From: Macrostomum hystrix
Lineage: Eukaryota; Animalia; Platyhelminthes
Assembly (NCBI GenBank): GCA_950097015.1
Contig: CATNEN010000008.1
Location: 3,162,001 to 3,226,000, forward strand
DNA length: 64,000 nucleotides
Direction: 5' to 3'
Shown here: piece by piece, positions 1 through 64,000 of the stretch
How the letters are laid out: each line of letters starts with the position of its first letter
Numbering within the stretch: the stretch's first letter is position 1
The notes under the pieces: generated by a model
What the model was told of the DNA's origin: nothing
What the model saw: only the letters and a program-made list of their open reading frames with translations
Database searches by the model: none
Program-made: the position numbers and the translations under genes

Positions 1-225
1 CGAACAATACCTGCCACTTTCTCTATGTATTTATTTCTAATTGGAACATAAACGGACTAATCGCATCTAAAGAGAATATGAGAAGTTTCGTTCTCTACCT
101 CGACTCTACATTTTGGACATGTTCTGTTTTCATAGGCGATTTTCGGTCTTACAGTGCGCAATGTCTCACTGGCCAGTTTGTGGTCTCCTAGACGAAATCG
201 GGACATTGTGCGCCTGCAGCACCGC
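1..225 (-). mobile_element. LINE 3' fragment, same family as 19473-20230
   Basis: Near-identical to 19588-19799. Confidence 0.7.
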
Positions 226-367
226 ATAGGGCGTTACAATGCAAAGGTTCTATTAGATGTAATTTTTCCAGATCGATTTTATTAAAAAGTTTTAAGTGAC
301 GATGCAGAAAAAAATACCACGAAAAGTTAGCAGCAAATCTCTGCTAGCTTCTTCAGCTTGGCGCAGA

Positions 368-3300
368 TCAGCACACGTACACGCCGTGGGTGGCGTTCTC
401 AAGATTGCAGTCGGAGTTCTCATACTCTGCACCTCTCGCTGTCTGCTGACTCAGGGCCTGAACCTGAAGCTCCGTTTCTCTACTGCGGCTCTGCTGTTGA
501 TTAAGTGAAAATCTCATGTACAAAATGCTCAGCTACATTCTAACACAAGCATGGTCCGGGCCAGAGAAAACACGTACCAAGCCGATGTGCTCCGACTGGT
601 CCGAACGCACAACCCCTCGGCAACAGCGGGGAAGAGCAAGACTGATAACACCGAGCTGCAAGCGAAAAAGCTCGACGAGTGAACTCACGCAAAGTGGTGG
701 ACATAGGTTCAAAGCGAAGAGGTGGACGTAGGTTCAATGCGAGGAGGCGGACGTAGGTTCAAGGCGAAGAGGTGGACGTAGGTTCAATGCGTGGAGGCGG
801 ACGTAGGTTCAATGCGAGGAGGCGGACGTAGGTTCGAGGCGAGGAGGTGGACGTAGGTTCAAGGCGAAGAGGTGGACGTAGGTTCAATGCGAGGAGGCGG
901 ACGTAGGTTCGAGGCGAGGAGGCGGACGTAGGTTCAATGCGAGGAGGCGGACGTAGGTTCAAGGCGAATTGGTGGACTTGGTTCAATGCGAGGAGGCGGA
1001 CGTAGGTTCAAGGCGAGGAGGCGGACGTAGGTTCAATGCGAGGAGGTGGACGTAGGTTCAGTGCGAGGAGGCGGACGTAGGTTCAATGCGAGGAGGCGGA
1101 CGTAGGTTCAATGCGAGGAGGCGGACGTAGGTTCAATGCGAGGAGGCGGACGTAGGTTCGAGGCGAGGAGGCGGACGTAGGTTCAATGCGAGGAGGCGGA
1201 GGTAGGTTCAATGCGAGGAGGCGGACGTAGGTTCAATGCGAGGAGGCGGACGTAGGTTCAATGCGAGGAGGCGGACGTAGGTTCAATGCGAGGAGGCGGA
1301 CGTGGGTTCGAGGCGAGGAGGTGGACGTAGGTTCAATGCGAGGAGGCGGACGTAGGTTCAAGGCGAAGAGGTGGACGTAGGTTCAAGGCGAAGAGGTGGA
1401 CGTAGGTTCAAGGCGAAGAGGTGGACGTAGGTTCAAGGCGAAGAGGTGGACGTAGGTTCAAGGCGAAGAGGTGGACGTAGGTTCAAGGCGAAGAGGTGGA
1501 CGTAGGTTCAAGGCGAAGAGGTGGACGTAGGTTCAAGGCGAAGAGGTGGACGTAGGTTCAAGGCGAAGAGGTGGACGTAGGTTCAAGGCGAAGAGGTGGA
1601 CGTAGGTTCAAGGCGAAGAGGTGGACGTAGGTTCAAGGCGAAGAGGTGGACTTATTTCAATGCAACAACACTCACCCAGATCAGTGCTGCCAACACACTA
1701 CCTATCAAAATGACTGCCGAAGAGAAGCCCCAGAAGAAGGACATCCTGAGCCTGCTCTTTGGAGTTGATCTAATCGTAGATTCACAAGTTCGCCCTGTTT
1801 GTAAGGTTTGTCCTGTCAGATTTTTTTGTTCAGATAACAAAAAAGTTGGACCTGTGGGTCGTGGGTCTGTGGGTTTGAATAATAAACTCAATAAATCGAA
1901 GCGAAATACTCGTAGAAGGCGACATCTATAAGACGAAAGGAAACCTCAATGAGTATAACTAGCAAGTTGAACTCACTACAGAACGACGAAGTGTTCTTTT
2001 AAGTTTACACAAACTGAAATTGGTTCTCATTTGTGTCCGCTCATTTTTAAATTGGTTCCCTTTCGATAAATGTTTTTTGGGAAATTGTCCTTTCGTAATC
2101 CCTTTAGATTAAATGTTTTACCTTGGACTCAGTTTTTTCGTAATTTAGTTTTCCTTGATATCCTTAATCACAACATCTATTATCCCTTGGATATCCCATT
2201 CCGCTCACTGATCTCTCATTCTCTCTCCCTTCCCCCGTTCTGATTGGTCCCCAACTGCTAAATATATTTTTCACTCACCCACTGTCTAGCCCCACCCCAC
2301 TGCCCCACTGGTGGTTTGTGAACCACCAGTCTTAAAAGTGCAATGCTGGGCCTGCTGCTTCCAGTATGCGCTCCTTTAAACAAGGGCTTTTTCAAACCAG
2401 CAAGCAAGTATTTTGATGTGATTTTACTCTCTTGTTTTCTCTACATCTCGAGTTCCCATTCTACAGGTTAGAATGGGATTTCCTAATTGTCATAAATCAG
2501 TTTTATGCAGCATTAGGCATGGAATCAAGATAAACCTAACATATTTCGAACTAGCCGAGTTTTATCTGCAGCCTGAGATCGGCAAAGCTCATGACGTCAT
2601 CATCACTGGTTTCCGGCACTTTGTTCAACACAAACTTCCTCAGCAGCAGGATGCGAGCCTTTTCTGTCTGTAGTGAAATGAAGCATCAATCATCAGTGTT
2701 TACATCAATCAATCATCAGTGTTTACATCAATCAATAATCAGTGTTTACATCAATCAATCATCAATCATTACAGTCGGCACTCACAAACAATAAGCAAAA
2801 GTCCAACATACCATGGGAGGATTGTCACATGACACAGTAATGTTCTCTCCAGCACTGATGCCACCCGGTGTTCTGTTCACAGCACCACAGAATCTCCAGT
2901 CGAACTTCGGATCCTTAAACTGGCTGCTCATCTGCCGTGCATTGCAATGGTCTGTTTGGAACACTTCATCCGATTTCGATGTCCAAATTTCTACACCAAT
3001 TAGTCTGTTGTAGTAGAAAGCACTGTAGTCTGGAAAACATCAAGAGGTTATCTTCTCAGAGATAAAATGTTCATTCATGTGGTCACATTTAGTGCGAAAA
3101 AGTAACACTGCAGTTGCTTAGCAACCGTGATAGAATATAGGGATAGTTGAAATTGGCAAGGAGCTGATCTTTGACTGTGTTTTAACAAACGACACTCACC
3201 CTCTAGGCCCTTTAATGTGACAGATAATATGAGCACTGGCTCACTCAGCTGCACTGCAAACCAGTGAAATCCCTCGTCTGATTCATTTTTGCCAGCGCTG

Positions 3301-3592
3301 TGAAAGAACCTGTAGCTGATGCTTTTACTGCTCAAAACAGACTCCTCGTCAGCCTGGCTTCTGTTGTTAAAGCAAGTTTGACCATCACCGAATGACGACT
3401 GCCATGAGTTGAGCACTCGGCTTCTTCGAATGGGGAGCTCAGCTGAAAATGGCAGCGCTATCACGTCGGTAAAAGGCTTGACAAAGATTACACAAAGATT
3501 ACACAACGATTACACAACGAAAACTTACATTTGTCACTCGCTTTTGCAAGCAAAATAAGGAAAAAATAAATAAGTGAGTTTTTAAAGCTCAT
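368..3592 (-). CDS. G1: F-type-lectin-like single-pass receptor with class A tail (SP-FTLD-TM-EYENS/GVYVC)
   Basis: Manually spliced exons (minus): 3592-3529 SP MSFKNSLIYFFLILLAKASDK; 3442-3200, 3029-2812 and 2667-2556 FTLD; 1794-1676 plus 655-578 TM SAVILIGSVLAALIW|LGVISLAL followed by PRCCR; 493-368 tail QSRSRETELQVQALSQQTARGAEYENSDCNLENATHGVYVC*. Phases are consistent. The donor after 2556 is GC rather than GT. Confidence 0.8.
697..1651. repeat. 25-bp minisatellite GGCGAAGAGGTGGACGTAGGTTCAA in the intron splitting the G1 TM
   Basis: Direct tandem units with two variant classes. Confidence 0.95.
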
Positions 3593-3647
3593 TTTAAAGA
3601 CTTATTTGACACACGCAAATGATTTCTTCCGTAAATTAATGGCAATT
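1807..3647 (-). repeat. Left arm of a ~1.84-kb inverted duplication (partner 5482-7331)
   Basis: Reads as the reverse complement of 5482-7331 along its length; the ORF track shows mirrored, near-identical ORFs (e.g. 3075..3506- and 5632..6063+). Confidence 0.92.
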
Positions 3648-4599
3648 TAAAATGGCAGCAGCAGCAGACTGGGGATGTTGAGCATTCAGCTGGAGTTGGC
3701 TGAGAACAGCTGATGAGTCTGTCCAGTAGATCGATTGGAAACAATTCTGCTTCACAATAATTTTAGGCTAGCGATAGCTTTGCTTAATAAGATGGCGCAG
3801 TAGATCTCTGTTATTCGGTATTAATATTTATGCTCGTATTTATAATTTCATGCGCGTCCCAGCTATTATAGGAATAGCAGATCGAAATCTTCAAGGGCTA
3901 GGGCCAATTTGGCTGTGAAGCTTTCAAAACCTGTACGTTTATCTTCCTGTGCTTTCTGTGGTGTAGAAATTTGGTGAATTTTAATTAAGTTCAGATTTTT
4001 CTAGACAGAACTTCAGTGCGACCTAAATTTTCTGCATTAGTCAGATCAGCAAATTTTTAGCTTTGAAAATTCAAATTGTCGCATTGACCGACGTGTCTCA
4101 GCCGCAACCCAGCCGCATCACTTTTTACAATCACTTGTACCACATGCAAAATCCGTCTTTCCTAATAGATTTTGACTAGATTTCATTGTACCACACGTTA
4201 AATTATCATCATATTGCTAAATATGTCACTTTTGAAGGCATCAAATTTCGGGATTTAAAAAAATCGGTGCTGCTGGCATTGGCTGATCACCGGCGCCCTC
4301 GCTTCTGACTAGATTATTGCACCGTTTTTAGCAAAAAATCATCGTCTGAAGTTTTAATGAAGTCATTCACGGCAGCAAATGGTCTTCTCTCTCCGAAAAT
4401 AGAATACATACGGCCTGTACCACATTTGTACCACCTCAAGCACATATTTTTATACAACCCTGTGCAAAATTAAGCATTTTGATCAAATGGTTTGAAAGTT
4501 ATAGACAAAATCCTTCGTTCAAATCTCGAAGGGGACAGTCGATACCCACGCCATAGAAGTTAGCAAAAAGTGTGGCTACCCAATAATATTTCTTAGGAA

Positions 4600-5240
4600 G
4601 TTGGCAGGATTCCGAACAGTCAGATTTAAACAGCTAATGCTGTCCTGCACAGACATCGAAAGCTTAGTCCTGTATGCCTCAGAGGTCTGGGCGCCTTTGT
4701 TTCCTGGAACTTGGGACCCTGGGATCGATAAAAACTAAATACTAATACTACAATTCAGTCAAAATACTGACAGCAATGGGGCCCGATCAGAAACTGGTAG
4801 ACTGCCTCTATTGCATGATATACAGAAAAGAAGCTTCCAGTTCTGGTCATCCCTATCTCATCGCCCTCCATTCTATCCTGGCTATTCGGGCTTCATTATA
4901 TCTAAGCTTATACGGGACCCGGAATACAGCGAAATAGGCATTGCAACAAAAATGAGTAGTGTTGTACTGCGAAACTGTTCTCTGAGCTCAAAGACAAAGT
5001 CTGTTAAAATTCACAGGGAAAACTTTCAATGCGATTTCCTGGGACACTGGAGACAGAGGGTCAAAATTCTGGCCATGCGTTCTGTTCGCCCGAAAATCCC
5101 TTATGAAAGCAGAATTTGCCCGAAGTGCAAAGTCGGGTTCGAAAATAAAGTACATTTTCTTTTCCGGTGGAACTGGGATCCTTATAAGGCGGTCAGGGAA
5201 AATTTCGTGGGAGAAATTTTATCCATAGTAAAGAACTTTT
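4600..5240 (+). mobile_element. LINE 3' fragment in the spacer between G1 and G2
   Basis: ORF 4811..5335 RSVRPKIPYESRICPKCKVGFENKVHFLFRW is homologous to the 19473-20230 copy. Confidence 0.7.
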
Positions 5241-5481
5241 GTGGTCTCGCAGCAATACAAGCGATACAAGCGATACCCCCAGAACAGTGCAGCACAATGC
5301 CTGTGCATAAGCTTGTGCTGTGCACAACCACCTAGGCGACCGTTCATTGGACTGTACAGCTTTTAAAAATTCATGTTGGCCAGCAGGAAATAACTTTTCA
5401 AACGGTGGGTTTATTATCTAGGCCTGGAGGCGTTGACTAAAAATGAACACGTAATTAACTGCGTTTCAAGATTTCCATTAG

Positions 5482-7331
5482 TTGCTATTAATTTACGGAA
5501 GAAATCATTTGCTTGTGTCAAATAAGTCTTTAAAATGAGCTTTACAAACTCACTTATTTATTTTTTCCTTATTTTGCTTGCAAAAGCGAGTGACAAATGT
5601 AAGTTTTCGTTGTGTAATCGTTGTGTAATCTTTGTGTAATCTTTGTGTAATCTTTGTCAAGCCTTTTACCGACGTGATAGCGCTGCCATTTTCAGCTGAG
5701 CTCCCCATTCGAAGAAGCCGAGTGCTCAACTCATGGCAGTCGTCATTCGGTGATGGTCAAACTTGCTTTAACAACAGAAGCCAGGCTGACGAGGAGTCTG
5801 TTTTGAGCAGTAAAAGCATCAGCTACAGGTTCTTTCACAGCGCTGGCAAAAATGAATCAGACGAGGGATTTCACTGGTTTGCAGTGCAGCTGAGTGAGCC
5901 AGTGCTCATATTATCTGTCACATTAAAGGGCCGAGAGGGTGAGTGTTGTTTGTTAAAACACAGTCAAAGATCAGCTCCTTGCCAATTTCAACTATCCCTA
6001 TATTCTATCACGGTTGCTAAGCAACTGCAGTGTTACTTTTTCGCACTAAATGTGACCACATGAATGAACATTTTATCTCTGAGAAGATAACCTCTTGATG
6101 TTTTCCAGATGACACTACAGCTTTCCAATACAACAGACTAATTGGGGTAGAAATTTGGACATCGAAATCGGATGAAGTGTTCCAAACAGACCATTGCAAT
6201 GCACGGCAGATGAGCAGCCAGTTTAAGGATCCGAAGCTCGACTGGAGATTCTGTGGTGCTGTGAACAGAACACTGGGTGGCATCAGTGATGGAGAGAACA
6301 TTACTGTGTCATGTGACAATCCTCCCATGGTATGTTGGACTTTTGCTTATTGTTTGTGAGTGCTGACTGTAATGATTGATGATTGATTGATGTAAACACT
6401 GATTATTGATTGATGTAAACACTGATGATTGATTGATGTAAACACTGATGATTGATGCTTCATTTCACTACAGGCAGAAAAGTCTCGCATCCTGCTGCTG
6501 AGGAAGTTTGTGTTGAACAAAGTGCCGGAAACCAGTGATGATGACGTCATGAGCTTTGCCGATCTCAGGCTGCAGATAAAACTCGGTTAGTTCGAAATAT
6601 GTTAGGTTTATCTTAATTCCATGCCTAATGCTGCATAAAACTGATTTATGAAAATTAGGAAATCCCATTCTGACCTGTAATAGAACTCAAGGTGTAGAGA
6701 AAACAAGAGTGTAAAATCACATAAAAAAACTTGCTTGCTGGTTTGAAAAAGCCCTTGTTTAAAGGAGCGCATACTGGAAGCAGCAGCTAGCAGGCCCAGC
6801 ATTGCACTTTTAAGACTGGTGGTTCACAAACACTCCTGGGGTGGCGTTAGACAGTGGGTGAGTGAAAAATATATTTAGCAGTTGGGGACCAATCAGAACG
6901 GGGGAAGGGAGAGAGAATGAGAGATCAGTGAGCGGAATGGGATATCCAAGGGATAATAGATGTTGTGATTAAGGATATCAAGGAAAACTAAATTACGAAA
7001 AAACGAAATCCAAGGTAAAACATTTAATCTAAAGGGATTACGAAAGGACGATTTCCAAAAAAACATTTATCGAAAGGGAACCAATTTAAAAATAAGTGGA
7101 CACAAATGAGAACCAATTTCAGTTTGTGTAAACTTAAAAGAACACTTCGTCGTTCTGTAGTGAGTTCAACTTGCTAGTTATACTCATTGAGGTTTCCTTT
7201 CGTCTTATAGATGTCGCCTTCTACGAGTATTTCGCTTCGATTTATTGAGTTTTATTATTCAAACCCACAGACCCACGACCCACAGGTCCAACTTTTTTGT
7301 TATCTGAACAAAAAAATCTGACAGGACAAAC
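5482..7331 (+). repeat. Right arm of the inverted duplication (partner 1807-3647)
   Basis: As for the left arm. Identity stops just upstream of the two different TM-exon acceptors. Confidence 0.92.
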
Positions 7332-7965
7332 CCTGACGTCAAATACGTGCACCTTCCAAGGGCGACTAACCAGCTGCTCAGCACTCGTCTTCATCGCGAG
7401 TACGCTGGTCTTGTGCATTCTGATCATCGCTTTCATCTGTGGATTTCTGCTGGTTCGTTTTTTTTAACTTTTGCTCGGTGATTTTGTTTTACTGCTTCTG
7501 TTGGAGCAACTTTCAAGCCGATGTGTCCTCAAACATTTCAGCTCAAACTAAAGCCCAACTGTGCTCGACAAAGTCCCGACTACCGGCTGAAACGGCGAAT
7601 GCCATCAAGCAGGATCTCCCAAGCTCCAATTGCTATCAAGGCACCTGTAGTGCCTCAGGTAAATTTTGCAAGTTGTCAGTTCGTGTTGTCAAAGGTTGTC
7701 AAATTCGACGGGCATGCACCTTGATTATGACAATTACCTGAAAATGTAATTCTGTCAGATTTCTTTTGCAAAGCAAATGTTTTGTAAGCCAACCTGCCTA
7801 CCATACCATCAGCAGCAGGTGGAGGCAGAGCTGTTGCCCAGCAACCCAGGTGAGTCCGAATGCAGCTACATGTCGCTGAGTTTAAGTAAAGCAGCCCCCA
7901 ACAATGACCTGGAGGAGGACTGCGCCAGCGACTGCACCGTCTACATCGAAATTGTACGTGGCTGA
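5535..7965 (+). CDS. G2: F-type-lectin-like single-pass receptor with class B ITIM/ITSM-like tail
   Basis: Exons: 5535-5598 SP MSFTNSLIYFFLILLAKASDK; 5696-5938, 6109-6329 and 6474-6585 FTLD; 7361-7452 TM SALVFIASTLVLCILIIAFICGFLL; 7542-7658; about 7819-7965 tail ...SECSYMSL...SDCTVYIEIVRG*. All GT-AG, open frame. Confidence 0.85.
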
Positions 7966-9779
7966 TCTCAAGTCTGCTCTAATACGAGTCGAGACATTTG
8001 AGTTTAAAATTATTACAGTCGTTCTTACAAGCCAGATAGCATCAAGTTAAGACAGTTATTTCAGTCATGGCCGCAAACTGTGCCTGCCTACTCTTGCACT
8101 TTCAAGCTGTTTTGACATGCGTCAATACTCAATCGATTTTGTCTTAAAAAGTTAATACTCTTGATCTTCATCTATCCGCTGCATGAATTTTGTTAAAATC
8201 GAGATTTTATATTTGATAAACATTCTGTCAACATGTTGGGAATGTTTAATAATAATGAAAAACATATACACACTGGCTCCAGCATTCCTGGAACATATTT
8301 GCTGGTTTCACAATTCAAAATTTGAAACCTCCTAATTATAGACATGCAGCACACATGCCTCCAGGTATTCTTGGCTTTATTATTTAGAAGTCTGGAACGC
8401 CTGAAATAAATCAAGGTTGGTTCTGATGAATTTTGCTTTCACCAGATAAACCGGAAGCCATCACAGCAACAGTTGCAGGCGCTTGGTGCCATTCTCAAAT
8501 TCCAGCAGATTATGAACATGTATAAACACGATGTGTGGATTATTACTAAATGTATTGCAATAATTTGACCTAAGTCACGTTATAAACTTTTGGCATTGCT
8601 TAACGTAAACTGCACGACAAGCCGCCAAACCTTCTCCCCGCTGCTGCGTCCAAAATTAATGTGCCCCGCCGCAGAATAGAGCTCAAGGACCATCATGCGA
8701 GAGGCAAACCCGTTAGTCCGCTTCTCCACTCACCCCCTCGACATAGACTTGCAAAAGATGGAAAGTTTTTCTAAAACATTTTCTCTTCAGGTGAGTTTCC
8801 CATTCGCCAGGGTCGAGTGCTGAGTTCGTGGCAGTCATGGGACTTGACGGCCAGCTCTGCTTCCATAACAAGTCGAGTTACTCAGAGAACGCAGACTCAA
8901 ACAGCGTAAGGTTCAGCTTGAGATTTTTTCACAGCTCTAACAGCAGCCAAGTAGATGGTGGATTTCACTGGTTCGGAGTGCAGCTGAATGAGTCACTGTG
9001 AAGGGCAGAGAAGGTAGGCAGTAAAGTGCAGAATATGCAAGTAGGTCTACGTACACCGCTTCAACTCACTGCCGTCACATTTCAGAAGGCAGAGCGGAAG
9101 GCATTGAGATCTGGGCATCAGACAGCCGTGAAATATTTTCAGGCCATCACTGCAGATCGAGCAACATTAGCAGACAGTTTGAGGAGTCTCGGTTGCTATG
9201 GAGACGGTGCGGCACTACACAGAGAGAACATCAGGAAATTTTGGCTGGTGAAGTCTTCACTGTGGAATGCACCGCTAGTGTGAGAGCTTTAATAAAGTAC
9301 TCGCCTATTCACACACCGCATATACCAGCTGAAATTATGGAATTCGTTGAATAACCCGCAGGTCCGCCAGCTGCTACTCCGCAAGGACGTCACCCGAGCT
9401 AATGCTAACAGCTTCCTGGAATTCGCGGATCTCAGACTTCAGACATTGCAACTAAGTAAAGCTCTTATTTCACTTACGAAATGAGGCCTTAACAGTAGAT
9501 CACACAATTTTAAATGGTATTTCAAATACCCACAGATCACTTCACGATGGCCACAAAACCGAATGAAAATCCACCATCTGGATCAAACTTTTCCGCTCTA
9601 TACGATGAACTAACTTTCAAAGCCGTCCGAGTCAAAAAGAAAAAAACTACCAGTAACAACATAATCAATACAATATTGGCAACAATAATAGCAGGCATGG
9701 TTAAATTGTTAAATGTTGAAATTTTGTGAGCAGAAAAATTATGCCTAATTGCCGCTTGTATTTGTGTCGGACTTGGCAC

Positions 9780-10690
9780 AGGAAAATAATTGAAGTGCTA
9801 CAAGAGCTTCAAACACGAGCTGATCCAGTTCTACAGTAGTAAGGCCATGTCAGAGTTCGAGAGCCGGAAGCGACGGCAAGGAGAACCGCTGAGGGAACTG
9901 TGCTTCGCCCTCAAGCTACTGTACGCCCCGAACACAGTCAGGAGGTGAGAGCCTGCGAAGTAAGACACCGACTGCTGGCCCAACTGCCATAGGACAGTTG
10001 GAAGGTGCTGCTGAATGACTCCGATTGGAGCAAACGCAGCCCGGAACAGCTGGCGGACCGCGCTGCCGCACTGGAGGGCATCTGCGGCAAGGGAGTATCT
10101 ACAAGCGTCGCGGAAAAATCGGTTGGCAACCAAATGGTGGACCGGCTGGAGCAGATGGCTGTTCGACACCGGCGCGAACGGCGGGTCGTCACGGCCGCGC
10201 TGGAGGACACCCGGACCGGCTTGCAGCTCGTGAAGCAGCGCCTGTTGTCGAGCCAGCGATCCCGAAAGCAGCAATACGACAGGCGCCAGCACTTCAGCCC
10301 GTTCCGGATCGGCCAGCTGGTGATGCTCTGCAACCCGTCAATGCAGAAAGGCCAGTCCAAGGCGCTCCGTTAGCGGTGGCTCGGGCCTTTTCGCGTGTTG
10401 CAGAGGCTGGGCCAGGTCACCTACCGGATCTCCAAGCCCGCCGGCCGAGGCAGGAGCTCAGTGGTGAATCACGACCGACTGAAGGCATTCGTCCGCAGGA
10501 GGCCTCTGCCTACGGCCACGTCTCAGACCAGGCCCCGGCGGAAGTCAGCAGGCCGGCGAGTCCGGTTGCTGATCCGCACCAGGTCTGGGCACAGCTGCTG
10601 GACGAGCCGACTGCCGGGGGTCGGCATGGACCCTCGATTTTAAGGCATGGATCCCGTCTTCACTTGCCGCTTGCCTGTGAGGTGCGCTAG
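9780..10690 (+). mobile_element. Internally deleted Ty3/Gypsy LTR-retrotransposon remnant (gag fragment joined to integrase C-terminus)
   Basis: Gag-like ...KAMSEFESRKRRQGEPLRELCFALKLLY...; integrase tail QRSRKQQYDRR...FRIGQLVML...*RWLGPFRVLQRLGQVTYRI...VNHDRLKAF (GPY/F motif) with stops and frameshifts. Confidence 0.8.
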
Positions 10691-10959
10691 CCAGGGAACT
10701 GTTGACTAATATGAATTTCACCTGTCATCCGACAAATTTCACAGGATGACGAAAGCGGTCTGATTCGGTGCAGACAAAATTTGATTCTATAGAAAAATTT
10801 AATCCAAGCAAACGATGACAAATAGTTGTAGATGAGACAAACAGCTGCTTCATTTAATTGTGTACATTGAATTGGAAAATACACTTCACCCTGTTTCTGT
10901 TTCTTCAAAATCTGTGATTCCATAGAAAAATCTCCCAAGCATAAAGAGCTGCTTATATA

Positions 10960-11741
10960 CCTGACACTACCTGACACTACCTGACACTACCTGACGCTAC
11001 CTGACGCTACCGGACACTACCTGACACTACCTGACACTACCTGACACTACCTGACACTACCTGACACTACCTGACACTACCGGACACTACCGGACACTAC
11101 CTGACACTACCTGACACTACCTGACACTACCTGACACTACCTGACACTACCTGACACTTCCTGACACTACCTGACACTACCGGACACTACCTGACACTAC
11201 CTGACACTACCTGACGCTACCGGACACTACCGGACACTACCTGACACTACCTGACACTACCTGACACTACCTGACACTACCTGACACTACCGGACACTAC
11301 CGGACACTAACTGACACTACCTGACACTACCTGACACTACCGGACACTACCGGACACTACCTGACACTACCTGACACTACCTGACACTACCTGACACTAC
11401 CTGACACTACCTGACACTACCGGACACTACCTGACACTACCGGACACTACCTGACACTACCGGACACTACCGGACACTACCTGACACTACCTGACACTAC
11501 CTGTTCATCTACCAACTGCCTGACCATCTACCAACTGCCTGACCATCTACCAACTGCCTGACCATCTACCAACTGCCTGACCATCTACCAACTGCCTGAC
11601 CATCTACCAACTGCCTGACCATCTACCAACTGCCTGACCATCTACCAACTGCCTGACCATCTACCAACTGCCTGACCATCTACCAACTGCCTGACCATCT
11701 ACCAACTGCCTGACCATCTACCAACTGCCTGACCATCTACT
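10960..11741. repeat. Adjacent 10-bp (CTGACACTAC) and 19-bp (TGACCATCTACCAACTGCC) arrays
   Basis: 10-mer about 10960-11503, 19-mer about 11506-11741. Confidence 0.95.
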
Positions 11742-12099
11742 CAATTGAGTTTCTTGAGCAACCATTTAGACGCCGCCCTTGACTTGCTAAAATATGTTTT
11801 GAATGAAACATTTTCCAGCGAACTAAAATAAAAAAAATTGTTTGTTTTTGTTTCAGTAACAATCATTTCTAACTATATACGAGCGTATTAGATCTATTTT
11901 AAAAAAGCTGGTTGACAGCTGCAAACTGTCTATCCCGGGTCTAGCTTGTCTCTAATTTTAGTTAGGTGAGTAATCAAAAAATTTATCAAAAATTTATTTA
12001 AAATATATATTTGTATTTGAAACGTATAAAACAGGTAGAATATAAAATGTTCTTTTTTGCAAGGAAGCATGACATTTTTTTATTAATATAACAGCAAGT

Positions 12100-13098
12100 G
12101 GCATAGGCGCGCCACAAAAACTTAAGCAGCTCCTGACGGCAATGCAGCCGGGACGCGGCATCCGCAAACAGCTGGTAACGGCCCGGCACGTGGTAGGCAG
12201 TGACAACCACATTCTGTCGCAGGCAAAGCAGCGCCACAGTCTGTAACAGCCGCAGCAGCTGAGGCTCCCGGGATGAGCCCTTGTTGATAATTGCGCACGC
12301 GGCCGCGATATCACAGTAGACAGCAATGCGGCAGTTGTGCAGCTGATGGCGCCAATGCAGCAAAGCCTACAGAACAGTTGCGGCCTCCTTGTAATCGATG
12401 CAGCATTCATTGAACACGCCGCCAGCATCGGTATCCCACTTGAGGTAGCACCAGTCAGTACCCATCGGGTCACGCAGAACGGCAGCTGCTCCGACGAAGC
12501 CCGCGTCCGTCTCCATACCAACCGGCTCCATCTCCGCTGCTGCATCGCCACCTTCCACCAGCAAAGCGTGCTCCTCAGATGCTCATTCGCCAGCACACGG
12601 TTATTGGGGGGCCTCCAGGTGGTTAATCCGGTCGATCAGGTCACTCAAAACGGCCGGCCGCTCCTGATGACTTGGCAGGCCCAATTCAGCCACCAGCCAT
12701 TGCAGCTCACGCTTGGAGACAAGCCGCCTGGAGCAACAACCATCGATGGAGCACAACAGCTCGTCCACCTTTGCCTCCGGTAAGCTCATCACACCAGACT
12801 GAGTGTTAAACTGAATTTCCAGGAAACCATCTCCTGGCATGGTTGCCTGCTCTTCGCCCAGTCAACACTAAGACCGAGGCTCTGCACCAGCTGAGTGAGC
12901 TCAGTGTAGAAGCGCCAGCAATCCTCCTCGGAGCCCGCAAAGCCAAAGTCGTCCATGTAGACTTCGAAGTTGAAGAACTTGCGCTTCAGCATCATGAAAC
13001 TGATAGCATTGCTGATCTGAAAGAAGCTGCCAACTGAGGCCGCTGCGCCAGCCGGGTGTCCGCCAAGTAGGTCAGCTCGGAATCGCCGTCCAAGGTTG
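12100..13098 (-). mobile_element. DIRS/Ngaro-type retrotransposon RT-RNase H remnant
   Basis: YLADTRL..., VYMDDF (RT catalytic motif), then IAVYCD..A.AIINKGSSR...HVPG....ADAASRL, typical of DIRS-class RNase H. Multiple frameshifts. Confidence 0.8.
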
Positions 13099-13099
13099 A

Positions 13100-13878
13100 T
13101 GCAGGTAGTGTGCAGGTAGTGTGCAGGTAGTGTGCAGGTAGTGTGCAGGTAGTGTGCAGGTAGTGTGCAGGTAGTGTGCAGGTAGTGTGCAGGTAGTGTG
13201 CAGGTAGTGTGCAGGTAGTGTGCAGGTAGTGTGCAGGTAGTGTGCAGGTAGTGTGCAGGTAGTGTGCAGGTAGTGTGCAGGTAGTGTGCAGGTAGTGTGC
13301 AGGTAGTGTGCAGGTAGTGTGCAGGTAGTGTGCAGGTAGTGTGCAGGTAGTGTGCAGGTAGTGTGCAGGTAGTGTGCAGGTAGTGTGCAGGTAGTGTGCA
13401 GGTAGTGTGCAGGTAGTGTGCAGGTAGTGTGCAGGTAGTGTGCAGGTAGTGTGCAGGTAGTGTGCAGGTAGTGTGCAGGTAGTGTGCAGGCAGTGTGCAG
13501 GTAGTGTGCAGGTAGTGTGCAGGTAGTGTGCAGGTAGTGTGCAGGTAGTGTGCAGGTAGTGTGCAGGTAGTGTGCAGGTAGTGTGCAGGTAGTGTGCAGG
13601 TAGTGTGCAGGTAGTGTGCAGGTAGTGTGCAGGCAGTGTGCAGGCAGTGTGCAGGTAGTGTGCAGGTAGTGTGCAGGCAGTGTGCAGGTAGTGTGCAGGT
13701 AGTGTGCAGGTAGTGTGCAGGTAGTGTGCAGGTAGTGTGCAGGTAGTGTGCAGGTAGTGTGCAGGTAGTGTGCAGGTAGTGTGCAGGTAGTGTGCAGGTA
13801 GTGTGCAGGTCGTGTGCAGGTAGTGTGCAGGTAGTGTGCAGGTAGTGTGCAGGTAGTGTGCAGGTAGTGTGCAGGTAG
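13100..13878. repeat. 11-bp array GCAGGTAGTGT abutting the DIRS remnant
   Basis: Direct tandem units; source of the HYLHTTCTLPA ORFs. Confidence 0.95.
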
Positions 13879-13984
13879 TTGCTGGTGCCCCACCCCCCAT
13901 ACAACGCCTCACACCCGGCCCAATGCACAAACACAGACAAGCAGGTATGGAGAAGACATGGGTTAAAGTATTTTTTATTAGCTT

Positions 13985-14120
13985 TGGTTGCACATAATAA
14001 GGTGCATCTCCGCAAGTCACTACTTCGCAAACCCCCAACTAAGCCCCGAAATAGTCGTGACTGGAGGGAGGAACGAACCAGCGACCATTGGAAAGTGAGG
14101 CAGCGACACTAGCCGCTGTT
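13985..14120 (-). mobile_element. tRNA-headed SINE family 2 (second copy 56540-56692)
   Basis: Two similar copies ending GAGGCAGCGAC..TAGCCGCTG; the reverse strand shows A-box- and B-box-like motifs. Confidence 0.5.
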
Positions 14121-14147
14121 CGACTCACCCCCTTAATGGCCCACCAC

Positions 14148-14588
14148 ACTAATGACACACCCAACTCAGGCTAATGACACACCCAACTCAGGCTAATGAC
14201 ACACCCAACTCAGGCTAATGACACACCCAACTCAGGCTAATGACACACCCAACTCAGGCTAATGACACACCCAACTCAGGCTAATGACACACCCAACTCA
14301 GGCTAATGACACACCCAACTCAGGCTAATGACACACCCAACTCAGGCTAATGACACACCCAACTCAGGCTAATGACACACCCAACTCAGGCTAATGACAC
14401 ACCCAACTCAGGCTAATGACACACCCAACTCAGGCTAATGACCCACCCAACTCAGGCTAATGACACACCCAACTCAGGCTAATGACCCACCCAACTCAGG
14501 CTAATGACACACCCAACTCAGGCTAATGACACACCCAACTCAGGCTAATGACACACCCAACTCAGGCTAATGACACACCCAACTCAGG
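14148..14588. repeat. 22-bp array TAATGACACACCCAACTCAGGC
   Basis: Direct tandem units. Confidence 0.95.
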
Positions 14589-16296
14589 CCCAGAGACCGA
14601 GCTAACCACTGAACCCCGAGCTCACTGGAATCGGATACAGAGTTGGAGTAGTTGGATTATCATACAAGCTGGTCAAAATATTTTTTTCAGCGGCCTCCGC
14701 GGATCAGGCTGTCGCCGTCAACTCGAATTTCACTGTGATATGCGAGCTGCACTGCAGCAGCTCACAGCTGTGCTCAAACTCAAGCGGGCTCCAGCTCGGC
14801 CTTCCGAACGGTACCTGCATTGCAGAACACAATATAGCAGTGGCTCGAGCACTCCCTGAGCACTCTGGAAATTACTCTTGCTGCCTCGGCTCTGTGCAGA
14901 CGCAGACCCCAGTCACCGTGCTGTGAGTGAGCATCCAGAATTTTTCTGTTATTTACTCCTCAAAACAAATATTTCAGCAGCAATTTATGACAGCACTTCA
15001 AAATTTTGCAGCTGACGGCTCTGAACCTTTCTATTGCAGCTCCGAGTGCCGTCAACTGAGCCTTCAGCAGCCGGGCTCAGCCTGAGCTCAGGCATTCAGG
15101 ACAAATCTAAAGTGTCACCTGATGTGTTTCGTCCTGTCATTGAGGTGAGTCAATGAGTCACTTAGACTTCAGCGAACAAACAGGGACTGTCCTGTCCAAG
15201 AAAAATGCCACGTTGCTTATTCATAAATCTCACTTTTAATGGTCACTTGTCAGCATTTTTTTTAGTTTTTCTCCGAAACTGAATGAGTGCTCAAGGCTGC
15301 TCTGATTTCAGACAACCAGCGGCTTCGAGTCCGAGTTCTGCTACTTGACTGTGTGCAAACCAGCGACTGCTGCTGCTGCTGCTGCTGCTGCGGGGGGGGC
15401 AGGACACAGACAGCGACTGCTGCACCGAGTACATTGAGATTGTTGCTGTGGGCGACTGAGAGTTTCGTGATCAGCCAGAGATGGGTTTGAGACTGCTTGC
15501 AGTGCAGCTATTCCGCATAAATGTTTATTGTTAACATATATCTTACTATATTTTATATTACTAGTTACTTATGACTATTATTATTAGTTACTATTATACT
15601 GCATATATTTCTATCGATTATTAATGACAATAGGGCATACTGATGACAGATATTTGGGCATACCTTTGCAATGCATTAAGGCGCAGCCCTTATTGAATTA
15701 TTCGATCATTATGCGAGACCTTGGTTGTCTGCTGCCTTCCCAAACACCTGATTAATTAGTTAGATCCCGAATTTCTCCTGTCCTCCCCCAGATAGGGAAG
15801 TAATTGCGAGTTAACATGACTGAAACTTTTTATAACACGTCAACGGCTACCAGGGTCGTTACCATTTTTATGCTCTCTCAGTCCGCATCACAAGCTTAAA
15901 TTTACAAGCTATTTATAGTTTTTATGTACGAAGTGCTCATTCAGGTACTGACGACAGAAAAGTTTTGAAAATATTTATTACTCAAGGAGAAGGCAGGCCA
16001 CATTGCTGGTCTTGCCTTGTGGGAAATTATTTAAAAACAATATTTACTTGCTCGGCTTTTTAACACTTTTATTCTGCATCTATTCCAGTTTTCTGTGTAT
16101 GAAACTCATCATGCAATTGTCCCTTATTTCGCTGCTTGTGGATACTGTAGAGTGTAGACAAATATATTGTGTAATACAATAGAAAACATTGTTTGATTTA
16201 TAACACAAGTATCTGGACAGTTGTGGCATAAACTTTTAATGATTGTTTAGTAATGAACCACCTTAGCCATATTGGCTTCACTCTACCGCTATCTCC

Positions 16297-16945
16297 AGGA
16301 AACCCGAAACTCCACGAAACCCGAAACTCTACGAAACCCGAAACTCCACGAAACCCGAAACTCCAAGAAACCCGAAACTCCATGAAACCCGAAACTCTAC
16401 GAAACCCGAAACTCCACGAAACCCGAAACTCTACGAAACCCGAAACTCCACGAAACCCGAAACTCCAAGAAACCCGAAACTCCATGAAACCCGAAACTCT
16501 ACGAAACCCGAAACTCCACGAAACCCGAAACTCTACGAAACCCGAAACTCCACAATACCCGAAACTCCACAATACCCGAAACTCCACAATACCCGAAACT
16601 CCACGAAACCCGAAACTCCATGAAACCCGAAACTCCAAGAAACCCGAAACTCCACGAAACCCGAAACTCTACGAAACCCGAAACTCCACGAAACCCGAAA
16701 CTCTACGAAACCCGAAACTCTACGAAACCCGAAACTCCATGAAACCCGAAACTCCAAGAAACCCGAAACTCCATGAAACCCGAAACTCTACGAAACCCGA
16801 AACTCCACGAAACCCGAAACTCTACGAAACCCGAAACTCCACAATACCCGAAACTCCACAATACCCGAAACTCCACAATACCCGAAACTCCACGAAACCC
16901 GAAACTTTACGAAACCCGAAACTTCATGAAACCCGAAACTCTACA
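16297..16945. repeat. 17-bp array GAAACCCGAAACTC(C/T)AC
   Basis: Direct tandem units. Confidence 0.95.
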
Positions 16946-17571
16946 AAACTAAAATCTGTGATGACTGAAGTCATCAGGGGTTCGAGGTTCCAATTCTTTT
17001 GTGGCGAAACCGTGGGCAGATGGCTCAGGGGTTGTCTTGCAATATTCGCCCTCGAATGCAAAACCCCAAAGCGCAGCGATCAGTACACTGCCTGAGACAC
17101 GGGTAACCATGCTATTCAAACTCCTTGGAAACCTTGAAAAATGTTATTTTGATCGCCATTCCAGCACTGGAAGGTTAGAAAATCTTCTACTTTCTTCTGG
17201 CCCCATTGTTTACATGCAACTCTAGCATCCTTAATATTTCGATGATTGTCCTGCGTTCTGTGTGACTCGGGGGTTAGTAGATGGACTTCCGGTGCATCTG
17301 GTGTGTCGAGTTTGGACGTCTCGTCAGTCCGCTGAGATACCTAAACCCGGCAACTGTGGTCAATTAATAGCAACACCTGTGTGCGACCAGGCTGCAGTGC
17401 GCGTGCATCTGACAGGGTTTGTTTATGCAATGGAGACCATCGCACAGTGTAGAATGCAAGATAAGCTATTGCTGAAGCTTCAACTGAACATAATTAATCA
17501 AACTAAACATTTAGAAACTGCAAGGCTGGCAATGAGAGTCTGATGTTCTCTGCCATTGATTTGCTGAATCC

Positions 17572-20500
17572 ATGCCGACATTGCCGTTGATTCTCCTTCT
17601 GCTGGGATCTGTGTGTGCCGGAGCTGCTGCAGACTGTGAGTCTATTCTCAGATGGGGATTACTGGAGTACTAACCAGCTGGTAAAAACTAAAAACCCCAA
17701 CGAACATTCAGGTGAGTTCCCGATCCGCAGAAGCCGCGTGCTGAGCTCCTGGCAATCATCATTTTATGATAGGCCCACCTGCTTCTACAACAGAAGCCAT
17801 GAAGATGAGGAAAACACTGTGAGAAATACTGCTTCCAGCTACAGGTTCTTCCACAGCGCCGATAAGAGCCGAGCAGACGGAGGATTTCATTGGTTCGCAG
17901 TGCAGCTGAATGAGTCAGTGCTCATCAGATCGGTCACTGTGAAGGGCAGAGAGGGTGAGTTGCTGTCACTGGCTGTCGCTCTGTGCAAGCTGGCTGCACG
18001 GACAGCTCTCCCATTGCAGATGGTGCAGCTGACACTTACTTAAGAGCCGTGGGCATCGAGATCTGGACCTCCAACAGCACCAGCGCTTTGTTCTCGGGAG
18101 AGCACTGCAGCTCAAGGAACATGAACACACAGTTCAATGGAACGCGGGACAAGTGGAGCCGGTGCGGTACGACAGTGAATAAAACAGCGATTGCACCTGG
18201 CGAGAACTTCACCGTCAGCTGTGCTGCTGAGGCAAGTAGAAATGGGTAAACTGCATTGTGTTCTGGTCTTTTGTTGGTTCAGATTTCGTAATGATGATGA
18301 CTTTGATGAAAGTAATGTTTGATGAAAAATTTTCTACAATATATTTTTTGTTTTCTTTCTGTTTAGGTGCCCGTTAAAACTCATTCGGCCTAATAAAATA
18401 TTCTAAAGCCCAACTGAAGGGTCAAGTCTTTGCTTCATTGTTTGTTGAATTTCTCATTTGGCCCCTTTGTGTGTGCATTTTTACCTTTAAAGTGACATGA
18501 ATGCTTGTCTTGCACGTCAATATATGCCGGAAAAAAACTGTCAATTCAGCAAGAACAAAATCGTTGCTCGAAAGCCCTCCCTTCAAAATCCCTCCCTACA
18601 AAAGCCCTCCCTTCAAAATCCCTCCATTCAAAAGCCCTCCCTACAAAATCCCTCCCTACAAAAGCCCTCCCTTCAAAAGCCCTCCCTTCAAAATCCCTCC
18701 CTACAAATTCCCTCCCTACAAATGCCCTCCCTTCAAAAGCCCTCCCTTCAAAAGCCCTCCCTTCAAAAGCTCTCCCTACAAAAGCCCTCCCTTCAAAAGC
18801 CCTCCCTTAAAAAGCCCTCCCTTCAAAATCCCTCCCTACAAAAGCCCTCCCTACAAAAGCCCTCCCTACAAAAGCGGTCCCTTCAAAATCCCTCCCTTCA
18901 AAATCCCTCCCTACAAAAGCCCTCCCTACAAAAGCCCTCCCTACAAAAGTCCTCCCTTCAAAAGCGCTCCCTATGGGTCCCATTTTTATTTTTAGCCAAT
19001 AAAGTTGTCCAGCGCAATTAAACATTCTTTACTTTTCAAGGTTCGCCACTTGATTCTCAGGCGAATCGCAACTGATGCCCTGGTTGGGGATCACATGAGT
19101 TTCGCTGATCTCATTCTGAACACGGTAAAGCTGGGTGAGTAATACTTTGAATCCTGAGCAGTCTAATGAGACTCCAAATCAGATATCTTTCTGGTAAACC
19201 TAGTTTTAATGAGTGAATGGTTGCTAGGAGACGCTTAACAGTGGAAAGACCAAGCTGACCAAACCAATAAATTAAAAAATATATTTTTTACGCTATTTTA
19301 CAAGACCACGGGGGAATATCAAATACCCACTGCCTACTTCACGATTTGCTCCCAATCCGAATGCCCGATTTTTCGTGAAAGTCCACCATCTGGATCAAAA
19401 TTTACGATGAAATAAGATAATTCTGAACTATAATCAAGCATTCCAACTATGGGCCTCAGGGCAGTGGCTTTTTTATCTAGCTTTAAGTATGCTTTCTATG
19501 AAGTCCACAAAAATTTCTGTTAATTCTGTGCTGTCCTGTGTCACTAAATACACAATTTTGTCATCAGCTGTTAGGCTTTCGAAAATACGAACAATACCTG
19601 CCACTTTCTCTATGTATTTATTTCTAATTGGAACATAAACGGACCAATCGCATCTAAAGAGAATACGAATTTCGTTCTCTACCTCGACTCTACATTTTGG
19701 ACATGTTCTGTTTTCACACGCGATTTTCGGTCTTACAGTGCGCAATGTCACACTGGCCAGTTTGTGGTCTCCTAGACGAAATCGGGACATTGTGCGCCTT
19801 TGTTCTGGATCTCTGGAGAAATCTTTCTTTAACGTGTAATAGAAGTGGCTGAGCTTGGCTGACTTTCCCATCCTCTGAGTCCAGTGCCTTCGGAACTCTG
19901 ACTCAAAGTTCTCCCTGTGCGTTTTGATGGACTTTGTTTTTCTAGTCTGTTGACAATTCCGCATTACTTCACTAGTCATTTTTCCCCGATGCCAACATCG
20001 CTGTATTCTGTATCTGCCACCAATTTCGCGATGATGGAGTCTGGTCGGCTCCGAACTGAGGACCAGTATTGAAGGCTTCTTTTTTGAATACTATATAATA
20101 GTGGTAGTCTTCCTAATTCGGACCGAGCACCATTGCTGTCAGTGTTTGGACTGTCCGATCTATAAGGTTCCGATCCCAAGTACCCAGTTTCCAGGAGACA
20201 AAAGCTCCCCAGGCCTCTGATGCATAGATCAGAGTCAATGCATTTCTACTGTAAACACAGCCAGCAATTACTCAACTGGAACTGTGCATTCCAGAGCTCT
20301 CAGCGCCTGGCATTGTGACAGGAGACTCCGCCGTCAACGTGAGCTGCTCGCTGAGCTGTCCGAGATCTGGTCTGGTGCAGCTGTGCAGTCCTAGCGGGAA
20401 CTGCTCAACTGCTCAATCAACGGTCACCGCCCTTGCGGATCGTGTAGACTCTGGGAAGTACACCTGCAATTATAGCTCAATTAGCAAGTCAGCAACTGTG

Positions 20501-23500
20501 CTGCACCTGTGTGAGTCTCGCATTGCTTCAATTGCTTTTCACTAATTAATCTTACTCGAAATTGTTCGTGTGTCGCCCGATGATCTTTTCTAAATGTAGC
20601 AAATTGTTTGCAGACACATGCAGCTCAAATGATCACAAACACTGGACAGGGAATTTCGGCAAAGAAATGTGCTTTGAGTTGAAATATTGGTCAACAAGAG
20701 TACTGAAAAAACTGAAAACAATATTCAACTTAAGTTGTTGCTCTGGGTTTACAACTGTGTTTTTTGACAGTAGAACGACCTCGCTATTTCCCCACTGGCA
20801 AAATACTACAAGGGAAATTTCCAATAGCCACTTCAGGATAGCTCCCAAACCATCGACAATACAATGCTTCGGCATTCTGGAAGTTGTCTCATCGGATAGA
20901 GTAAGGGAGATAAAGGAATAAAATAAAAATGTGGGTATTCATTCTAGCTACAAATCTCAGCCATTTACCAATCGTGGCCTGCTTGATAAATTTTAGGCGA
21001 CTTTCGAGTTAGGAAGAAGCACACTACCAGCGCATGGCAGTCCTCCAGCTTCCTGAACTCGTGCTTCCACAACAAAAGCGAGTCTTTGGAATCAGAGGAG
21101 TTGAATGATAAAGCAAAAAGTTATAACTTTTTCCACAGTGAAGGCAAAAGCCAATCACGCAGCGGGTTTCACTGGTTCGCTGTGAAGCTTCGAAAGCCAG
21201 TGCTTGTCAGATCGGTAACTGTGAAGGGCAGAGAGGGTGAGTCACATTCTCTTTTGTGCTCAGAGATCTAGTCTCAAAACACTAAGAATGCCACTTTGAG
21301 ACGATTGAGCAGGTCTGGCTTCTCAATTGCAGATGACAAAAACTGTACCTATGCCAGAGCCAAAGACATTGAAGTGTTCGTGTCGAACCGCAGCAGTCAA
21401 ATCTTCTTCGGTGACCACTGCAGCTCCACAAGCATCAGCGCTGAGTTTCACAACTCCCTGAGTGACTGGACGCGATGCGGCAAGACTCAGAAGGAGGGAG
21501 CCATCTCAGCCGGTGAAATTTTCACCGTGGACTGCGCCAGTCAGGTGGGGAAATGCTGAAATCAGCAATGTCATGCAGACCAAGAATGATGGCCTTCACT
21601 CCGTTTCAGGGCACTGAGGAGTCCGCATTTCTGGTTTGGCATTTGCTGCTCAGAAGAAATGCATCGGAAGACGACGGCTACATGAGCTTCGCAGACCTCG
21701 GCCTTCAGACTCTGTCCTTGAGTAACCAGCTTTTGTACTGGCATTGCATGAGTTCATTCGGCAGTTTTTGGAGATGCAGCAGGGAACTGGCATTGCATGA
21801 GTTCATTCGGCAGTTTTTTCGGAGATGCAGCAGGGAACTGGCATTGCATGAGTTCATTTGGCAGTTTTTGGAGAACTGGCATTGCATGAGTACATTCGGC
21901 AGTTTTTGGAGATGCAGCAGGGAACTGGCATTGCATGAGTTCATTCGGCAGTTTTTTCGGAGATGCAGCAGGGAACTGGCATTGCATGAGTTCATTTGGC
22001 AGTTTTTGGAGAACTGGCATTGCATGAGTACATTCGGCAGTTTTTGGAGATGCAGCAGGGAACTGGCATTGCATGAGTTCATTCGGCAGTTTTTGGAGAA
22101 CTGGCATTGCATGAGTTCATTCGGCAGGTTTTGGAGATGCAGCAGGGAACTGGCATTGCATGAGTTCATTCGGCAGGTTTTGGAGATGCAGCAGGGAACT
22201 GGCATTGCATGAGTTCATTCGGCAGGTTTTGGAGATGCAGCAGGGAACTGGCATTGCATGAGTTCATTCGGCAGGTTTTGGAGATGTAGCAGGGAACTGG
22301 CATTGCATGAGTTCATTCGGCAGGTTTTGGAGATGCAGCAGGGAAATGGCATTGCATGAGTTCATTCGAAAACGCCATCCGCCTTCCAGGGGCGGAGAGT
22401 CCTGAGCTGGTGGCTGAGAACTCCAGCTTCACAGTGAGCTGCTCAAGGCGCTGCACCGGCTCGCAGCAGCTGAGCACGAGCTCAAGCGACCTGCGGCTCT
22501 GCCCTCCGAACGGCAGCTGCGTCTCTGAGAACCGGCTGGAAGTTGCTCAAGCTCAGCCTGGGGACTCAGGAGTCTACACTTGCAGGGCTGGTCCACTGGC
22601 GATGCCGACTGCCGTCACCGTTCTGAGTGAGTGCTCACATTTTCAGATGAGTACTCTTTAAAGTGCTGTTTTGAGATTATGGATAACATTTACATTCTCG
22701 AGCCCCGCCTCTCCAGCTTCCACTCCCCATCAAGTGGTCGCTGAGAACTCCAGTCTCAGTCTGAGCTGCTCTCTGCACTGCGGTAATGCAACTCATTGTG
22801 CTGACTTTGGTCCACTCGGGCGACCGCGGCTGTGCTCTCCTAGCAACAGCTGCATCGATGACGCCACGCTCCGGATCGATGCCGTGGCTGCAGCCCAGTC
22901 AGGGAGCTATGAGTGCAGACTGGACTCAGCAGTCGCTGTGAGCCGTGTCAGTGTGCTCAGTGAGTGAACTCTATTTACAATGCATTTTACCTGTGGTACA
23001 GTGCGCATAGAAACTCACTGGCCGTCCGCAGCTCTGACTCCGGATCAAGTTGTTGCCGAGAAGTCGAGTCTGAGACTGGACTGCGTGCTGCACTTCAAGG
23101 ACACTGCCGACTCCCAGAAGCTTCTGCAGCTCTTCTTTCCTAACGGCAGCCTTGATCCAGGCTCCTCAATCAGCATAGCTAGGGCTCGACCCTCACACTC
23201 CGGCTTGTACCGATGCAGGCATCAGTCAGTTGAAGTTGGATCGTTTGTCACCGTGCTGTGTAAGCTTCATCACCTTCTCCTGACTTTCAGAATAGAACTG
23301 ACTGCTCACAATCCAAGGCCTTCATATCCCTAACCAATATTTCACCTTCATCACCTTCTCCTGACTTTCAGAATAGAACTGACTGCTCACAGTCCAAGGC
23401 CTTCATATCCCTAACCAATATTTCAGCTTCATCACCTTCTCCTGACTTTCAGAATAGAACTGACTGCTCACAGTCCAAGGCCTTCATATCCTTAACCAAT

Positions 23501-26500
23501 ATTTCAGCTTCATCACCTTCTCCTGACTTTCAGAATAGAACTGACTGCTCACAATCCAAGGCCTTCATATCCTTAACCAATATTTCAGCTTCATCACCTT
23601 CTCCTGACTTTCAGAATAGAACTGACTGCTCACAGCCCAAGGCCTTCATATCCTTAACCAATATTTCAGCTTCATCACCTTCTCCTGACTTTCAGAATAG
23701 AACTGACTGCTCACAGTCCAAGGACTTCATATCCCTAACCAATATTTCAGCTTCATCACCTTCTCCTGACTTTCAGAATAGAACTGACTGCTCACAGCCC
23801 AAGGCCTTCATATCCTTAACCAATATTTCAGCTTCGTCACCTTCTCCTGACTTTCAGAATAGAACTGACTGCTCACAGCCCAAGGCCTTCATATCCCTAA
23901 CCAATATTTCAGCTTCGTCACCTTCTCCTGACTTTTAGAATAGAACTGACTGCTCACAGCCCAAGGCCTTCATATCCTTAACCAATATTTCAGCTTCGTC
24001 ACCTTCTCCTGACTTTCAGAATAGAACTGACTGCTCACAGCCCAAGGCCTTCATATCCCTAACCAATATTTCAGCTTCGTCACCTTCTCCTGACTTTTAG
24101 AATAGAACTGACTGCTCACAGCCCAAGGCCTTCATATCCTTAACCAATATTTCAGCTTCGTCACCTTCTCCTGACTTTCAGAATAGAACTGACTGCTCAC
24201 AGCCCAAGCCCTTCATATCCCTAACCAAAATTTCAGCTTCGTCACCTTCTCCTGACTTTCAGAATAGAACTGAATGCTCACAGCCCAAGGCCTTCATATC
24301 CTTAACCAATATTTCAGCTTCATCGCCAGACCAACTGTTGCCTGTGAGCAGCCAGTTCTCGGTGAGGTGCTCACTGCACTGCAATGCCTCGGATCTGAGC
24401 TGCAACTCGAGTCATCTGCAGCTGTGCCCTCCGACTGGCAGCTGCGTCCGAGGCCAGCTGCTGAATGTCACGAATGCGCAGCCCTGGCACTCCGGCAACT
24501 ACAGTTGCAGATTCGGCAGGGCGGTGAAGTCAGCTTCAGTCTCAGTTGTGTGTGAGTAGCCATTCTGTTAAGAATTCGTTCAAGGCCGTTTCGTATCAAG
24601 CGAACATCTCGCCATGCTTTCTGGTGCACTTTTCAGTGACAAAAACTTTTCTATCCTAATTTAAACTGCAGGTAAATTCGCGATCCGCAGAAGCCGCATA
24701 TTGGCATCTTGGCAGTCATCCTACTTTACAGATCAGTCTCACACTTCCACTTGTTTTCATCCCCGAGATGCAGAGGTGGATAGACAAGCTGTGGGCAACT
24801 GGTGGTTCTTCCACAGCTCTGAGCAGAGCCAAGCAGACGGAGGATTTCACTGGTTCGCAGTGCAGCTGGCTGAGCCAGTTCTCATCAGATCAGTCACTGT
24901 GGTGGGCAGAAGTGGTGAGTGAAAGTCTACACAATGTCACCATTGCCTTTTTCTAATCAAAGAAGATCTTCAAGTGATCTTCAGAAAGTAAAATTAGTGA
25001 AATAGAAATTTTATTAGTTTCGCTGAATGCAATTAAAGAAAGATTTGAGCAGTTAATGAGGGACTCAGATTTTTAATTAAGGACTACAAAACTAGTTTGA
25101 GTGTTGTCAAGCATAATTATTTAATGCGCGGGCCAATAGGGATGCTGTTTTCTACTTCTTTAATAAAACAACATTGCGATATTTTCGGATTTCGAGACAA
25201 CAAGAAGGACCAAGTAGTTAGCTAGTACTGGTAGTAGTATGAGTTAGTTAGTAGTTAGTCTATTCCAGTAGTCCTTGGTCAATAAATGAAGGTTGTGGAG
25301 TTGGGTCGAAGCAACTCGAAACGAACTCGGAATTTCAGATGCCGGTGAGCATCACGATGCCTACAAGAGAGTACTGAGCATAGAAATCTTCACTTCAAGC
25401 AGCAGCAGGGCCATCTTCTCTGGCGACCACTGCGCCTCGAAGAACATGAGCAGACTGTTCAATGAGTCTAGTAGTCTCTGGAGACCATGCGGCCAGACTC
25501 GGAAGGAAGGGACAATCTCACCAGGTGAAATCTTCACTGTCAGCTGCGTTGCTGAGGTGAGTGAGTGAGTGAAGCACTGCCAATTAATTATTGCAGACAC
25601 ACCGGTGAATGAATCTCTGAACTGCAGGTGCGACAGCTGCTTTTGAGACGGGCTGCGAATGCGAAAGCTGAGAACGATCAATACATGAACTTTGCGGACC
25701 TCATAGTTGAGACAGGATCTATAAGTAATTAATCATTTCATTTTTTTCTTTGCCTTGCCTAAATTTTCAGTTGAGTTAGCTTTGATACTGTCTATGCAAT
25801 TGGATTGAGTTAGCTTTGATAGTGTCTATGCAATTGGATTGAGTTAGCTTTGATAGTGTCTATGCAATTGGATTGAGTTAGCTTTGATAGTGTCTATGCA
25901 ATTGGATTGAGTTAGCTTTGATAGTGTCTATGCAATTGGATTGAGTTAGCTGATTTAGTGTCTATGCAATTGGATTGAGTTAGTTTTGATAGTGTCTATG
26001 CAATTGGATTGAGTTAGCTTTGATACTGTCTATGCAATTGGATTGAGTTAGCTTTGATAGTGTCTATGCAATTGGATTGAGTTAGCTTTGATAGTGTCTA
26101 TGCAATTGGATTGAGTTAGCTTTGATACTGTCTATGCAATTGGATTGAGTTAGCTTTGATACTGTCTATGCAATTGGATTGAGTTAGCTTTGATAGTGTC
26201 TATGCAATTGGATTGAGTTAGCTTTGATAGTGTCTATGCAATTGGATTGAGTTAGCTTTGATACTGTCTATGCAATTGGATTGAGTTAGCTTTGATACTG
26301 TCTATGCAATTGGATTGAGTTAGCTTTGATAGTGTCTATGCAATTGGATTGAGTTAGCTGATTTAGTGTCTATGCAATTGGATTGAGTTAGCTTTGATAC
26401 TGTCTATGCCATTGGATTGAGTTAGATTTGATAGTGTCTATGCAATTGGATTGAGTTAGCTGATTTAGTGTCTATGCAATTGGATTGAGTTAGTTTTGAT

Positions 26501-29500
26501 AGTGTCTATGCAATTGGATTGAGTTAGCTTTGATACTGTCTATGCAATTGGATTGAGTTAGCTTTGATAGTGTCTATGCAATTGGATTGAGTTAGCTTTG
26601 ATAGTGTCTATGCAATTGGATTGAGTTAGCTTTGATAGTGTCTATGCAATTGGATTGAGTTAGCTTTGATACTGTCTATGCAATTGGATTGAGTTAGCTT
26701 TGATAGTGTCAATGCAATTGGATTGAGTTAGCTTTGATAGTGTCTATGCAATTGGATTGAGTTAGCTTTGATAGTGTCTATGCAATTGGATTGAGTTAGC
26801 TTTGATACTGTCTATGCAATTGGATTGAGTTAGCTTTGATACTGTCTATGCAATTGGATTGAGTTAGCTTTGATACTGTCTATGCAATTGGATTGAGTTA
26901 GCTTATTTAGTGTCTAAGCAATGCGATAAGTTTTCAATCCAAGAAGTGAGAGCTAAAATAGTCGAGACTGAAAGCCGCAGTGCTTCAACAGAGCTCTTCC
27001 CGCTCCCTACAACCGCAGGAGTCGCGAGTCCTCAGCTGGTGGCCGAGAGCTCCAGCTTCTCTGTGAGCTGCGAGCTGCACTGCAATGTCACCGATTTGAG
27101 CACAGACTCAGGCCAGATGCGGATCTGCTCTTCAGATGGCAGGTGTTCAGAAAATCAAACGCTGCTGATTAGCAAAGCGCAGCCTGTCCATTCTGGAAAG
27201 TACACTTGCAGACTCGGCTCCAGTGACCGCAGTCTGTCGACCACAGTCTCCGTGCTCTGTGAGTTTCCCAATGACCCCAGATCCTCTGACAAGCTGCTGA
27301 AAGTATCAAGGAATATAGATTCTCAGGTAGAAATATTGCAGTGCACCTGTCGGCTAATCTTGTAAACGTAAAAAACATTTCAGCGTCTTCTCCAAGCCAA
27401 GTGGTCGCGATGAACTCCGAGCTCTCTGTGAGCTGCTGGCTGCACTGCAACAGCTCGGAGCAATGCCCGAACTCAGGTGACCTTCAGTTGATCCTGCCAA
27501 ACGGTAGCCACGTGTCGGGCAAGAATCTGAGGATTGTCCGTGCGCAGCCAGGTAACGCAGGTGAATACACCTGCGCTGCTGGGAATGTCACGAAGCGGAC
27601 CGCTGTGGCTTTGCTGTGTGAGTCTCGACTTCTGCGAGTTCATCTGGCTCTGCTTTTCTTAACACTAAATGATTAGTATGATCAAATGATACGTCAGATT
27701 TTGAGCCCGGAGTTCTGTGCGCGAGTACATGGATAATTACGTAGATATCCTAACTTAGTCTTCAACCAAAATGTTTTGAGAAGTGCCCATGAGAAGGCCA
27801 ATTTTGGAAATGCGAATGCTAATTTAAAAACCAAAGCGATCAATCCCATGTACTTATGAGTGGCTGTGAGCCATTGTTGTGACGCTTTTGATTGATAGAA
27901 TCCTCATTCACAAGCCATATCCCATCAACTGCAGCCGCAACACCTGACCAAGTGGTCGCGCATGGTTCAAAGCTCTCTGTGAACTGCTCACTGCTCTACC
28001 CTGACTCCAAGGCTTTCCATGAGCCGCAGGTCTGTCTTCCGAACGGCAGCTGCACCAGAAAAGCGTCTGTGGAAATTTTGAGCTCAACTCCTCAGGACGC
28101 TGGAGTCTACAAGTGCAAGCTGAACTCAACAGAAGTGGAGTCGGTTGTCACTGTGCTGTGTGAGTCTCACATCCATTCTCAGCTTCCTTGAGCACGGATA
28201 CTCAGTTTTGACTAACAGCTCTTTCGTTGCAGCATCGACTCCAGACTTGACTGTGGTGGCAAACACAAGCTTCACAGTTGAATGCTCATTGCACTGCGGC
28301 TCTGAGAGCTGCAGAGTGCAGGGGCAAGTTCAGCTCTGCTTTCCTAACGGCAGCTGCTCGGAGACTGGAGAAAATCGCAGGCTAGTAGAGATTCTCAGAG
28401 CACAGCCTCAGCACTCAGGCAACTACACTTGCAGAGCCGGATCTGCTGCCAAGTCAGCATCGGTCACCGTGATTTGTAAGAAAATTGGCTATAAATTTTA
28501 CATGCTAGAATGAACAATACGGTATGCACAGCCAGTCCTTCGGGTACGTACTTCATGTGGTCTAATACTTCCCGACAACATTCCACACTCATAGCAGTGC
28601 TTGATACGCATCTAGTTAGAGCTTGTAGACCTGCAGTTAGAGCATCGGACTCCTGACCAAGAGGTCCGAAGTTCGAATCTCAACCCATGAGATATCATAT
28701 GTGCCCTTGATTCCCCAATTCGGTTCACCCAGCTGTCAAATCGGTACCAGAATTAGCTGGGATAGAAATTTAGGATCGTGTGATGGCCCCCCGTCCACGG
28801 ACTGAACAGTTGTACACAGCCTCTCGCCTCGCTGCCAAGTCGTAGCTATAGCTGTGACTTGTGCCATAGACAGTACACATTGCCCAGCTGTGCTAGGTGT
28901 CACATCTCTCCGTGTAAAACTAACAGTAAAAGCGAAGCGCCTCGGACCTCCCTGCAGACCCGCCGACAAACGTGTCAGTCACGCTGCTGAATTCGCACAA
29001 TTGCACCATTGTGTCAGACATCATCGTCAGCTTTAGCTCCTCAGAATCTCACCCGCTACCTGAGCACAGGTGCCATGCAGTAGGTGGTGGAGTCATTAAA
29101 CAATCCACACTGCTATCAACTGTGAGTTTTGACTTCATTCTATGAGCAATATTGAATTGTGAGCACGCAATGGAATGCAAAATTTTCTAGCTTTTCGAAA
29201 TTTCAGAACACCAGCGAGAACGGCTCAAGAGTTAGTCTGTGGCGTCTTGTTAGTGTTGGAGATCGCTGGCTGGATGCAAGCAGGGGTACAGTTCATTGCG
29301 CTGCTGCTCACAATGGATCGACCACCAGCCCATTCAGCTACGTCTCAGAAAATAGTGCCAGTTGGACTTGCGGCAAATCAAAAGGTACTGGTAGATCGCA
29401 GAGCAGTGCTTCTCTTCTCGCGGCTCTGGGAGGAATCAGTGCTGCGACATTGGTGGCTGCGCTGGTCATCTTCCTGACAACAACACTGGTTAGTGATGCA

Positions 29501-30742
29501 AGCCTGTAATATCGTGTCTATTAAGGACCACTGGGAGTTAAACGACGAAAAAAATAGTTTTTTTAGTTTTGGAGACACGGAAAACATTGAGACGGGAAAT
29601 TTTCACAGTCTTTGTTTACTGAAAGCAGATCCAATGAATCGTACACAATATGTTATTCCTGGAAAGTTGATTTTCAAACAGTTTTCTTTACAAGGTCTAA
29701 GCGTACAAAAATAAATAAGTTGTAAGACAAGAGTCTAGAGATTGCATTCAGAATATTATAAATTTATAAATTTGCCAGCTCACTGATCAGAGAATGGAGA
29801 AAACAAAAAGCTTGTTATCGAGTAGTTTTGTTATTTTAAGAGCTCTTTAGACATGCTTAAATGCTTGTTAACTGTACCGTAAGCACTACTCACAAACTTT
29901 TAGCGCAAGGCAAGATCCACCCAGCCGACTGTTGAGACTCTGAGTCTGAAGTCCCTGCCCTTAGCCAGCTGCGATATGGACTCGGATTTACCTACGGTTG
30001 CTCCTTCGGTGAGTTGCGTAATTAGCGCGGTAGTTCGGTCATTTAAGCGGTGACTGGCAGAGAGGTAACACGTCTGACACTTGCACAAATGTCCCTCACA
30101 ATTTAGGCCCTTGTGGCCCTTGTACAACCTTTAATAATTTTTAATAACTGCAGGCTACATGGTTTGCTGACACTAGACCTGCAGACAGCGAGGAGGCAAT
30201 TCTGCCCATACACATACACGTTCCGTATGCAGGCACACGCTCACACAGGTGTGTACATCTGCCCTGGCTTTCTCATCGTCAGGCAGTGTACACTCTCACT
30301 GTGCCTTGGAAGTTGGCCCTCAAGCGCGTAAATTGCACGACAAGCCCCCAAGCCTTCTCTCCACAGCAGCGCCCCAAATTAAAATGTGGCCTCGCCGCGG
30401 AATCGAGCTCAGGGACCTTGGTGCGAGAGGCAAACTCGTTAGACCCACAGCCAACTATACTTAGTGAGAGGTGTACAGTGCCTGACGATGAGAAAGTCAG
30501 GGCAGATGTACACACCCTGTGTGTGTGCACAGGGTTGTCACAGGGATCTGTGCATGTGAATTGTCGCATATATTTAAAAGTGCCAGATTTCAATCCAGGT
30601 GAGCTACTTCAGCTACAATGAGCCGGAGTGCAACTACTTGACGGTGGCTCCGTCGGCGGCTGCTCGGGCTGGTGCTGTGCAGAGCCAGGACTCGGACAGC
30701 GACTGCACCGAGTATACCGAAATAGCTACTGACGGGATCTGA
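17572..30742 (+). CDS. G4: large receptor SP-FTLD-Ig-FTLD-4Ig-FTLD-4Ig-proximal domain-TM-class B tail
   Basis: SP 17572-17635 MPTLPLILLLLGSVCAGAAAD; FTLD1 17712-17954, 18020-18231 (GC donor AG|GCAAGT), 19041-19134; Ig 20295-20510; FTLD2 20997-21236, 21333-21544, 21610-21721; Ig 22390-22626, 22717-22959, 23032-23259, 24318-24551; FTLD3 24672-24914, 25339-25556, 25628-25724; Ig 27019-27258, 27384-27617, 27935-28159, 28233-28475; proximal 28958-29121; TM exon 29207-29488; 29904-30008; tail 30599-30742 ...PECNYLTV...DSDCTEYTEIATDGI*. No disruption seen. Confidence 0.85.
18570..18975. repeat. 15-bp array AAAGCCCTCCCT(T/A)CA
   Basis: Lies in the G4 intron 18232-19040. Confidence 0.95.
19473..20230 (-). 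mobile_element. Non-LTR retrotransposon (LINE) 3' ORF2 fragment
   Basis: SRFRLGDHKL...RTCPKCRVEVENEIRILFRC, a C-terminal Cys/His-type knuckle of LINE ORF2. Related copies at 1-225, 4600-5240 and 42330-42520. Confidence 0.7.
21737..22367. repeat. 49-bp array with shorter deletion variants
   Basis: Unit GAGTTCATTCGGCAGGTTTTGGAGATGCAGCAGGGAACTGGCATTGCAT. Confidence 0.95.
23262..24322. repeat. 81-bp array, about 13 units, each containing the splice acceptor of the next Ig exon
   Basis: Each unit contains CCAATATTTCAG|CTTC, matching the real acceptor at 24317/24318. Confidence 0.95.
25772..26908. repeat. 34-bp array GAGTTAGCTTTGATAGTGTCTATGCAATTGGATT
   Basis: Direct tandem units. Confidence 0.95.
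28620..28900 (+). mobile_element. tRNA-headed SINE family 3 with CACCCAGCTGT..AAT.GGTACC core (related 32945-33110, 56030-56175, 52250-52320)
   Basis: GTTAGAGCATCGGAC...GAAGTTCGAATCT head. The core resembles the conserved central domains of Nin/Meta-type SINEs (recalled from memory, not searched). Confidence 0.5.
30175..30590. mobile_element. Two SINE family 1 copies in opposite orientation
   Basis: Minus copy 30175-30455 abuts a plus-strand body fragment 30460-30590; both contain the CCTGAC/GTCAGG hairpin segment. Confidence 0.65.
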
Positions 30743-31540
30743 GACTGGGAAAGCCGGAGTGTTCTAGACTCCTTCGCTAGCATGACGATAAACTGTAGTT
30801 AATTATAGTGTCATATATATTCCGTCTCAGCGCTCAAACAATAGGCCGAATATTTTAGTAAATCATTTATTTCTAGTTCTGTTCTTTTCGAACAAAGGCG
30901 CGTGTATCCAAGACAAAACGGGGATGTATGTTCATTATCGAATTTTTTTCACTGAGTCACTCGTTTAACTCTAGTAAATATTTAGCACTTTTAAACAGTT
31001 TTCTGCTGGAGTTTTTGGTTTTCAAGACACCTTGATTCAATCAATACAATGGCACACAGTAAATGAGTCATGCATGACCCTGATTAATAAACTCTCTATG
31101 CACCATCCGATTTGTTAATGTGTCTGTCGTCGGCAACATAAGAAGACGTTTAGCAACAGAAAGATCATTAATAGACTTTGCAAGCTGTTTTCGTCACATC
31201 AATCAGGACCTTAGACATGCCTAGTACATAGTTAGGCTTGCAGGCTAAATCAGTACATCCACACGGACTTGTTTACGCAGTCGCATAGACAAAAGCAAAG
31301 GCCATATTACTCGAATAAAGAGAAACTGCTAATTTAATGTCGTTGGAATTAAATTGAGCTTCTTTCAATCTTATTCTTGATCTTATTTTTATGCGAAACT
31401 TAATATAGAACTGGCACAGGTGATCGCTCACAGCTAAAACTGACAGGTGCGAATATAAAGGCGAAAAATAATTTGTCTAAAATGCATAGCAGAGAGGGAG
31501 ATCAATTTGTAAGGTCTGGAGTAACTGATCACCAAAATTC

Positions 31541-34500
31541 ATGTCAAAAGTCCGGCTAGCTCTGTTCCTGCTGCTGTCAGTACTGTGTACTCCAAGTTCT
31601 CAGCTAGACTGTGAGTTCACCTACAGTATTTATCAACAGCTGGGGGCAACAAGTAACTCCCCAGTGACATTGCCCATTGAGTAAAACGCTGCGTGGATAT
31701 CTTTAGTCCATGGACAGAGCAGGGTGAAATGTAGCAATTTGCAAAGTGCCTTGCTCAGGGACACAGAGATTACTTCCCCAGGGCTGAGATTCGAGCTTCC
31801 GATGTGTAGGTTGGTGCAGAATCCAGTTAAAGGTTGAGTCTAAAGGGCGTAAATTGCACAACAATCCCCCAAGCCTTCTCTCCGCGGCTGCGCCCCAAAT
31901 GAATGTGGCTTCACCGCGGAATCGAGCACAGGGACCTTGGTGCGAGAGTCAAACGCGTTAGACCCCTCTGCCACTCACCCCCACCGCATGAACACGAGTT
32001 TTCAGGTGAGCTGCCGATTCGCCGTGATCTCGTTCTGAACGCGTGGCAGTCGTCATTTGCGGATGGGCCGACATGTTTCCATGACCGGTCGCCTGCAGAA
32101 GAAGGCTCCGTCGTTATGAACAGGAAGCAGAGCTACAAGTTCTTCCATAGCGGCGGCAGGAGCCAGGCAGACGGAGGATTCCACTGGTTCGCAGTGCAGC
32201 TGAATGAGTCGGTGCTCATCAGATCGGTCACTGTGAAGGGCCGAGACGGTTGGTAGCGGGCAGCCACCTAGCTGCAGATCAAAGCATATTGTATTGTGCC
32301 ACAATGGGGGGTTGTAGCCTAGTGGCGTAGCCAGGATTTTTTTCTATGGGGGCACGCTCTGGAGGCGCCACTCCCACGGGGGCGCCACTCCCACGGGGGC
32401 GCCACTCCCACGGGGGGCGCCACTCCCACGGGGGCGCCACTCCCACGGGGGCGACACTCCCACGGGGGCGCCACTCCCACGGGGGCGACACTCCCACGGG
32501 GGCGCCACTCCCACGGGGGCGCTGCTACTAGGGTTCGCCGCATATAGTTTCGTCAGCCGATTGGGGGAGGCCGTGGCCCCCCTTGCCCCCCTGTCTAGGC
32601 CCCTGGTTGTAGCCTAATAGTAATAATAATTGCAGGAGGTCTCCGGGGCCAGCCAGCGAGGATGCAATTCTGCCCATTTCGCTGACTCCTGAGCACACAC
32701 GCACACAAATACTGTACGCAGGCACACGCTCACACAGATGTGTACATCTGCCCTGACTTTCTCATCGTCAGGCAGTGTACATTTCACTGTGCCTTGGAGG
32801 TTGGCCCTTAAGGGCGTAAATTGCACGACAAGCCCCCAAGTCTTCTCTCTGCGGCTGCGCCCCAAATGAATGTGGCCTCGCCGTGGAATCGAACTCAGGG
32901 ACCTTGGTGCGAGAGGCAACGCGTTAGACCACTCGGCCACCGAACCCCCCTGGTTGTGGCCTAGTGGATAGAGCGTCGGACCCGACTTGAAGGTTCGACT
33001 CCACTTGAAAAATTTGTGTCCTTTGTCAAGACACTTATGGGTACCAGCATCAGGTGAGGTGTGGCGTCCCCCAGTCCATGGACTGAACAGACATACACAG
33101 CCTTAAGATACACATTATATTTATTCTGTCAGTATATCAACTACTTGCAGATGGAGCCCTTGAGAATGTGTACCAGAGGGCCAGAGACGTTGAAATCTGG
33201 ACTTCGAGCAGTTTAAAGTCACCCTTCTCAGCTGATCACTGCAGCGCGAGTAATTTGAGCAGTCAGTTCAATGATTCGCTGCAGCACTGGTCCTGGTGCG
33301 GCTCCACAGAGAACAGCCTGAGTCGCGCACCTGCGGTTGGAGAGCTGCTGCCTGTGAGCTGCATCGCGGAGGTGATTATAGAGTTTGCGACTCTTCTTGA
33401 AGATTTTAAATCCAATCTCGAAATACTTTTTACTGGTTCCTTTTTTCTTCAGGTGCGCTACCTGCTGCTTAGGAAGAGCGTCACAGGTGCTGACTACATG
33501 AGCTTCTCAGCCCTGCTGCTGCACACTGTTGATCTGGGTGAGCATTTCATGCCGTGTTTCAGAGTCAGCTTGCTTTTGCGCCTTAGAAACTTGCTGTTGC
33601 AGGGAGACACCCAAGAAACTTGGGTTGCAGGGAGACGCCATAGAAACCTGGGATTGCAGGGAGATGACCTAGAAACCTGGGGTTGCAAGGAGACACCCAA
33701 GAAACCTGGGATTGCAGGGAGACGCCATAGAAACCTGGGGTTGCAAGGAGACACCCAAGAAACCTGGGATTGCAGGGAGATGACCTAGAAACCTGGGGTT
33801 GCAAGGAGACACCCAAGAAACCTGGGATTGCAGGGAGACGCCCTAGAAACCTGGGATTGCAGGGAGACGCCATAGAAACCTGGTGTTGCAGGGAGACGCC
33901 TTAGAAACCTGGTGTTGCAGGGAGACGCCCTAGAAACCTGGGGTTGCAAGGAGACACCCAAGAAACCTGGGGTTGCAAGGAGACACCCAAGAAACCTGGG
34001 ATTGCAGGGAGACGCCATAGAAACCTGGTGTTGCAGGGAGACGCCCTAGAAACCTGGGGTTGCAAGGAGACACCCAAGAAACCTGGGATTGTAGGGAGAT
34101 GACCTAGAAACCTGGGGTTGCAAGGAGACACCCAAGAAACCTGGGATTGCAGGGAGACACCCTAGAAACCTGGGATTGCAGGGAGACGCCATAGAAACCT
34201 GGTGTTGCAGGGAGACGCCATAGAAACCTGGTGTTGCAGGGAGACGCCCTAGAAACCTGGGGTTGCAAGGAGACACCCAAGAAACCTGGGATTGCAGGGA
34301 GACGCCCTAGAAACCTGGGATTGCAGGGAGACGCCCTAGAAACCTGGGGTTGCAGGGAGACGCCCAAGAAACCTGGTGAATACTACAGGAACCGCTAGCT
34401 CACACTCCGTAGGGTCCAGACAGCCGTTCGCTTTGTACCTGCTAACAGCAGCACATCAAGCAACTTGATTTTCCACGCCTCTTCCAATCCGCAGCAATAT

Positions 34501-37500
34501 CTGCGACACAGGTGGTGACACAGAACTCCGATCTCAGCGTCAACTGCTCGCTGCATTGCAACAACGGCGCTAATCTGGTGCCGAAGTCAAGTAGCCTGAC
34601 ACTCTGCCAGCCGAACGGTCGATGCAGTGCAGCGGGGCGCGGTCTTCAGATAGCCAGTGCTCAGCCTGAGCACTCTGGAAACTACACCTGCAAATTTGGC
34701 AATTTCGCAAGGTCGACTTCGGTCAGTCGTGGTCTGTAAGTGGTTTTCCTTTGAATCAGGAGGGGGCTGCAGACTAACCTTTGTCGACACCAGCTTTAGC
34801 TCAAACTGTACTATTACCTCTGCAGGCAATTTCCCAATTCGAAGGGATCTTATTTACGGCTCCTGGCAGTCATCCAGCTATGCTCAGACTTGCTTCCACA
34901 ATAGAAGCACATCAACAGAGAGCAAAGAGATCAAGAGTTACAGGTTCTTTCACAGCGCTGACAGAAGCCAAGCTGACACCGGATTTCATTGGTTCGCAGT
35001 GCAGTTGAAAGAGCCATTGCTCATCAGGTCCGTTACAGTTAAGAGCAGAGAAGGTGAGTTGCAGCTTTATTGAATTCTTTCACCCGTAGCAGCTCGTGTG
35101 AGTAATATGATTGAAGTTCTAGGGGAGGCCAGTGGATGAGTAGCCATATCCTCGTCTAAATTTCAGTTGGAAGTAGCAGTGATTTTTCAAGAGCTAGAGG
35201 GATCGAGATATATACTTCGGCTAGACAGGGCAGTATATTTTCTGGCGATCACTGTCATTCGCGAAGCATGAGCAAGGACTTTTATGAAGTCGGACAATGG
35301 ACTCTGTGCGGTCGGACGGAGAAGCTCGGTACTGTCACCTCGGGAGAACTTTTCACTGTGACGTGCGAGGCAGAGGTTGGTCGCTTCTGGTGATCTATTT
35401 ATAGTAAACAACTTTCCCTGCTTCCAGGAGAAATTCCCCAGTTCTCGGATATCTCGGAAGAATAATATAATGTGCAGGAGGGCTGCGGGCCCTGGCATCA
35501 TTTGGTGACAGAAGACCCGCTGCCAGCGAGATGCAATTCTGCCCAGTCAGCTGGGTATCCTCTGCTGACGACACACTCACACAGGTGTGTCCATCTGCCC
35601 TGACTTTCTCATCGTCAGGCAGTGTACACTCTCACTGAGCCTTGAAGGTTGGCCCCCAAGGACGTTAATTGCGTGACAAGCCCCCAAGCCTTCTCTCCGC
35701 GGCTGCGCCCCAAATAAACATGGCCTCGCTTCAGAATCGAGATCAGGGACCTTGGCGCGAGAGGCAGGCGCGTTAGACCGCTCTGCCACCGACCCCCGTT
35801 TCTTCTTTCATTATTCTGTAAAATCACAATCGCAAAACATAAGACCAGAAACCTCCATCTTTCATTATTCTGTAAAATCACAATCGCAAAACATAAGACC
35901 AGAAACCTCCATCTTTCATTATTCTGTAAAATCACAATCGCAAAACATTCGAGCATCCTCTAGATATTCAACAACTCTTGTCGGGGTGTCCGTTGGCAGA
36001 AACCACCAATAAAGGCATAAATGTTTATACTCTAAAAATGTTTATCATATAAGCATGTCGGCTATTATGGTTGCCATAAAGAATTGCTGAATATCTCGAC
36101 GATGCTGACGTCGGAGGGCTTTGAAAGTTAGTTCATCGTGAAGGGCGGAAAGTTTTGATCGATATGGCGGACTTTCAAAAAAGTCGGTCATTCGGTTTGG
36201 GAGCTGTCGTGAAGTGGGCATTAAAAATAGCGTTGAAAATTGAAAATTTCATTGCAATGAAACAATCTGGGAATATCTATTCCCCTGTGTGTGAGTGTGT
36301 GCCTGAGTACGTATCCGTGTGTCTTTTGTGTGCTCATAGGTGAACGAAACCCATGATTCTGGATTGCCTTCTCGTGGCTACGGGTCAAGATCGGTTATTG
36401 AGGTCGGTAATCTACAATAATTCAATCCCTTCAGGTCCGGCATTTGCTCCTCAGAAGGGCCGACTTCGTGAATGATGAGCAGTACATGAACTTTGCAGAC
36501 CTCACACTGCACACTTATCCGCTGAGTAAGTTACACCTGTTAAGTTTGATGAGTTGAGTCTAGTCTAATGAGAATGTCTTTCTGCTTCTCTGCCCGTTTT
36601 GCTAGGGATAGTGAGTCCTCAGTTGGTGGCGGAAAACACCAACTTCACTGTCGGGCTGCTCATTTCACTGTGGCGGCTCTGAGCACACGGGTGCCAACTC
36701 AACCAATATCAGGCTCTGCTTCTCTAACGGCAGTTGCACCTCAGAACGGGAACTGATGGTGCTCCGAGCACAGCCTGAGCACTCTGGGAGGCTTACTTGT
36801 CGATTCGGAGCTCTCGTGATCTCTAATACTGTGACTGTACTCAGTGAGTTCTTCGTTTTTTAACGTCATTTCTTAGAAAAAGTAGCAACCTGTTGAAGAT
36901 TTTTTCTGCTTTATTTGGCATGATGGATACAATGACGTTTGGGATGGATACAATGACGTTTGGGATGGATACAATGACGTTTGGGATGGATACAATGACG
37001 TTTGGGATGGATACAATGACGTTTGGGATGGATACAATGACGTTTGGGATAAATTTACAGCCAGTGTCACAGCAATAACTAACAGCGCATCCAAAGCTGC
37101 ATACAGCTGTTCAGTCCATGGACAAGCTGCATACAGCTGTTCAGTCTATGGACAAGCTGCATACAGATGTTCTGTCCATGGACAAGCTGCATACAGCTGT
37201 TCAGTCTATGGACAAGCTGCATACAGATGTTCTGTCCATGGACAAGCTGCATACAGATGTTCTGTCCATGGACAAGCTGCATACAGATGTTCTGTCCATG
37301 GACAAGCTGCATACAGCTGATTAGTCCATGGACTGTGCTGTAGCGTACTCACAAAAATTTCTCGGCCAGTTGGGGATCGGCGAGTTGAGGATCAGCCAGT
37401 TGGGGATCGGCGAGTTGGGGATCTGCGAGTTGGGGAACGGCGAGTTGTTACGCAGAAAAAGAAACGACACTTTGTCACTGACACTCCCAGAGTCTTCACC

Positions 37501-40500
37501 GAGTCAAGTGGTTGCTGAGCACTCAAGATTCAGTGTGAGCTGCTCCCTGCACTGCGGAGTTGCTGGTCGATGTGCTGAAGCATCCGCCTTCGGTCGGCTG
37601 CAGCTGTGCCAACCGAATGACACCTGCACTGCAACTTCCAGGCTTGACTTGGGAGCAGCAACTGCAGCCCAGTCAGGAGTTTACAGGTGTCAAATAGGCT
37701 CAGTTGAGGCACAAACACATGTGACTGTGCTGTGTGAGTAGATAAACTCGTGAAATAATTTACTAGCAAAATCCATTGAATTTTGTTTGACCATCTCAAA
37801 CTGCAGCAATTACGCCTCATCAAGTAGTGGCTGAGGGTTCGAATCTAACTGTGAGCTGCAACTCGCACTGCAAGGCACACTGCAGCAGTTTTGAGAAGCC
37901 ACAGATCTGCATGCCTAACGCTAGCTGCAAAGATGATGTGCAGGTGAAAATTATCGGAGTGACGGCTGAGCACTCGGGATCATACTCATGCAGGCTTCAA
38001 TCGGCTCGAGCTGCTTCTGTCGTTACCGTTCTCAGTGAGCAGCTCATAGACATATTTTTTGTGTTTTCTTATCTAGAAATAGTAGAGTTGGGGATCGGCG
38101 AGTTGGGGATCGGCGAGTTGGGGATCGGCGAGTTGGGGATCGGCGAGTTGGGGATCGGCGAGTTGGGGATCGGAGAGTTGGGGATCGGCGAGTTGGGGAT
38201 CGGCGAGTTGGGGATCGGCGAGTTGGGGATCGGCGAGTTGGGGATCGGCGAGTTGGGGATCGGCGAGTTGGGGATCGGCGAGTTAGGGATCAGCGAGTTG
38301 GGGATCGGCAAGTTGGGGATCGGCGAGTTGGGGATCGGCGAGTTTGGGATCGGAGAGTTGGGGATCGGCGAGTTGGGGATCGGCGAGTTGGGGATCGGCG
38401 AGTTGGGGATCGGAGAGTTGGGGATCGGGGAGTTGGTGATCAGCGAGTTGGGGATCGGCGAGTTAGGGATCTGCGAGTTGGGGAACGGCGAGTTGGGGAT
38501 CGGCGAGTTGGGGATCGGCGAGTTGGGGATCGGCGAGTTGGGGATCAGCGAGTTAAGAATCAGCGAGTTGGGGATCGGCGAGTTGGGGATCGGAGAGTTG
38601 GGGATCGGGGAGTTAGGGACCGGCGAGTTGAGGATCAGCGAGTTGGGGATCGGCTAGTTGGGGTTCGGCGAGTTGGGGATCGGCGAGTTGGAAATCGGAG
38701 AGTTGGCGATCGGCGAGTTGGGGATCGGCAAGTTAATGATCGGCGAGTTAAGGATCAGCGAGTTGGGGATCGGAGAGTTGGGGATTGGGGAGTTGGGATC
38801 AGCGAGTAGGGACCAGCGAGTTGAGGATCAGCGAGTTGGGGATCGGCGAGTTGGGGATCGGAGAGTTGGGCGTCGGCGAGTTGGGGATCAGCGAGTTGGG
38901 ATTGTTGAGTTGGGGATTCGAACTCCTGACGTCCTAGTTGGGAGTCCGAAACTCCCACCCCTGGGCAACAGGCTTCAGTTTAATTAGTAATTTTCAAAAC
39001 TTCAGCGCCTTCTCCTAGCCGAGTTGTGGCTGAGAATTCGAGCTTCTCGGTGAGCTGCTCACTGCACTGCGGTGCTGCATCCTGGTGCTCAAAGCCTGCA
39101 GCCTTCAACCGGCTGCAGCTCTGCGCTCCCAATGGCAGTTGCACATCTGGATTCCGTGAGCTGAAGATCAGCGCGGCTAGTCCTGATCACTCAGGAATCT
39201 ACAGGTGCATTGTGGGCCCTGTTGTGGCGCCTACAAGGGTGACAGTACTTTGTGAGTTGCTGTGACTTATCTCAACTGAGACTGAAGTAGCTCATGGACA
39301 TTAATGGGTGAGACTCGCTACAGCAATATACTCTGACAATTGCAGCTTCCTCTCCCAGTCAAATAGTCACTGAGAACTCAAGCTTCACTGTGAGCTGCTC
39401 CATTCACTGTGGAAGTACTGGCCACTGCAGCCATTCAGACCAGCTGCTTCTGTGTGACCCCACTGGCAGCTGTACTGCAGAGCGACAGAAGCTGATAGTT
39501 AGAGCACAGACTCAAAACTGCGGAACATACGTCTGCAAGCTTGGCTTCGTGCAGAAATCAAGTGCGGTCTTCTTACTCAGTGAGCTGTTGTTCTGCCTAG
39601 GCAGTCTTTGTTTCTTGAATCAGTGAGCTGTGGTCCATTCAAAGCAGTCTTTGTTTATTGTCTCAGTTAAGCAGTATTTGTTTATTGACTCGGTGACCTG
39701 TGGTCCATTCAATGCAGTCTTTGTTTCTTGAATCAGTGAGCTGTGGTCCATTCAAAGCAGTCTTTGTTTATTGTCTCAGTTAAGCAGTCTTTGTTTATTG
39801 ACTCGGTGAGCTGTGGTACAGTCTAAGCAGTATTTGTTTATTGACTCAGTGACCTGTGGTCCATTCAATGCAGTCTTTGTTTCTTGACTCAGTGAGCAGT
39901 GGTCTAGTCTAAGCAGTCTTTGTTTCTTGACTCAGTGAGCTGTGCTCTAGTCTCAGCAGTCTTTGTTTATTGACTCAGTTTAGCAGTCCTTCTTTCTTGA
40001 CTCATTAAGCTGTGGTCCATTCAAAGCAGTCTTTGTTTATTGTCTCAGTTAAGCAGTCTTTGTTTCTTGACTCGGTGAGCTGTGGTACAGTCTAAGCAGT
40101 ATTTGTTTATTGACTCAGTGACCTGTGGTCCATTCTAAGCAGTCTTTGTTCATTGACTCAGTGGGATTTTATCAAAGACTTTGCCGACTTACATTTCCAG
40201 AATCTTCTCCTCATCAGACTATCGCTGAGCACTCCAGCCTCAATCTGAGCTGCTCTGTCCACTGCGGAGGTGCTACAGAATGTGCAGAATCCTCCGCATT
40301 CGGCCACCTGCGACTGTGCCAACCCAATGGCTCCTGCACTGCGACTTCAAGGCTCGAAGTCACAGCCGCAACACCTGCTCAGTCAGGAGTTTACCTGTGC
40401 CAGCTTGGCTCAGCTGCTGCACAAATGCGAGTGGCTGTGCTGTGTGAGTTACTCTGCGAATCTTCTCCAACCAGATCGATATTGAGGATGCTTCTGGGGA

Positions 40501-43500
40501 CTGTACCATTTATTATTCATTCAATCAACTTCAGCATTGAGTCCTCCTCAAGTGGTGGCTGAGGCATCCAGCTTCACGGTGAAATGCTGGTTGCATTCCG
40601 GTAACTTCAGCAGCACGGAAAAGCCTCAACTGTGCGCTCCGACTGGCAGCTGCTCAGCAGACTCTGAGTTCAATGTTAGACGCGCCAGTCGGACGGACTC
40701 TGGCACCTACAGGTGCCGACATGGCTCGCTCGAAGTCCAATCGATTGTTTCAGTATTGTGTAAGATCTTTTTACTAGTAGATTGTGAGTACGTGATTGTT
40801 TTATGCCTAATGCGACAATAAACTCTTTTCATAGCGACATCGGCGAACAAGATCGTCGCGGAAAACTCCACCTTGACGGTGCTGTGCACACTGTTCTCAG
40901 CCGGTGGATTAAATCGGAGCACGAATTCGGATGACACGCAGATCTGCAGTCCGAGCGGCCGCTGTACATCGGGTCCCGAACTGGAAATTTCCCGCGCGGG
41001 TTTCGAGCACTCTGGAAGCTACTCGTGCAGTTTCAAGGCTGTACGAAAGTTGACTACGATCATCCTGCTTAGTGAGTTTCTGCGCGGGGTGTCCCAAAAG
41101 TTCCCGGAATTTCTATCATAGCTTGTGCAATGTCAATCCTCACGGGTGTTGAGTCCCATCAAGGCTTTGTTACGCAGAAAAAGAAACGACACTTTGTCAC
41201 TGACACTCCCAGAGTCTTCACCGAGTCAAGTGGTTGCTGAGCACTCAAGATTCAGTGTGAGCTGCTCCCTGCACTGCGGAGTTGCTGGTCGATGTGCTGA
41301 AGCATCCGCCTTCGGTCGGCTGCAGCTGTGCCAACCGAATGACACCTGCACTGCAACTTCCAGGCTTGACTTGGGAGCAGCAACTGCAGCCCAGTCAGGA
41401 GTTTACAGGTGTCAAATAGGCTCAGTTGAGGCACAAACACATGTGACTGTGCTGTGTGAGTAGATAAACTCGTGAAATAATTTACTAGCAAAATCCATTG
41501 AATTTTGTTTGACCATCTCAAACTGCAGCAATTACGCCTCATCAAGTAGTGGCTGAGGGTTCGAATCTAACTGTGAGCTGCAACTCGCACTGCAAGGCAC
41601 ACTGCAGCAGTTTTGAGAAGCCACAGATCTGCATGCCTAACGCTAGCTGCAAAGATGATGTGCAGGTGAAAATTATCGGAGTGACGGCTGAGCACTCGGG
41701 ATCATACTCATGCAGGCTTCAATCGGCTCGAGCTGCTTCTGTCGTTACCGTTCTCAGTGAGCAGCTCATAGACATATTTTGCTTTGTGTTTTCTTATCTA
41801 GAAATAGTAGAGTTGGGGATCGGCGAGTTAGGGATCGGCGAGTTGGGGATCAGGGAGCTGAGGATCGGCTAGTTGGGGATCGGCGAGTTGGGGATCGGCG
41901 AGTTGGGGATCAGGGAGCTGAGGATCGGCTAGTTGGGGATTGGCGAGTTGGTGATCGGCGAGTTGGGGATCGGCGAGTTGGGGATCGGCGAGTTGGGGAT
42001 CGGCGAGTTGGGGATCGGCGAGTTGCGGATCGGCGAGTTGGGGATCGGCGAGTTGGGGATCGGCGAGTTGGGGATCGGCGAGTTGGGGATCGGCGAGTTG
42101 GGGATCGGCGAGTTGGGGATCGGCGAGTTGGGGATCGGCTAATAGACATTTTTTGCTTTGTCTTTACTTTTTAAAAAATATATTTGGACAACTAAAACGC
42201 TGACAGCAACGGCTCCCGTTCAGATCGGTTCCCTGTTCAGGTCGGCATGCAGAAAATAGGTTATCTGTACTGGGCTTCACTGTCTGATCAGCAAGACTTT
42301 ATTATCTCGAATTTAGTAACCGATTCGACTTATACAGTGGCCGCGTTATCAATGCAAAAATGAATAACAAGGTGTTGGAAAACTGTCTCCTGACCTCAAA
42401 AACATAGACATAAATAGACACAGGGTGAACTTCTGGAGACAAAGGGTTGAGAAATCTGTAAAACCTAGTAATTTCTGTCATAAGTTTAAGAAGGATTTTA
42501 CTACGGATAAATATTTATATTCAGAGTATGTTCGATGTAATAATATTGCTAATACAAAATACTTTTGTTTCAGCTTCGTCTCGCGACCAAATTGTTGCGG
42601 TAAACTCAAGCTTTAGTGTCGCCTGTTCGCTGTACGTCAATGGAACGCCAATGAGTCTAGGCAAGGGCGAGCTACAGGTGCAGGCTTGCTTTCCAAACGG
42701 TAGCTGCGAATTCGGGCAGGTGTTGAGAATAGCAAAAGCTGAGCCCGAGCTCGCTGGACTCTATGTGTGCAGATTCGGATCCATTGAGAAGTCATGCTCA
42801 GTCACTGTGCTGTGTGAGTAGGAGCTGGTGTTGGCAATGGAATGTTATTAAATTAAATTTCTTCTCGCCGCCCCATAACACCGATGAGAACAGTTGCATC
42901 ATCGAGTTGAATCGAATGGTGCGACAGCACCAATTATCCTCATTTTATCCTCTTCGCAGCCCTTTCATCATATTTTTTCTGCACAGATCCGCCAAAAAAT
43001 GTTTCAATAACGTTCCTGAATTCGCACAACTGTACAAGCCTGACAGACCTGACCGTACAGCTCAGGTCTTCCGCCTGTCAGCCGGCGCCAGAGCACAGGT
43101 GCAGAGCCGATGAGGGACACGGAACTGGAGTGCGAAATCTGACATGCTTGTCAATGGTGAGCAGCGCATTGCTGAATTCAAGGACTGAAAGTGTACACAG
43201 GACTCAGAGCTAGACTTCTCATTGCAGACTAGGACCGAGCAAGGGTGCAGTTAGTGAATGGGCTGTCACGACTGGTGAAGATGAACAGAGCATCGACTGG
43301 AGAGCCGGCTCAGTCGGTTGCTCAGTTGAGCAGGCCGACCTAACGGACAACGGATACGAATTCTTCATTCATAGAACAGCGGAATGGAGCTGCTCAATTG
43401 ACTCGACCATTGTGACTGCGACCAAAAGTGCTTCCATTGTTGGTCTCTGTGCGCTTGTCATGGCTGCTCTTCTCATGCTACTCATGATCATTGTAAGTTT

Positions 43501-46500
43501 TTAGGTCTGTGAACTAACATTCGGGAGTCAAGCAGCAGAACGAAATCATACAGACTGGAAATAATTCAGACCTGACACATCCTGAACCTGACACTTCCTG
43601 AACCTGACACTTCCTGAACCTGACACTTCCTGAACCTGACACTTCCTGAACCTGACACTTCCTGAACCTGACACTTCCTGAACCTGAGACTTCCTGAACC
43701 TGACACTTCCTGAACCTGACACTTCCTGAACCTGACACTTCTTGAACCTGACACTTCCTGAACCTGACACTTCCTGAACCTGAATCTTCCTGAACCTGAT
43801 ACTTCCTGAACCTGACACTTCCTGAACCTGACACTTCCTGAACCTGACACTTCCTGAACCTGACACTTCATGAACCTGACACTTCCTGAACCTGACACTT
43901 CCTGAACCTGACACTTCCTGAACCTGACACTTCCTGAACCTGAATCTTCATGAACCTGACACTTCCTGAACCTGACACTTCCTGAACCTGACACTTCCTG
44001 AACCTGACACTTCCTGAACCTGACACTTCCTGAACCTGACACTTCCTGAACCTGACACTTCCTGAACCTGACACTTCCTGAACCTGACACTTCCTGAACC
44101 TGACACTTCATGAACCTGACTCTTCCTGAACCTGACACTTCCTGAACCTGCGACTTCCTGAACCTGACACTTCCTGAACCTGCGACTTCCTGAACCTGAC
44201 ACTTTCTGAACCTGACACTTCCTGAACCTGAATCTTCCTGAACCTGAGACTTCCTGAACCTGAATCTTCCTGAACCTAACACTTCCTGAACCTGACACTT
44301 CCTGAACCTGAATCTTCCTGAACCTGACACTTCCTGAACCTGACACTTCCTGAACCTGAATCTTCCTGAACCTGACACTTCCTGAACCTGACACTTCCTG
44401 AACCTGACACTTCCTGAACCTGACACTTCCTGAACCTGACACTTCATGAACCTGACACTTCCTGAACCTGACACTTCCTGAACCTGCGACTTCCTGAACC
44501 TGACACTTCCTGAACCTGAATCTTCCTGAACCTGAGACTTCCTGAACCTGAATCTTCCTGAACCTGACACTTCCTGAACCTGACACTTCCTGAACCTGAC
44601 ACTTCATGAACCTGACACTTCCTGAACCTGACACTTCCTGAACCTGAGACTTCCTGAACCTGACACTTCCTGAACCTGAATCTTCCTGAACCTGACACTT
44701 CCTGAACCTGACACTTCCTGAACCTGACACTTCATGAACCTGACACTTCCTGAACCTGACACTTCCTGAACCTGACACTTCCTAAACCTGACACTTCCTG
44801 AACCTGACACTTCTGAACCTGACACTTCCTAAACCTGACACTTCCTGAACCTGACACTTCCTGAACCTGACACTTCCTGAACCTGACACTTCCTGAACCT
44901 GACACTTCCTGAACCTGACACTTCCTGAACCTGACACTTCCTGAACCTGACACTTCATGAACCTGACACTTCCTGAACCTGACACTTCCTGAACCTGACA
45001 CTTCCTGAACCTGACACTTCCTGAACCTGACACTTCCTGAACCTGACACTTCCTGAACCTGACACTTCATGAACCTGACACTTCCTGAACCTGACACTTC
45101 CTGAACCTGCGACTTCCTGAACCTGACACTTCCTGAACCTGCGACTTCCTGAACCTGACACTTTCTGAACCTGACACTTCCTGAACCTGAATCTTCCTGA
45201 ACCTGAGACTTCCTGAACCTGAATCTTCCTGAACCTGACACTTCCTGAACCTGACACTTCCTGAACCTGAATCTTCCTGAACCTGACACTTCCTGAACCT
45301 GACACTTCCTGAACCTGAATCTTCCTGAACCTGACACTTCCTGAACCTGACACTTCCTGAACCTGACACTTCCTGAACCTGACACTTCCTGAACCTGACA
45401 CTTCATGAACCTGACACTTCCTGAACCTGACACTTCCTGAACCTGCGACTTCCTGAACCTGACACTTCCTGAACCTGAATCTTCCTGAACCTGAGACTTT
45501 CTGAACCTGACACTTCCTGAACCTGAATCTTCCTGAACCTGAGACTTCCTGAACCTGAATCTTCCTGAACCTGACACTTCCTGAACCTGACACTTCCTGA
45601 ACCTGAATCTTCCTGAACCTGACACTTCCTGAACCTGACACTTCCTGAACCTGAATCTTCCTGAACCTGACACTTCCTGAACCTGACACTTCCTGAACCT
45701 GACACTTCCTAAACCTGACACTTCCTGAACCTGACACTTTCTGAACCTGACACTTCCTAAACCTGACACTTCCTGAACCTGACACTTCCTGAACCTGAGA
45801 CTTCCTGAACCTGACACTTCCTGAACCTGAATCTTCCTGAACCTGACACTTCCTGAACCTGACACTTCCTGAACCTGACACTTCATGAACCTGACACTTC
45901 CTGAACCTGACACTTCCTGAACCTGACACTTCCTAAACCTGACACTTCCTGAACCTGACACTTTCTGAACCTGACACTTCCTAAACCTGACACTTCCTAA
46001 ACCTGACACTTCCTGAACCTGACACTTCCTGAACCTGAGACTTCCTGAACCTGACACTTCCTGAACCTGAGACTTCCTGAACCTGACACTTCCTGAACCT
46101 GACACTTCCTGAACCTGACACTTCCTAAACCTGACACTTCCTGAACCTGACACTTTCTGAACCTGACACTTCCTGAACCTGACACTTCCTGAACCTGACA
46201 CTTCCTGAACCTGCGACTTCCTGAACCTGACACTTTCTGAACCTGACACTTCCTGAACCTGACACTTCCTGAACCTGACACTTCCTGAACCTGACACTTC
46301 CTGAACCTGACACTTCCTGAACCTGACACTTCCTGAACCTGAATCTTCCTGAACCTGACACTTCCTGAACCTGACACTTCCTGAACCTGAATCTTCCTGA
46401 ACCTGACACTTCCTGAACCTGACACTTCCTGAACCTGAATCTTCCTGAACCTGACACTTCCTGAACCTGACACTTCCTGAACCTGAGACTTCCCCAAACC

Positions 46501-46978
46501 CTGAGACTTCCCGAACCCTGAGATTTCCTAAACTCGATAAATCAAAAAAGCAAAACTAAAATTATTCTCTAGATGCTACATTACACACAATACTCATTTT
46601 TCAAAATCAATCTCTAGCTAAAGCCTAGAACAGCCAGGACCTCAACTGCTGAAGTAAACCTGGTCGATATGCAGCCGAGTACCTGTGCAGCTCCTGTGTC
46701 GTCTACAGATCCCGCCAAAGCAGTGCTCAATGAGGAGCCAGTAAGTGTTGCTTCTAAATATTGTTGTGAACTTTATTCTACTTTTAGTAGAATATAAAGT
46801 GACACCTATCTGAACCAGCAATACCTGGTGCTTTCAGGCGCACAGTTACTTTCGCTGTAACACTCCCGAGTGCACCTACATGTCTGTGATTCCTGGCCCA
46901 ATGGCCGCAACAGATTCTCCAATAGATCCGCACAGCGACAGCACCCTGTTTATTGAAATTGTAGCCGATCGAGACTAA
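31541..46978 (+). CDS. G5: large receptor SP-FTLD-Ig-FTLD-11Ig-proximal domain-TM-class B tail (two apparent +1 frameshifts)
   Basis: SP 31541-31610 MSKVRLALFLLLSVLCTPSSQLD; FTLD1 32006-32248, 33151-33371, 33453-33537; Ig 34495-34735; FTLD2 34826-35053, 35167-35375, 36435-36525; Ig 36606-36844, 37491-37733, 37807-38034, 39006-39251, 39346-39579, 40201-40443, 40535-40759, 40835-41071, 41213-41455, 41529-41756, 42574-42813; proximal 42987-43156; TM exon about 43214-43492 (acceptor uncertain); 46618-46740; tail 46838-46978 ...PECTYMSV...HSDSTLFIEIVADRD*. Extra bases near 34728 and 36654 may be real lesions or assembly errors. Confidence 0.75.
32310..32616. mobile_element. MITE-like insertion with a 12-bp flanking direct repeat and an internal 17-bp GC-rich array
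   Basis: GGTTGTAGCCTA at 32310-32321 and 32605-32616; ends AGTGGCGTAG...CTAGGCCCCT; (GGGGGCGCCACTCCCAC)n at about 32366-32520. Confidence 0.5.
32616..32942 (-). mobile_element. tRNA-derived SINE family 1, most complete copy
   Basis: On the minus strand: A-box-like TGGCCGAGTGG and B-box-like GAGTTCGATTCC head, a body with the hairpin TGTACACTGCCTGAC-GATGAGAAA-GTCAGGGCAGATGTACA, and a (TAT)n-like tail. Other copies at 8601-8731, 30175-30455, 30460-30590, 31845-31985, 35455-35795, 49690-49810 and 58755-59030. Confidence 0.7.
33595..34377. repeat. 23-24-bp array GAAACCTGGG(G/A)TTGCAGGGAGAC..
   Basis: Direct tandem units with variants. Confidence 0.95.
35455..35795 (-). mobile_element. SINE family 1 copy
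   Basis: Aligns by eye with 32616-32942. Confidence 0.7.
36920..37330. repeat. Adjacent 21-bp (GGATGGATACAATGACGTTTG) and 30-bp (CATGGACAAGCTGCATACAG..) arrays
   Basis: About 36920-37050 and 37095-37330. Confidence 0.92.
37447..38095 (+). repeat. Two-Ig-exon cassette duplicated almost exactly at 41169-41820
   Basis: Identical translated ORFs (37530- vs 41252-; 37827+ vs 41549+); both copies are followed by the GAGTTGGGGATCGGC repeat. Confidence 0.92.
38083..38915. repeat. 15-bp array GAGTTGGGGATCGGC (also at 37365-37447 and 41808-42140)
   Basis: Direct tandem units; three separate blocks in G5 introns. Confidence 0.95.
39600..40165. repeat. Degenerate array built on AAGCAGTCTTTGTTT..TTGACTCAGT
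   Basis: Recurrent motif with variable spacing. Confidence 0.85.
41169..41820 (+). repeat. Second copy of the two-Ig-exon cassette (partner 37447-38095)
   Basis: Sequence identity seen directly, including the intron between the two exons. Confidence 0.92.
43565..46490. repeat. 16-bp array CCTGAACCTGACACTT (~2.9 kb)
   Basis: Fills the intron after the G5 TM exon. Confidence 0.97.
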
Positions 46979-48321
46979 AACAATTACGATGCCACTTGAA
47001 TGTACTCCTGCTATATACTCCTGCTACCAGCAAGTAGGTTGTGTCTAAACCTGCATCACATAGTAAATTACTAACACTACAACTGTCTCACGCCATTTTC
47101 GCTCACTATAACATTTTTTTATTTTTTTGTCTTTACTTTTCTACTAGTTAGTAGTACAATACGCATTCGCTCGTATCAAGGAGACGCTATCTCTAGAACT
47201 TTAAATATATACTTCGCGTATCTTCAGAGCTCCCCTTGGCTTGTATTCAGTTAAGACTTAATACACTAGCCGCTTACTTCAAAGAGTTCAATAGTTTCAA
47301 AACTACTCTTTTCCGACAAATCATGAATGCCCATTGGACGTCTATCCTGAGACTCAATTTATTTAGTCTACAGCACTAGATAAGGCGGGGTTGGAGGGTT
47401 AGAAGAGTGAGAGTGGGCCTGAGGGTAAGAGATGAAAAGGAGGGGTGAGGAAAGAGAGGCGAAGAGTGAGCCAATCAGAGACGAGGGAGGGAAGAGGGAA
47501 ATGAAGATTAGATAAGAAGCTGAACAGACGGAGGGAGAGAGGAGAGAGTGCAGTAAAAACGCGCGCAAAAACCCACGCCAACACACTGAGAAATTAGGAG
47601 AAGAAAATAGCAGTAACCATCACAATGCAGCTCATGATATTTGCGAGAGGGTTTTGGGTATCGGTTCATCATCGAAAGCTCAACCCCTTTGGTCCAGAGA
47701 GTCGAGAGAGAGGTCGGGAGAGGAAGCTCGAGAGAGTCGGTCATGAACGGGAGAACAGGAGAACATGGAAATTTTTTGGTTCCTGTGTTTGAGGCTATCA
47801 GTTGAAGTCCAGATTTGTTAGCCCGTTAATGATTCATGAATTGATTCATAGAATTGTGCAGAGATTCCATGTTAAACAGCAGAAAGTATAAACACAACCA
47901 GTATCCGCTGTGAGGGATGGCTATGAATACCAGCGTATTGCTGAATTTTTAACAATTAATACACCTAAACCAAATCTGTGACATTCTGTAAACTAAGCAA
48001 GCAGCCGCAGGTAGACTGTGATTGAGCTGTGACTGAGGCATGGGATTTGCAGCGCTAATCACACTGGTGACAGTCGCACTCTGCGTCAGCATCATCCTGG
48101 GTGACTGTGAGTGACTACGAGTACACATTGATTAACTTCAGTCAGCGCTAGCGTGGAAGTTGATCCGCTTCCGTCTCAGACAGTCAGGGGGCTGATGGAG
48201 CAGAGCCTCAGAGCCAGAGGGTTGGCCTCCCCGCCGTTATGACACCTGAGCACCCGACAAGCACGTGATCAGTGTTTGGTGCCTGCCTGACTGTTGTGCT
48301 CGACTCGTCCAAGGGAAGTGA

Positions 48322-48755
48322 GAGGAGAGGAGAGGAGAGGAGAGGAGAGGAGAGGAGAGGAGAGGAGAGGAGAGGAGAGGAGAGGAGAGGAGAGGAGAGG
48401 AGAGGAGAGGAGAGGAGAGGAGAGGAGAGGAGAGGAGAGGAGAGGAGAGGAGAGGAGAGGAGAGGAGAGGAGAGGAGAGGAGAGGAGAGGAGAGGAGAGG
48501 AGAGGAGAGAAGAGGAGAGAAGAGGAGAGAAGAGGAGAGGAGAGGAGAGTTCGTGAGTTCGTGAGTTCGTGAGTTCGTGAGTTCGTGAGTGAGTAAGTGA
48601 GTGAGTGAGTGAGTGAGTGAGTGAGTGAGTAAGTGAGTGAGTGAGTGAGTGAGTGAGTGAGTGAGTGAGTGAGTAAGTGAGTGAGTGAGTGAGTGAGTGA
48701 GTGAGTGAGTGAGTGAGTGAGTGAGTGAGTGAGTGAGTGAGTGAGTGAGTGAGTA
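48322..48755. repeat. Compound microsatellite (AGAGG)n-(GTTCGTGA)n-(GTGA)n
   Basis: Seen directly; the (GTGA)n tract recurs at 57408-57876. Confidence 0.95.
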
Positions 48756-51288
48756 AGCCAAATTGATTTCAGAACTGCTTTTCGAATTTCAGGTGATGTG
48801 CTGATTCGCAACCACAGCTTGAGCGGCGCCTGGCAGTCGTCTCACGGTTATGGACAGAGTTGTTTTTAAACGCGAGCTTCTGAAAGAGAGAAAAATGAAA
48901 CGGAATCGAAATTCAAATTATTCATCCACAGCAATGACAGCCGGTATGCAGTGGGAGGATTCCACTGGTTCGCAGTGCAGCTGAAGAAACAGGCTCTCAT
49001 CAGATCGGTCACTGTGAAGGGCACAAGTGAGTCTCTGATTTTGAGTATACTCTCGTGGATGCTGCTGCACTAAAAGCAGTCTGAGACGACAAAAGCAATT
49101 GAAGCAGGTATTCTACCGTGAAGCGTCAAGTGCTAAACTTTCATTCTAAAATTGCAATTCAGGTAGCACAGCAACGCTCGGCAGGTCAGCCGGAATCGAG
49201 ATTTGGACATCGAGCTCAAGCCAGCAGCTGCTCTCTGGAGACCACTGCTTCTCAAAAGCCATCAGCAGGCAGTTTGAGCAGCACCTGAGCAGCTGGAGCC
49301 TCTGCGGCACCACTGCGAACAAGCCGAGCATCTCACCTGCTGAGAAATTTCAAGTGGACTGCGTGGCTGAGGTGAGTTCATGCAGCAGACTCAAGTACTT
49401 TGATCAGCTCGAGACTCAGTGACAGAGATGTGAATTTCAGGTGCGATACCTGCTGCTCAGAAGAAACTGCTCATTCAACTTCAGTGCGGGCGACAATGGC
49501 TACCTGCACATTGCGGATCTGTCTTTGCAAACAATAAAGCTAGGTGAGGTTGAAGTCTCGTTCGTTTTTGCATTTTTACATTTCACAGGACAGTAGCATG
49601 ACTGTTCTTAAACTGCAAAGCTTTTCTGGTCTTTGATTTCCTTTTTCTGTCGTATAAACTAAAGCTTTTGGGGAGAGTGGCGGTAACGCATCTGACAATT
49701 GTAATAAAGTCATGAGCTCGAACCTTCGGCGAGGCCACATTAAGCGAGAATTCATGACACCATGTTCAAACACAAGGCACAGTGAGAGTGTACACTTGCC
49801 CAAGGCCCTCCGCTAATTACTATTCATATTACTCTGCGTATTGCGACAACATTTCCTCGGCTTGTCCCCGAACTGCCGACACCATTCCCAATCTCTTCAG
49901 CGCTATCAGCTGAGCGGGTGGTGGCAGTGAACACTTCATTTTCGGTGAACTGCTCACTGCTCTGCATGGACTCCGGCCTGAGCATAAACTTGAGCAGGCC
50001 GCAGCTCTGCTTTCCAAACGGCAGCTGCACCAATGAACTCCAGCTGCTGATCGGCAGTGCTCAGCCCTCGCACTCGGGAAACTACGCCTGCAGGCTGGGC
50101 TCCGTTGAAGACTCAAGCTCCGTCTCCGTGCTGTGTGAGCTCTTGGTGAATGGTTTAGCGTCCGTGTCTGGCTTTAGTTAATTACCTAGATTACCTTGAA
50201 TTCAATGCTGCGAGAGTGAAAAGTTGAGTTCATGATGTTTGCAGATCCACCATCAAGAGTGGCAGTCTCATTTGACAGCTGTCAGAGCCTGTCAGATGTG
50301 ATGGTGCAGTTCAGCTCATCTGCAGCTCAGCCGGTGCCTGAGCACAGGTGCAGCGCTCATTTCAGTTGCACTGGAGCTTCGGTCAATCTCACCTTCCTGT
50401 CACAGGTGAGATTCCTTGCTCATTATTCCACTTGCCGTCGTGCGTCACCTTTAAGTGCCACTTATGAGCATGCGAGGAGACGATTTTCTGAGCATTGCAT
50501 CGCTCCCTAGCACACTCACACACGCCCCAGCACACAGGCATGAACTGAACAATGAACTGGACACCCACAGCGGCACTGACATATTGTTAGACGATGTACA
50601 TACTCTGCGAGACTCTGGACTTTCCACTCATTAGCTCAGATGGGACCCCCAAACAAAGACTGTCTTGAATTCGTATGCATCATTAGCTCAGATGGGACCC
50701 CCAAACAAAGACTGTCTTGAATTCTTATGCATCATTAGCTCAGATGGGACCCCCAAACAAAGACTGTCTTGAATTCGTATGCATCATTAGCTCAGATGGG
50801 ACCCCCAAACAAAGACTGTCTTGAATTCGTATGCATCATTAGCTCAGATGGGACCCCCAAACAAAGACTGTCTTGAATTCGTATGCAGGGACCATGTTCC
50901 GATAGTCGTGTGTGTAACCGCTCCGCCACTTCACTCCGCCAGAACTCGGCGGACAAAGACTTGATCAGCAGGTGGACATTCGGCAGAGAAGCCTCGGAGA
51001 TGCAGCAGTGCAATGCCAGTGCGCTGGTGCTGAAGTGCAGCGCAGTGCAGACTCTGCCCGAGGGGATCAGCTTCCAGTCGGTGCACACGGATGAGAGGAT
51101 GTGGGAGTGCAGTCTGAGCACAGGCCGTCACTATGCCGTTCATGCCATCATCGTGAGCACAGTTGTGTGCTCAATTCTGGCGGTACTCATACTCGGGAGT
51201 GTTCTGCGATTCCTAACAACTCAGGTTTGTGAGCTGCTTTCCTAGAATTCAGCAAGTCTGTGAAATCTAAGTTAACTCGAATAAAATT
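48590..51288 (+). repeat. Direct segmental duplication copy 1 (partner ~57740-60396)
   Basis: Near-identical exons and introns from the (GTGA)n tract to about 65 nt past the TM exon; the ORF track has matching pairs (50232/59444, 50883/59991). Confidence 0.92.
50630..50885. repeat. 52-bp array ending at the TM-exon acceptor (fewer units at 59840-59993)
   Basis: Unit CATTAGCTCAGATGGGACCCCCAAACAAAGACTGTCTTGAATTCGTATGCAT; the last unit ends GTATGCAG|. Confidence 0.92.
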
Positions 51289-51356
51289 GAGAATATGAGA
51301 TTATTTGGCCAAGAGCTATTGGCTCAAGGAATGAAATTTGGTGACACAATGTGTTT

Positions 51357-51825
51357 TGACGAGTGTTCTCAAGTATGTTTCGTGAAGTGCTTCACTCTGA
51401 GCATTGACGAGTGTTCTCAAATGTGTTTCGTGAACTGCTTCAATCTGAGTATTGACGAGTGTTCTCAAATGTGTTTCGTGAAGTGCTTCACTCTGAGCAT
51501 TGACGAGTGTTCTCAAATGTGTTTCGTGAAGTGCTTCACTCTGAGCATTGACGAGTGTTCTCAAAAGTATGTTTCGTGAAGTGCTTCACTCTGAGCATTG
51601 ACGAGTGTTCTCAAAAGTATGTTTCGTGAAGTGCTTCACTCTGAGCATTGACGAGTGTTCTCAAATGTGTTTCGTGAACTGCTTCACTCTGAGCATTGAC
51701 GAGTGTTCTCAAAAGTATGTTTCGTGAACTGCTTCACTCTGAGCATTGACGAGTGTTCTCAAAAGTATGTTTCGTGAACTGCTTCACTCTGAGCATTGAC
51801 GAGTGTTCTCAAATGTGTTTCGTGA
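51357..51825. repeat. 48-50-bp array GACGAGTGTTCTCAAATGTGTTTCGTGAAGTGCTTCACTCTGAGCATT
   Basis: Direct tandem units. Confidence 0.92.
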
Positions 51826-52331
51826 ACCGCCTTCACCATTCAGCGTGGAAGGTCAGCGGAGCCTCCTCAAGGAGGGACAGCGGTGGAAGTCGCCACGGAG
51901 TACGAGAACTCTGAGTACAAGCTGGAAGCTGCCACTGGGGTGTACGTGGCCTGACAGCCGTGGACTGAGTAGCACCTTACTGCTGGTTGATTTCAGTAGC
52001 TCTAATACTTTTTTGAGCACTGCGTACTCCTGAGTAGTCTTAATGGTCGCTATTAAGCTATCGATTTTCCGTTTCTTTGGTTTTTCCATTTTTTGAAAAG
52101 TCTTTATACTCGGAGCATTGCATGCTAATTGCTATTCTAGCTAAGCATGCTCTCCTACCGAGTGCTGCAATGGATTATATTGCTTGCTTTGTCAATTTTT
52201 ATAATCAAGATCTGAATCTCAACCGAGTTTTGTGGGTAACGGTTGTAGTCTAATAGTTAGAGCTTCAGAATTCTGACCGAGAGGTCGTGAGTTCGATTCT
52301 CAGTCGATAGAAAGCAATTCGCGCAAGACAC

Positions 52332-52547
52332 TCCACTCCCTTCACTCCATGCTGATTGACTGCATAGAGTTTGCTCCACTCCCTTAACTCCATGCTGATT
52401 GACTGCATAGAGTTTGCTCCACTCCCTTAACTCCATGCTGATTGACTGCATAGAGTTTGCTCCACTCCCTTCACTCCATGCTGATTGACTGCATAGAGTT
52501 TGCTCCACTCCCTTCACTCCATGCTGATTGACTGCATAGAGTTTGCT
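52332..52547. repeat. 43-bp array, about 5 units
   Basis: Unit CTCCACTCCCTTCACTCCATGCTGATTGACTGCATAGAGTTTG. Confidence 0.9.
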
Positions 52548-52854
52548 GCTGCTGCTGTTTACCCTAGATTTCCTTATTTTTTAACCTGGTGAGCGGATGT
52601 TATAATGCGACTCAAATGTATTCAGTGTACAGGCAAGTCCGTTGTTAACAGATATTCTAATAAATAACAATTAAACCTACCCTGAATTTGGTTTCTGTAG
52701 CCACGGGAGAACCAGTTGAGACCCATGCAAGACAGTCCAGCCATCACAATAGCTGGCAGTGCTTTTGTGATGTCGCCAAACAGCACTATCCATTGTCTGG
52801 TAATTCAGAATTCTCTAGTAATTCTCAAGTACTTTTCAAGTAGAATGCGTCTTA

Positions 52855-55705
52855 AGTAATTCTCAAATTCTCCAATTCTCTAATTCTCTAATTCTCTAAT
52901 TCTCTAATTCTCTAATTCTCTAATTCTCTAATTCTCTAATTATCTAATTATCTAATTCTCTAATTCTCTAATTCTCTAATTCTCTAATTATCTAATTATC
53001 TAATTCCCTAACTATCTAATTGTCTAATTGTCTAATTCTCTAATTCTCCAATTCTCAAATTCTCTAGTAATTCTCAAGTACTTTTCAAGTAGCATAAGTC
53101 TTAAGTAATTCTCTAATTCTCTAATTCTCTAATTCTCTAATTATCTAATTCCCTAACTATCTAATTGTCTAATTCTCTAATTCTCTAATTCTCCAATTCT
53201 CAAATTCTCTAGTAATTCTCAAGTACTTTTCAAGTAGAATGCGTCTTAAGTAATTCTCCAATTCTCTGATTCTCAAATTCTCAAATTCTCTAATTCTCTG
53301 ATTCTCAAATTCTCAAATTCTCTAATTCTCCAATTCTCTGATTCTCTAATTCTCTAATTCTCTAATTCTCCAATTCTCTGATTCTCAAATTCTCTAATTC
53401 TCTAATTCTCTAATTCTTTAATTCTCTAATTCTCCAATTCTCTGATTCTCCAATGCTCTGATTCTCTAATTCTCTAATTCTCTAATTCTCTGATTCTCTA
53501 ATTCTCTGATTCTCAAATTCTCTAATTCTCTGATTCTCCAATTCTCTAATTCTCTGATTCTCCAATTCTCTAATTCTCTAATTCTCTAATTCTCTGATTC
53601 TCAAATTCTCTAATTCTCTGATTCTCCAATTCTCTAATTCTCTAATTCTCTAATTCTCTGATTCTCAAATTCTCTAATTCTCTGATTCTCCAATTCTCTA
53701 ATTCTCTAATTCTCTAATTCTCTGATTCTCAAATTCTCTAATTCTCTGATTCTCCAATTCTCTAATTCTCTAATTCTCTAATTCTCTAATTCTCCAATTC
53801 TCTAATTCTCTAATTCTCTAATTCTCTAATTCTCTAATTCTCTGATTCTCTAATTCTCTAATTCTCTAATTCTCTAATTCTCTAATTCTCTAATTCTCTA
53901 ATTCTCCAATTCTCTAATTCTCTAATTATCTGATTCTCCAATTCTCTAATTCTCTAATTCTCTGATTCTCTGATTCTCTAATTCTCTAATTCTCTGATTC
54001 TCTGATTCTCTAATTCTCTAATTCTCTGATTCTCTAATTATCTGATTCTCCAATTCTCTAATTCTCTAATTCTCTGATTCTCAAATTGTCCGATTCTCTA
54101 ATTCTCTAATTCTCTAATTCTCTAATTCTCTGATTCTCTAATTCTCTAATTCTCTAATTCTCTAATTCTCTAATTCTCTAATTCTCTAATTCTCTGATTC
54201 TCTAATTCTCTAATTCTCCAATTCTCTAATTCTCTAATTCTCCAATTCTCCGATTCTCTAATTCACAGATTCTCAGATTTTCTAATTCTCTAATTCTCTA
54301 ATTCTCTAATTCTCTGATTCTCTAATTCTCTAATTCTCTAATTCTCCAATTCTCTAATTCTCTAATTCTCTAATTCTCCAATTCTCTAATTCTCTAATTA
54401 TCTGATTCTCCAATTCTCTAATTCTCTAATTCTCTAATTCTCTGATTCTCTGATTCTCTAATTCTCTAATTCTCTAATTCTCTGATTCTCTAATTCTCTA
54501 ATTCTCTAATTCTCTAATTCTCTAATTCTCTAATTCTCTAATTCTCTAATTCTCTTATTCTCTAATTCTCTAATTCTCCAATTCTCTAATTCTCCAATTC
54601 TCTAATTCTCTAATTCTCTAATTCTCTAATTCTCTAATTCTCTAATTCTCTAATTCTCTAATTCTCCAATTCTCTAATTCTCTAATTCTCTAATTCTCTA
54701 ATTCTCTAATTCTCTGATTCTCTAATTCTCTAATTCTCTAATTCTCTAATTCTCTAATTCTCTAATTCTCTAATTCTCCAATTCTCTAATTCTCTAATTA
54801 TCTGATTCTCCAATTCTCTAATTCTCTAATTCTCTGATTCTCTGATTCTCTAATTCTCTAATTCTCTGATTCTCTGATTCTCTAATTCTCTAATTCTCTG
54901 ATTCTCTAATTATCTGATTCTCCAATTCTCTAATTCTCTAATTCTCTGATTCTCAAATTGTCCGATTCTCTAATTCTCTAATTCTCTAATTCTCTAATTC
55001 TCTGATTCTCTAATTCTCTAATTCTCTAATTCTCTAATTCTCTAATTCTCTAATTCTCTAATTCTCTGATTCTCTAATTCTCTAATTCTCCAATTCTCTA
55101 ATTCTCTAATTCTCCAATTCTCCGATTCTCTAATTCACAGATTCTCAGATTTTCTAATTCTCTAATTCTCTAATTCTCTAATTCTCTGATTCTCTAATTC
55201 TCTAATTCTCTAATTCTCCAATTCTCTAATTCTCTAATTCTCTAATTCTCCAATTCTCTGATTCTCCAATTCTCTAATTCTCTAATTCTCTAATTATCTG
55301 ATTCTCCAATTCTCTAATTCTCTAATTCTCTAATTCTCTGATTCTCTGATTCTCTAATTCTCTAATTCTCTAATTCTCTGATTCTCTAATTCTCTAATTC
55401 TCTAATTCTCTAATTCTCTAATTCTCTAATTCTCTGATTCTCTAATTCTCTTATTCTCTAATTCTCTAATTCTCTGATTCTCCAATTCTCTAATTCTCTG
55501 ATTCTCTAATTCTCTAATTCTCTAATTCTCTAATTCTCTAATTCTCTAATTCTCTGATTCTCTAATTCTCTGATTCTCTAATTCTCTTATTCTCTAATTA
55601 TCTAATTCTCTGATTCTCTAATTCTCTAATTCTCTAATTCTCTGATTCTCCAATTCTCTGATTCTCCAATTCTCAAATTCTCCAATTCTCTAATTCTCTA
55701 ATTCT
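52855..55705. repeat. 8-bp satellite (TTCTCTAA)n, ~2.85 kb
   Basis: Direct tandem units with variants. Confidence 0.97.
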
Positions 55706-56321
55706 CACGAGAGACAATGTCAAGGCAATGACAACTAAAGCAGAATGACTCAAGACCCGTAATTCTTGCAGAAGCTGTTGAAGGCCAAATACAGTAGCAA
55801 AAAATTTATTTTTCTATGGCTATCATCAATAATTAAATCAAATCCGTGTGTTATGACCTTATGAGATAGCTGATTGTATTTTTTTGACTTGCGAGAGGTT
55901 TTCTGTTGGTTTACAAAATATTTTTTCTGTTTAAGCTCTCAACAGAAACTCAAAAAAGTTTCTGTTGAGAGCTTAAACGACCTTTTAGTAGGCCGTTAAA
56001 TTCAAACCACAGTGTGAAAATACAAGGCTCTGTAGCCTAGTGGGTAGAGCGTCAGGCTCACGAGGCTTGAAGGTCGGAGGTTCGTTTCCCGACTCCACTT
56101 GAAAACAATTCGTAATTTAGCAAGAAACTTTACTCGCCCGGCTGTTAAATGGGAACCAGAATGAGCTGGGTGTGGAGCTCTCAGTGAGGACTAAAATGGC
56201 TGAAACACCTGCATCGATTAACCAGACGACTAAAATATAACAATCCATACCAGACAACATATAGTTCTGTTGACCAGAGGAAATTCTGCAAGTCCACATA
56301 CAATTCTTCTCTATTACATCA

Positions 56322-56995
56322 TATTCCCGACCATGACATAACATTCCCGACCATGACATAACATTCCCGACCATGACATAACATTCCCGACCATGACATA
56401 ACATTCCCGACCATGACATAACATTCCCAACCATGACATCACATTCCCGACCATTACATCATATTCCTGACCATGACATAACATTCCCGACCATGACATC
56501 ACATTCCCGACCATGACATAACATTCCCTACCATGACAATAGGGAATTGCACGAAATATGGTGCACCTCCGCCGGTCGCTACTGTCCAAACCCCCCCAAC
56601 AAGTCCCGAAATTAATCGTGACTTGAAGGGTGAATCGAACTGGCGTCCTTTGGAGTGCGAGGCAGCGACGTTAGCCGCTGACCCACTCGCCCCCTGACCA
56701 TGACATCACATTTCCGACCACGACATTACATTCCAAACCATCAACATCACATTCCCGACCATGACATAACATTCCCGACCATGACATCACATATCCGACC
56801 ATGACATCACATTTCCAAACATCAACATCACATTCCCGACCATGACATAACATTCCCGACCATGACATAACATTCCCGACCATGACATCACATTTCCGAC
56901 CATTACATCACATTCCCGACCATTACATCACATTTCCAAACATCAACATCACATTGCCGACCATCAACATCACATCGCCGACCACTAACATAACA
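56322..56995. repeat. 20-bp array CATGACATAACATTCCCGAC interrupted by a SINE family 2 copy
   Basis: Units lie on both sides of 56540-56692. Confidence 0.92.
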
Positions 56996-57311
56996 TTATA
57001 AACCACTCCATCACAATTTACTTTCTACTAACATCTCGTGTACTTAAGTTTATATCAATTGCGTATATATTACTGTCTGTGACTGGTCTAAATGAAAACC
57101 CCTGCTTACTACTAAGTGTAAGTAGTGAAATCGACATAAAAACGTCAGTTATCAATGGTGAAAAACTGAAATTTGCAGTGAAGATAAGTGAAAGTGAACA
57201 TAAACAAGGCCTGTCTACCCAGCCACAGAGTGGCCAGCAGTGATTTATATTCACTAGAAGTCAAGTCCACTGGACGGCACAGCAAAGCCGAAAATGAGAG
57301 ACAAAACAGAC

Positions 57312-60300
57312 ATGACAGCTGCTGCACTGATCATCCTGCTGACTGCCTCCCACTGCCTCTGCACCTGCCTGTGCGACTGTGAGTAAGGGAGAAGAGCAAA
57401 AAGAGAAGAGTGAGTGAGTGAGTGAGTGAGTGAGTGAGTGAGTGAGTGAGTGAGTGAGTGAGTGAGTGAGTGAGTGAGTGAGTGAGTGAGTATGTGAGTG
57501 AGCGAGTGAGTGAGTGAGTGAGTGAGTGAGTGAGTGAGTGAGTCAGCGAGTGAATGTGTAAGTGAGTGAGTGAGTGAGTGAGTGAGTGAGTAAGTGAGTG
57601 AATGTGTAAGTGAGTGAGTGAGTGAGTGAGTGAGTGAGTGAGTGAGTGAGTGAGTGAGTGGGTGAGTGAGTGAGTAAGTGAGTGAGTGAGTGAGTGAGTG
57701 AGTAAGTGAGTGAATGTGTAAGTGAGTGAGTGAGTGAGTGAGTGAGTGAGTGAGTGAGTGAGTGAGTGAGTGAGTGAGTGAGTGAGTGAGTAAGTGAGTG
57801 AGTGAGTGAGTGAGTGAGTGAGTGAGTGAGTGAGTGAGTGAGTGAGTGAGTGAGTGAGTGAGTGAGTGAGTGAGTAAGCCATATTGATTTCAGAACTGCT
57901 TTTCGAATTTCAGGTGATGTGCTGATTCGCAACCACAGCTTGAGCGGTGCCTGGCAGTCGTCTCACGGTTATGGACAGAGTTGTTTTCAAACGCGAGCTT
58001 CTGAAAGAGAGAAAAATGAAACGGAATCGAAATTCAAATTATTCATCCACAGCAATGACAGCCGGTATGCAGTGGGAGGATTCCACTGGTTCGCAGTGCA
58101 GCTGAAGAAACAGGCTCTCATCAGATCGGTCACTGTGAAGGGCACAAGTGAGTCTCTGATTTTGAGTATACTCTCGTGGATGCTGCTGCACTAAAAGCAG
58201 TCTGAGACGACAAAAGCAATAGAAGCAGGTATTCTACCGTGAAGCGTCAAGTGCTAAACTGTCATTCTAAAATTGCAATTCAGGTAGCACAGCAACGCTC
58301 GGCAGGTCAGCCGGAATCGAGATTTGGACATCGAGCTCAAGCCAGCAGCTGCTCTCTGGAGACCACTGCTTCTCAAAAGACAGCAGCAGGCAGTTTGAGC
58401 AGCACCTGAGCAGCTGGAGCCTCTGCGGCACCACTGCGAACAAGCCGAGCATCTCACCTGCTGAGAAATTTCAAGTGGACTGCGTGGCTGAGGTGAGTTC
58501 ATGCAGCAGACTCAAGTACTTTGATCAGCTCGAGACTCAGTGACAGAGATGTGAATTTCAGGTGCGATACCTGCTGCTCAGAAGAAACTGCTCATTCAAC
58601 TTCAGTGCGGGCGACAATGGCTACCTGCACATTGCGGATCTGTCTTTGCAAACTATGAAGCCAGGTGAGGTTGAAGTTAACAGAGTTTTCTGCGTTTTTA
58701 ATTTCTGGTCTTTGATTTCCTTTTTCTGTCGTATAAACTAAAGCTTTTGGGGAGAGTGGCGGTAACGCATCTGACAATTGTAATAAAGTCATGAGCTCGA
58801 ACCTTCGGCGAGGCCACATTCAGCGAGAATTCATGACACCGTGTTCAAACACAAGGCACAGTGAGAGTGTACACTGCCTGACGAGGAGAAAGTCAGAGCA
58901 GATGTACACACTTGCATGAGTGTGTGCCTGCGTACGGTATCTGTGTGCGTGTGTGCTCAGGAGTCTCCTCGCTGGTTGCGGGTCTTCAGTCACCAAAGGA
59001 TGTGCCATTGCCCAAGGCCCTCCGCTAGTTATTATTCATATTACTCTGCGTATTGCGACAACATTTCCTCGGCTTGTCCCCGAACTGCCGACACCATTCC
59101 CAATCTCTTCAGCGCTATCAGCTGAGCGGGTGGTGGCAGTGAACACTTCATTTTCGCTGAACTGCTCACTGCTCTGCTTGGACTCCGGCCTGAGCACAAA
59201 CTTGAGCAGGCCACAGCTCTGCTTTCCAAACGGCAGCTGCACCAATGAACTCCAGCTGCTGATCGGCAGTGCTCAGCCCTCGCACTCGGGAAACTACTCC
59301 TGCAGGCTGGGCTCCGTTGAAGACTCAAGCTCCGTCTCCGTGCTGTGTGAGCTCTTGTTGAATGGTTTAGCGTCCGTGTCTGGCTTTAGTTGATTGCCTA
59401 GATTACCTTGAATTCAATGCTGCGAGAGTGAAAAGTTGAGTTCATGATGTTTGCAGATCCACCATCAAGAGTGGCAGTCTCATTTGACAGCTGTCAGAGC
59501 CTGTCAGATGTGATGGTGCAGTTCAGCTCATCTGCAGCTCAGCCGGTGCCTGAGCACAGGTGCAGCGCTCATTTCAGTTGCACTGGAGCTTCGGTCAATC
59601 TCACCTTCCTGTCACAGGTGAGATTCCTTGCTCATTATTCTACTTGCTGTCGTGCATCACCTTTAAGTGCCACTTTTGAGCATGCGAGGAGACGATTTTC
59701 TGAGCATTGCATCGCTCCCTAGCACACTCACACACGCCCCAGCACACAGGCATGAACTGAACAATGAACTGGACACCCACAGCGGCACTGACATATTGTT
59801 AGACGATGTACATACTCTGCGAGACTCTGGACTTTCCACTCATTAGCTCAGATGGGACCCCCAAACAAAGACTGTCTTGAATTCGTATGCATCATTAGCT
59901 CAGATGGGACCCCCAAACAAAGACTGTCTTGAATTCGTATGCATCATTAGCTCAGATGGGACCCCCAAACAAAGACTGTCTTGAATTCGTATGCAGGGAC
60001 CATGTTCCGATAATCGTGTGTGTAACCGCTCCGCCACTTCACTCCGCCAGAACTCGGCGGACAAAGACTTGATCAGCAGGTGGACATTCGGCAGAGAAGC
60101 CTCGGAGATGCGGCAGTGCAATGCCAGTGCGCTGGTGCTGAAGTGCAGCGCAGTGCAGACTCTGCCCGAGGGGATCAGCTTCCAGTCGGTGCACACGGAT
60201 GAGAGGATGTGGGAGTGCAGTCTGAGCACAGACCGTCACTATGCCGTTCATGCCATCATCGTGAGCACAGTTGTGTGCTCAATTCTGGCGGTACTCATAC

Positions 60301-62706
60301 TCGGGAGTGTTCTGCGATTCCTAACTACTCAGGTTTGTGAGCTGCTTTCCTAGAATTCAGCAAGTCTGTGAAATCTAAGTTAACTCGAATAAAATTGAGC
60401 TTGAGCTTGGCTTTTTTATTAAATCCGACATAAATCAGAATCTAAGAAAAAGTGTCTTAGAGGAACACAAGGTGAATAAAAATTGAAGCATGTTGAATTT
60501 GTTTAAGAAACGAATAAGTTCCTTATCTGTTTATCACATTAAGAAACGCAACAGACCGGGACCCGCCGCTGCTGCTGCTGCCACTTTTGAAAGCTTGCAC
60601 ACTGCTGCTGAAACTGCACAAGCTGCTGAAGATGAAATTTCTAACAGTCCCGCCTCTGGCGTAAGTGATCAGTTTTGGTGCCACGACTCGAAGAAATTGC
60701 ACTTCAGCAAGCTTGCTTTTTTAATTAGTAATGCTCTGTGTTCAATTAATTCCTTCACTGATGGGATAGACTAGCAATCCATTCTGTTCCTTCACTGATG
60801 GGATAGACTAGCAATCCATTCTGTTCCTTCAATGATGGGATAGACTAGCAATTCATTCTGTTCCTTCACCCATGGGATAGACAAGCAATCCATTCTGTTC
60901 CTTCACTGATGGGATAGACTAGCAATCCATTCTGTTCCTTCACCCATGGGATAGACTAGCAATCCATTCTGTTCCTTCACTGATGGGATAGACTAGCAAT
61001 CCATTCTGTTCCTTCACCCATGGGATAGACTAGCAATCCATTCTGTTCCTTCACTCATGGGATAGACTAGCAATCCATTCTGTTCCTTCACTGATGGGAT
61101 AGACTAGCAATCCATTCTGTTCCTTCACTGATGGGATAGACTAGCAATCCATTCTGTTCCTTCACCCATGGGATAGACTAGCAATCCGTTCTGTTCCTTC
61201 ACTGATGGGATAGACTAGCAATCCATTCTGTTCCTTCACTGATGGCATAGACTAGCAATCCATTCTGTTCCTTCACCCATGGGATAGACTAGCAATCCAT
61301 TCTGTTCCTTCACTGATGGGATAGACTAGCAATCCATTCTGTTCCTTCACTGATGGGATAGACTAGCAATCCATTCTGTTCCTTCACTCATGGGATAGAC
61401 TAGCAATCCATTCTGTTCCTTCACCCATGGGATAGACAAGCAATCCATTCTGTTCCTTCACTGATGGGATAGACTAGCAATCCATTCTGTTCCTTCACTG
61501 ATGGGATAGACTAGCAATCCATTCTGTTCCTTCACCCATGGGATAGACTAGCAATCCATTCTGTTCCTTCACCCATGGGATAGACTAGCAATCCATTCTG
61601 TTCCTTCACCCATGGGATAGACTAGCAATCCATTCTGTTCCTTCACTGATGGGATAGACTAGCAATCCATTCTGTTCCTTCACCCATGGGATAGACTAGC
61701 AATCCATTCTGTTCCTTCACTCATGGGATAGACTAGCAATCCATTCTGTTCCTTCACTGATGGGATAGACTAGCAATCCATTCTGTTCCTTCACCCATGG
61801 GATAGACTAGCAATCCATTCTGTTCCTTCACTGATGGGATAGACTAGCAATCCATTCTGTTCCTTCACTGATGGGATAGACTAGCAATCCATTCTGTTCC
61901 TTCACCCATGGGATAGACTAGCAATCCGTTCTGTTCCTTCACCCATGGGATAGACTAGCAATCCATTCTGTTCCTTCACCCATGGGATAGACTAGCAATC
62001 CATTCTGTTCCTTCACTCATGGGATAGACTAGCAATCCATTCTGTTCCTTCACCCATGGGATAGACAAGCAATCCATTCTGTTCCTTCACTGATGGCATA
62101 GCTTAGCAATCCATTCTGTTCCTTCACTGATGGGATAGACTAGCAATCCATTCTGTTCCTTCACCCATGGGATAGACTAGCAATCCATTCTGTTCCTTCA
62201 CCCATGGGATAGACTAGCAATCCATTCTGTTCCTTCACTGATGGGATAGACTAGCAATCCATTCTGTTCCTTCACTGATGGGATAGACTAGCAATCCATT
62301 CTGTTCCTTCACCCATAGGATAGACTAGCAATCCATTCTGTTCCTTCACCCATGGGATAGACTAGCAATCCATTCAGTTCCTTCACTCATGGGATAGACT
62401 AGCAATCCATTCTGTTCCTTCACTCATGGGATAGACTAGCAATCCATTCTGTTCCTTCACTGATGGGATAGACTAGCAATCCATTCTGTTCCTTCACTGA
62501 TGGGATAGACTAGCAATCCATTCGCGAACATCCGCCTGTTGCTCTGGCAGGCTGTCGGAGTGTCGCAGGCGGAATGCTGCTATGATTCGCTGATGCCTTC
62601 GACCTCCTACTCAGCCTCGGTGCTGATGAAGGCTGGCGCCGACGATCTGTGGGAGTCAGAGAGCGACTGCACGGTGTACTTGGAAATCGTTGCTGACAGG
62701 ATCTGA
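57312..62706 (+). CDS. G7: SP-FTLD-Ig-proximal-TM receptor with class B ITIM/ITSM-like tail
   Basis: SP 57312-57378 MTAAALIILLTASHCLCTCLCD; FTLD 57914-58147, 58284-58492, 58562-58664; Ig 59113-59346; proximal 59457-59617; TM exon 59997-60332 (HAIIVSTVVCSILAVLILGSVL); cytoplasmic exon about 60544-60660 (acceptor uncertain); tail 62551-62706 ...AECCYDSL...ESDCTVYLEIVADRI*. Confidence 0.8.
57740..60396 (+). repeat. Direct segmental duplication copy 2 (partner ~48590-51288)
   Basis: As for copy 1. Differs by a longer SINE remnant and a different copy number of the 52-bp repeat. Confidence 0.92.
58755..59030 (+). mobile_element. SINE family 1 copy (its duplicate at 49690-49810 lacks ~120 nt)
   Basis: Shares CGGCGAGGCCACATT and the hairpin segment. 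Confidence 0.6.
60745..62522. repeat. 37-bp array TTCCTTCACTGATGGGATAGACTAGCAATCCATTCTG
   Basis: Fills the last intron of G7. Confidence 0.97.
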
Positions 62707-63019
62707 AGTCGCTCCTTGTTTGTCGAATTTCGAATATTTCTACAAGATCGTTCTCGCGGCCACCCGGCTACTATTTGCGCGGATTGCACTATCGATCGAA
62801 GTTGTCTGCTACTGTACGAGTATTGTCACAGATTATTATGCATGCCGTGTTCAATATTTTATATAAAATTTTAGTTTATATAATTGGCTTAACGGTGACC
62901 AGCAAATCTTCCGTTTACCGTATAGCTCATCAGCTTGAAGTCTGTCGGAGAAGCTCTACGGACATTCTCGAGTAGCATGCTGTGTCTCGGGCTGTTCTCA
63001 CCCAATGGATTGGATAGCC

Positions 63020-63630
63020 ACTCACTCCCTCTCCCTCTCCTTCTCCCTCTCCATCTCACCCTCTTACTCTCCTTCTCCCTCTCCCTCTCACCCTCTTACT
63101 CCCCTTCTCCCTCTCCATCTCACCCTCTTACTCTCCTTCTCCCTCTCCCTCTCACCCTCTTACTCTCCTTCTCCCTCTCCATCTCACCCTCTTACTCCCC
63201 TTCTCCCTCTCCCTCTCACCCTCTTACTCTCCTTCTCCCTCTCCATCTCACCCTCTTACTCTCCTTCTCCCTCTCCATCTCACCCTCTTACTCTCCTTCT
63301 CCCTCTCCATCTCACCCTCTTACTCTCCTTCTTCCTCTCCATCTCACCCTCTTACTCTCCTTCTTCCTCTCCATCTCACCCTCTTACTCTCCTTCTTCCT
63401 CTCCATCTCACCCTCTTACTCTCCTTCTTCCCTCTCCATCTCACCCTCTTACTCTCCTTCTCCCTCTCCATCTCACCCTCTTACTCTCCTTCTCCCTCTC
63501 CATCTCACCCTCTTACTCTCCTTCTCCCTCTCCATCTCACCCTCTTACTCTCCTTCTTCCTCTCCATCTCACCCTCTTACTCTCCTTCTCCCTCTCCATC
63601 TCACCCTCTTACTCTCCTTCTCCCTCTCCC
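63020..63630. repeat. 32-bp CT-rich array CTCTCCATCTCACCCTCTTACTCTCCTTCTCC
   Basis: Direct tandem units. Confidence 0.95.
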
Positions 63631-64000
63631 ATTCCCCTCAAGAGTTTCATGGATTCGCAGAACTCGTATGGAATTAATTATCCTGTCAAGCGCATACTCG
63701 GATTTTAAAGAAAAAATGTACGCATTAAACATTTTAACTATTCCAGCTGCATGCCAGAATCTGTTTATGAAAGTTTCGTTAATACTTGACAATAACTGTT
63801 GGATTTGTGTTGGTGTGTCCGGCTAAAATAAGCTAGCAAAAGTGTAAATCAAAGCCTTAATTTAACTGTGTGAATGCAATTTTTCTACCTTATAGCTTTA
63901 TGTGGCTGTGCTAAGCTGCACAGATCGACAGTGTAATCCGGCCACTAAAACCTGCACCAGCCGATTCTTGCTTTGCCAACATCCTTGGCTAGCTGAGTTT

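What the first reader, a model, noticed from the sequence alone, without database searches (positions are those of the whole stretch)
368..62706. Cluster of seven lectin-Ig-TM receptors with tyrosine signalling tails: a candidate invertebrate Siglec-like immune or allorecognition family
Seen: seven spliced genes share one exon toolkit (SP, 3-exon lectin-like domain, 1-exon Ig-like domains, proximal domain, TM, Tyr tail) with ectodomains from 1 to about 15 domains. Established: F-type lectins have the order QSS, H, W.VDL, V..V.I.NR.D..R, EI, CG, C, RY, L...EV, which these exons follow (WQSS, FFHS, HWFAVQL, IRSVTVKGRED..R, IEIWTS, CG, FTV.C, VR.LLLR, YMSFADL.L). Siglecs pair a glycan-binding domain and Ig stalk with ITIM+ITSM tails; snail FREP/CREP/GREP proteins pair Ig with other lectin domains. 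Inference: this FTLD+Ig+ITIM/ITSM combination is a convergent glycan-sensing receptor system. I do not recognise it as a described family.
Basis: partly seen in the sequence, partly recalled or inferred. Interest (0 to 1): 0.92.

Follow-up and report, generated by a model that had tools for sequence, protein, structure and literature searches.

The report
Flatworm lectin-Ig receptor gene cluster
A Macrostomum flatworm carries seven neighbouring genes for single-pass membrane receptors, each with a fucose-lectin-like head, an Ig-domain stalk and a tyrosine-motif tail; the family is undescribed, seems confined to this genus, and its ligand and role are unknown.

Summary
The window (a relative of Macrostomum lignano) has seven spliced genes at 368-62706. 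They share one exon toolkit: signal peptide, 3-exon lectin-like domain, 1-exon Ig domains, 2-exon proximal domain, TM, and Tyr-motif tail. RNA-like contigs confirm four GT..AG joints of G7.

Ectodomains range from 1 domain (G1, G2) to 13 (G4) and 15 (G5). G3 is disrupted and G6 has a premature stop.

The lectin-like domain models confidently (pLDDT 87) as a galactose-binding-domain-like jellyroll. F-type lectins are the best fold and profile matches, but only just ahead of CBM32 and discoidin domains. All 12 domains tested lack the canonical fucose motif, the Ca motif and the Cys-Cys pair. It is therefore F-type-lectin-like, not a proven fucolectin. The Ig domains are genuine.

Tail B carries an ITIM-like motif plus a strict ITSM, 23-31 residues apart. 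Tail A ends EYENSEYKLE..GVYV. Both are conserved between species.

G1/G2 and G6/G7 are about 98% identical duplicates whose tails differ, a paired-receptor-like layout.

"Siglec-like" is an analogy, not membership. An immune or allorecognition role is untested.

The scan found this family before elsewhere in this genome (s1-278211).

The parts
368..3591 (-). G1: signal peptide (~3591-3525), lectin-like exons L1 3443-3198, L2 ~3020-2827 and L3 2658-2554, stalk/TM exon ~1945-1655, class A tail exon 532-368 (..EYENSDCNLENATHGVYVC-stop). One-domain ectodomain.
5535..7965 (+). G2: signal peptide 5535-5601, L1 5696-5941, L2 ~6105-6330, L3 6483-6587, stalk/TM exon 7250-7456, class B tail exon ~7750-7965 (ECSYMSL..x24..CTVYIEIVRG-stop). 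Inverted duplicate of the G1 ectodomain.
1805..7332 (.). Inverted duplication: 1805-3645 against 7332-5482, 97.9% identical over aligned bases. It covers SP, L1-L3 and the first part of the stalk/TM exon. Homology stops inside that exon, so TM and tails differ.
8790..15456 (+). G3, probably a pseudogene: L1 8790-8998 with a frameshift, L2 9088-9276, L3 9362-9451, an RT-bearing retroelement plus minisatellite inserted at ~9800-14100, Ig exon 14693-14923, tail B-like end 15403-15456 (DSDCCTEYIEIV). No convincing signal-peptide exon found.
17572..30742 (+). G4: SP 17572-17635, then L-Ig, L-Ig x4, L-Ig x4. Lectin cassettes start at 17712, 20997 and 24672. Ig exons are at 20295, 22390, 22717, 23032, 24318, 27022, 27384, 27935 and 28233. 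Proximal domain P1 28958-29079, P2/TM ~29216-29500, tail B 30578-30742 (ECNYLTV..x25..CTEYTEI). 13 ectodomain modules.
   Evidence: no RNA evidence
31541..46978 (+). G5: SP 31541-31610, L-Ig, then L followed by 11 Ig. Lectin cassettes start at 32006 and 34826. There are 12 Ig exons between 34495 and 42813, including a 97.6% internal duplicate (37445-38413 against 41167-42138). P1 42987-43156, P2/TM 43229-43500, a ~3 kb intronic minisatellite, and tail B 46814-46978 in which the ITSM Tyr is Phe (ECTYMSV..STLFIEIV). 15 modules.
   Evidence: no RNA evidence
48040..51954 (+). G6: SP 48040-48106, L1 48793-49026 with an in-frame stop (..SCF*TRAS..), L2 49163-49371, L3 49441-49543, Ig ~49910-50139, P1 50245-50405, P2/TM 50943-51228, class A tail 51826-51954 (EYENSEYKLEAATGVYVA-stop).
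57312..62706 (+). G7: SP 57312-57378, L1 57914-58147, L2 58284-58492, L3 58562-58664, Ig 59113/59122-59346, P1 59457-59617, P2/TM 60051-60336, class B tail ~62561-62706 (CCYDSL..CTVYLEIVADRI-stop). The tail acceptor is inferred.
   Evidence: RNA-like contig joints; assembly
48544..60399 (+). Direct duplication G6/G7: 48544-51291 against 57661-60399, 97.9% identical. It runs from L1 through the TM exon and ends about 60 bp after it; the tails are unrelated.

Best explanation
This is a tandem cluster of a Macrostomum-restricted multigene family of type I membrane receptors. Each protein has a signal peptide and one to three N-terminal or interspersed ~180-aa jellyroll domains of the galactose-binding-domain-like superfamily, closest to F-type lectins. 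It then has 0-12 short Ig domains lacking the conserved Trp, a ~110-aa membrane-proximal beta-sandwich in most members, one TM helix, and a short cytoplasmic tail of one of two conserved classes.

Most likely mechanism (inferred, not shown):
- The jellyroll head binds an extracellular ligand. This is probably a glycan, but not fucose in the canonical AAA manner.
- The Ig stalk sets reach and valency.
- After ligand clustering, tail tyrosines are phosphorylated by Src-family-type kinases.
- Tail B (ECxY[ML][ST][LV], then 23-31 residues, then T[VE]Yx E I) would recruit a tandem-SH2 phosphatase of the SHP-2/Corkscrew type, as ITIM-ITSM receptors do.
- Tail A (EYENSEYKLE..GVY[VI]x-COOH) offers a pYxN site of the Grb2/Drk type and a C-terminal hydrophobic end.
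- Recent duplications (G1/G2, G6/G7) kept the ectodomain and swapped the tail. This gives pairs that would see the same ligand and signal differently.

Because every domain cassette is phase 1-1, exon skipping could also vary ectodomain length.

The confidence of 0.6 is for the whole statement. The architecture alone I put at about 0.9, and the glycan-plus-SH2-phosphatase mechanism at about 0.35.
For: Architecture, shown:
- Exon inventory and order.
- RNA-like GT..AG joints for G7, absent from a DNA run.
- Open in-phase assemblies of G4 and G5.
- M. lignano proteins with the same SP-lectin-Ig-proximal-TM-tail order.

Head fold:
- AlphaFold2 model with pLDDT 87 and pTM 0.87.
- Foldseek PDB rank 1 is MsaFBP32 F-lectin, E 3.4e-6.
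- VIA-align Z 12.4 and 12.3 for 3cqo and 1k12.
- The top four Swiss-Prot models are eel fucolectins.
- The family HMM against all PDB sequences ranks 1k12 and 3cqo first (E 0.016 and 0.037). It aligns HWFAVQL with PWWRVDL, SVTVKGRED with SVTITNRGD, and R..G.EI with R86..G.EI.
- ESM features point to PF22633/PF00754.

Ig domains: profile against PDB reaches E 3.6e-13 on multi-Ig receptors. Pfam Ig_2 or Ig_3 matches 15 and 14 of 26 exons.

Tails: SDCTVYLEIVAD is identical in G7 and M. lignano P0002, and EYENSEYKLE is shared by G6, P0003 and P0006, although heads are only 45-77% identical.

Pairs: 97.9% identical blocks that end in or just after the TM exon.

Restriction: 12 hits in 1.84e9 representatives, 7 in the 5.8e9 search, all Macrostomum except one metagenome contig and one spurious hit.
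Against: - No binding, phosphorylation or expression-site data exist.
- The canonical fucose triad motif, Ca motif and vicinal Cys pair are absent from 12/12 domains. In the HMM alignment the invariant FFHS His lines up with AAA His47, not the sugar-binding His52.
- The Arg79-equivalent is Leu in G1 and Thr in G6/G7.
- CBM32, galactose-oxidase and even DOC/IFT25 jellyrolls score Z 11-12, so 'lectin' is not forced by the fold.
- The first tail motif has Cys at -2, so it is not a strict ITIM. G5 has Phe for the ITSM Tyr.
- No activating-type charged TM residue is present in the A-tail partners.
- G3 and G6 look non-functional.
- RNA depth is low, about 3-8.
- The single-gene models for G4 and G5 rest on exon order and phase only.
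Confidence: 0.6

Rival explanations
1. Same proteins, different job. They would be cell-cell adhesion or mate/gamete-recognition molecules of a hermaphrodite under sexual selection, comparable to oyster F-lectin bindins. The jellyroll head would bind a partner protein or glycoprotein, and the tails would only tune adhesion or endocytosis (YxxPhi).
For: - F-type domains serve gamete recognition in oysters with 1-5 repeats (PMC5712786).
- The family is lineage-restricted and rapidly diverging.
- The number of head and Ig cassettes varies, and cassettes are phase-compatible.
- Most differences between the young duplicates are non-synonymous: 5 of 7 and 10 of 14.
- The sugar-binding motif is absent.
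Against: - No expression site is known.
- The tails are more conserved than the heads and match SH2-type motifs with ITIM-ITSM-like spacing.
- These are membrane proteins, not acrosomal secreted proteins.
Confidence: 0.2
2. The head is a generic discoidin/CBM32-class (FA58C-like) module, not specifically related to F-type lectins. The F-lectin top ranks would then be chance ordering within one superfamily.
For: - The only Pfam hits are sub-threshold PF00754, E 0.008-0.4.
- VIA Z for CBM32 and galactose oxidase is 11.6-11.9, against 12.4 for F-lectins.
- Atlas structure neighbours are mixed F5/8C-clan families.
- All F-type signature motifs are absent.
Against: - F-type lectins rank first in four partly independent searches, including a pure sequence-profile search of 177,635 PDB sequences.
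- They have the highest sequence identities, 18-20%.
- The aligned blocks match F-type core strands and Arg86.
- ESM features favour PF22633.
Confidence: 0.3
3. The long models G4 and G5 are not single genes. They would be arrays of several shorter genes and exon debris, and much of the cluster would be decaying duplicates rather than working receptors.
For: - G3 has a frameshift and a retroelement; G6 has a stop codon.
- G5 has a 97.6% internal duplicate and a Tyr-to-Phe tail.
- No listed RNA run was found for 31900-37800.
- M. lignano database models are short (about 200-430 aa), and some fuse or skip exons.
Against: - There is no signal-peptide, TM or tail exon between 17635 and 28958, or between 31610 and 42987.
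- All 40 exons are open with in-phase AG/GT sites.
Confidence: 0.15

Closest known systems
F-type lectins (eel agglutinin AAA 1k12, striped bass MsaFBP32 3cqo, lectinolysin FTLD)
   Same: Jellyroll fold. They are the best fold and profile matches. The conserved core blocks W-x-V-x-L, SVT-x-x-x-R-x-D and R-x-x-G-x-E-I are shared. The domain is tandemly repeated and variable within one genome.
   Different: The domain is ~180 aa rather than ~140 aa. There is no HX24RXDX4(R/K) motif, no h2DGx calcium motif and no Cys82-Cys83 pair. The loop after R-x-D is longer. The Arg79-equivalent is lost in three copies. The domain sits on a membrane receptor with Ig domains, a partner not listed among FTLD co-occurring domains in PMC5712786.
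Drosophila furrowed / CG9095 (FTLD + CTLD + CCP repeats + TM)
   Same: An F-type-like domain at the tip of a type I membrane protein with a repeat stalk. The basic triad is degenerate in CG9095.
   Different: The stalk is CCP/sushi, not Ig. There is no ITIM/ITSM-type tail. It is a single conserved gene, not a lineage-specific cluster.
Vertebrate ITIM-ITSM receptors (CD33-related Siglecs, PECAM-1, PD-1) and paired receptor families (KIR, LILR, PIR, paired Siglecs)
   Same: A lectin or ligand-binding head on an Ig stalk. A membrane-proximal YxxL/V motif plus a distal TxYxx(V/I) motif about 23-31 residues apart. Clustered, rapidly duplicating genes. Pairs with near-identical ectodomains and different tails.
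   Different: The head is a jellyroll, not a V-set Ig with the sialic-acid Arg. The first motif has Cys at -2. The alternative partner has no charged TM residue or ITAM adaptor logic, but its own YENS/YKLE/GVYV tail. There is no homology, so any similarity is convergent.
Invertebrate diversified recognition families (snail FREP/CREP/GREP, Hydractinia Alr IgSF cluster, oyster bindin)
   Same: Lineage-specific, clustered, fast-evolving combinations of Ig and lectin-type modules. The Ig domains have atypical sequences. Alr genes also carry ITIM/ITAM-like tails (PMC9546547, listed; not read).
   Different: FREPs are secreted and place Ig N-terminal to a fibrinogen, C-type or galectin domain. Alr genes have no lectin head. 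Bindin is secreted and consists only of FTLDs.

Membership tests
F-type lectin domain (FTLD, sensu Vasta et al. 2017, PMC5712786) | F-type jellyroll beta-barrel fold | tested here: met
   Model pLDDT 87. 3cqo and 1k12 are the top Foldseek and VIA matches, Z 12.4 and 12.3. Eel fucolectins top the Swiss-Prot search. CBM32 and galactose-oxidase domains are only about 0.5 Z lower.
F-type lectin domain (FTLD, sensu Vasta et al. 2017, PMC5712786) | Fucose-binding motif H-X24-R-X-D-X4-(R/K), i.e. His52/Arg79/Arg86 of AAA | tested here: not met
   A regex allowing X24-27 matches 0 of 12 domains, 7 from the window and 5 from M. lignano. The HMM alignment puts the invariant His on AAA His47. The R79-equivalent is present in most copies but is L in G1 and T in G6/G7. 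The R86-equivalent is invariant, but the loop is about 10 residues, not 4.
F-type lectin domain (FTLD, sensu Vasta et al. 2017, PMC5712786) | Calcium-binding motif h2DGx and vicinal Cys82-Cys83 | tested here: not met
   No [VAI][VAI]DG[NDS] and no CC in any of the 12 domains.
F-type lectin domain (FTLD, sensu Vasta et al. 2017, PMC5712786) | Recognition by curated family models (Pfam PF22633 / PF00754 gathering score) | tested here: not met
   The best score is PF00754 at 16.7 bits against a cut-off of 28.2. PF22633 scores 14.5 against 27.8.
F-type lectin domain (FTLD, sensu Vasta et al. 2017, PMC5712786) | Binds L-fucose or fucosylated glycans | not testable with these tools
   Needs recombinant protein and glycan arrays.
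Immunoglobulin superfamily domain | Sequence-profile similarity to Ig domains, with the B-strand Cys and the Y-x-C F-strand motif | tested here: met
   The profile of 26 exons hits MDGA1, FCRL5, contactins and Fc receptors at E 3.6e-13 and above. Ig_2 matches 15/26 and Ig_3 14/26. C18, C67 and G63 are invariant and Y65 is nearly so.
Immunoglobulin superfamily domain | Conserved C-strand Trp | tested here: not met
   The 26-sequence alignment has no conserved Trp column. Extra Cys pairs are present instead (C-x-L-H-C and L-C-x-P-N-G-x-C).
Siglec | N-terminal V-set Ig domain with the conserved sialic-acid-binding Arg | tested here: not met
   The N-terminal domain is a galactose-binding-domain-like jellyroll, not Ig.
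Siglec | Cytoplasmic ITIM (S/I/V/L-x-Y-x-x-I/V/L) plus a distal ITIM-like/ITSM motif | tested here: inconclusive
   The ITSM T-x-Y-x-x-I is strict in G2, G3, G4, G7 and M. lignano P0002. The first motif is C-x-Y-x-x-L/V, with Cys at -2. In G5 the ITSM Tyr is Phe.
Paired activating/inhibitory receptors (KIR/LILR/PIR type) | Near-identical ectodomains with different signalling tails in neighbouring genes | tested here: met
   G1/G2 and G6/G7 are each 97.9% identical through the ectodomain, and homology ends in or just after the TM exon.
Paired activating/inhibitory receptors (KIR/LILR/PIR type) | Activating partner with a short tail and a charged TM residue that recruits an ITAM adaptor | tested here: not met
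   The TM segments of G1 and of G6/G7 have no Lys, Arg, Asp or Glu in the core. G6 and G7 share the same TM. Tail A has its own Tyr motifs and no ITAM.

The most novel reading that the evidence does not exclude
Flatworms would have independently built a paired, polymorphic recognition-receptor system. A jellyroll lectin-like head on an Ig stalk is coupled either to an SHP-2-type inhibitory ITIM-like/ITSM tail or to a Grb2-type YxN tail. It is expanded in several clusters (one next to a JAK-like kinase, according to unchecked notes) and would be used for non-self, microbe or mate discrimination. That would be a convergent counterpart of Siglec/KIR-type systems in an animal with no described immune receptors of this kind.
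Probability: 0.15. Interest if true: 0.85.

Novelty: new variant of a known kind. Interest (0 to 1): 0.6.

Why it matters
Platyhelminth innate recognition and signalling receptors are poorly known. M. lignano is a transgenic, RNAi-tractable model for regeneration, ageing and sexual selection.

A genus-restricted, clustered, fast-duplicating family that joins an F-type-lectin-like head to Ig stalks and SH2-type tyrosine tails has three uses:
- It is a concrete candidate for self/non-self, microbe or mate recognition.
- It would be an example of convergent ITIM-ITSM-style and paired-receptor logic outside deuterostomes.
- It is a divergent branch of the F-type/discoidin fold whose ligand chemistry must differ from the canonical fucose triad.

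The practical value now is a set of gene models that automatic annotation fragments or mis-fuses. UniProt names these proteins Sushi, CUB, fibrinogen, LamG or Ig.

Tried and rejected
- Pfam on single exons gave nothing for the lectin exons.
- No RNA run was listed for 31900-37800, so G4 and G5 have no transcript test. Reads were laid on G7.
- Supplements of two M. lignano papers were searched for the homologues Mlig021334, Mlig026357 and Mlig014586 to get expression sites. Nothing was found.
- Literature searches for Macrostomum with lectin, for F-type lectin with Platyhelminthes, and for ITIM gave no description of the family.
- The M. lignano locus of the divergent member P0010 is a solitary gene next to an integrin alpha, not a cluster.
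- The metagenome homologue P0009 could not be placed taxonomically because no DNA was served.
- The proximal-domain model is weak (pLDDT 67) and only faintly resembles V-type Ig (E about 0.01, TM 0.3-0.5), so I left it as 'beta-sandwich, possibly Ig-like'.
- ITAM and hemITAM readings of tail A were considered and rejected, because no YxxL/I pair is present.
- ARAGORN found no tRNA in the SINE-like repeats.
- A profile-profile test against an FTLD alignment was not run, because no FTLD sequences were available by reference.

Full report
**What the window is**

The sequence is animal DNA with short GT..AG introns, many intronic minisatellites and retroelement debris. Every protein homologue found is from the free-living flatworm Macrostomum lignano (UniRef/NCBI), apart from one 1.6-kb metagenome contig and one spurious low-complexity hit. 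The best identity of those proteins to the window is about 77%. The window therefore comes from a Macrostomum relative, or from paralogues not in the databases.

**Check of the observation**

- Motif scans and tblastn find ten copies of lectin exon L1 (..WQSS..FFHS..GFHWFAVQL..SVTVKGRE), each followed by L2 (..IEIWTS..DHC..CG..VxC) and L3 (VRYLLLR..YMSFADLxLQT).
- There are 24 single-exon Ig-like domains and a two-exon membrane-proximal domain.
- TM exons and two kinds of tail exon follow.
- Signal-peptide exons ending ..D|C in phase 1 lie upstream of five genes (G2, G4, G5, G6 and G7 at 5535, 17572, 31541, 48040 and 57312), and the minus-strand gene G1 has its own at about 3591.

These exons group into the seven genes listed under parts.

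**Transcript evidence**

For G7, contigs of three runs (X3-X5) carry four exact GT..AG joints: 57378>57914, 58147>58284, 58490>58560 and 59614>60048. The record does not state the library kind of these runs. A DNA run (X1) covers the same introns and shows none of the joints. The Ig exon is covered up to its predicted donor at 59346.

With these joints G7 reads as an uninterrupted SP-lectin-Ig-proximal-TM protein.

G4 and G5 have no RNA test, because none was listed for 31900-37800. Their 20 exons each can nevertheless be joined through in-phase AG/GT sites into open frames of at least 1346 and 1395 aa. No SP, TM or tail exon lies in between. They would carry 3 lectin + 9 Ig + 1 proximal domain and 2 lectin + 12 Ig + 1 proximal domain.

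**Corrections**

- G3 has a frameshifted L1 and an RT-bearing element inserted in it.
- G6 has an in-frame stop in L1.
- L2|L3 and P1|P2 meet in phase 0. Each whole domain cassette is still phase 1-1.

**The head domain**

No Pfam model reaches threshold, on exons or on full M. lignano domains. The best is PF00754 at 16.7 bits against 28.2.

I aligned M. lignano domains with the window's exons (A3) and obtained a confident AlphaFold2 model: pLDDT 87.2, pTM 0.87, all-beta. The search results were:

| Search | Best matches |
|---|---|
| Foldseek, PDB | MsaFBP32 F-lectin first (E 3.4e-6), AAA fourth, among CBM32/F5-8C modules |
| VIA-align, PDB | 3cqo Z 12.4 and 1k12 Z 12.3, with the highest identities (18-20%); galactose oxidase, CBM32, chitosan-binding and IFT25 jellyrolls follow at Z 11-12 |
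| Foldseek, 550,129 Swiss-Prot models | Top four are eel fucolectins |
| Family HMM against 177,635 PDB sequences | Only 1k12 (E 0.016) and 3cqo (E 0.037) ahead of noise |

The HMM alignment pairs HWFAVQL with PWWRVDL, SVTVKGRED with SVTITNRGD, and R..G.EI with R86-I-S-G-A-E-I. ESM-Atlas features and shapes give the same clan.

The family definitions in Vasta et al. 2017 (PMC5712786) are not met:

- The HX24RXDX4(R/K) motif, the h2DGx calcium motif and the Cys82-Cys83 pair are absent from all 12 domains tested.
- The invariant FFHS His aligns with AAA His47, not His52.
- The Arg79-equivalent is Leu in G1 and Thr in G6/G7.

I therefore call the domain F-type-lectin-like. Glycan binding remains an inference.

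**Stalk and proximal domain**

A profile of 26 Ig exons hits multi-Ig receptors (MDGA1, FCRL5, contactins, Fc receptors) at E 3.6e-13 and above. Pfam Ig_2 or Ig_3 matches about 15 of 26. The B and F cysteines and Y-x-C are conserved, the C-strand Trp is missing, and two extra Cys pairs are present.

The proximal domain models weakly (pLDDT 67) as a beta-sandwich with faint V-Ig resemblance.

**Tails**

Class B is found in G2, G3, G4, G5, G7 and M. lignano P0002. It reads E-C-x-Y-[ML/D]-[ST]-[LV], then 23-31 residues, then S-D-(C)-T-[VE]-Y-x-E-I.

- The distal motif is a strict ITSM.
- The proximal motif has Cys at -2, so it is ITIM-like only.
- G5 has Phe in place of the ITSM Tyr.

Class A is found in G1, G6 and M. 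lignano P0003, P0006 and P0022. It ends EYENS(E/D)(Y/C)xLE.A..G(V/I)Y(V/I)x-COOH. It contains a YxN site and no ITAM.

Both tails are far better conserved between species than the heads. I read this as constraint on function. The SH2 partners I name are inferred from general knowledge of ITIM/ITSM and pYxN recognition. They were not tested.

**Paired layout**

- G1 and G2 are an inverted duplication (1805-3645 against 7332-5482). Homology breaks inside the stalk/TM exon.
- G6 and G7 are a direct duplication (48544-51291 against 57661-60399) that ends about 60 bp after the shared TM exon.
- Both pairs are 97.9% identical, and each couples a tail A to a tail B.
- Most exon differences are non-synonymous (5 of 7 and 10 of 14). 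In G1/G2 they concentrate at the start of L2, the loop equivalent to the F-type R-x-D..R loop. The numbers are too small to show selection.

**Comparison and novelty**

The architecture works like a lectin-headed, Ig-stalked ITIM/ITSM receptor. It is not a Siglec, because the head is not a V-set Ig. It is not a canonical FTL either.

According to PMC5712786, FTLDs co-occur with CTLD, pentraxin, CCP, TM and FA58C domains. Ig is not listed. However, an Atlas cluster with PF22633 plus I-set exists (weak lead).

I found no paper on this family. The scan has met the family before in other parts of this genome, and one earlier follow-up (s1-278211) reached a similar verdict.

My verdict is a new variant of known kinds: real, lineage-restricted, and of unknown biological role.

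Noticed in passing
window 9800-14100: A retroelement is inserted between L3 and the Ig exon of G3. A minus-strand ORF carries a YMDD-type reverse-transcriptase piece (Pfam RVT_1, E 0.003). It runs into a ~33-bp minisatellite at 12992-14038, 98% identical between copies.
   Followed up: partly
window 58799-59045, 30148-30618, 31860-31990, 32614-32940, 35615-35956, 8569-8771: These are copies of a short interspersed repeat that contains a tRNA-like stretch; ARAGORN calls no tRNA. The copy in the G7 intron has word depth around 1000-2000 in the RNA-like runs and about 380,000 in the DNA run, so it is an extremely abundant, transcribed SINE-like element.
   Followed up: partly
window 43565-46533; 52805-55710; 60750-62523; 25771-26922; 23263-24324; 38084-38917; 16293-16949; 689-1663: Almost every long intron or spacer of the cluster holds a kilobase-scale minisatellite with units of about 16-81 bp. 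The block at 52-56 kb is AT-rich (GC 0.32) with a strong negative GC skew (about -0.53).
   Followed up: no
window 37445-38413 vs 41167-42138: A 97.6% identical internal duplication in G5 copies two Ig exons, which are 100% identical at protein level, plus a minisatellite. It is either a very recent cassette duplication or an assembly artefact.
   Followed up: partly
window 58376-58383 (G7 exon L2): Three non-synonymous differences between samples (K>E in an RNA-like run; D>A and S>I in the DNA run) fall within 8 bases, at the same two codons where G6 and G7 differ (KDSS/KAIS). This may be a variable loop, gene conversion, or cross-mapping of G6.
   Followed up: partly
window 19473-19979 (-), 4811-5335 (+), 60-233 (-): Repeated ORF fragments share ..RTVRPKI..E(N/S)R(T/I)CPKC(R/K)V..EN.. 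motifs and have no Pfam hit. They are probably the C-terminal part of a non-LTR retrotransposon ORF scattered in the cluster's introns and spacers.
   Followed up: partly
M. lignano proteins P0001, P0003, P0015 (database models): Public gene models of the family skip L2/L3 (L1 joined directly to Ig), or read from a tail B exon straight into the next gene's L1 (..TVYLEI|FPIRR..). UniProt names members Sushi, CUB, fibrinogen, LamG or Ig. Annotation of the family is unreliable.
   Followed up: partly

What the first reader, a model, noticed from the sequence alone, without database searches (positions are those of the whole stretch)
368..7965. Paired receptor set 1: head-to-head G1/G2 share an ectodomain but carry different TM and tail classes
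Seen: ~1.84-kb inverted arms (1807-3647 and 5482-7331) hold the SP and all three FTLD exons, introns included. Identity ends within about 30 nt of the TM-exon acceptors. G1 then has an EYENS/GVYVC tail and G2 a CSYMSL + TVYIEI tail. The two ATGs are about 1.9 kb apart and divergent. Established: vertebrate paired receptors such as Siglec-5/14 and Siglec-11/16 keep ectodomains alike by gene conversion while their signalling ends differ. Inference: an inhibitory/non-inhibitory pair maintained by conversion, possibly under a shared bidirectional promoter.
Basis: partly seen in the sequence, partly recalled or inferred. Interest (0 to 1): 0.88.

Follow-up and report, generated by a model that had tools for sequence, protein, structure and literature searches.

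The report
Flatworm head-to-head lectin-like receptor pair
Two neighbouring, oppositely oriented receptor genes of a Macrostomum-like flatworm share a 98%-identical outer (lectin-like) half but have unrelated membrane anchors and signalling tails, and both are transcribed, which resembles the 'paired receptors' of vertebrate immunity but is built from different parts.

Summary
A 1.85-kb inverted repeat (1805-3647 / 5482-7332; 98.1% identity, 34 substitutions, 10 indels) carries the signal-peptide exon, three ectodomain exons and their introns of two divergent genes.

RNA contigs from an independent study confirm every G2 intron checked. They also show G1's TM exon spliced across a 1-kb minisatellite intron to a tail exon.

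One correction: the real exon-5 acceptor is 7271, not 7325. Identity therefore runs 62 nt into the stalk/TM exon.

The ectodomain is a divergent F-type-lectin-like beta-sandwich. Eel fucolectin is the best fold match (Z 12.3), but Pfam scores are below threshold.

The family appears only in Macrostomum in the databases searched. The tail classes are old: G2's TM and tail match M. lignano class-B proteins, and G1's C-terminal motif matches class-A proteins and G6. Ectodomain trees group G1 with G2 instead.

The best reading is ectopic gene conversion or recombination between clustered paralogs.

"Inhibitory" fits G2 only by motif (YxxL + TVYIEI, 25 residues apart). G1's role is unknown, and G1 has lost a family-conserved Arg. 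The shared bidirectional promoter is not supported: 5' ends lie at least 1.6 kb apart, with repeats between. The scan noted a second such pair (G6/G7) in this window.

The parts
1805..3647 (-). Arm A of the inverted repeat. It covers G1's proximal 5'UTR (55 nt), exons 1-4 with their introns, and the first 62 nt of exon 5.
5482..7332 (+). Arm B of the inverted repeat: the same parts of G2.
3529..3817 (-). G1 exon 1. The 5'UTR runs from about 3817. The ATG is at 3592-3590, followed by the signal peptide MSFKNSLIYFFLILLAKASDK, with the donor after 3529. The stretch 3648-3817 is unique to G1.
   Evidence: RNA contigs of X2 and X4 both end at 3816/3817. Sequence.
3836..3843 (-). TATAAATA on the minus strand, about 20-27 nt upstream of the G1 RNA 5' end. 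Candidate core promoter of G1.
   Evidence: Read from the sequence together with the contig ends. This is an inference.
3200..3442 (-). G1 exon 2, first half of the lectin-like domain. It ends ...TLKGLE: Leu where the family has Arg.
2812..3029 (-). G1 exon 3, second part of the domain. Its first 20 nt differ from G2 by a +5/-2 compensated indel and 2 substitutions.
2556..2667 (-). G1 exon 4. The donor is GC (ctcg|gctagt) where G2 has GT.
1676..1866 (-). G1 exon 5 (stalk and TM: ...MSFFWGFSSAVILIGSVLAALIW). Only its first 62 nt lie in the arm.
   Evidence: RNA contigs X2 record 9 and X4 record 14 cover 1676-1834 and 1676-1813 and splice out at 1676. The acceptor at 1866 is inferred from the identical G2 site.
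690..1650 (.). 25-bp minisatellite filling G1 intron 5 (656-1675). It is removed by splicing.
578..655 (-). G1 exon 6 (LGVISLALPRCCRGVVRSDQSEHIGL): end of the TM and the juxtamembrane segment.
   Evidence: The loose end of X2 record 9 at 1676 reads window 626-655. The donor at 577 is predicted (gtacgt).
368..493 (-). G1 last exon with the class-A motif AEYENSDCNLENATHGVYVC and the stop codon.
   Evidence: The junction with exon 6 was not checked by RNA.
3648..5481 (.). Unique spacer between the arms. The stretch 4000-5200 is high-copy repeat. The ORF at 4811-5335 resembles the zinc-knuckle C-terminus of a non-LTR retrotransposon ORF, and a relative lies at 57-227 on the minus strand.
   Evidence: Depth 700-2000 against about 80 in X1. 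ORFs. Pfam gave no hit.
5445..5598 (+). G2 exon 1. The 5'UTR reaches at least 5445, and 5445-5481 is unique to G2. The ATG is at 5535.
   Evidence: X7 record 22 and X4 record 18; joint 5598>5696
5696..5938 (+). G2 exon 2
   Evidence: RNA joints, GT..AG
6109..6329 (+). G2 exon 3
   Evidence: RNA joints
6474..6585 (+). G2 exon 4
   Evidence: RNA joints
7271..7452 (+). G2 exon 5 (stalk and TM: ...SALVFIASTLVLCILIIAFICGFLL). The acceptor is at 7271.
   Evidence: Joint 6584/5>7270/1 in three runs
7542..7658 (+). G2 exon 6 (LKLKPNCARQSPDYRLKRRMPSSRISQAPIAIKAPVVPQ)
   Evidence: Joint 7451>7541. The donor is predicted.
7813..7965 (+). G2 last exon with the class-B tail ...ECSYMSL(x18)DCTVYIEIVRG*. The acceptor is ambiguous among 7813, 7816 and 7819 (cagcagcag).
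   Evidence: Not checked by RNA.

Best explanation
G1 (minus strand) and G2 (plus strand) are two members of a clustered receptor family. In the databases searched, the family appears only in Macrostomum. Each member is a type-I membrane protein with a divergent F-type-lectin-like ectodomain.

G2 is a full-length relative of the M. lignano class-B receptors. It has the same TM and juxtamembrane segment, and a tail with EC-S-Y-x-S-[LV] followed about 25 residues later by DCTVY[IL]EI.

G1 keeps its own promoter-proximal 5'UTR, its own TM, and a class-A C-terminal motif (EYENS...G[VI]Y[VI]x-COOH). Everything from 55 nt upstream of its ATG to codon 20 of exon 5 is a 98% copy of G2, introns included.

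The most likely origin is non-allelic homologous recombination, that is ectopic gene conversion, between inverted paralogs. This overwrote G1's ectodomain-coding half. The same thing has happened independently to G6/G7.

Shown: the repeat itself, transcription and splicing of both genes, the tail classes, and the tree discordance.

Inferred: conversion rather than a one-off duplication; the ligand being a glycan; G2 signalling through SH2-phosphatase-type docking (ITSM plus YxxL); and G1 signalling differently (pYxN-type docking) or weakly. G1 has lost the family-conserved Arg that aligns with fucose-binding Arg79 of eel fucolectin.
For: - Repeat anatomy and identity.
- Divergence looks neutral in exons and introns alike: pN 0.0255, intron about 2%, pS 0.007 from a single change. 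This indicates a recent event that copied introns too.
- RNA contigs from a 2020 study (X2, X4) and from X7 confirm G2 introns 1-5. They also show G1's unique 5'UTR, G1's TM exon, and its splice to 655.
- In DNA run X1, arm contigs have depth about 124 against 75-84 for the four unique flanks. They are mosaics of G1- and G2-type letters, as expected for a collapsed two-copy repeat.
- Ectodomain tree: (G1,G2) 100/100 and (G6,G7) 100/99.
- Tails: G1 against G6 72% over 18 aa (E 1e-5). G1 against M. lignano class A 63% over 19 aa (E 8e-6). G2 against M. lignano P0013/P0002 39% over 116 aa (E 2e-17 and 3e-18). G2 against G7 E 2e-6. G1 against G2 is not significant.
- A second pair in the window, 48544-51291 against 57661-60399, is 97-99% identical and also has A and B tails.
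- Fold: model pLDDT 82.7. Best hits are 1k12 (Z 12.3, 22% identity) and 3cqo (Z 12.0). These two F-lectins are the only PDB sequences hit by the family profile.
Against: - There is no residual nucleotide similarity beyond either arm end. A single partial inverted duplication with non-homologous breakpoints therefore cannot be excluded.
- Only one genome was examined, so recurrence of conversion is not shown.
- No RNA contig with the G1-type exons 2-4 was laid: depth is 0 on 2000-3399 in X2, X4 and X7. Linkage of the G1 ectodomain variants to the G1 TM therefore rests on the assembly, and contigs drop minor variants.
- G1 carries three possibly damaging derived states: Arg>Leu at the conserved site, Tyr>Cys in the class-A motif, and a GC donor.
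- The tail motifs are short. No binding partner has been tested.
Confidence: 0.6

Rival explanations
1. A single recent partial inverted duplication. A 1.85-kb copy of G2's 5' half was inserted next to the 3' half of an unrelated or older class-A gene. This made a chimeric gene in one step, with no ongoing conversion.
For: Both arm ends are sharp, with no detectable homology beyond them. Divergence is uniform enough to fit one event about 2% ago. The M. lignano locus examined has no comparable inverted repeat.
Against: The copy would have had to land in frame inside a stalk/TM exon at one end and just downstream of a working TATA/5'UTR at the other. The same outcome occurs in G6/G7 with different boundaries. 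Differences are significantly clustered (16 events in 250 nt, P=0.005; longest clean run 312 nt, P=0.016), which suggests tracts of different ages. M. lignano has a minus-strand exon-2 relic between the kinase gene and the class-B gene, which hints that an inverted neighbour is old.
Confidence: 0.2
2. G1 is a decaying chimeric by-product, transcribed but on its way to becoming a pseudogene. On this reading the 'pairing' has no function.
For: pN/pS is above 1 and pN is about equal to intron divergence. G1 alone lost the Arg conserved in 9 of 11 other copies. G1 has Cys where the class-A motif has Tyr and a GC donor. The class-A member of set 2 (G6) has an in-frame stop in exon 2.
Against: The 343-codon ORF is intact, including a frame-restoring +5/-2 indel pair. 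It is transcribed at roughly half the G2 level and spliced. YENS and the terminal GVYVC are retained. One synonymous change is too few for any test.
Confidence: 0.15
3. Assembly artefact: a fold-back chimera or a haplotype copy joined in inverted orientation.
For: The arm divergence of about 2% is in the range of allelic divergence in outbred invertebrates. No long read spanning the structure was available.
Against: The arms are separated by 1.8 kb of unique spacer and end in different functional exons. All four arm/unique junctions are present in DNA contigs. Arm depth is about 1.5x flank depth. RNA from another study joins shared sequence to each unique 5'UTR and each unique TM exon.
Confidence: 0.03

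Closest known systems
Vertebrate paired receptors homogenised by gene conversion (Siglec-5/14, Siglec-11/16; also KIR, LILR, PILR, SIRP pairs). From my own knowledge and PMC13358205 as found.
   Same: Adjacent paralogs have near-identical ligand-binding halves, introns included. Identity stops abruptly before the membrane and signalling part. One partner has tandem Tyr motifs of the ITIM/ITSM type. The other partner shows signs of functional erosion, as with human SIGLEC14-null and SIGLEC16P.
   Different: The ectodomain is a lectin-like jelly-roll, not an Ig V-set domain. The genes are not homologous to any vertebrate pair. G1 has no charged TM residue and no short adaptor-dependent tail, but a cytoplasmic tail of about 60-70 aa with YxN. 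The arrangement is head-to-head. The organism is a flatworm.
F-type lectins (fucolectins): Anguilla anguilla agglutinin 1K12, Morone FBP32 3CQO, Streptococcus lectinolysin 3LEI
   Same: Best structural matches are Z 12.3, 12.0 and 11.4, with 19-22% identity over 140-146 residues. These are the only PDB sequences hit by the family profile. Family ...SVTvKG-R-E-D aligns with ...SVTITN-R79-G-D81.
   Different: Pfam F5_F8_type_C and F5_F8_type_C_2 score below threshold (E 0.008 and 0.055). The CC-G-E-R86 segment is replaced by a longer, hypervariable loop. The His position is uncertain. Other galactose-binding-like domains score nearly as well (Z 10.5-11.5). Known F-lectins are mostly secreted, whereas these proteins are membrane-anchored with signalling tails.
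M. lignano uncharacterised proteins A0A1I8H6B9 (P0002), BOX15_Mlig012084g1 (P0013), A0A1I8JJS2 (P0006), A0A1I8GJD6 (P0003)
   Same: Same family. P0002 and P0013 have the G2 architecture and class-B tail. P0003, P0006 and P0014 carry the class-A C-terminal motif. A kinase gene lies upstream of the M. lignano locus, as reported upstream of this window.
   Different: About 70-76% identity in the best-conserved exon. The class-A proteins have an extra Ig-like region that G1 lacks. No near-identical A/B pair and no large inverted repeat was seen in the one locus examined.

Membership tests
Paired receptors (functional class, vertebrate sense) | Two linked genes with near-identical extracellular domains | tested here: met
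   95% amino-acid and 98% nucleotide identity over exons 1-4 and the introns
Paired receptors (functional class, vertebrate sense) | One partner has a cytoplasmic ITIM, (I/V/L/S)xYxx(L/V/I) | tested here: inconclusive
   G2 has CSYMSL, with Cys at -2, so it is not canonical. It also has TVYIEI, which fits the ITSM pattern TxYxx(V/I). The two Tyr are 25 residues apart and conserved in G7 and M. lignano. No binding data exist.
Paired receptors (functional class, vertebrate sense) | The other partner has a short tail and a charged TM residue that recruits an ITAM adaptor | tested here: not met
   G1's TM (FFWGFSSAVILIGSVLAALIWLGVISLAL) has no K, R, D or E. The tail is about 60-70 aa with YENS and a terminal GVYVC.
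Paired receptors (functional class, vertebrate sense) | Ectodomain similarity due to gene conversion (ectodomain and tail trees disagree) | tested here: met
   Discordance is shown. Attributing it to conversion rather than a one-off chimeric duplication is an inference.
F-type lectin domain (FTLD) | Beta-jelly-roll fold of eel fucolectin | tested here: met
   Model pLDDT 82.7. 1k12 gives Z 12.3 with 146 residues aligned; Foldseek E 2e-6. The model is of the M. lignano homolog P0013, not of G1 or G2.
F-type lectin domain (FTLD) | Significant match to the curated family model | tested here: not met
   Pfam: no hit for single exons. P0002 scores 16.7 and 14.5 bits against cut-offs of about 28. 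PDB profile hits have E 0.016 and 0.046 only.
F-type lectin domain (FTLD) | Fucose motif His...Arg-x-Asp-x4-Arg | tested here: inconclusive
   R-E-D aligns with R79-G-D81. The second Arg is displaced by a longer loop and the His register is uncertain. G1 has Leu in place of the first Arg.
Bidirectional promoter pair | Divergent start sites less than about 1 kb apart in one shared promoter region | tested here: not met
   RNA 5' ends are at 3816/3817 and at or before 5445, so at least 1.63 kb apart. The stretch 4000-5200 between them is high-copy repeat.

The most novel reading that the evidence does not exclude
A flatworm lineage has independently evolved paired receptors. Lectin-like receptors come in inhibitory-type (ITSM/YxxL) and alternative-signalling (YxN) versions. 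Their ligand-binding halves are repeatedly homogenised by ectopic conversion within a cluster that sits next to a JAK-like kinase gene. The binding-pocket loop and a key Arg diverge between partners. That is the decoy/counter-receptor arms-race logic proposed for vertebrate paired receptors.
Probability: 0.3. Interest if true: 0.8.

Novelty: new variant of a known kind. Interest (0 to 1): 0.66.

Why it matters
Paired receptors kept alike by gene conversion are regarded as a hallmark of vertebrate innate immune receptor families.

Here the same genomic logic appears in a lophotrochozoan. It uses an unrelated F-type-lectin-like ectodomain and Tyr-motif tails that are conserved between two Macrostomum species. 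If the reading holds, the design evolves convergently.

It would also give regenerating, transgenic-tractable flatworms (M. lignano and its relatives) a candidate self/non-self or microbe-sensing receptor system that can be tested.

The locus is also a clean natural example of recombination between inverted paralogs producing chimeric, expressed genes.

Tried and rejected
- Pfam on single exon translations gave nothing. Joined proteins could not be submitted by reference, so the M. lignano homologs found with an exon-2 profile were used as proxies.
- A GENECONV-type test is not meaningful with two near-identical sequences and outgroups whose introns cannot be aligned. A permutation test of the spacing of differences was run instead.
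- Cross-species concerted evolution could not be tested. Run X7, labelled another organism, gave contigs identical to the window. The single M. lignano locus fetched has no comparable inverted repeat.
- The spanning-read test for fold-back was impossible, because only short de Bruijn contigs were available and they break 31 nt into the repeat.
- A self-BLAST of the whole window was swamped by minisatellites. Only the three long dispersed pairs were kept from it.
- Residual homology beyond the arm ends was searched for and none was found.
- The ITAM reading of the class-A tail was rejected. The spacing and positions (YENS, EYKLE, G[VI]Y[IV]x) do not fit YxxL/I-x6-12-YxxL/I.
- Literature searches for flatworm F-type lectin receptors or invertebrate paired receptors found nothing relevant.

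Full report
**1. Observation**

The repeat finder and a global alignment show an inverted repeat with arms at 1805-3647 and 5482-7332. Over 1825 ungapped columns the arms are 98.1% identical, with 34 substitutions and 10 indel events. Beyond both ends no nucleotide similarity is detectable. A repeat of this size and identity is far beyond chance.

**2. Gene models**

Reading the sequence gives two divergent genes.

- G2, plus strand: 5535-5598, 5696-5938, 6109-6329, 6474-6585, 7271-7452, 7542-7658, about 7813/7819-7965. Product 361 aa.
- G1, minus strand: 3592-3529, 3442-3200, 3029-2812, 2667-2556, 1866-1676, 655-578, 493-368. Product 343 aa.

Both proteins have a signal peptide, five N-glycosylation sequons, one strong hydrophobic segment and a cytoplasmic tail.

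**3. Transcript and DNA evidence**

Contigs of runs X2 and X4 (a 2020 study) and of X7 are spliced, so they derive from RNA.

- They confirm G2 introns 1-5 with GT..AG ends.
Identity between the genes therefore runs 62 nt (20 codons, DPRPTGPTFLLSEQKNLTGQ) into the stalk/TM exon.

For G1:
- Contigs cover 1676-1834 and 1676-1813. They continue, across the 1-kb intron filled by the 25-bp minisatellite, into sequence that reads window 626-655. This is exactly the predicted exon-6 acceptor.
- G1's unique upstream region 3648-3816/3817 is transcribed in two runs. TATAAATA lies about 20-27 nt further upstream.
- G2's 5'UTR reaches at least 5445.

Contigs end 31 nt into the shared sequence, as de Bruijn contigs must. 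No single contig therefore links a G1-type ectodomain to the G1 TM. No G1-type contig for exons 2-4 was laid, but such contigs drop minor variants.

In DNA run X1:
- All four arm/unique junctions are present.
- The arm contigs have word depth about 124, against 75-84 for the unique flanks.
- The arm contigs mix G1- and G2-type letters. This is what a collapsed two-copy repeat with popped bubbles gives.

Together with the 1.8-kb unique spacer and the distinct functional flanks, this makes a fold-back or haplotig artefact very unlikely.

**4. The ectodomain**

- Pfam finds nothing in single exons.
- A language-model search of exon 2 points to F5_F8_type_C_2 clusters.
- A profile of exon 2 from eight window copies found only 12 proteins among 1.84 billion representatives. 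Of the 11 credible hits, 10 are from Macrostomum lignano and one is from a metagenome contig. The family is lineage-restricted, and the window comes from a related macrostomid, not M. lignano itself. The best identity is about 70-76%, and no window-identical protein was found.
- The M. lignano homolog P0013 was modelled with an alignment that includes the window's exon pieces. The model has pLDDT 82.7 and pTM 0.83.
- Its best structural matches are the F-type lectins: 1k12 (Foldseek E 2e-6; VIA Z 12.3, 22% identity), 3cqo (Z 12.0) and lectinolysin (Z 11.4). Other galactose-binding-like modules follow closely at Z 10.5-11.5.
- The family profile hits only two PDB sequences, both F-lectins, at marginal E-values of 0.016 and 0.046. 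In that alignment the family's SVTvKG-R-E-D aligns with eel SVTITN-R79-G-D81.

The label should therefore be 'F-type-lectin-like, divergent'. Full membership is not shown.

**5. Differences between the two ectodomains**

There are ten amino-acid replacements, one residue indel and one synonymous change. pN is 0.0255, pS is 0.0068, and intron divergence is about 2%. This fits neutral or diversifying change, but the counts are too small to test.

Five of the changes lie in an 8-residue stretch at the exon 2/3 boundary. At the DNA level this stretch is a +5/-2 indel pair that restores the frame (DDTTAFQY in G2, D-YSAFYY in G1). The loop is hypervariable among paralogs and follows the Arg aligned with Arg79.

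G1 alone has Leu at that Arg, where 9 of 11 other copies have Arg.

Differences are also clustered in the first 265 nt of intron 4: 13 substitutions and 5 indels. The permutation tests give P=0.005 for the cluster and P=0.016 for the longest clean run of 312 nt. This hints at tracts of different ages.

**6. Tails**

- G2's TM, juxtamembrane segment and tail align with M. lignano P0013 and P0002 over 116 residues (E 2e-17 and 3e-18). They also align with G7's last exon (E 2e-6).
- G1's last 18-19 residues match G6 (72%) and the M. lignano class-A proteins (61-63%; E 1e-5 to 1e-4).
- G1 against G2 tails is not significant.

Both tail classes therefore predate the split of the two species. In contrast, the ectodomain tree groups (G1,G2) at 100/100 and (G6,G7) at 100/99.

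In set 2 the identity block (48544-51291 against 57661-60399, 97-99%) also includes the TM exon. The boundary is therefore not fixed at the membrane.

**7. Mechanism**

The favoured explanation is homology-driven ectopic conversion or recombination between inverted paralogs. A random 1.85-kb insertion would have had to land in frame inside a stalk exon at one end and just downstream of a working core promoter at the other. The same result would then have had to recur in G6/G7.

The lack of homology beyond the arms keeps a one-step chimeric duplication alive as a rival, at about 0.2.

The M. lignano locus fetched (L001) has a kinase gene, then a minus-strand exon-2 relic, then plus-strand family members, and no large inverted repeat. 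This weakly suggests that an inverted neighbour is old.

**8. Function (inferred)**

The class-B tail has a YxxL/V and, 25-32 residues later, an exact TxYxxI motif. By my own knowledge this resembles the ITIM/ITSM pairs of PD-1, PECAM-1 and the Siglecs, which dock tandem-SH2 phosphatases.

The class-A tail has YENS (a pYxN, Grb2-type site) and a C-terminal G[VI]Y[VI]x. It is not an ITAM. G1 lacks the middle Tyr of the motif (Cys instead), has no charged TM residue, and has a GC donor at intron 4.

G1 is therefore not a classical activating partner, and it may be eroding. The class-A member of set 2 (G6) carries a stop codon in exon 2.

**9. Promoter**

The two RNA 5' ends are at least 1.63 kb apart. 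Each adjoins unique sequence. The middle of the spacer is high-copy repeat with a LINE-like ORF fragment. The runs also differ in which 5'UTR they contain. A single shared bidirectional promoter is not supported. A compact ancestral promoter later split by repeat insertion remains possible.

**10. Novelty**

No paper on such receptors in flatworms, or on invertebrate paired receptors homogenised by conversion, was found. The M. lignano relatives carry only automatic names.

The genomic logic is that of known vertebrate paired receptors. The parts and the lineage are new.

The scan had already noted the second pair and the shared tail motif on this window. I tested those notes in part.

Noticed in passing
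window 8790-9270 (+): A third family copy (G3) lies just downstream of G2. Its exon-2/3 homology is broken by frameshifts and stop codons, so it is probably a pseudogene.
   Followed up: partly
window 48867-48869 (+): G6, the class-A member of set 2, has an in-frame stop in exon 2 (CF*TRAS) where G7 has Gln. This is either a pseudogene allele or an assembly error.
   Followed up: no
window 48544-51291 vs 57661-60399: In set 2 the 97-99% direct repeat also includes the TM exon (…HAIIVSTVVCSILAVLILGSVLRFLTTQ in both genes). Only the cytoplasmic tails differ there.
   Followed up: partly
window 37445-38413 vs 41167-42138: Another dispersed direct repeat (97.6%, about 970 nt) lies inside the cluster and partly overlaps a 15-bp-period minisatellite. 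Its content was not examined.
   Followed up: no
window 690-1650; also 10838-11780, 13100-13886, 23263-24324, 25771-26922, 43565-46533, 52730-55706, 60750-62523: Introns and spacers of the cluster are packed with long minisatellites, with periods of 8 to about 80 bp. The array in G1 intron 5 is cleanly spliced out.
   Followed up: partly
window 57-227 (-) and 4811-5335 (+): Two ORF fragments share R.VRPKI.YE.R.CPKC.V..EN.. and resemble the C-terminal zinc-knuckle region of a non-LTR retrotransposon ORF. One lies just beyond G1's stop codon and one in the spacer. Pfam gave no hit.
   Followed up: partly
window 6109-6128 / 3029-3013: A compensated frameshift between G1 and G2 (+5 and -2 nt within 11 nt) reads the same CTACAG in two frames. 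It changes a 4-5 residue stretch in the hypervariable loop.
   Followed up: yes
L001 2083-2196 (-), M. lignano NIVC01002544.1: A 38-aa exon-2 relic of the family lies on the minus strand between a tyrosine-kinase-domain gene and the plus-strand class-B gene P0013. It is 86-89% complementary to exon 2 of three downstream copies.
   Followed up: partly
run X7 (labelled organism B): Its contigs are spliced, so they derive from RNA although the run is guessed to be DNA. They are identical to G2 over five exons, so the organism label does not mark a diverged species here. Its G2 contig carries 22 unaligned letters upstream of 5445.
   Followed up: no

Follow-up and report, generated by a model that had tools for sequence, protein, structure and literature searches.

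The stretch of Macrostomum hystrix DNA analysed here, 64,000 nucleotides long and referred to as the window, holds five receptor genes (G2, G3, G4, G5 and G7) whose terminal exons code for the final 46-51 residues of the proteins. Each of these tail exons, termed class B in the initial annotation, carries a proximal and a distal motif, and a stop codon follows 3-5 residues after the distal one. All ten hexapeptides listed in that annotation were found, on the + strand, within the five exons. The G2 tail exon with its stop codon spans 7819..7965 (+), with CSYMSL at 7861-7878 and TVYIEI at 7936-7953, and its start may be 7813, 7816 or 7819, as three tandem acceptors lie in frame. The coding part of the G4 tail exon, including the stop, is 30599..30742 (+), with CNYLTV at 30629-30646, TEYTEI at 30707-30724 and a 3'UTR that runs beyond 30900. 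The G5 exon (46838..46978, +, with stop) encodes CTYMSV at 46871-46888 and, as a natural Tyr-to-Phe variant, TLFIEI at 46943-46960. The G7 exon (62551..62706, +, with stop, and with an alternative acceptor at 62569) encodes CCYDSL at 62575-62592 and TVYLEI at 62671-62688. The claim that each pair lies in one terminal exon holds for all five exons, but the G3 exon (15312..15459, +) appears frameshifted, and its FCYLTV (15336-15353) and TEYIEI (15424-15441) are in different frames. A recount of the gap between the tyrosines in G2, G4, G5 and G7 agrees with the 23-31 residues given before. An acidic D/E-S-D had also been described ahead of the distal motif; the Ser is invariant and has Asp or Glu after it, but the preceding acidic residue is present in only three of the five window tails.

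The G4 tail is a real spliced terminal exon. RNA contigs from four runs show it joined in frame, with splices from 29487/8 to 29903/4 and 30007/8 to 30598/9. A membrane-proximal and transmembrane (TM) exon (29207..29488, +, with GT..AG joints) is thereby followed by a juxtamembrane exon of 105 nt and 35 aa (29904..30008, +), which begins RKARS and leads into the tail. This juxtamembrane exon was absent from the initial annotation. The RNA evidence concerns G4, and the exons placed at the same position in G2 (7542..7658, +, 39 aa, phase 0/0, with splice sites and frame taken from G4), G5 (46618..46740, +, 41 aa) and G7 (60544..60660, +, 39 aa) are predictions by analogy with it. The 35-41 residues encoded by these juxtamembrane exons are mutually dissimilar, whereas the tail motifs persist. 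The G4 reading frame was obtained by joining exons in a local script; searches used single exons or database proteins. The tail is probably cytoplasmic, as suggested by the TM segment, the basic residues just after it in the G4 translation, and the signal peptide of P0014, a full-length protein from Macrostomum lignano.

Family exons (lectin-like, Ig and stalk) lie upstream of the tail exon at all 15 loci examined. The order is one or more putative galactose-binding-domain-like lectin heads and Ig-like domains in varying number, then a stalk and the TM segment, followed by the unconserved juxtamembrane exon and finally by the tail exon; some family genes bear two or three lectin heads. In Pfam searches with single exons, the Ig exons gave only sub-threshold Ig_2 matches and the lectin, stalk and TM exons gave no match; P0014 matched F5_F8_type_C at 17.3 bits, below the cut-off of 28.2. 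An AlphaFold2 (AF2) model of the ectodomain has a mean pLDDT of 64.7, and with this model Foldseek retrieved CBM32, F5/8-C and fucolectin chains (3cqo, 1k12) at E-values of 1e-5 to 1e-3 and TM-scores of 0.45-0.67. A profile search of 1.84 billion representatives recovered M. lignano proteins as the only relatives, the rest being four repetitive, spurious matches (P0001 and P0008-P0010). Neither a word-based protein search with the tail region of P0002 nor a search with an alignment of the M. lignano C-termini returned further members. The best explanation of these sequences is a family of Macrostomum-restricted type I membrane receptors.

Approximately 28 such tail exons are present in the 220-Mb genome. 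About nine stalk exons come without a class B tail, and C5 has four weak matches; the tails read are those of the other loci. Several of the C38 copies arose by recent duplication and remain nearly identical, also in their flanks. Eleven tails were aligned, with a mean identity of about 40%; the C and Y of the proximal motif and the S, T, E and I of the distal one are invariant, and each invariant residue uses 2-4 synonymous codons. The motifs are kept in diverged paralogues on four contigs, including paralogues on other contigs with 29-40% tail identity, and in the second species, M. lignano. The conservation analysis proposed with the initial annotation thus finds both motifs in the wider family, with codon turnover at the invariant residues. 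Amino-acid-level selection on both motifs is supported by these alignments, which point to a genuine conserved signalling tail.

The loose consensuses are not informative in the window. Six-frame translation gives 14 matches to T.Y..[VI] against 14.7 expected, and 139 matches to the canonical ITIM against 165 expected, such that neither the ITSM nor the ITIM pattern is significant alone. The more specific T.[YF].EI occurs five times against 0.8 expected. The family pair, defined as C-x-Y-x-x-[VLIM], 17-27 residues and T-x-[Y/F]-x-E-I, occurs four times within 15 residues of a stop in the window and not once in 100 Markov-1 simulations. The chance frequency of the generic patterns and the near-identical C38 duplicates could be read as signs that the resemblance is a functionless product of chance or recent duplication. 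That reading is extremely improbable, given the result for the pair and the persistence of the motifs, with synonymous codon turnover, at 29-40% tail identity and in another species.

Each of the 11 aligned tails has the proximal Tyr, as does every M. lignano tail, and the residue at +3 is V, L or I, with Met in two C5 copies only. The unusual Cys at Y-2, noted before for four window motifs, is invariant in every intact tail of both species; G3 has Phe. The ITIM consensus is [S/I/V/L]xYxx[I/V/L] and thus admits Ser, Ile, Val or Leu at Y-2 (PMC8631942). The description of the proximal motif as ITIM-like is borne out by the conserved Tyr and the hydrophobic +3 residue, but the motif falls outside the consensus because of its Cys.

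The distal motif has the ITSM shape T-x-Y-x-x-[V/I] in 10 of the 11 aligned tails of the genome, G5 with its Phe being the exception, and among the 23 M. hystrix tail exons that were read, 22 have retained the Tyr. Phe replaces it in G5, in three of five distinct M. lignano tails and in two further genomic copies. These tails still conserve T(-2), E(+2) and I/M(+3), followed by V/L, A, D and G. Since the distal Tyr is often Phe while the rest of the motif is conserved, the conserved function cannot depend strictly on phosphotyrosine. The exact ITSM consensus claimed for these tails therefore applies to most of the M. hystrix copies but not to G5 or to the Phe-bearing M. lignano tails, and the ITSM reading of the distal motif is weakened. 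Conservation in the distal region also reaches +4 to +7 (V-A-D-G), a stretch that neither consensus accounts for.

SAP binds T-x-Y-x-x-V/I independently of phosphotyrosine. The distal motif might likewise be a phosphotyrosine-independent dock, either a SAP-type 'three-pronged' SH2 ligand in which T(-2) and I(+3) are read or an Atg8/LC3-interacting region (LIR). On this view the receptor would be delivered to an endolysosomal or LC3-associated compartment, or would signal from one, and the proximal Tyr would serve as a YxxPhi or phosphotyrosine site. The LIR core is [W/F/Y]xx[L/I/V] with acidic and phosphorylatable residues ahead of it, as in optineurin 178-FVEI-181 with its upstream phospho-serines (PMC12368060). 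The interchange of Y and F with T, E, I, V, A, D and G retained favours such a dock, and every tail, Y or F, fits the LIR core, although this pattern is so degenerate that the fit is weak evidence. Ahead of the aromatic residue, the invariant S-[D/E] and T correspond to the flanks of a LIR, and the motif resembles the FVEI-type LIR/AIM of optineurin in its E at x2, its upstream Ser/Thr/acidic run and its apparent tolerance of Y or F (PMC12368060). The retention of Tyr in 22 of 23 tail exons speaks against independence from phosphotyrosine. An invariant T(-2) is not a usual LIR requirement, the V-A-D-G invariance lies outside the LIR definition, and known LIRs occur mostly in cytosolic adaptors. 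Phosphotyrosine-independent docking is doubtful, with an appreciable chance of being right. The fuller proposal, in which T-x-[Y/F]-x-E-I-V-A-D-G, as a LIR or SAP-like ligand, would directly wire a large family of surface lectin receptors to autophagy or LC3-associated uptake, tuned by phosphorylation of C-x-Y, is distinctly unlikely; a literature search found no description of such an autophagy-wired design for any lectin receptor family.

Both motifs might instead be tyrosine sorting signals of the YxxPhi type, read by AP complexes beside an acidic/Ser cluster, as is typical of endocytic lectin receptors, with no SH2 signalling. All proximal and all Tyr-bearing distal motifs fit YxxPhi, the residues ahead of the distal motif form an acidic/Ser stretch, and the modelled ectodomain fold resembles a carbohydrate-binding module. 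YxxPhi gives no reason for the invariance of C(-2), T(-2) and E(+2), however, and the Phe forms stay conserved, whereas AP mu subunits are not known to tolerate Phe for Tyr. Sorting without SH2 signalling is unlikely.

Once phosphorylated, ITIMs recruit SH2 phosphatases (SHP1/2, SHIP), and ITSMs bind SH2D1A/B adaptors or SHP1/2. SH2 signalling by the tail would have effectors at hand. The genome encodes an SHP2 homologue with an SH2-SH2-PTP architecture in a single open frame of 549 aa (E 2e-107 against human PTPN11, residues 7-527), which lies at about 10,614,977-10,616,623 on the minus strand of G000:C1, and also a second SHP-like gene. Among 83 SH2 matches in the genome, at least ten adjoin a tyrosine-kinase match, and one of these is tandem-SH2 and Syk-like. 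The proximal [E/D/N]-C-x-Y-x-x-[V/L/I/M] would most likely be phosphorylated by one of the encoded SH2-containing tyrosine kinases and would then dock an SH2 effector. The best candidate for that effector is the SHP2-type phosphatase of the genome, in which case the output would be inhibitory. A second docking site would be provided by the C-terminal S-[D/E]-(C)-T-x-Y-x-E-I-V-A-D-G. The Tyr-Tyr spacings in the 11 tails are 24, 24, 24, 25, 26, 27, 28, 28, 28, 32 and 32, a range at which tandem SH2 domains would be able to engage the two sites together wherever the distal Tyr is retained. The arrangement of two tyrosines some 25 residues apart is found in the Tyr-bearing tails but fails for the Phe-bearing copies. 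An ITAM is ruled out, since its spacing of 6-12 is well below the 24-32 of these tails, and inspection of the aligned tails found no Grb2 (YxN), p85 (YxxM), STAT (YxxQ) or PTB (NPxY) motif and no conserved PDZ-binding C-terminus.

Src-family SH2 domains prefer pYEEI. A phosphorylated Y-x-E-I resembles this optimum, and the tail could in principle be activating, with the distal motif recruiting and switching on a kinase of the Src type instead of a phosphatase. The invariant E(+2) and I(+3) and the many SH2-kinase genes of the genome fit this suggestion, but the +1 residue is I, T or L rather than E, the Phe variants are as problematic as they are for SHP2, and the spacing and T(-2) better suit an ITIM/ITSM arrangement. 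An activating tail is very unlikely. As for the phosphatase, relatives often swap the second tyrosine for phenylalanine, so the recruitment proposal is only partly supported. SHP2 docking is plausible on these sequences, and a two-motif SH2 signalling tail with SHP2-type docking is the tentative reading, its probability somewhat short of even. We infer phosphorylation, SH2/SHP2 binding and the inhibitory sign of the tail from its motifs.

CD33-related Siglec tails carry an ITIM-type Tyr followed by a TEYxE[IV]-type motif. The flatworm receptors are similar in their membrane-proximal ITIM-type Tyr and C-terminal motif of that type, in their putative glycan-binding head, Ig-domain stalk, single TM segment and short tail, and in forming a tandem-clustered multigene family with variable Ig number and pseudogenes. 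They differ in that the head is predicted to be galactose-binding-domain-like (F5/8-C, CBM32, F-lectin) where that of Siglecs is a V-set Ig, in the two or three lectin heads of some genes, in the Cys at Y-2, and in the frequent distal Phe of M. lignano. No sequence homology to Siglecs was found, and the relatives that the profile search yielded were confined to Macrostomum. If the tails do signal via SHP2, then Macrostomum would have independently built a Siglec-like design of lectin head, Ig stalk and inhibitory tail.

PD-1 and BTLA likewise have an ITIM-like and then an ITSM-shaped motif, at a spacing of 25 compared with 24-32 here (PMC8631942, PMC7078208), and their effector gene has a counterpart in the flatworm SHP2 homologue. 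The 25-residue spacing may let both motifs engage the tandem SH2 domains of SHP1 or SHP2 at once (PMC8631942). The ITSM is dominant in PD-1 (PMC8631942), whereas in the flatworm tails the proximal Tyr is invariant and the distal Tyr appears to be evolutionarily dispensable. Botryllus FcoR and amphioxus BbLcLRR are also lineage-restricted, fast-expanding families with ITIM or ITIM-like tails and conserved SHP/Src/Syk toolkits (PMC12582321, PMC8211107). They have other ectodomains, belong to another phylum and are backed by expression, allelic or heterologous binding data, whereas the flatworm family is known from sequence and one spliced transcript.

Innate recognition receptors of flatworms are almost unknown, and a literature search found no paper combining 'ITIM' and 'flatworm'. 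If the SHP2 reading is true, ITIM-type inhibitory signalling would extend to a genetically tractable spiralian, M. lignano, which is amenable to transgenesis and RNAi. An ITSM-shaped motif that alternates naturally between Tyr and Phe but is otherwise conserved offers a ready-made evolutionary experiment, which could show whether such motifs have a phosphorylation-independent role. The frameshifted G3 can be compared with an intact, near-identical paralogue, L005: the (GCT)n/G-run is 7 nt longer in G3, and a TGC-to-TTC change at Y-2 converts the Cys of the proximal motif to Phe.

All ten motif peptides quoted in the initial annotation were found on the forward strand at the expected places, in the terminal exons of five receptor-family genes of the window (G2, G3, G4, G5 and G7). 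As had been proposed, the proximal C-x-Y-x-x-[VLIM] and distal T-x-[Y/F]-x-E-I motifs share one terminal exon; in G3 both are present but lie in different reading frames. Against L005, a near-identical paralogue that is intact and lies at a distance of 266 kb, the G3 exon is 7 nt longer in a (GCT)n/G-run and reads TTC instead of TGC at the Y-2 codon. Either the G3 copy is decaying, or the repeat there was misassembled. The five terminal exons have 55% mean column identity in DNA and are hard to align apart from the codons of both motifs, on which identity clusters. Textbook ITSM and ITIM patterns alone are without significance in the six frames of the window, with 14 occurrences of T.Y..[VI] against 14.7 expected and 139 of [SIVL].Y..[IVL] against 165 expected. 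In the same frames T.[YF].EI occurs 5 times against 0.8 expected, and the full motif pair at most 15 residues from a stop occurs 4 times, against 0 in 100 Markov-1 simulations.

About one third of the words of 26930-30800, in G4, are present in four runs of one study (run type not on record), and contigs assembled from these runs map to this interval as GT..AG-spliced pieces, indicating spliced RNA. The contigs define Ig exons at 27019-27258, 27384-27617, 27935-28159 and 28233-28475 (the last ending in phase 1), a stalk exon at 28958-29121, a TM exon at 29207-29488, a 105-nt juxtamembrane exon at 29904-30008 that the initial annotation had overlooked, and a tail exon from 30599, with 3'UTR past 30900. 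The reading frame was checked on the joined exons, which form one open frame. At its end, the TM segment is followed by a cytoplasmic part that starts with basic RKARS and comprises 35 juxtamembrane residues and a 47-residue tail with both motifs. Within the window family, RNA backing is confined to G4. By splice-site and phase analogy with G4, phase 0/0 juxtamembrane exons are predicted in G2 (7542-7658), G5 (46618-46740) and G7 (60544-60660). Similarity among the juxtamembrane exons of these four genes is undetectable, so that conservation of the tail motifs stands out. A short repeat in the last G4 intron (30122-30520; related copy at 35501-35779) has RNA-contig depth in the thousands and many chimeric joints; it probably represents a SINE-like or dispersed element that is expressed at a high level.

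A profile built from four tails was used to search the 220-Mb, 42-contig genome, and identified 18 further tail exons on contigs C8, C38, C39 and C5; a broader profile brings the genome-wide total to about 28. At 15 of 15 inspected loci, family exons (lectin-like, Ig and stalk, with TM in some) lie upstream on the same strand. Of 29 stalk exons, about 19-20 are paired with such a tail and about nine, including that of G6, are unpaired; the tails read are those outside the four weakest on C5 and the regions behind the unpaired stalk exons. Among 11 aligned tails with about 40% mean identity, the proximal C and Y and the distal S, T, E and I are invariant, and the distal Y is kept in 10. The invariant residues are each encoded by two to four different codons (four for T, three for I), which places the constraint at the protein level. 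Tyr-Tyr spacing is 24-32 residues. C-x-Y and T-x-Y-x-E-I-[VI]-[AS]-D persist even in the C5 genes that have diverged furthest, whose lectin exons are about 35-50% identical. The paralogue comparison suggested with the original proposal thus finds both motifs kept among diverged copies, and the tail, predicted to be cytoplasmic, is a real short-linear-motif module under selection. Loci L006-L016 (C38:21.5-22.5 Mb, C38:16.16 Mb, C38:27.2 Mb, C39:11.6 Mb and C8:2.56 Mb) form a young subfamily with near-identical tail exons and intron flanks. In most of them the stop codon behind VAVGD is gone, and the frame continues for another 4 to about 70 residues. The L014 copy has Ala for Thr at -2, and a further copy, L021, has an in-frame stop inside the proximal motif.

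The tail profile was also run against 1.84 billion representative proteins, where the matches beyond Macrostomum lignano were only four repetitive artefacts. The M. lignano matches bear only automatic names, and all have the proximal C-x-Y-x-x-[VIL]; the full-length proteins P0002 and P0014 resemble G2, with a signal peptide, lectin-like domain, TM segment and tail. The distal Tyr is replaced by Phe in three of five distinct M. lignano tails (TEFIEM, TEFIEI and TEFLEI) and in two more genomic copies located next to the genes of these proteins (L045 16097-16390 and L046 17708-17878). The Phe-bearing tails keep T, E, I/M, V/L, A, D and G, except for the L046 copy, with Lys for Glu. Given Phe in both G5 and M. 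lignano, the Tyr hydroxyl has disappeared on two or more occasions while the distal motif stayed under constraint. This pattern gives real weight to the alternative that the distal motif docks a phospho-independent partner, with an LIR-type site and a SAP-type SH2 ligand as candidates. The LIR core is [W/F/Y]xx[L/I/V], as in optineurin FVEI with upstream phospho-serines (PMC12368060). On M. lignano NIVC01002544.1, a 1091-aa Pkinase/PK_Tyr gene (L046 1-1137) has the P0014 gene about 9 kb downstream; a functional link between the two would be speculative.

The ITIM consensus is S/I/V/LxYxxI/V/L and that of the ITSM is TxYxxV/I, and the 25-residue spacing in PD-1 and BTLA may permit 1:1 bivalent tandem-SH2 binding (PMC8631942, PMC7078208). 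The flatworm tails agree with those of PD-1 and BTLA in motif order, spacing and distal consensus. Unlike the ITIM, their proximal motif has a Cys at Y-2, already noted as unusual and here invariant among the 11 aligned tails, and unlike the ITSM, their distal Tyr is dispensable in evolution. On the favoured reading, the invariant proximal Tyr would anchor phosphotyrosine signalling, with SHP2 the most likely effector to dock on the tail and bivalent binding possible in Tyr-bearing copies only; we consider this quite plausible but somewhat short of probable. Pure YxxPhi sorting and pYEEI-like docking of a Src SH2 domain are weaker candidates.

The toolkit that the initial annotation had presumed is present, as SHP2-type and SH2-kinase genes. 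Genome-wide exon matches number 83 for SH2, 102 for PTP and 143 for tyrosine kinase. On contig C1, a single 549-aa open frame contains two SH2 domains and one PTP domain, and its alignment to human PTPN11 is end to end (E 2e-107, query 12-535 to chain 7-527). The arginines of FLxR are retained, as is the catalytic loop VHCSAGIGRTG. Contig C11 has another SHP-like gene, this one with introns. At least ten SH2 matches are directly upstream of a kinase match, with one tandem-SH2 Syk-like arrangement on C7. There (G000:C7:10945907-10952488, minus strand), an open frame with two SH2 domains precedes a tyrosine-kinase domain, which marks a Syk/ZAP-70-like gene, so that Macrostomum hystrix may have an ITAM-type arm as well.

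For P0014, Pfam gives no more than sub-threshold F5/8 type C matches. The AF2 model of its ectodomain (mean pLDDT 64.7, pTM 0.69) resembles CBM32, F5/8-C and fucolectin chains with TM-scores of 0.45-0.67, which points to a galactose-binding-domain-like head, a label kept broader than F-type lectin; on this modelled fold, the head is probably glycan-binding. The chief points of note are a design similar to that of Siglecs, but on a different lectin fold, and the natural Y/F alternation. Published examples of ITIM-type tails on lineage-restricted invertebrate receptor families come from Botryllus (PMC12582321) and amphioxus (PMC8211107), and a literature search found no publication combining "ITIM" with "flatworm".

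The window (G000:C8:3162001-3226000) contains a tandem cluster of intron-rich genes, in which a two-exon N-terminal domain is followed by a variable number of Ig-like exons of about 80 aa, a stalk, a membrane-proximal/TM exon and cytoplasmic exons. Most of the intron sequence consists of long minisatellite arrays whose repeats are 90-97% identical (43565-46533, 60750-62523, 25771-26922, 23263-24324, 38084-38917 and others), and such arrays end within about 30-300 bp before the tail exons of G5 and G7. Lectin-like exon pairs recur, with Ig exons between, within apparently single long genes (17591-30742 and 31903-46978), three modules preceding the G4 tail and two the G5 tail; RNA backs only the last G4 module. 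G1 and G2 are duplicates in inverted, head-to-head orientation: 1805-3645 (minus) matches 5482-7332 (plus) at 96% identity, which stops inside the TM exon; the TM segment of G1 differs, and G1 has no class B (two-motif) tail match in the window. G6 is a 97-99% copy of the 5' part of G7 to just beyond the TM exon (48544-51291 vs 57661-60399). G6 has neither a copy of the G7 juxtamembrane exon nor a tail-profile match, and its first lectin exon has an in-frame stop at 48867-48869, where G7 has Gln (57988-57990), so that G6 appears to be a truncated pseudogene and not a paired partner that carries another tail.
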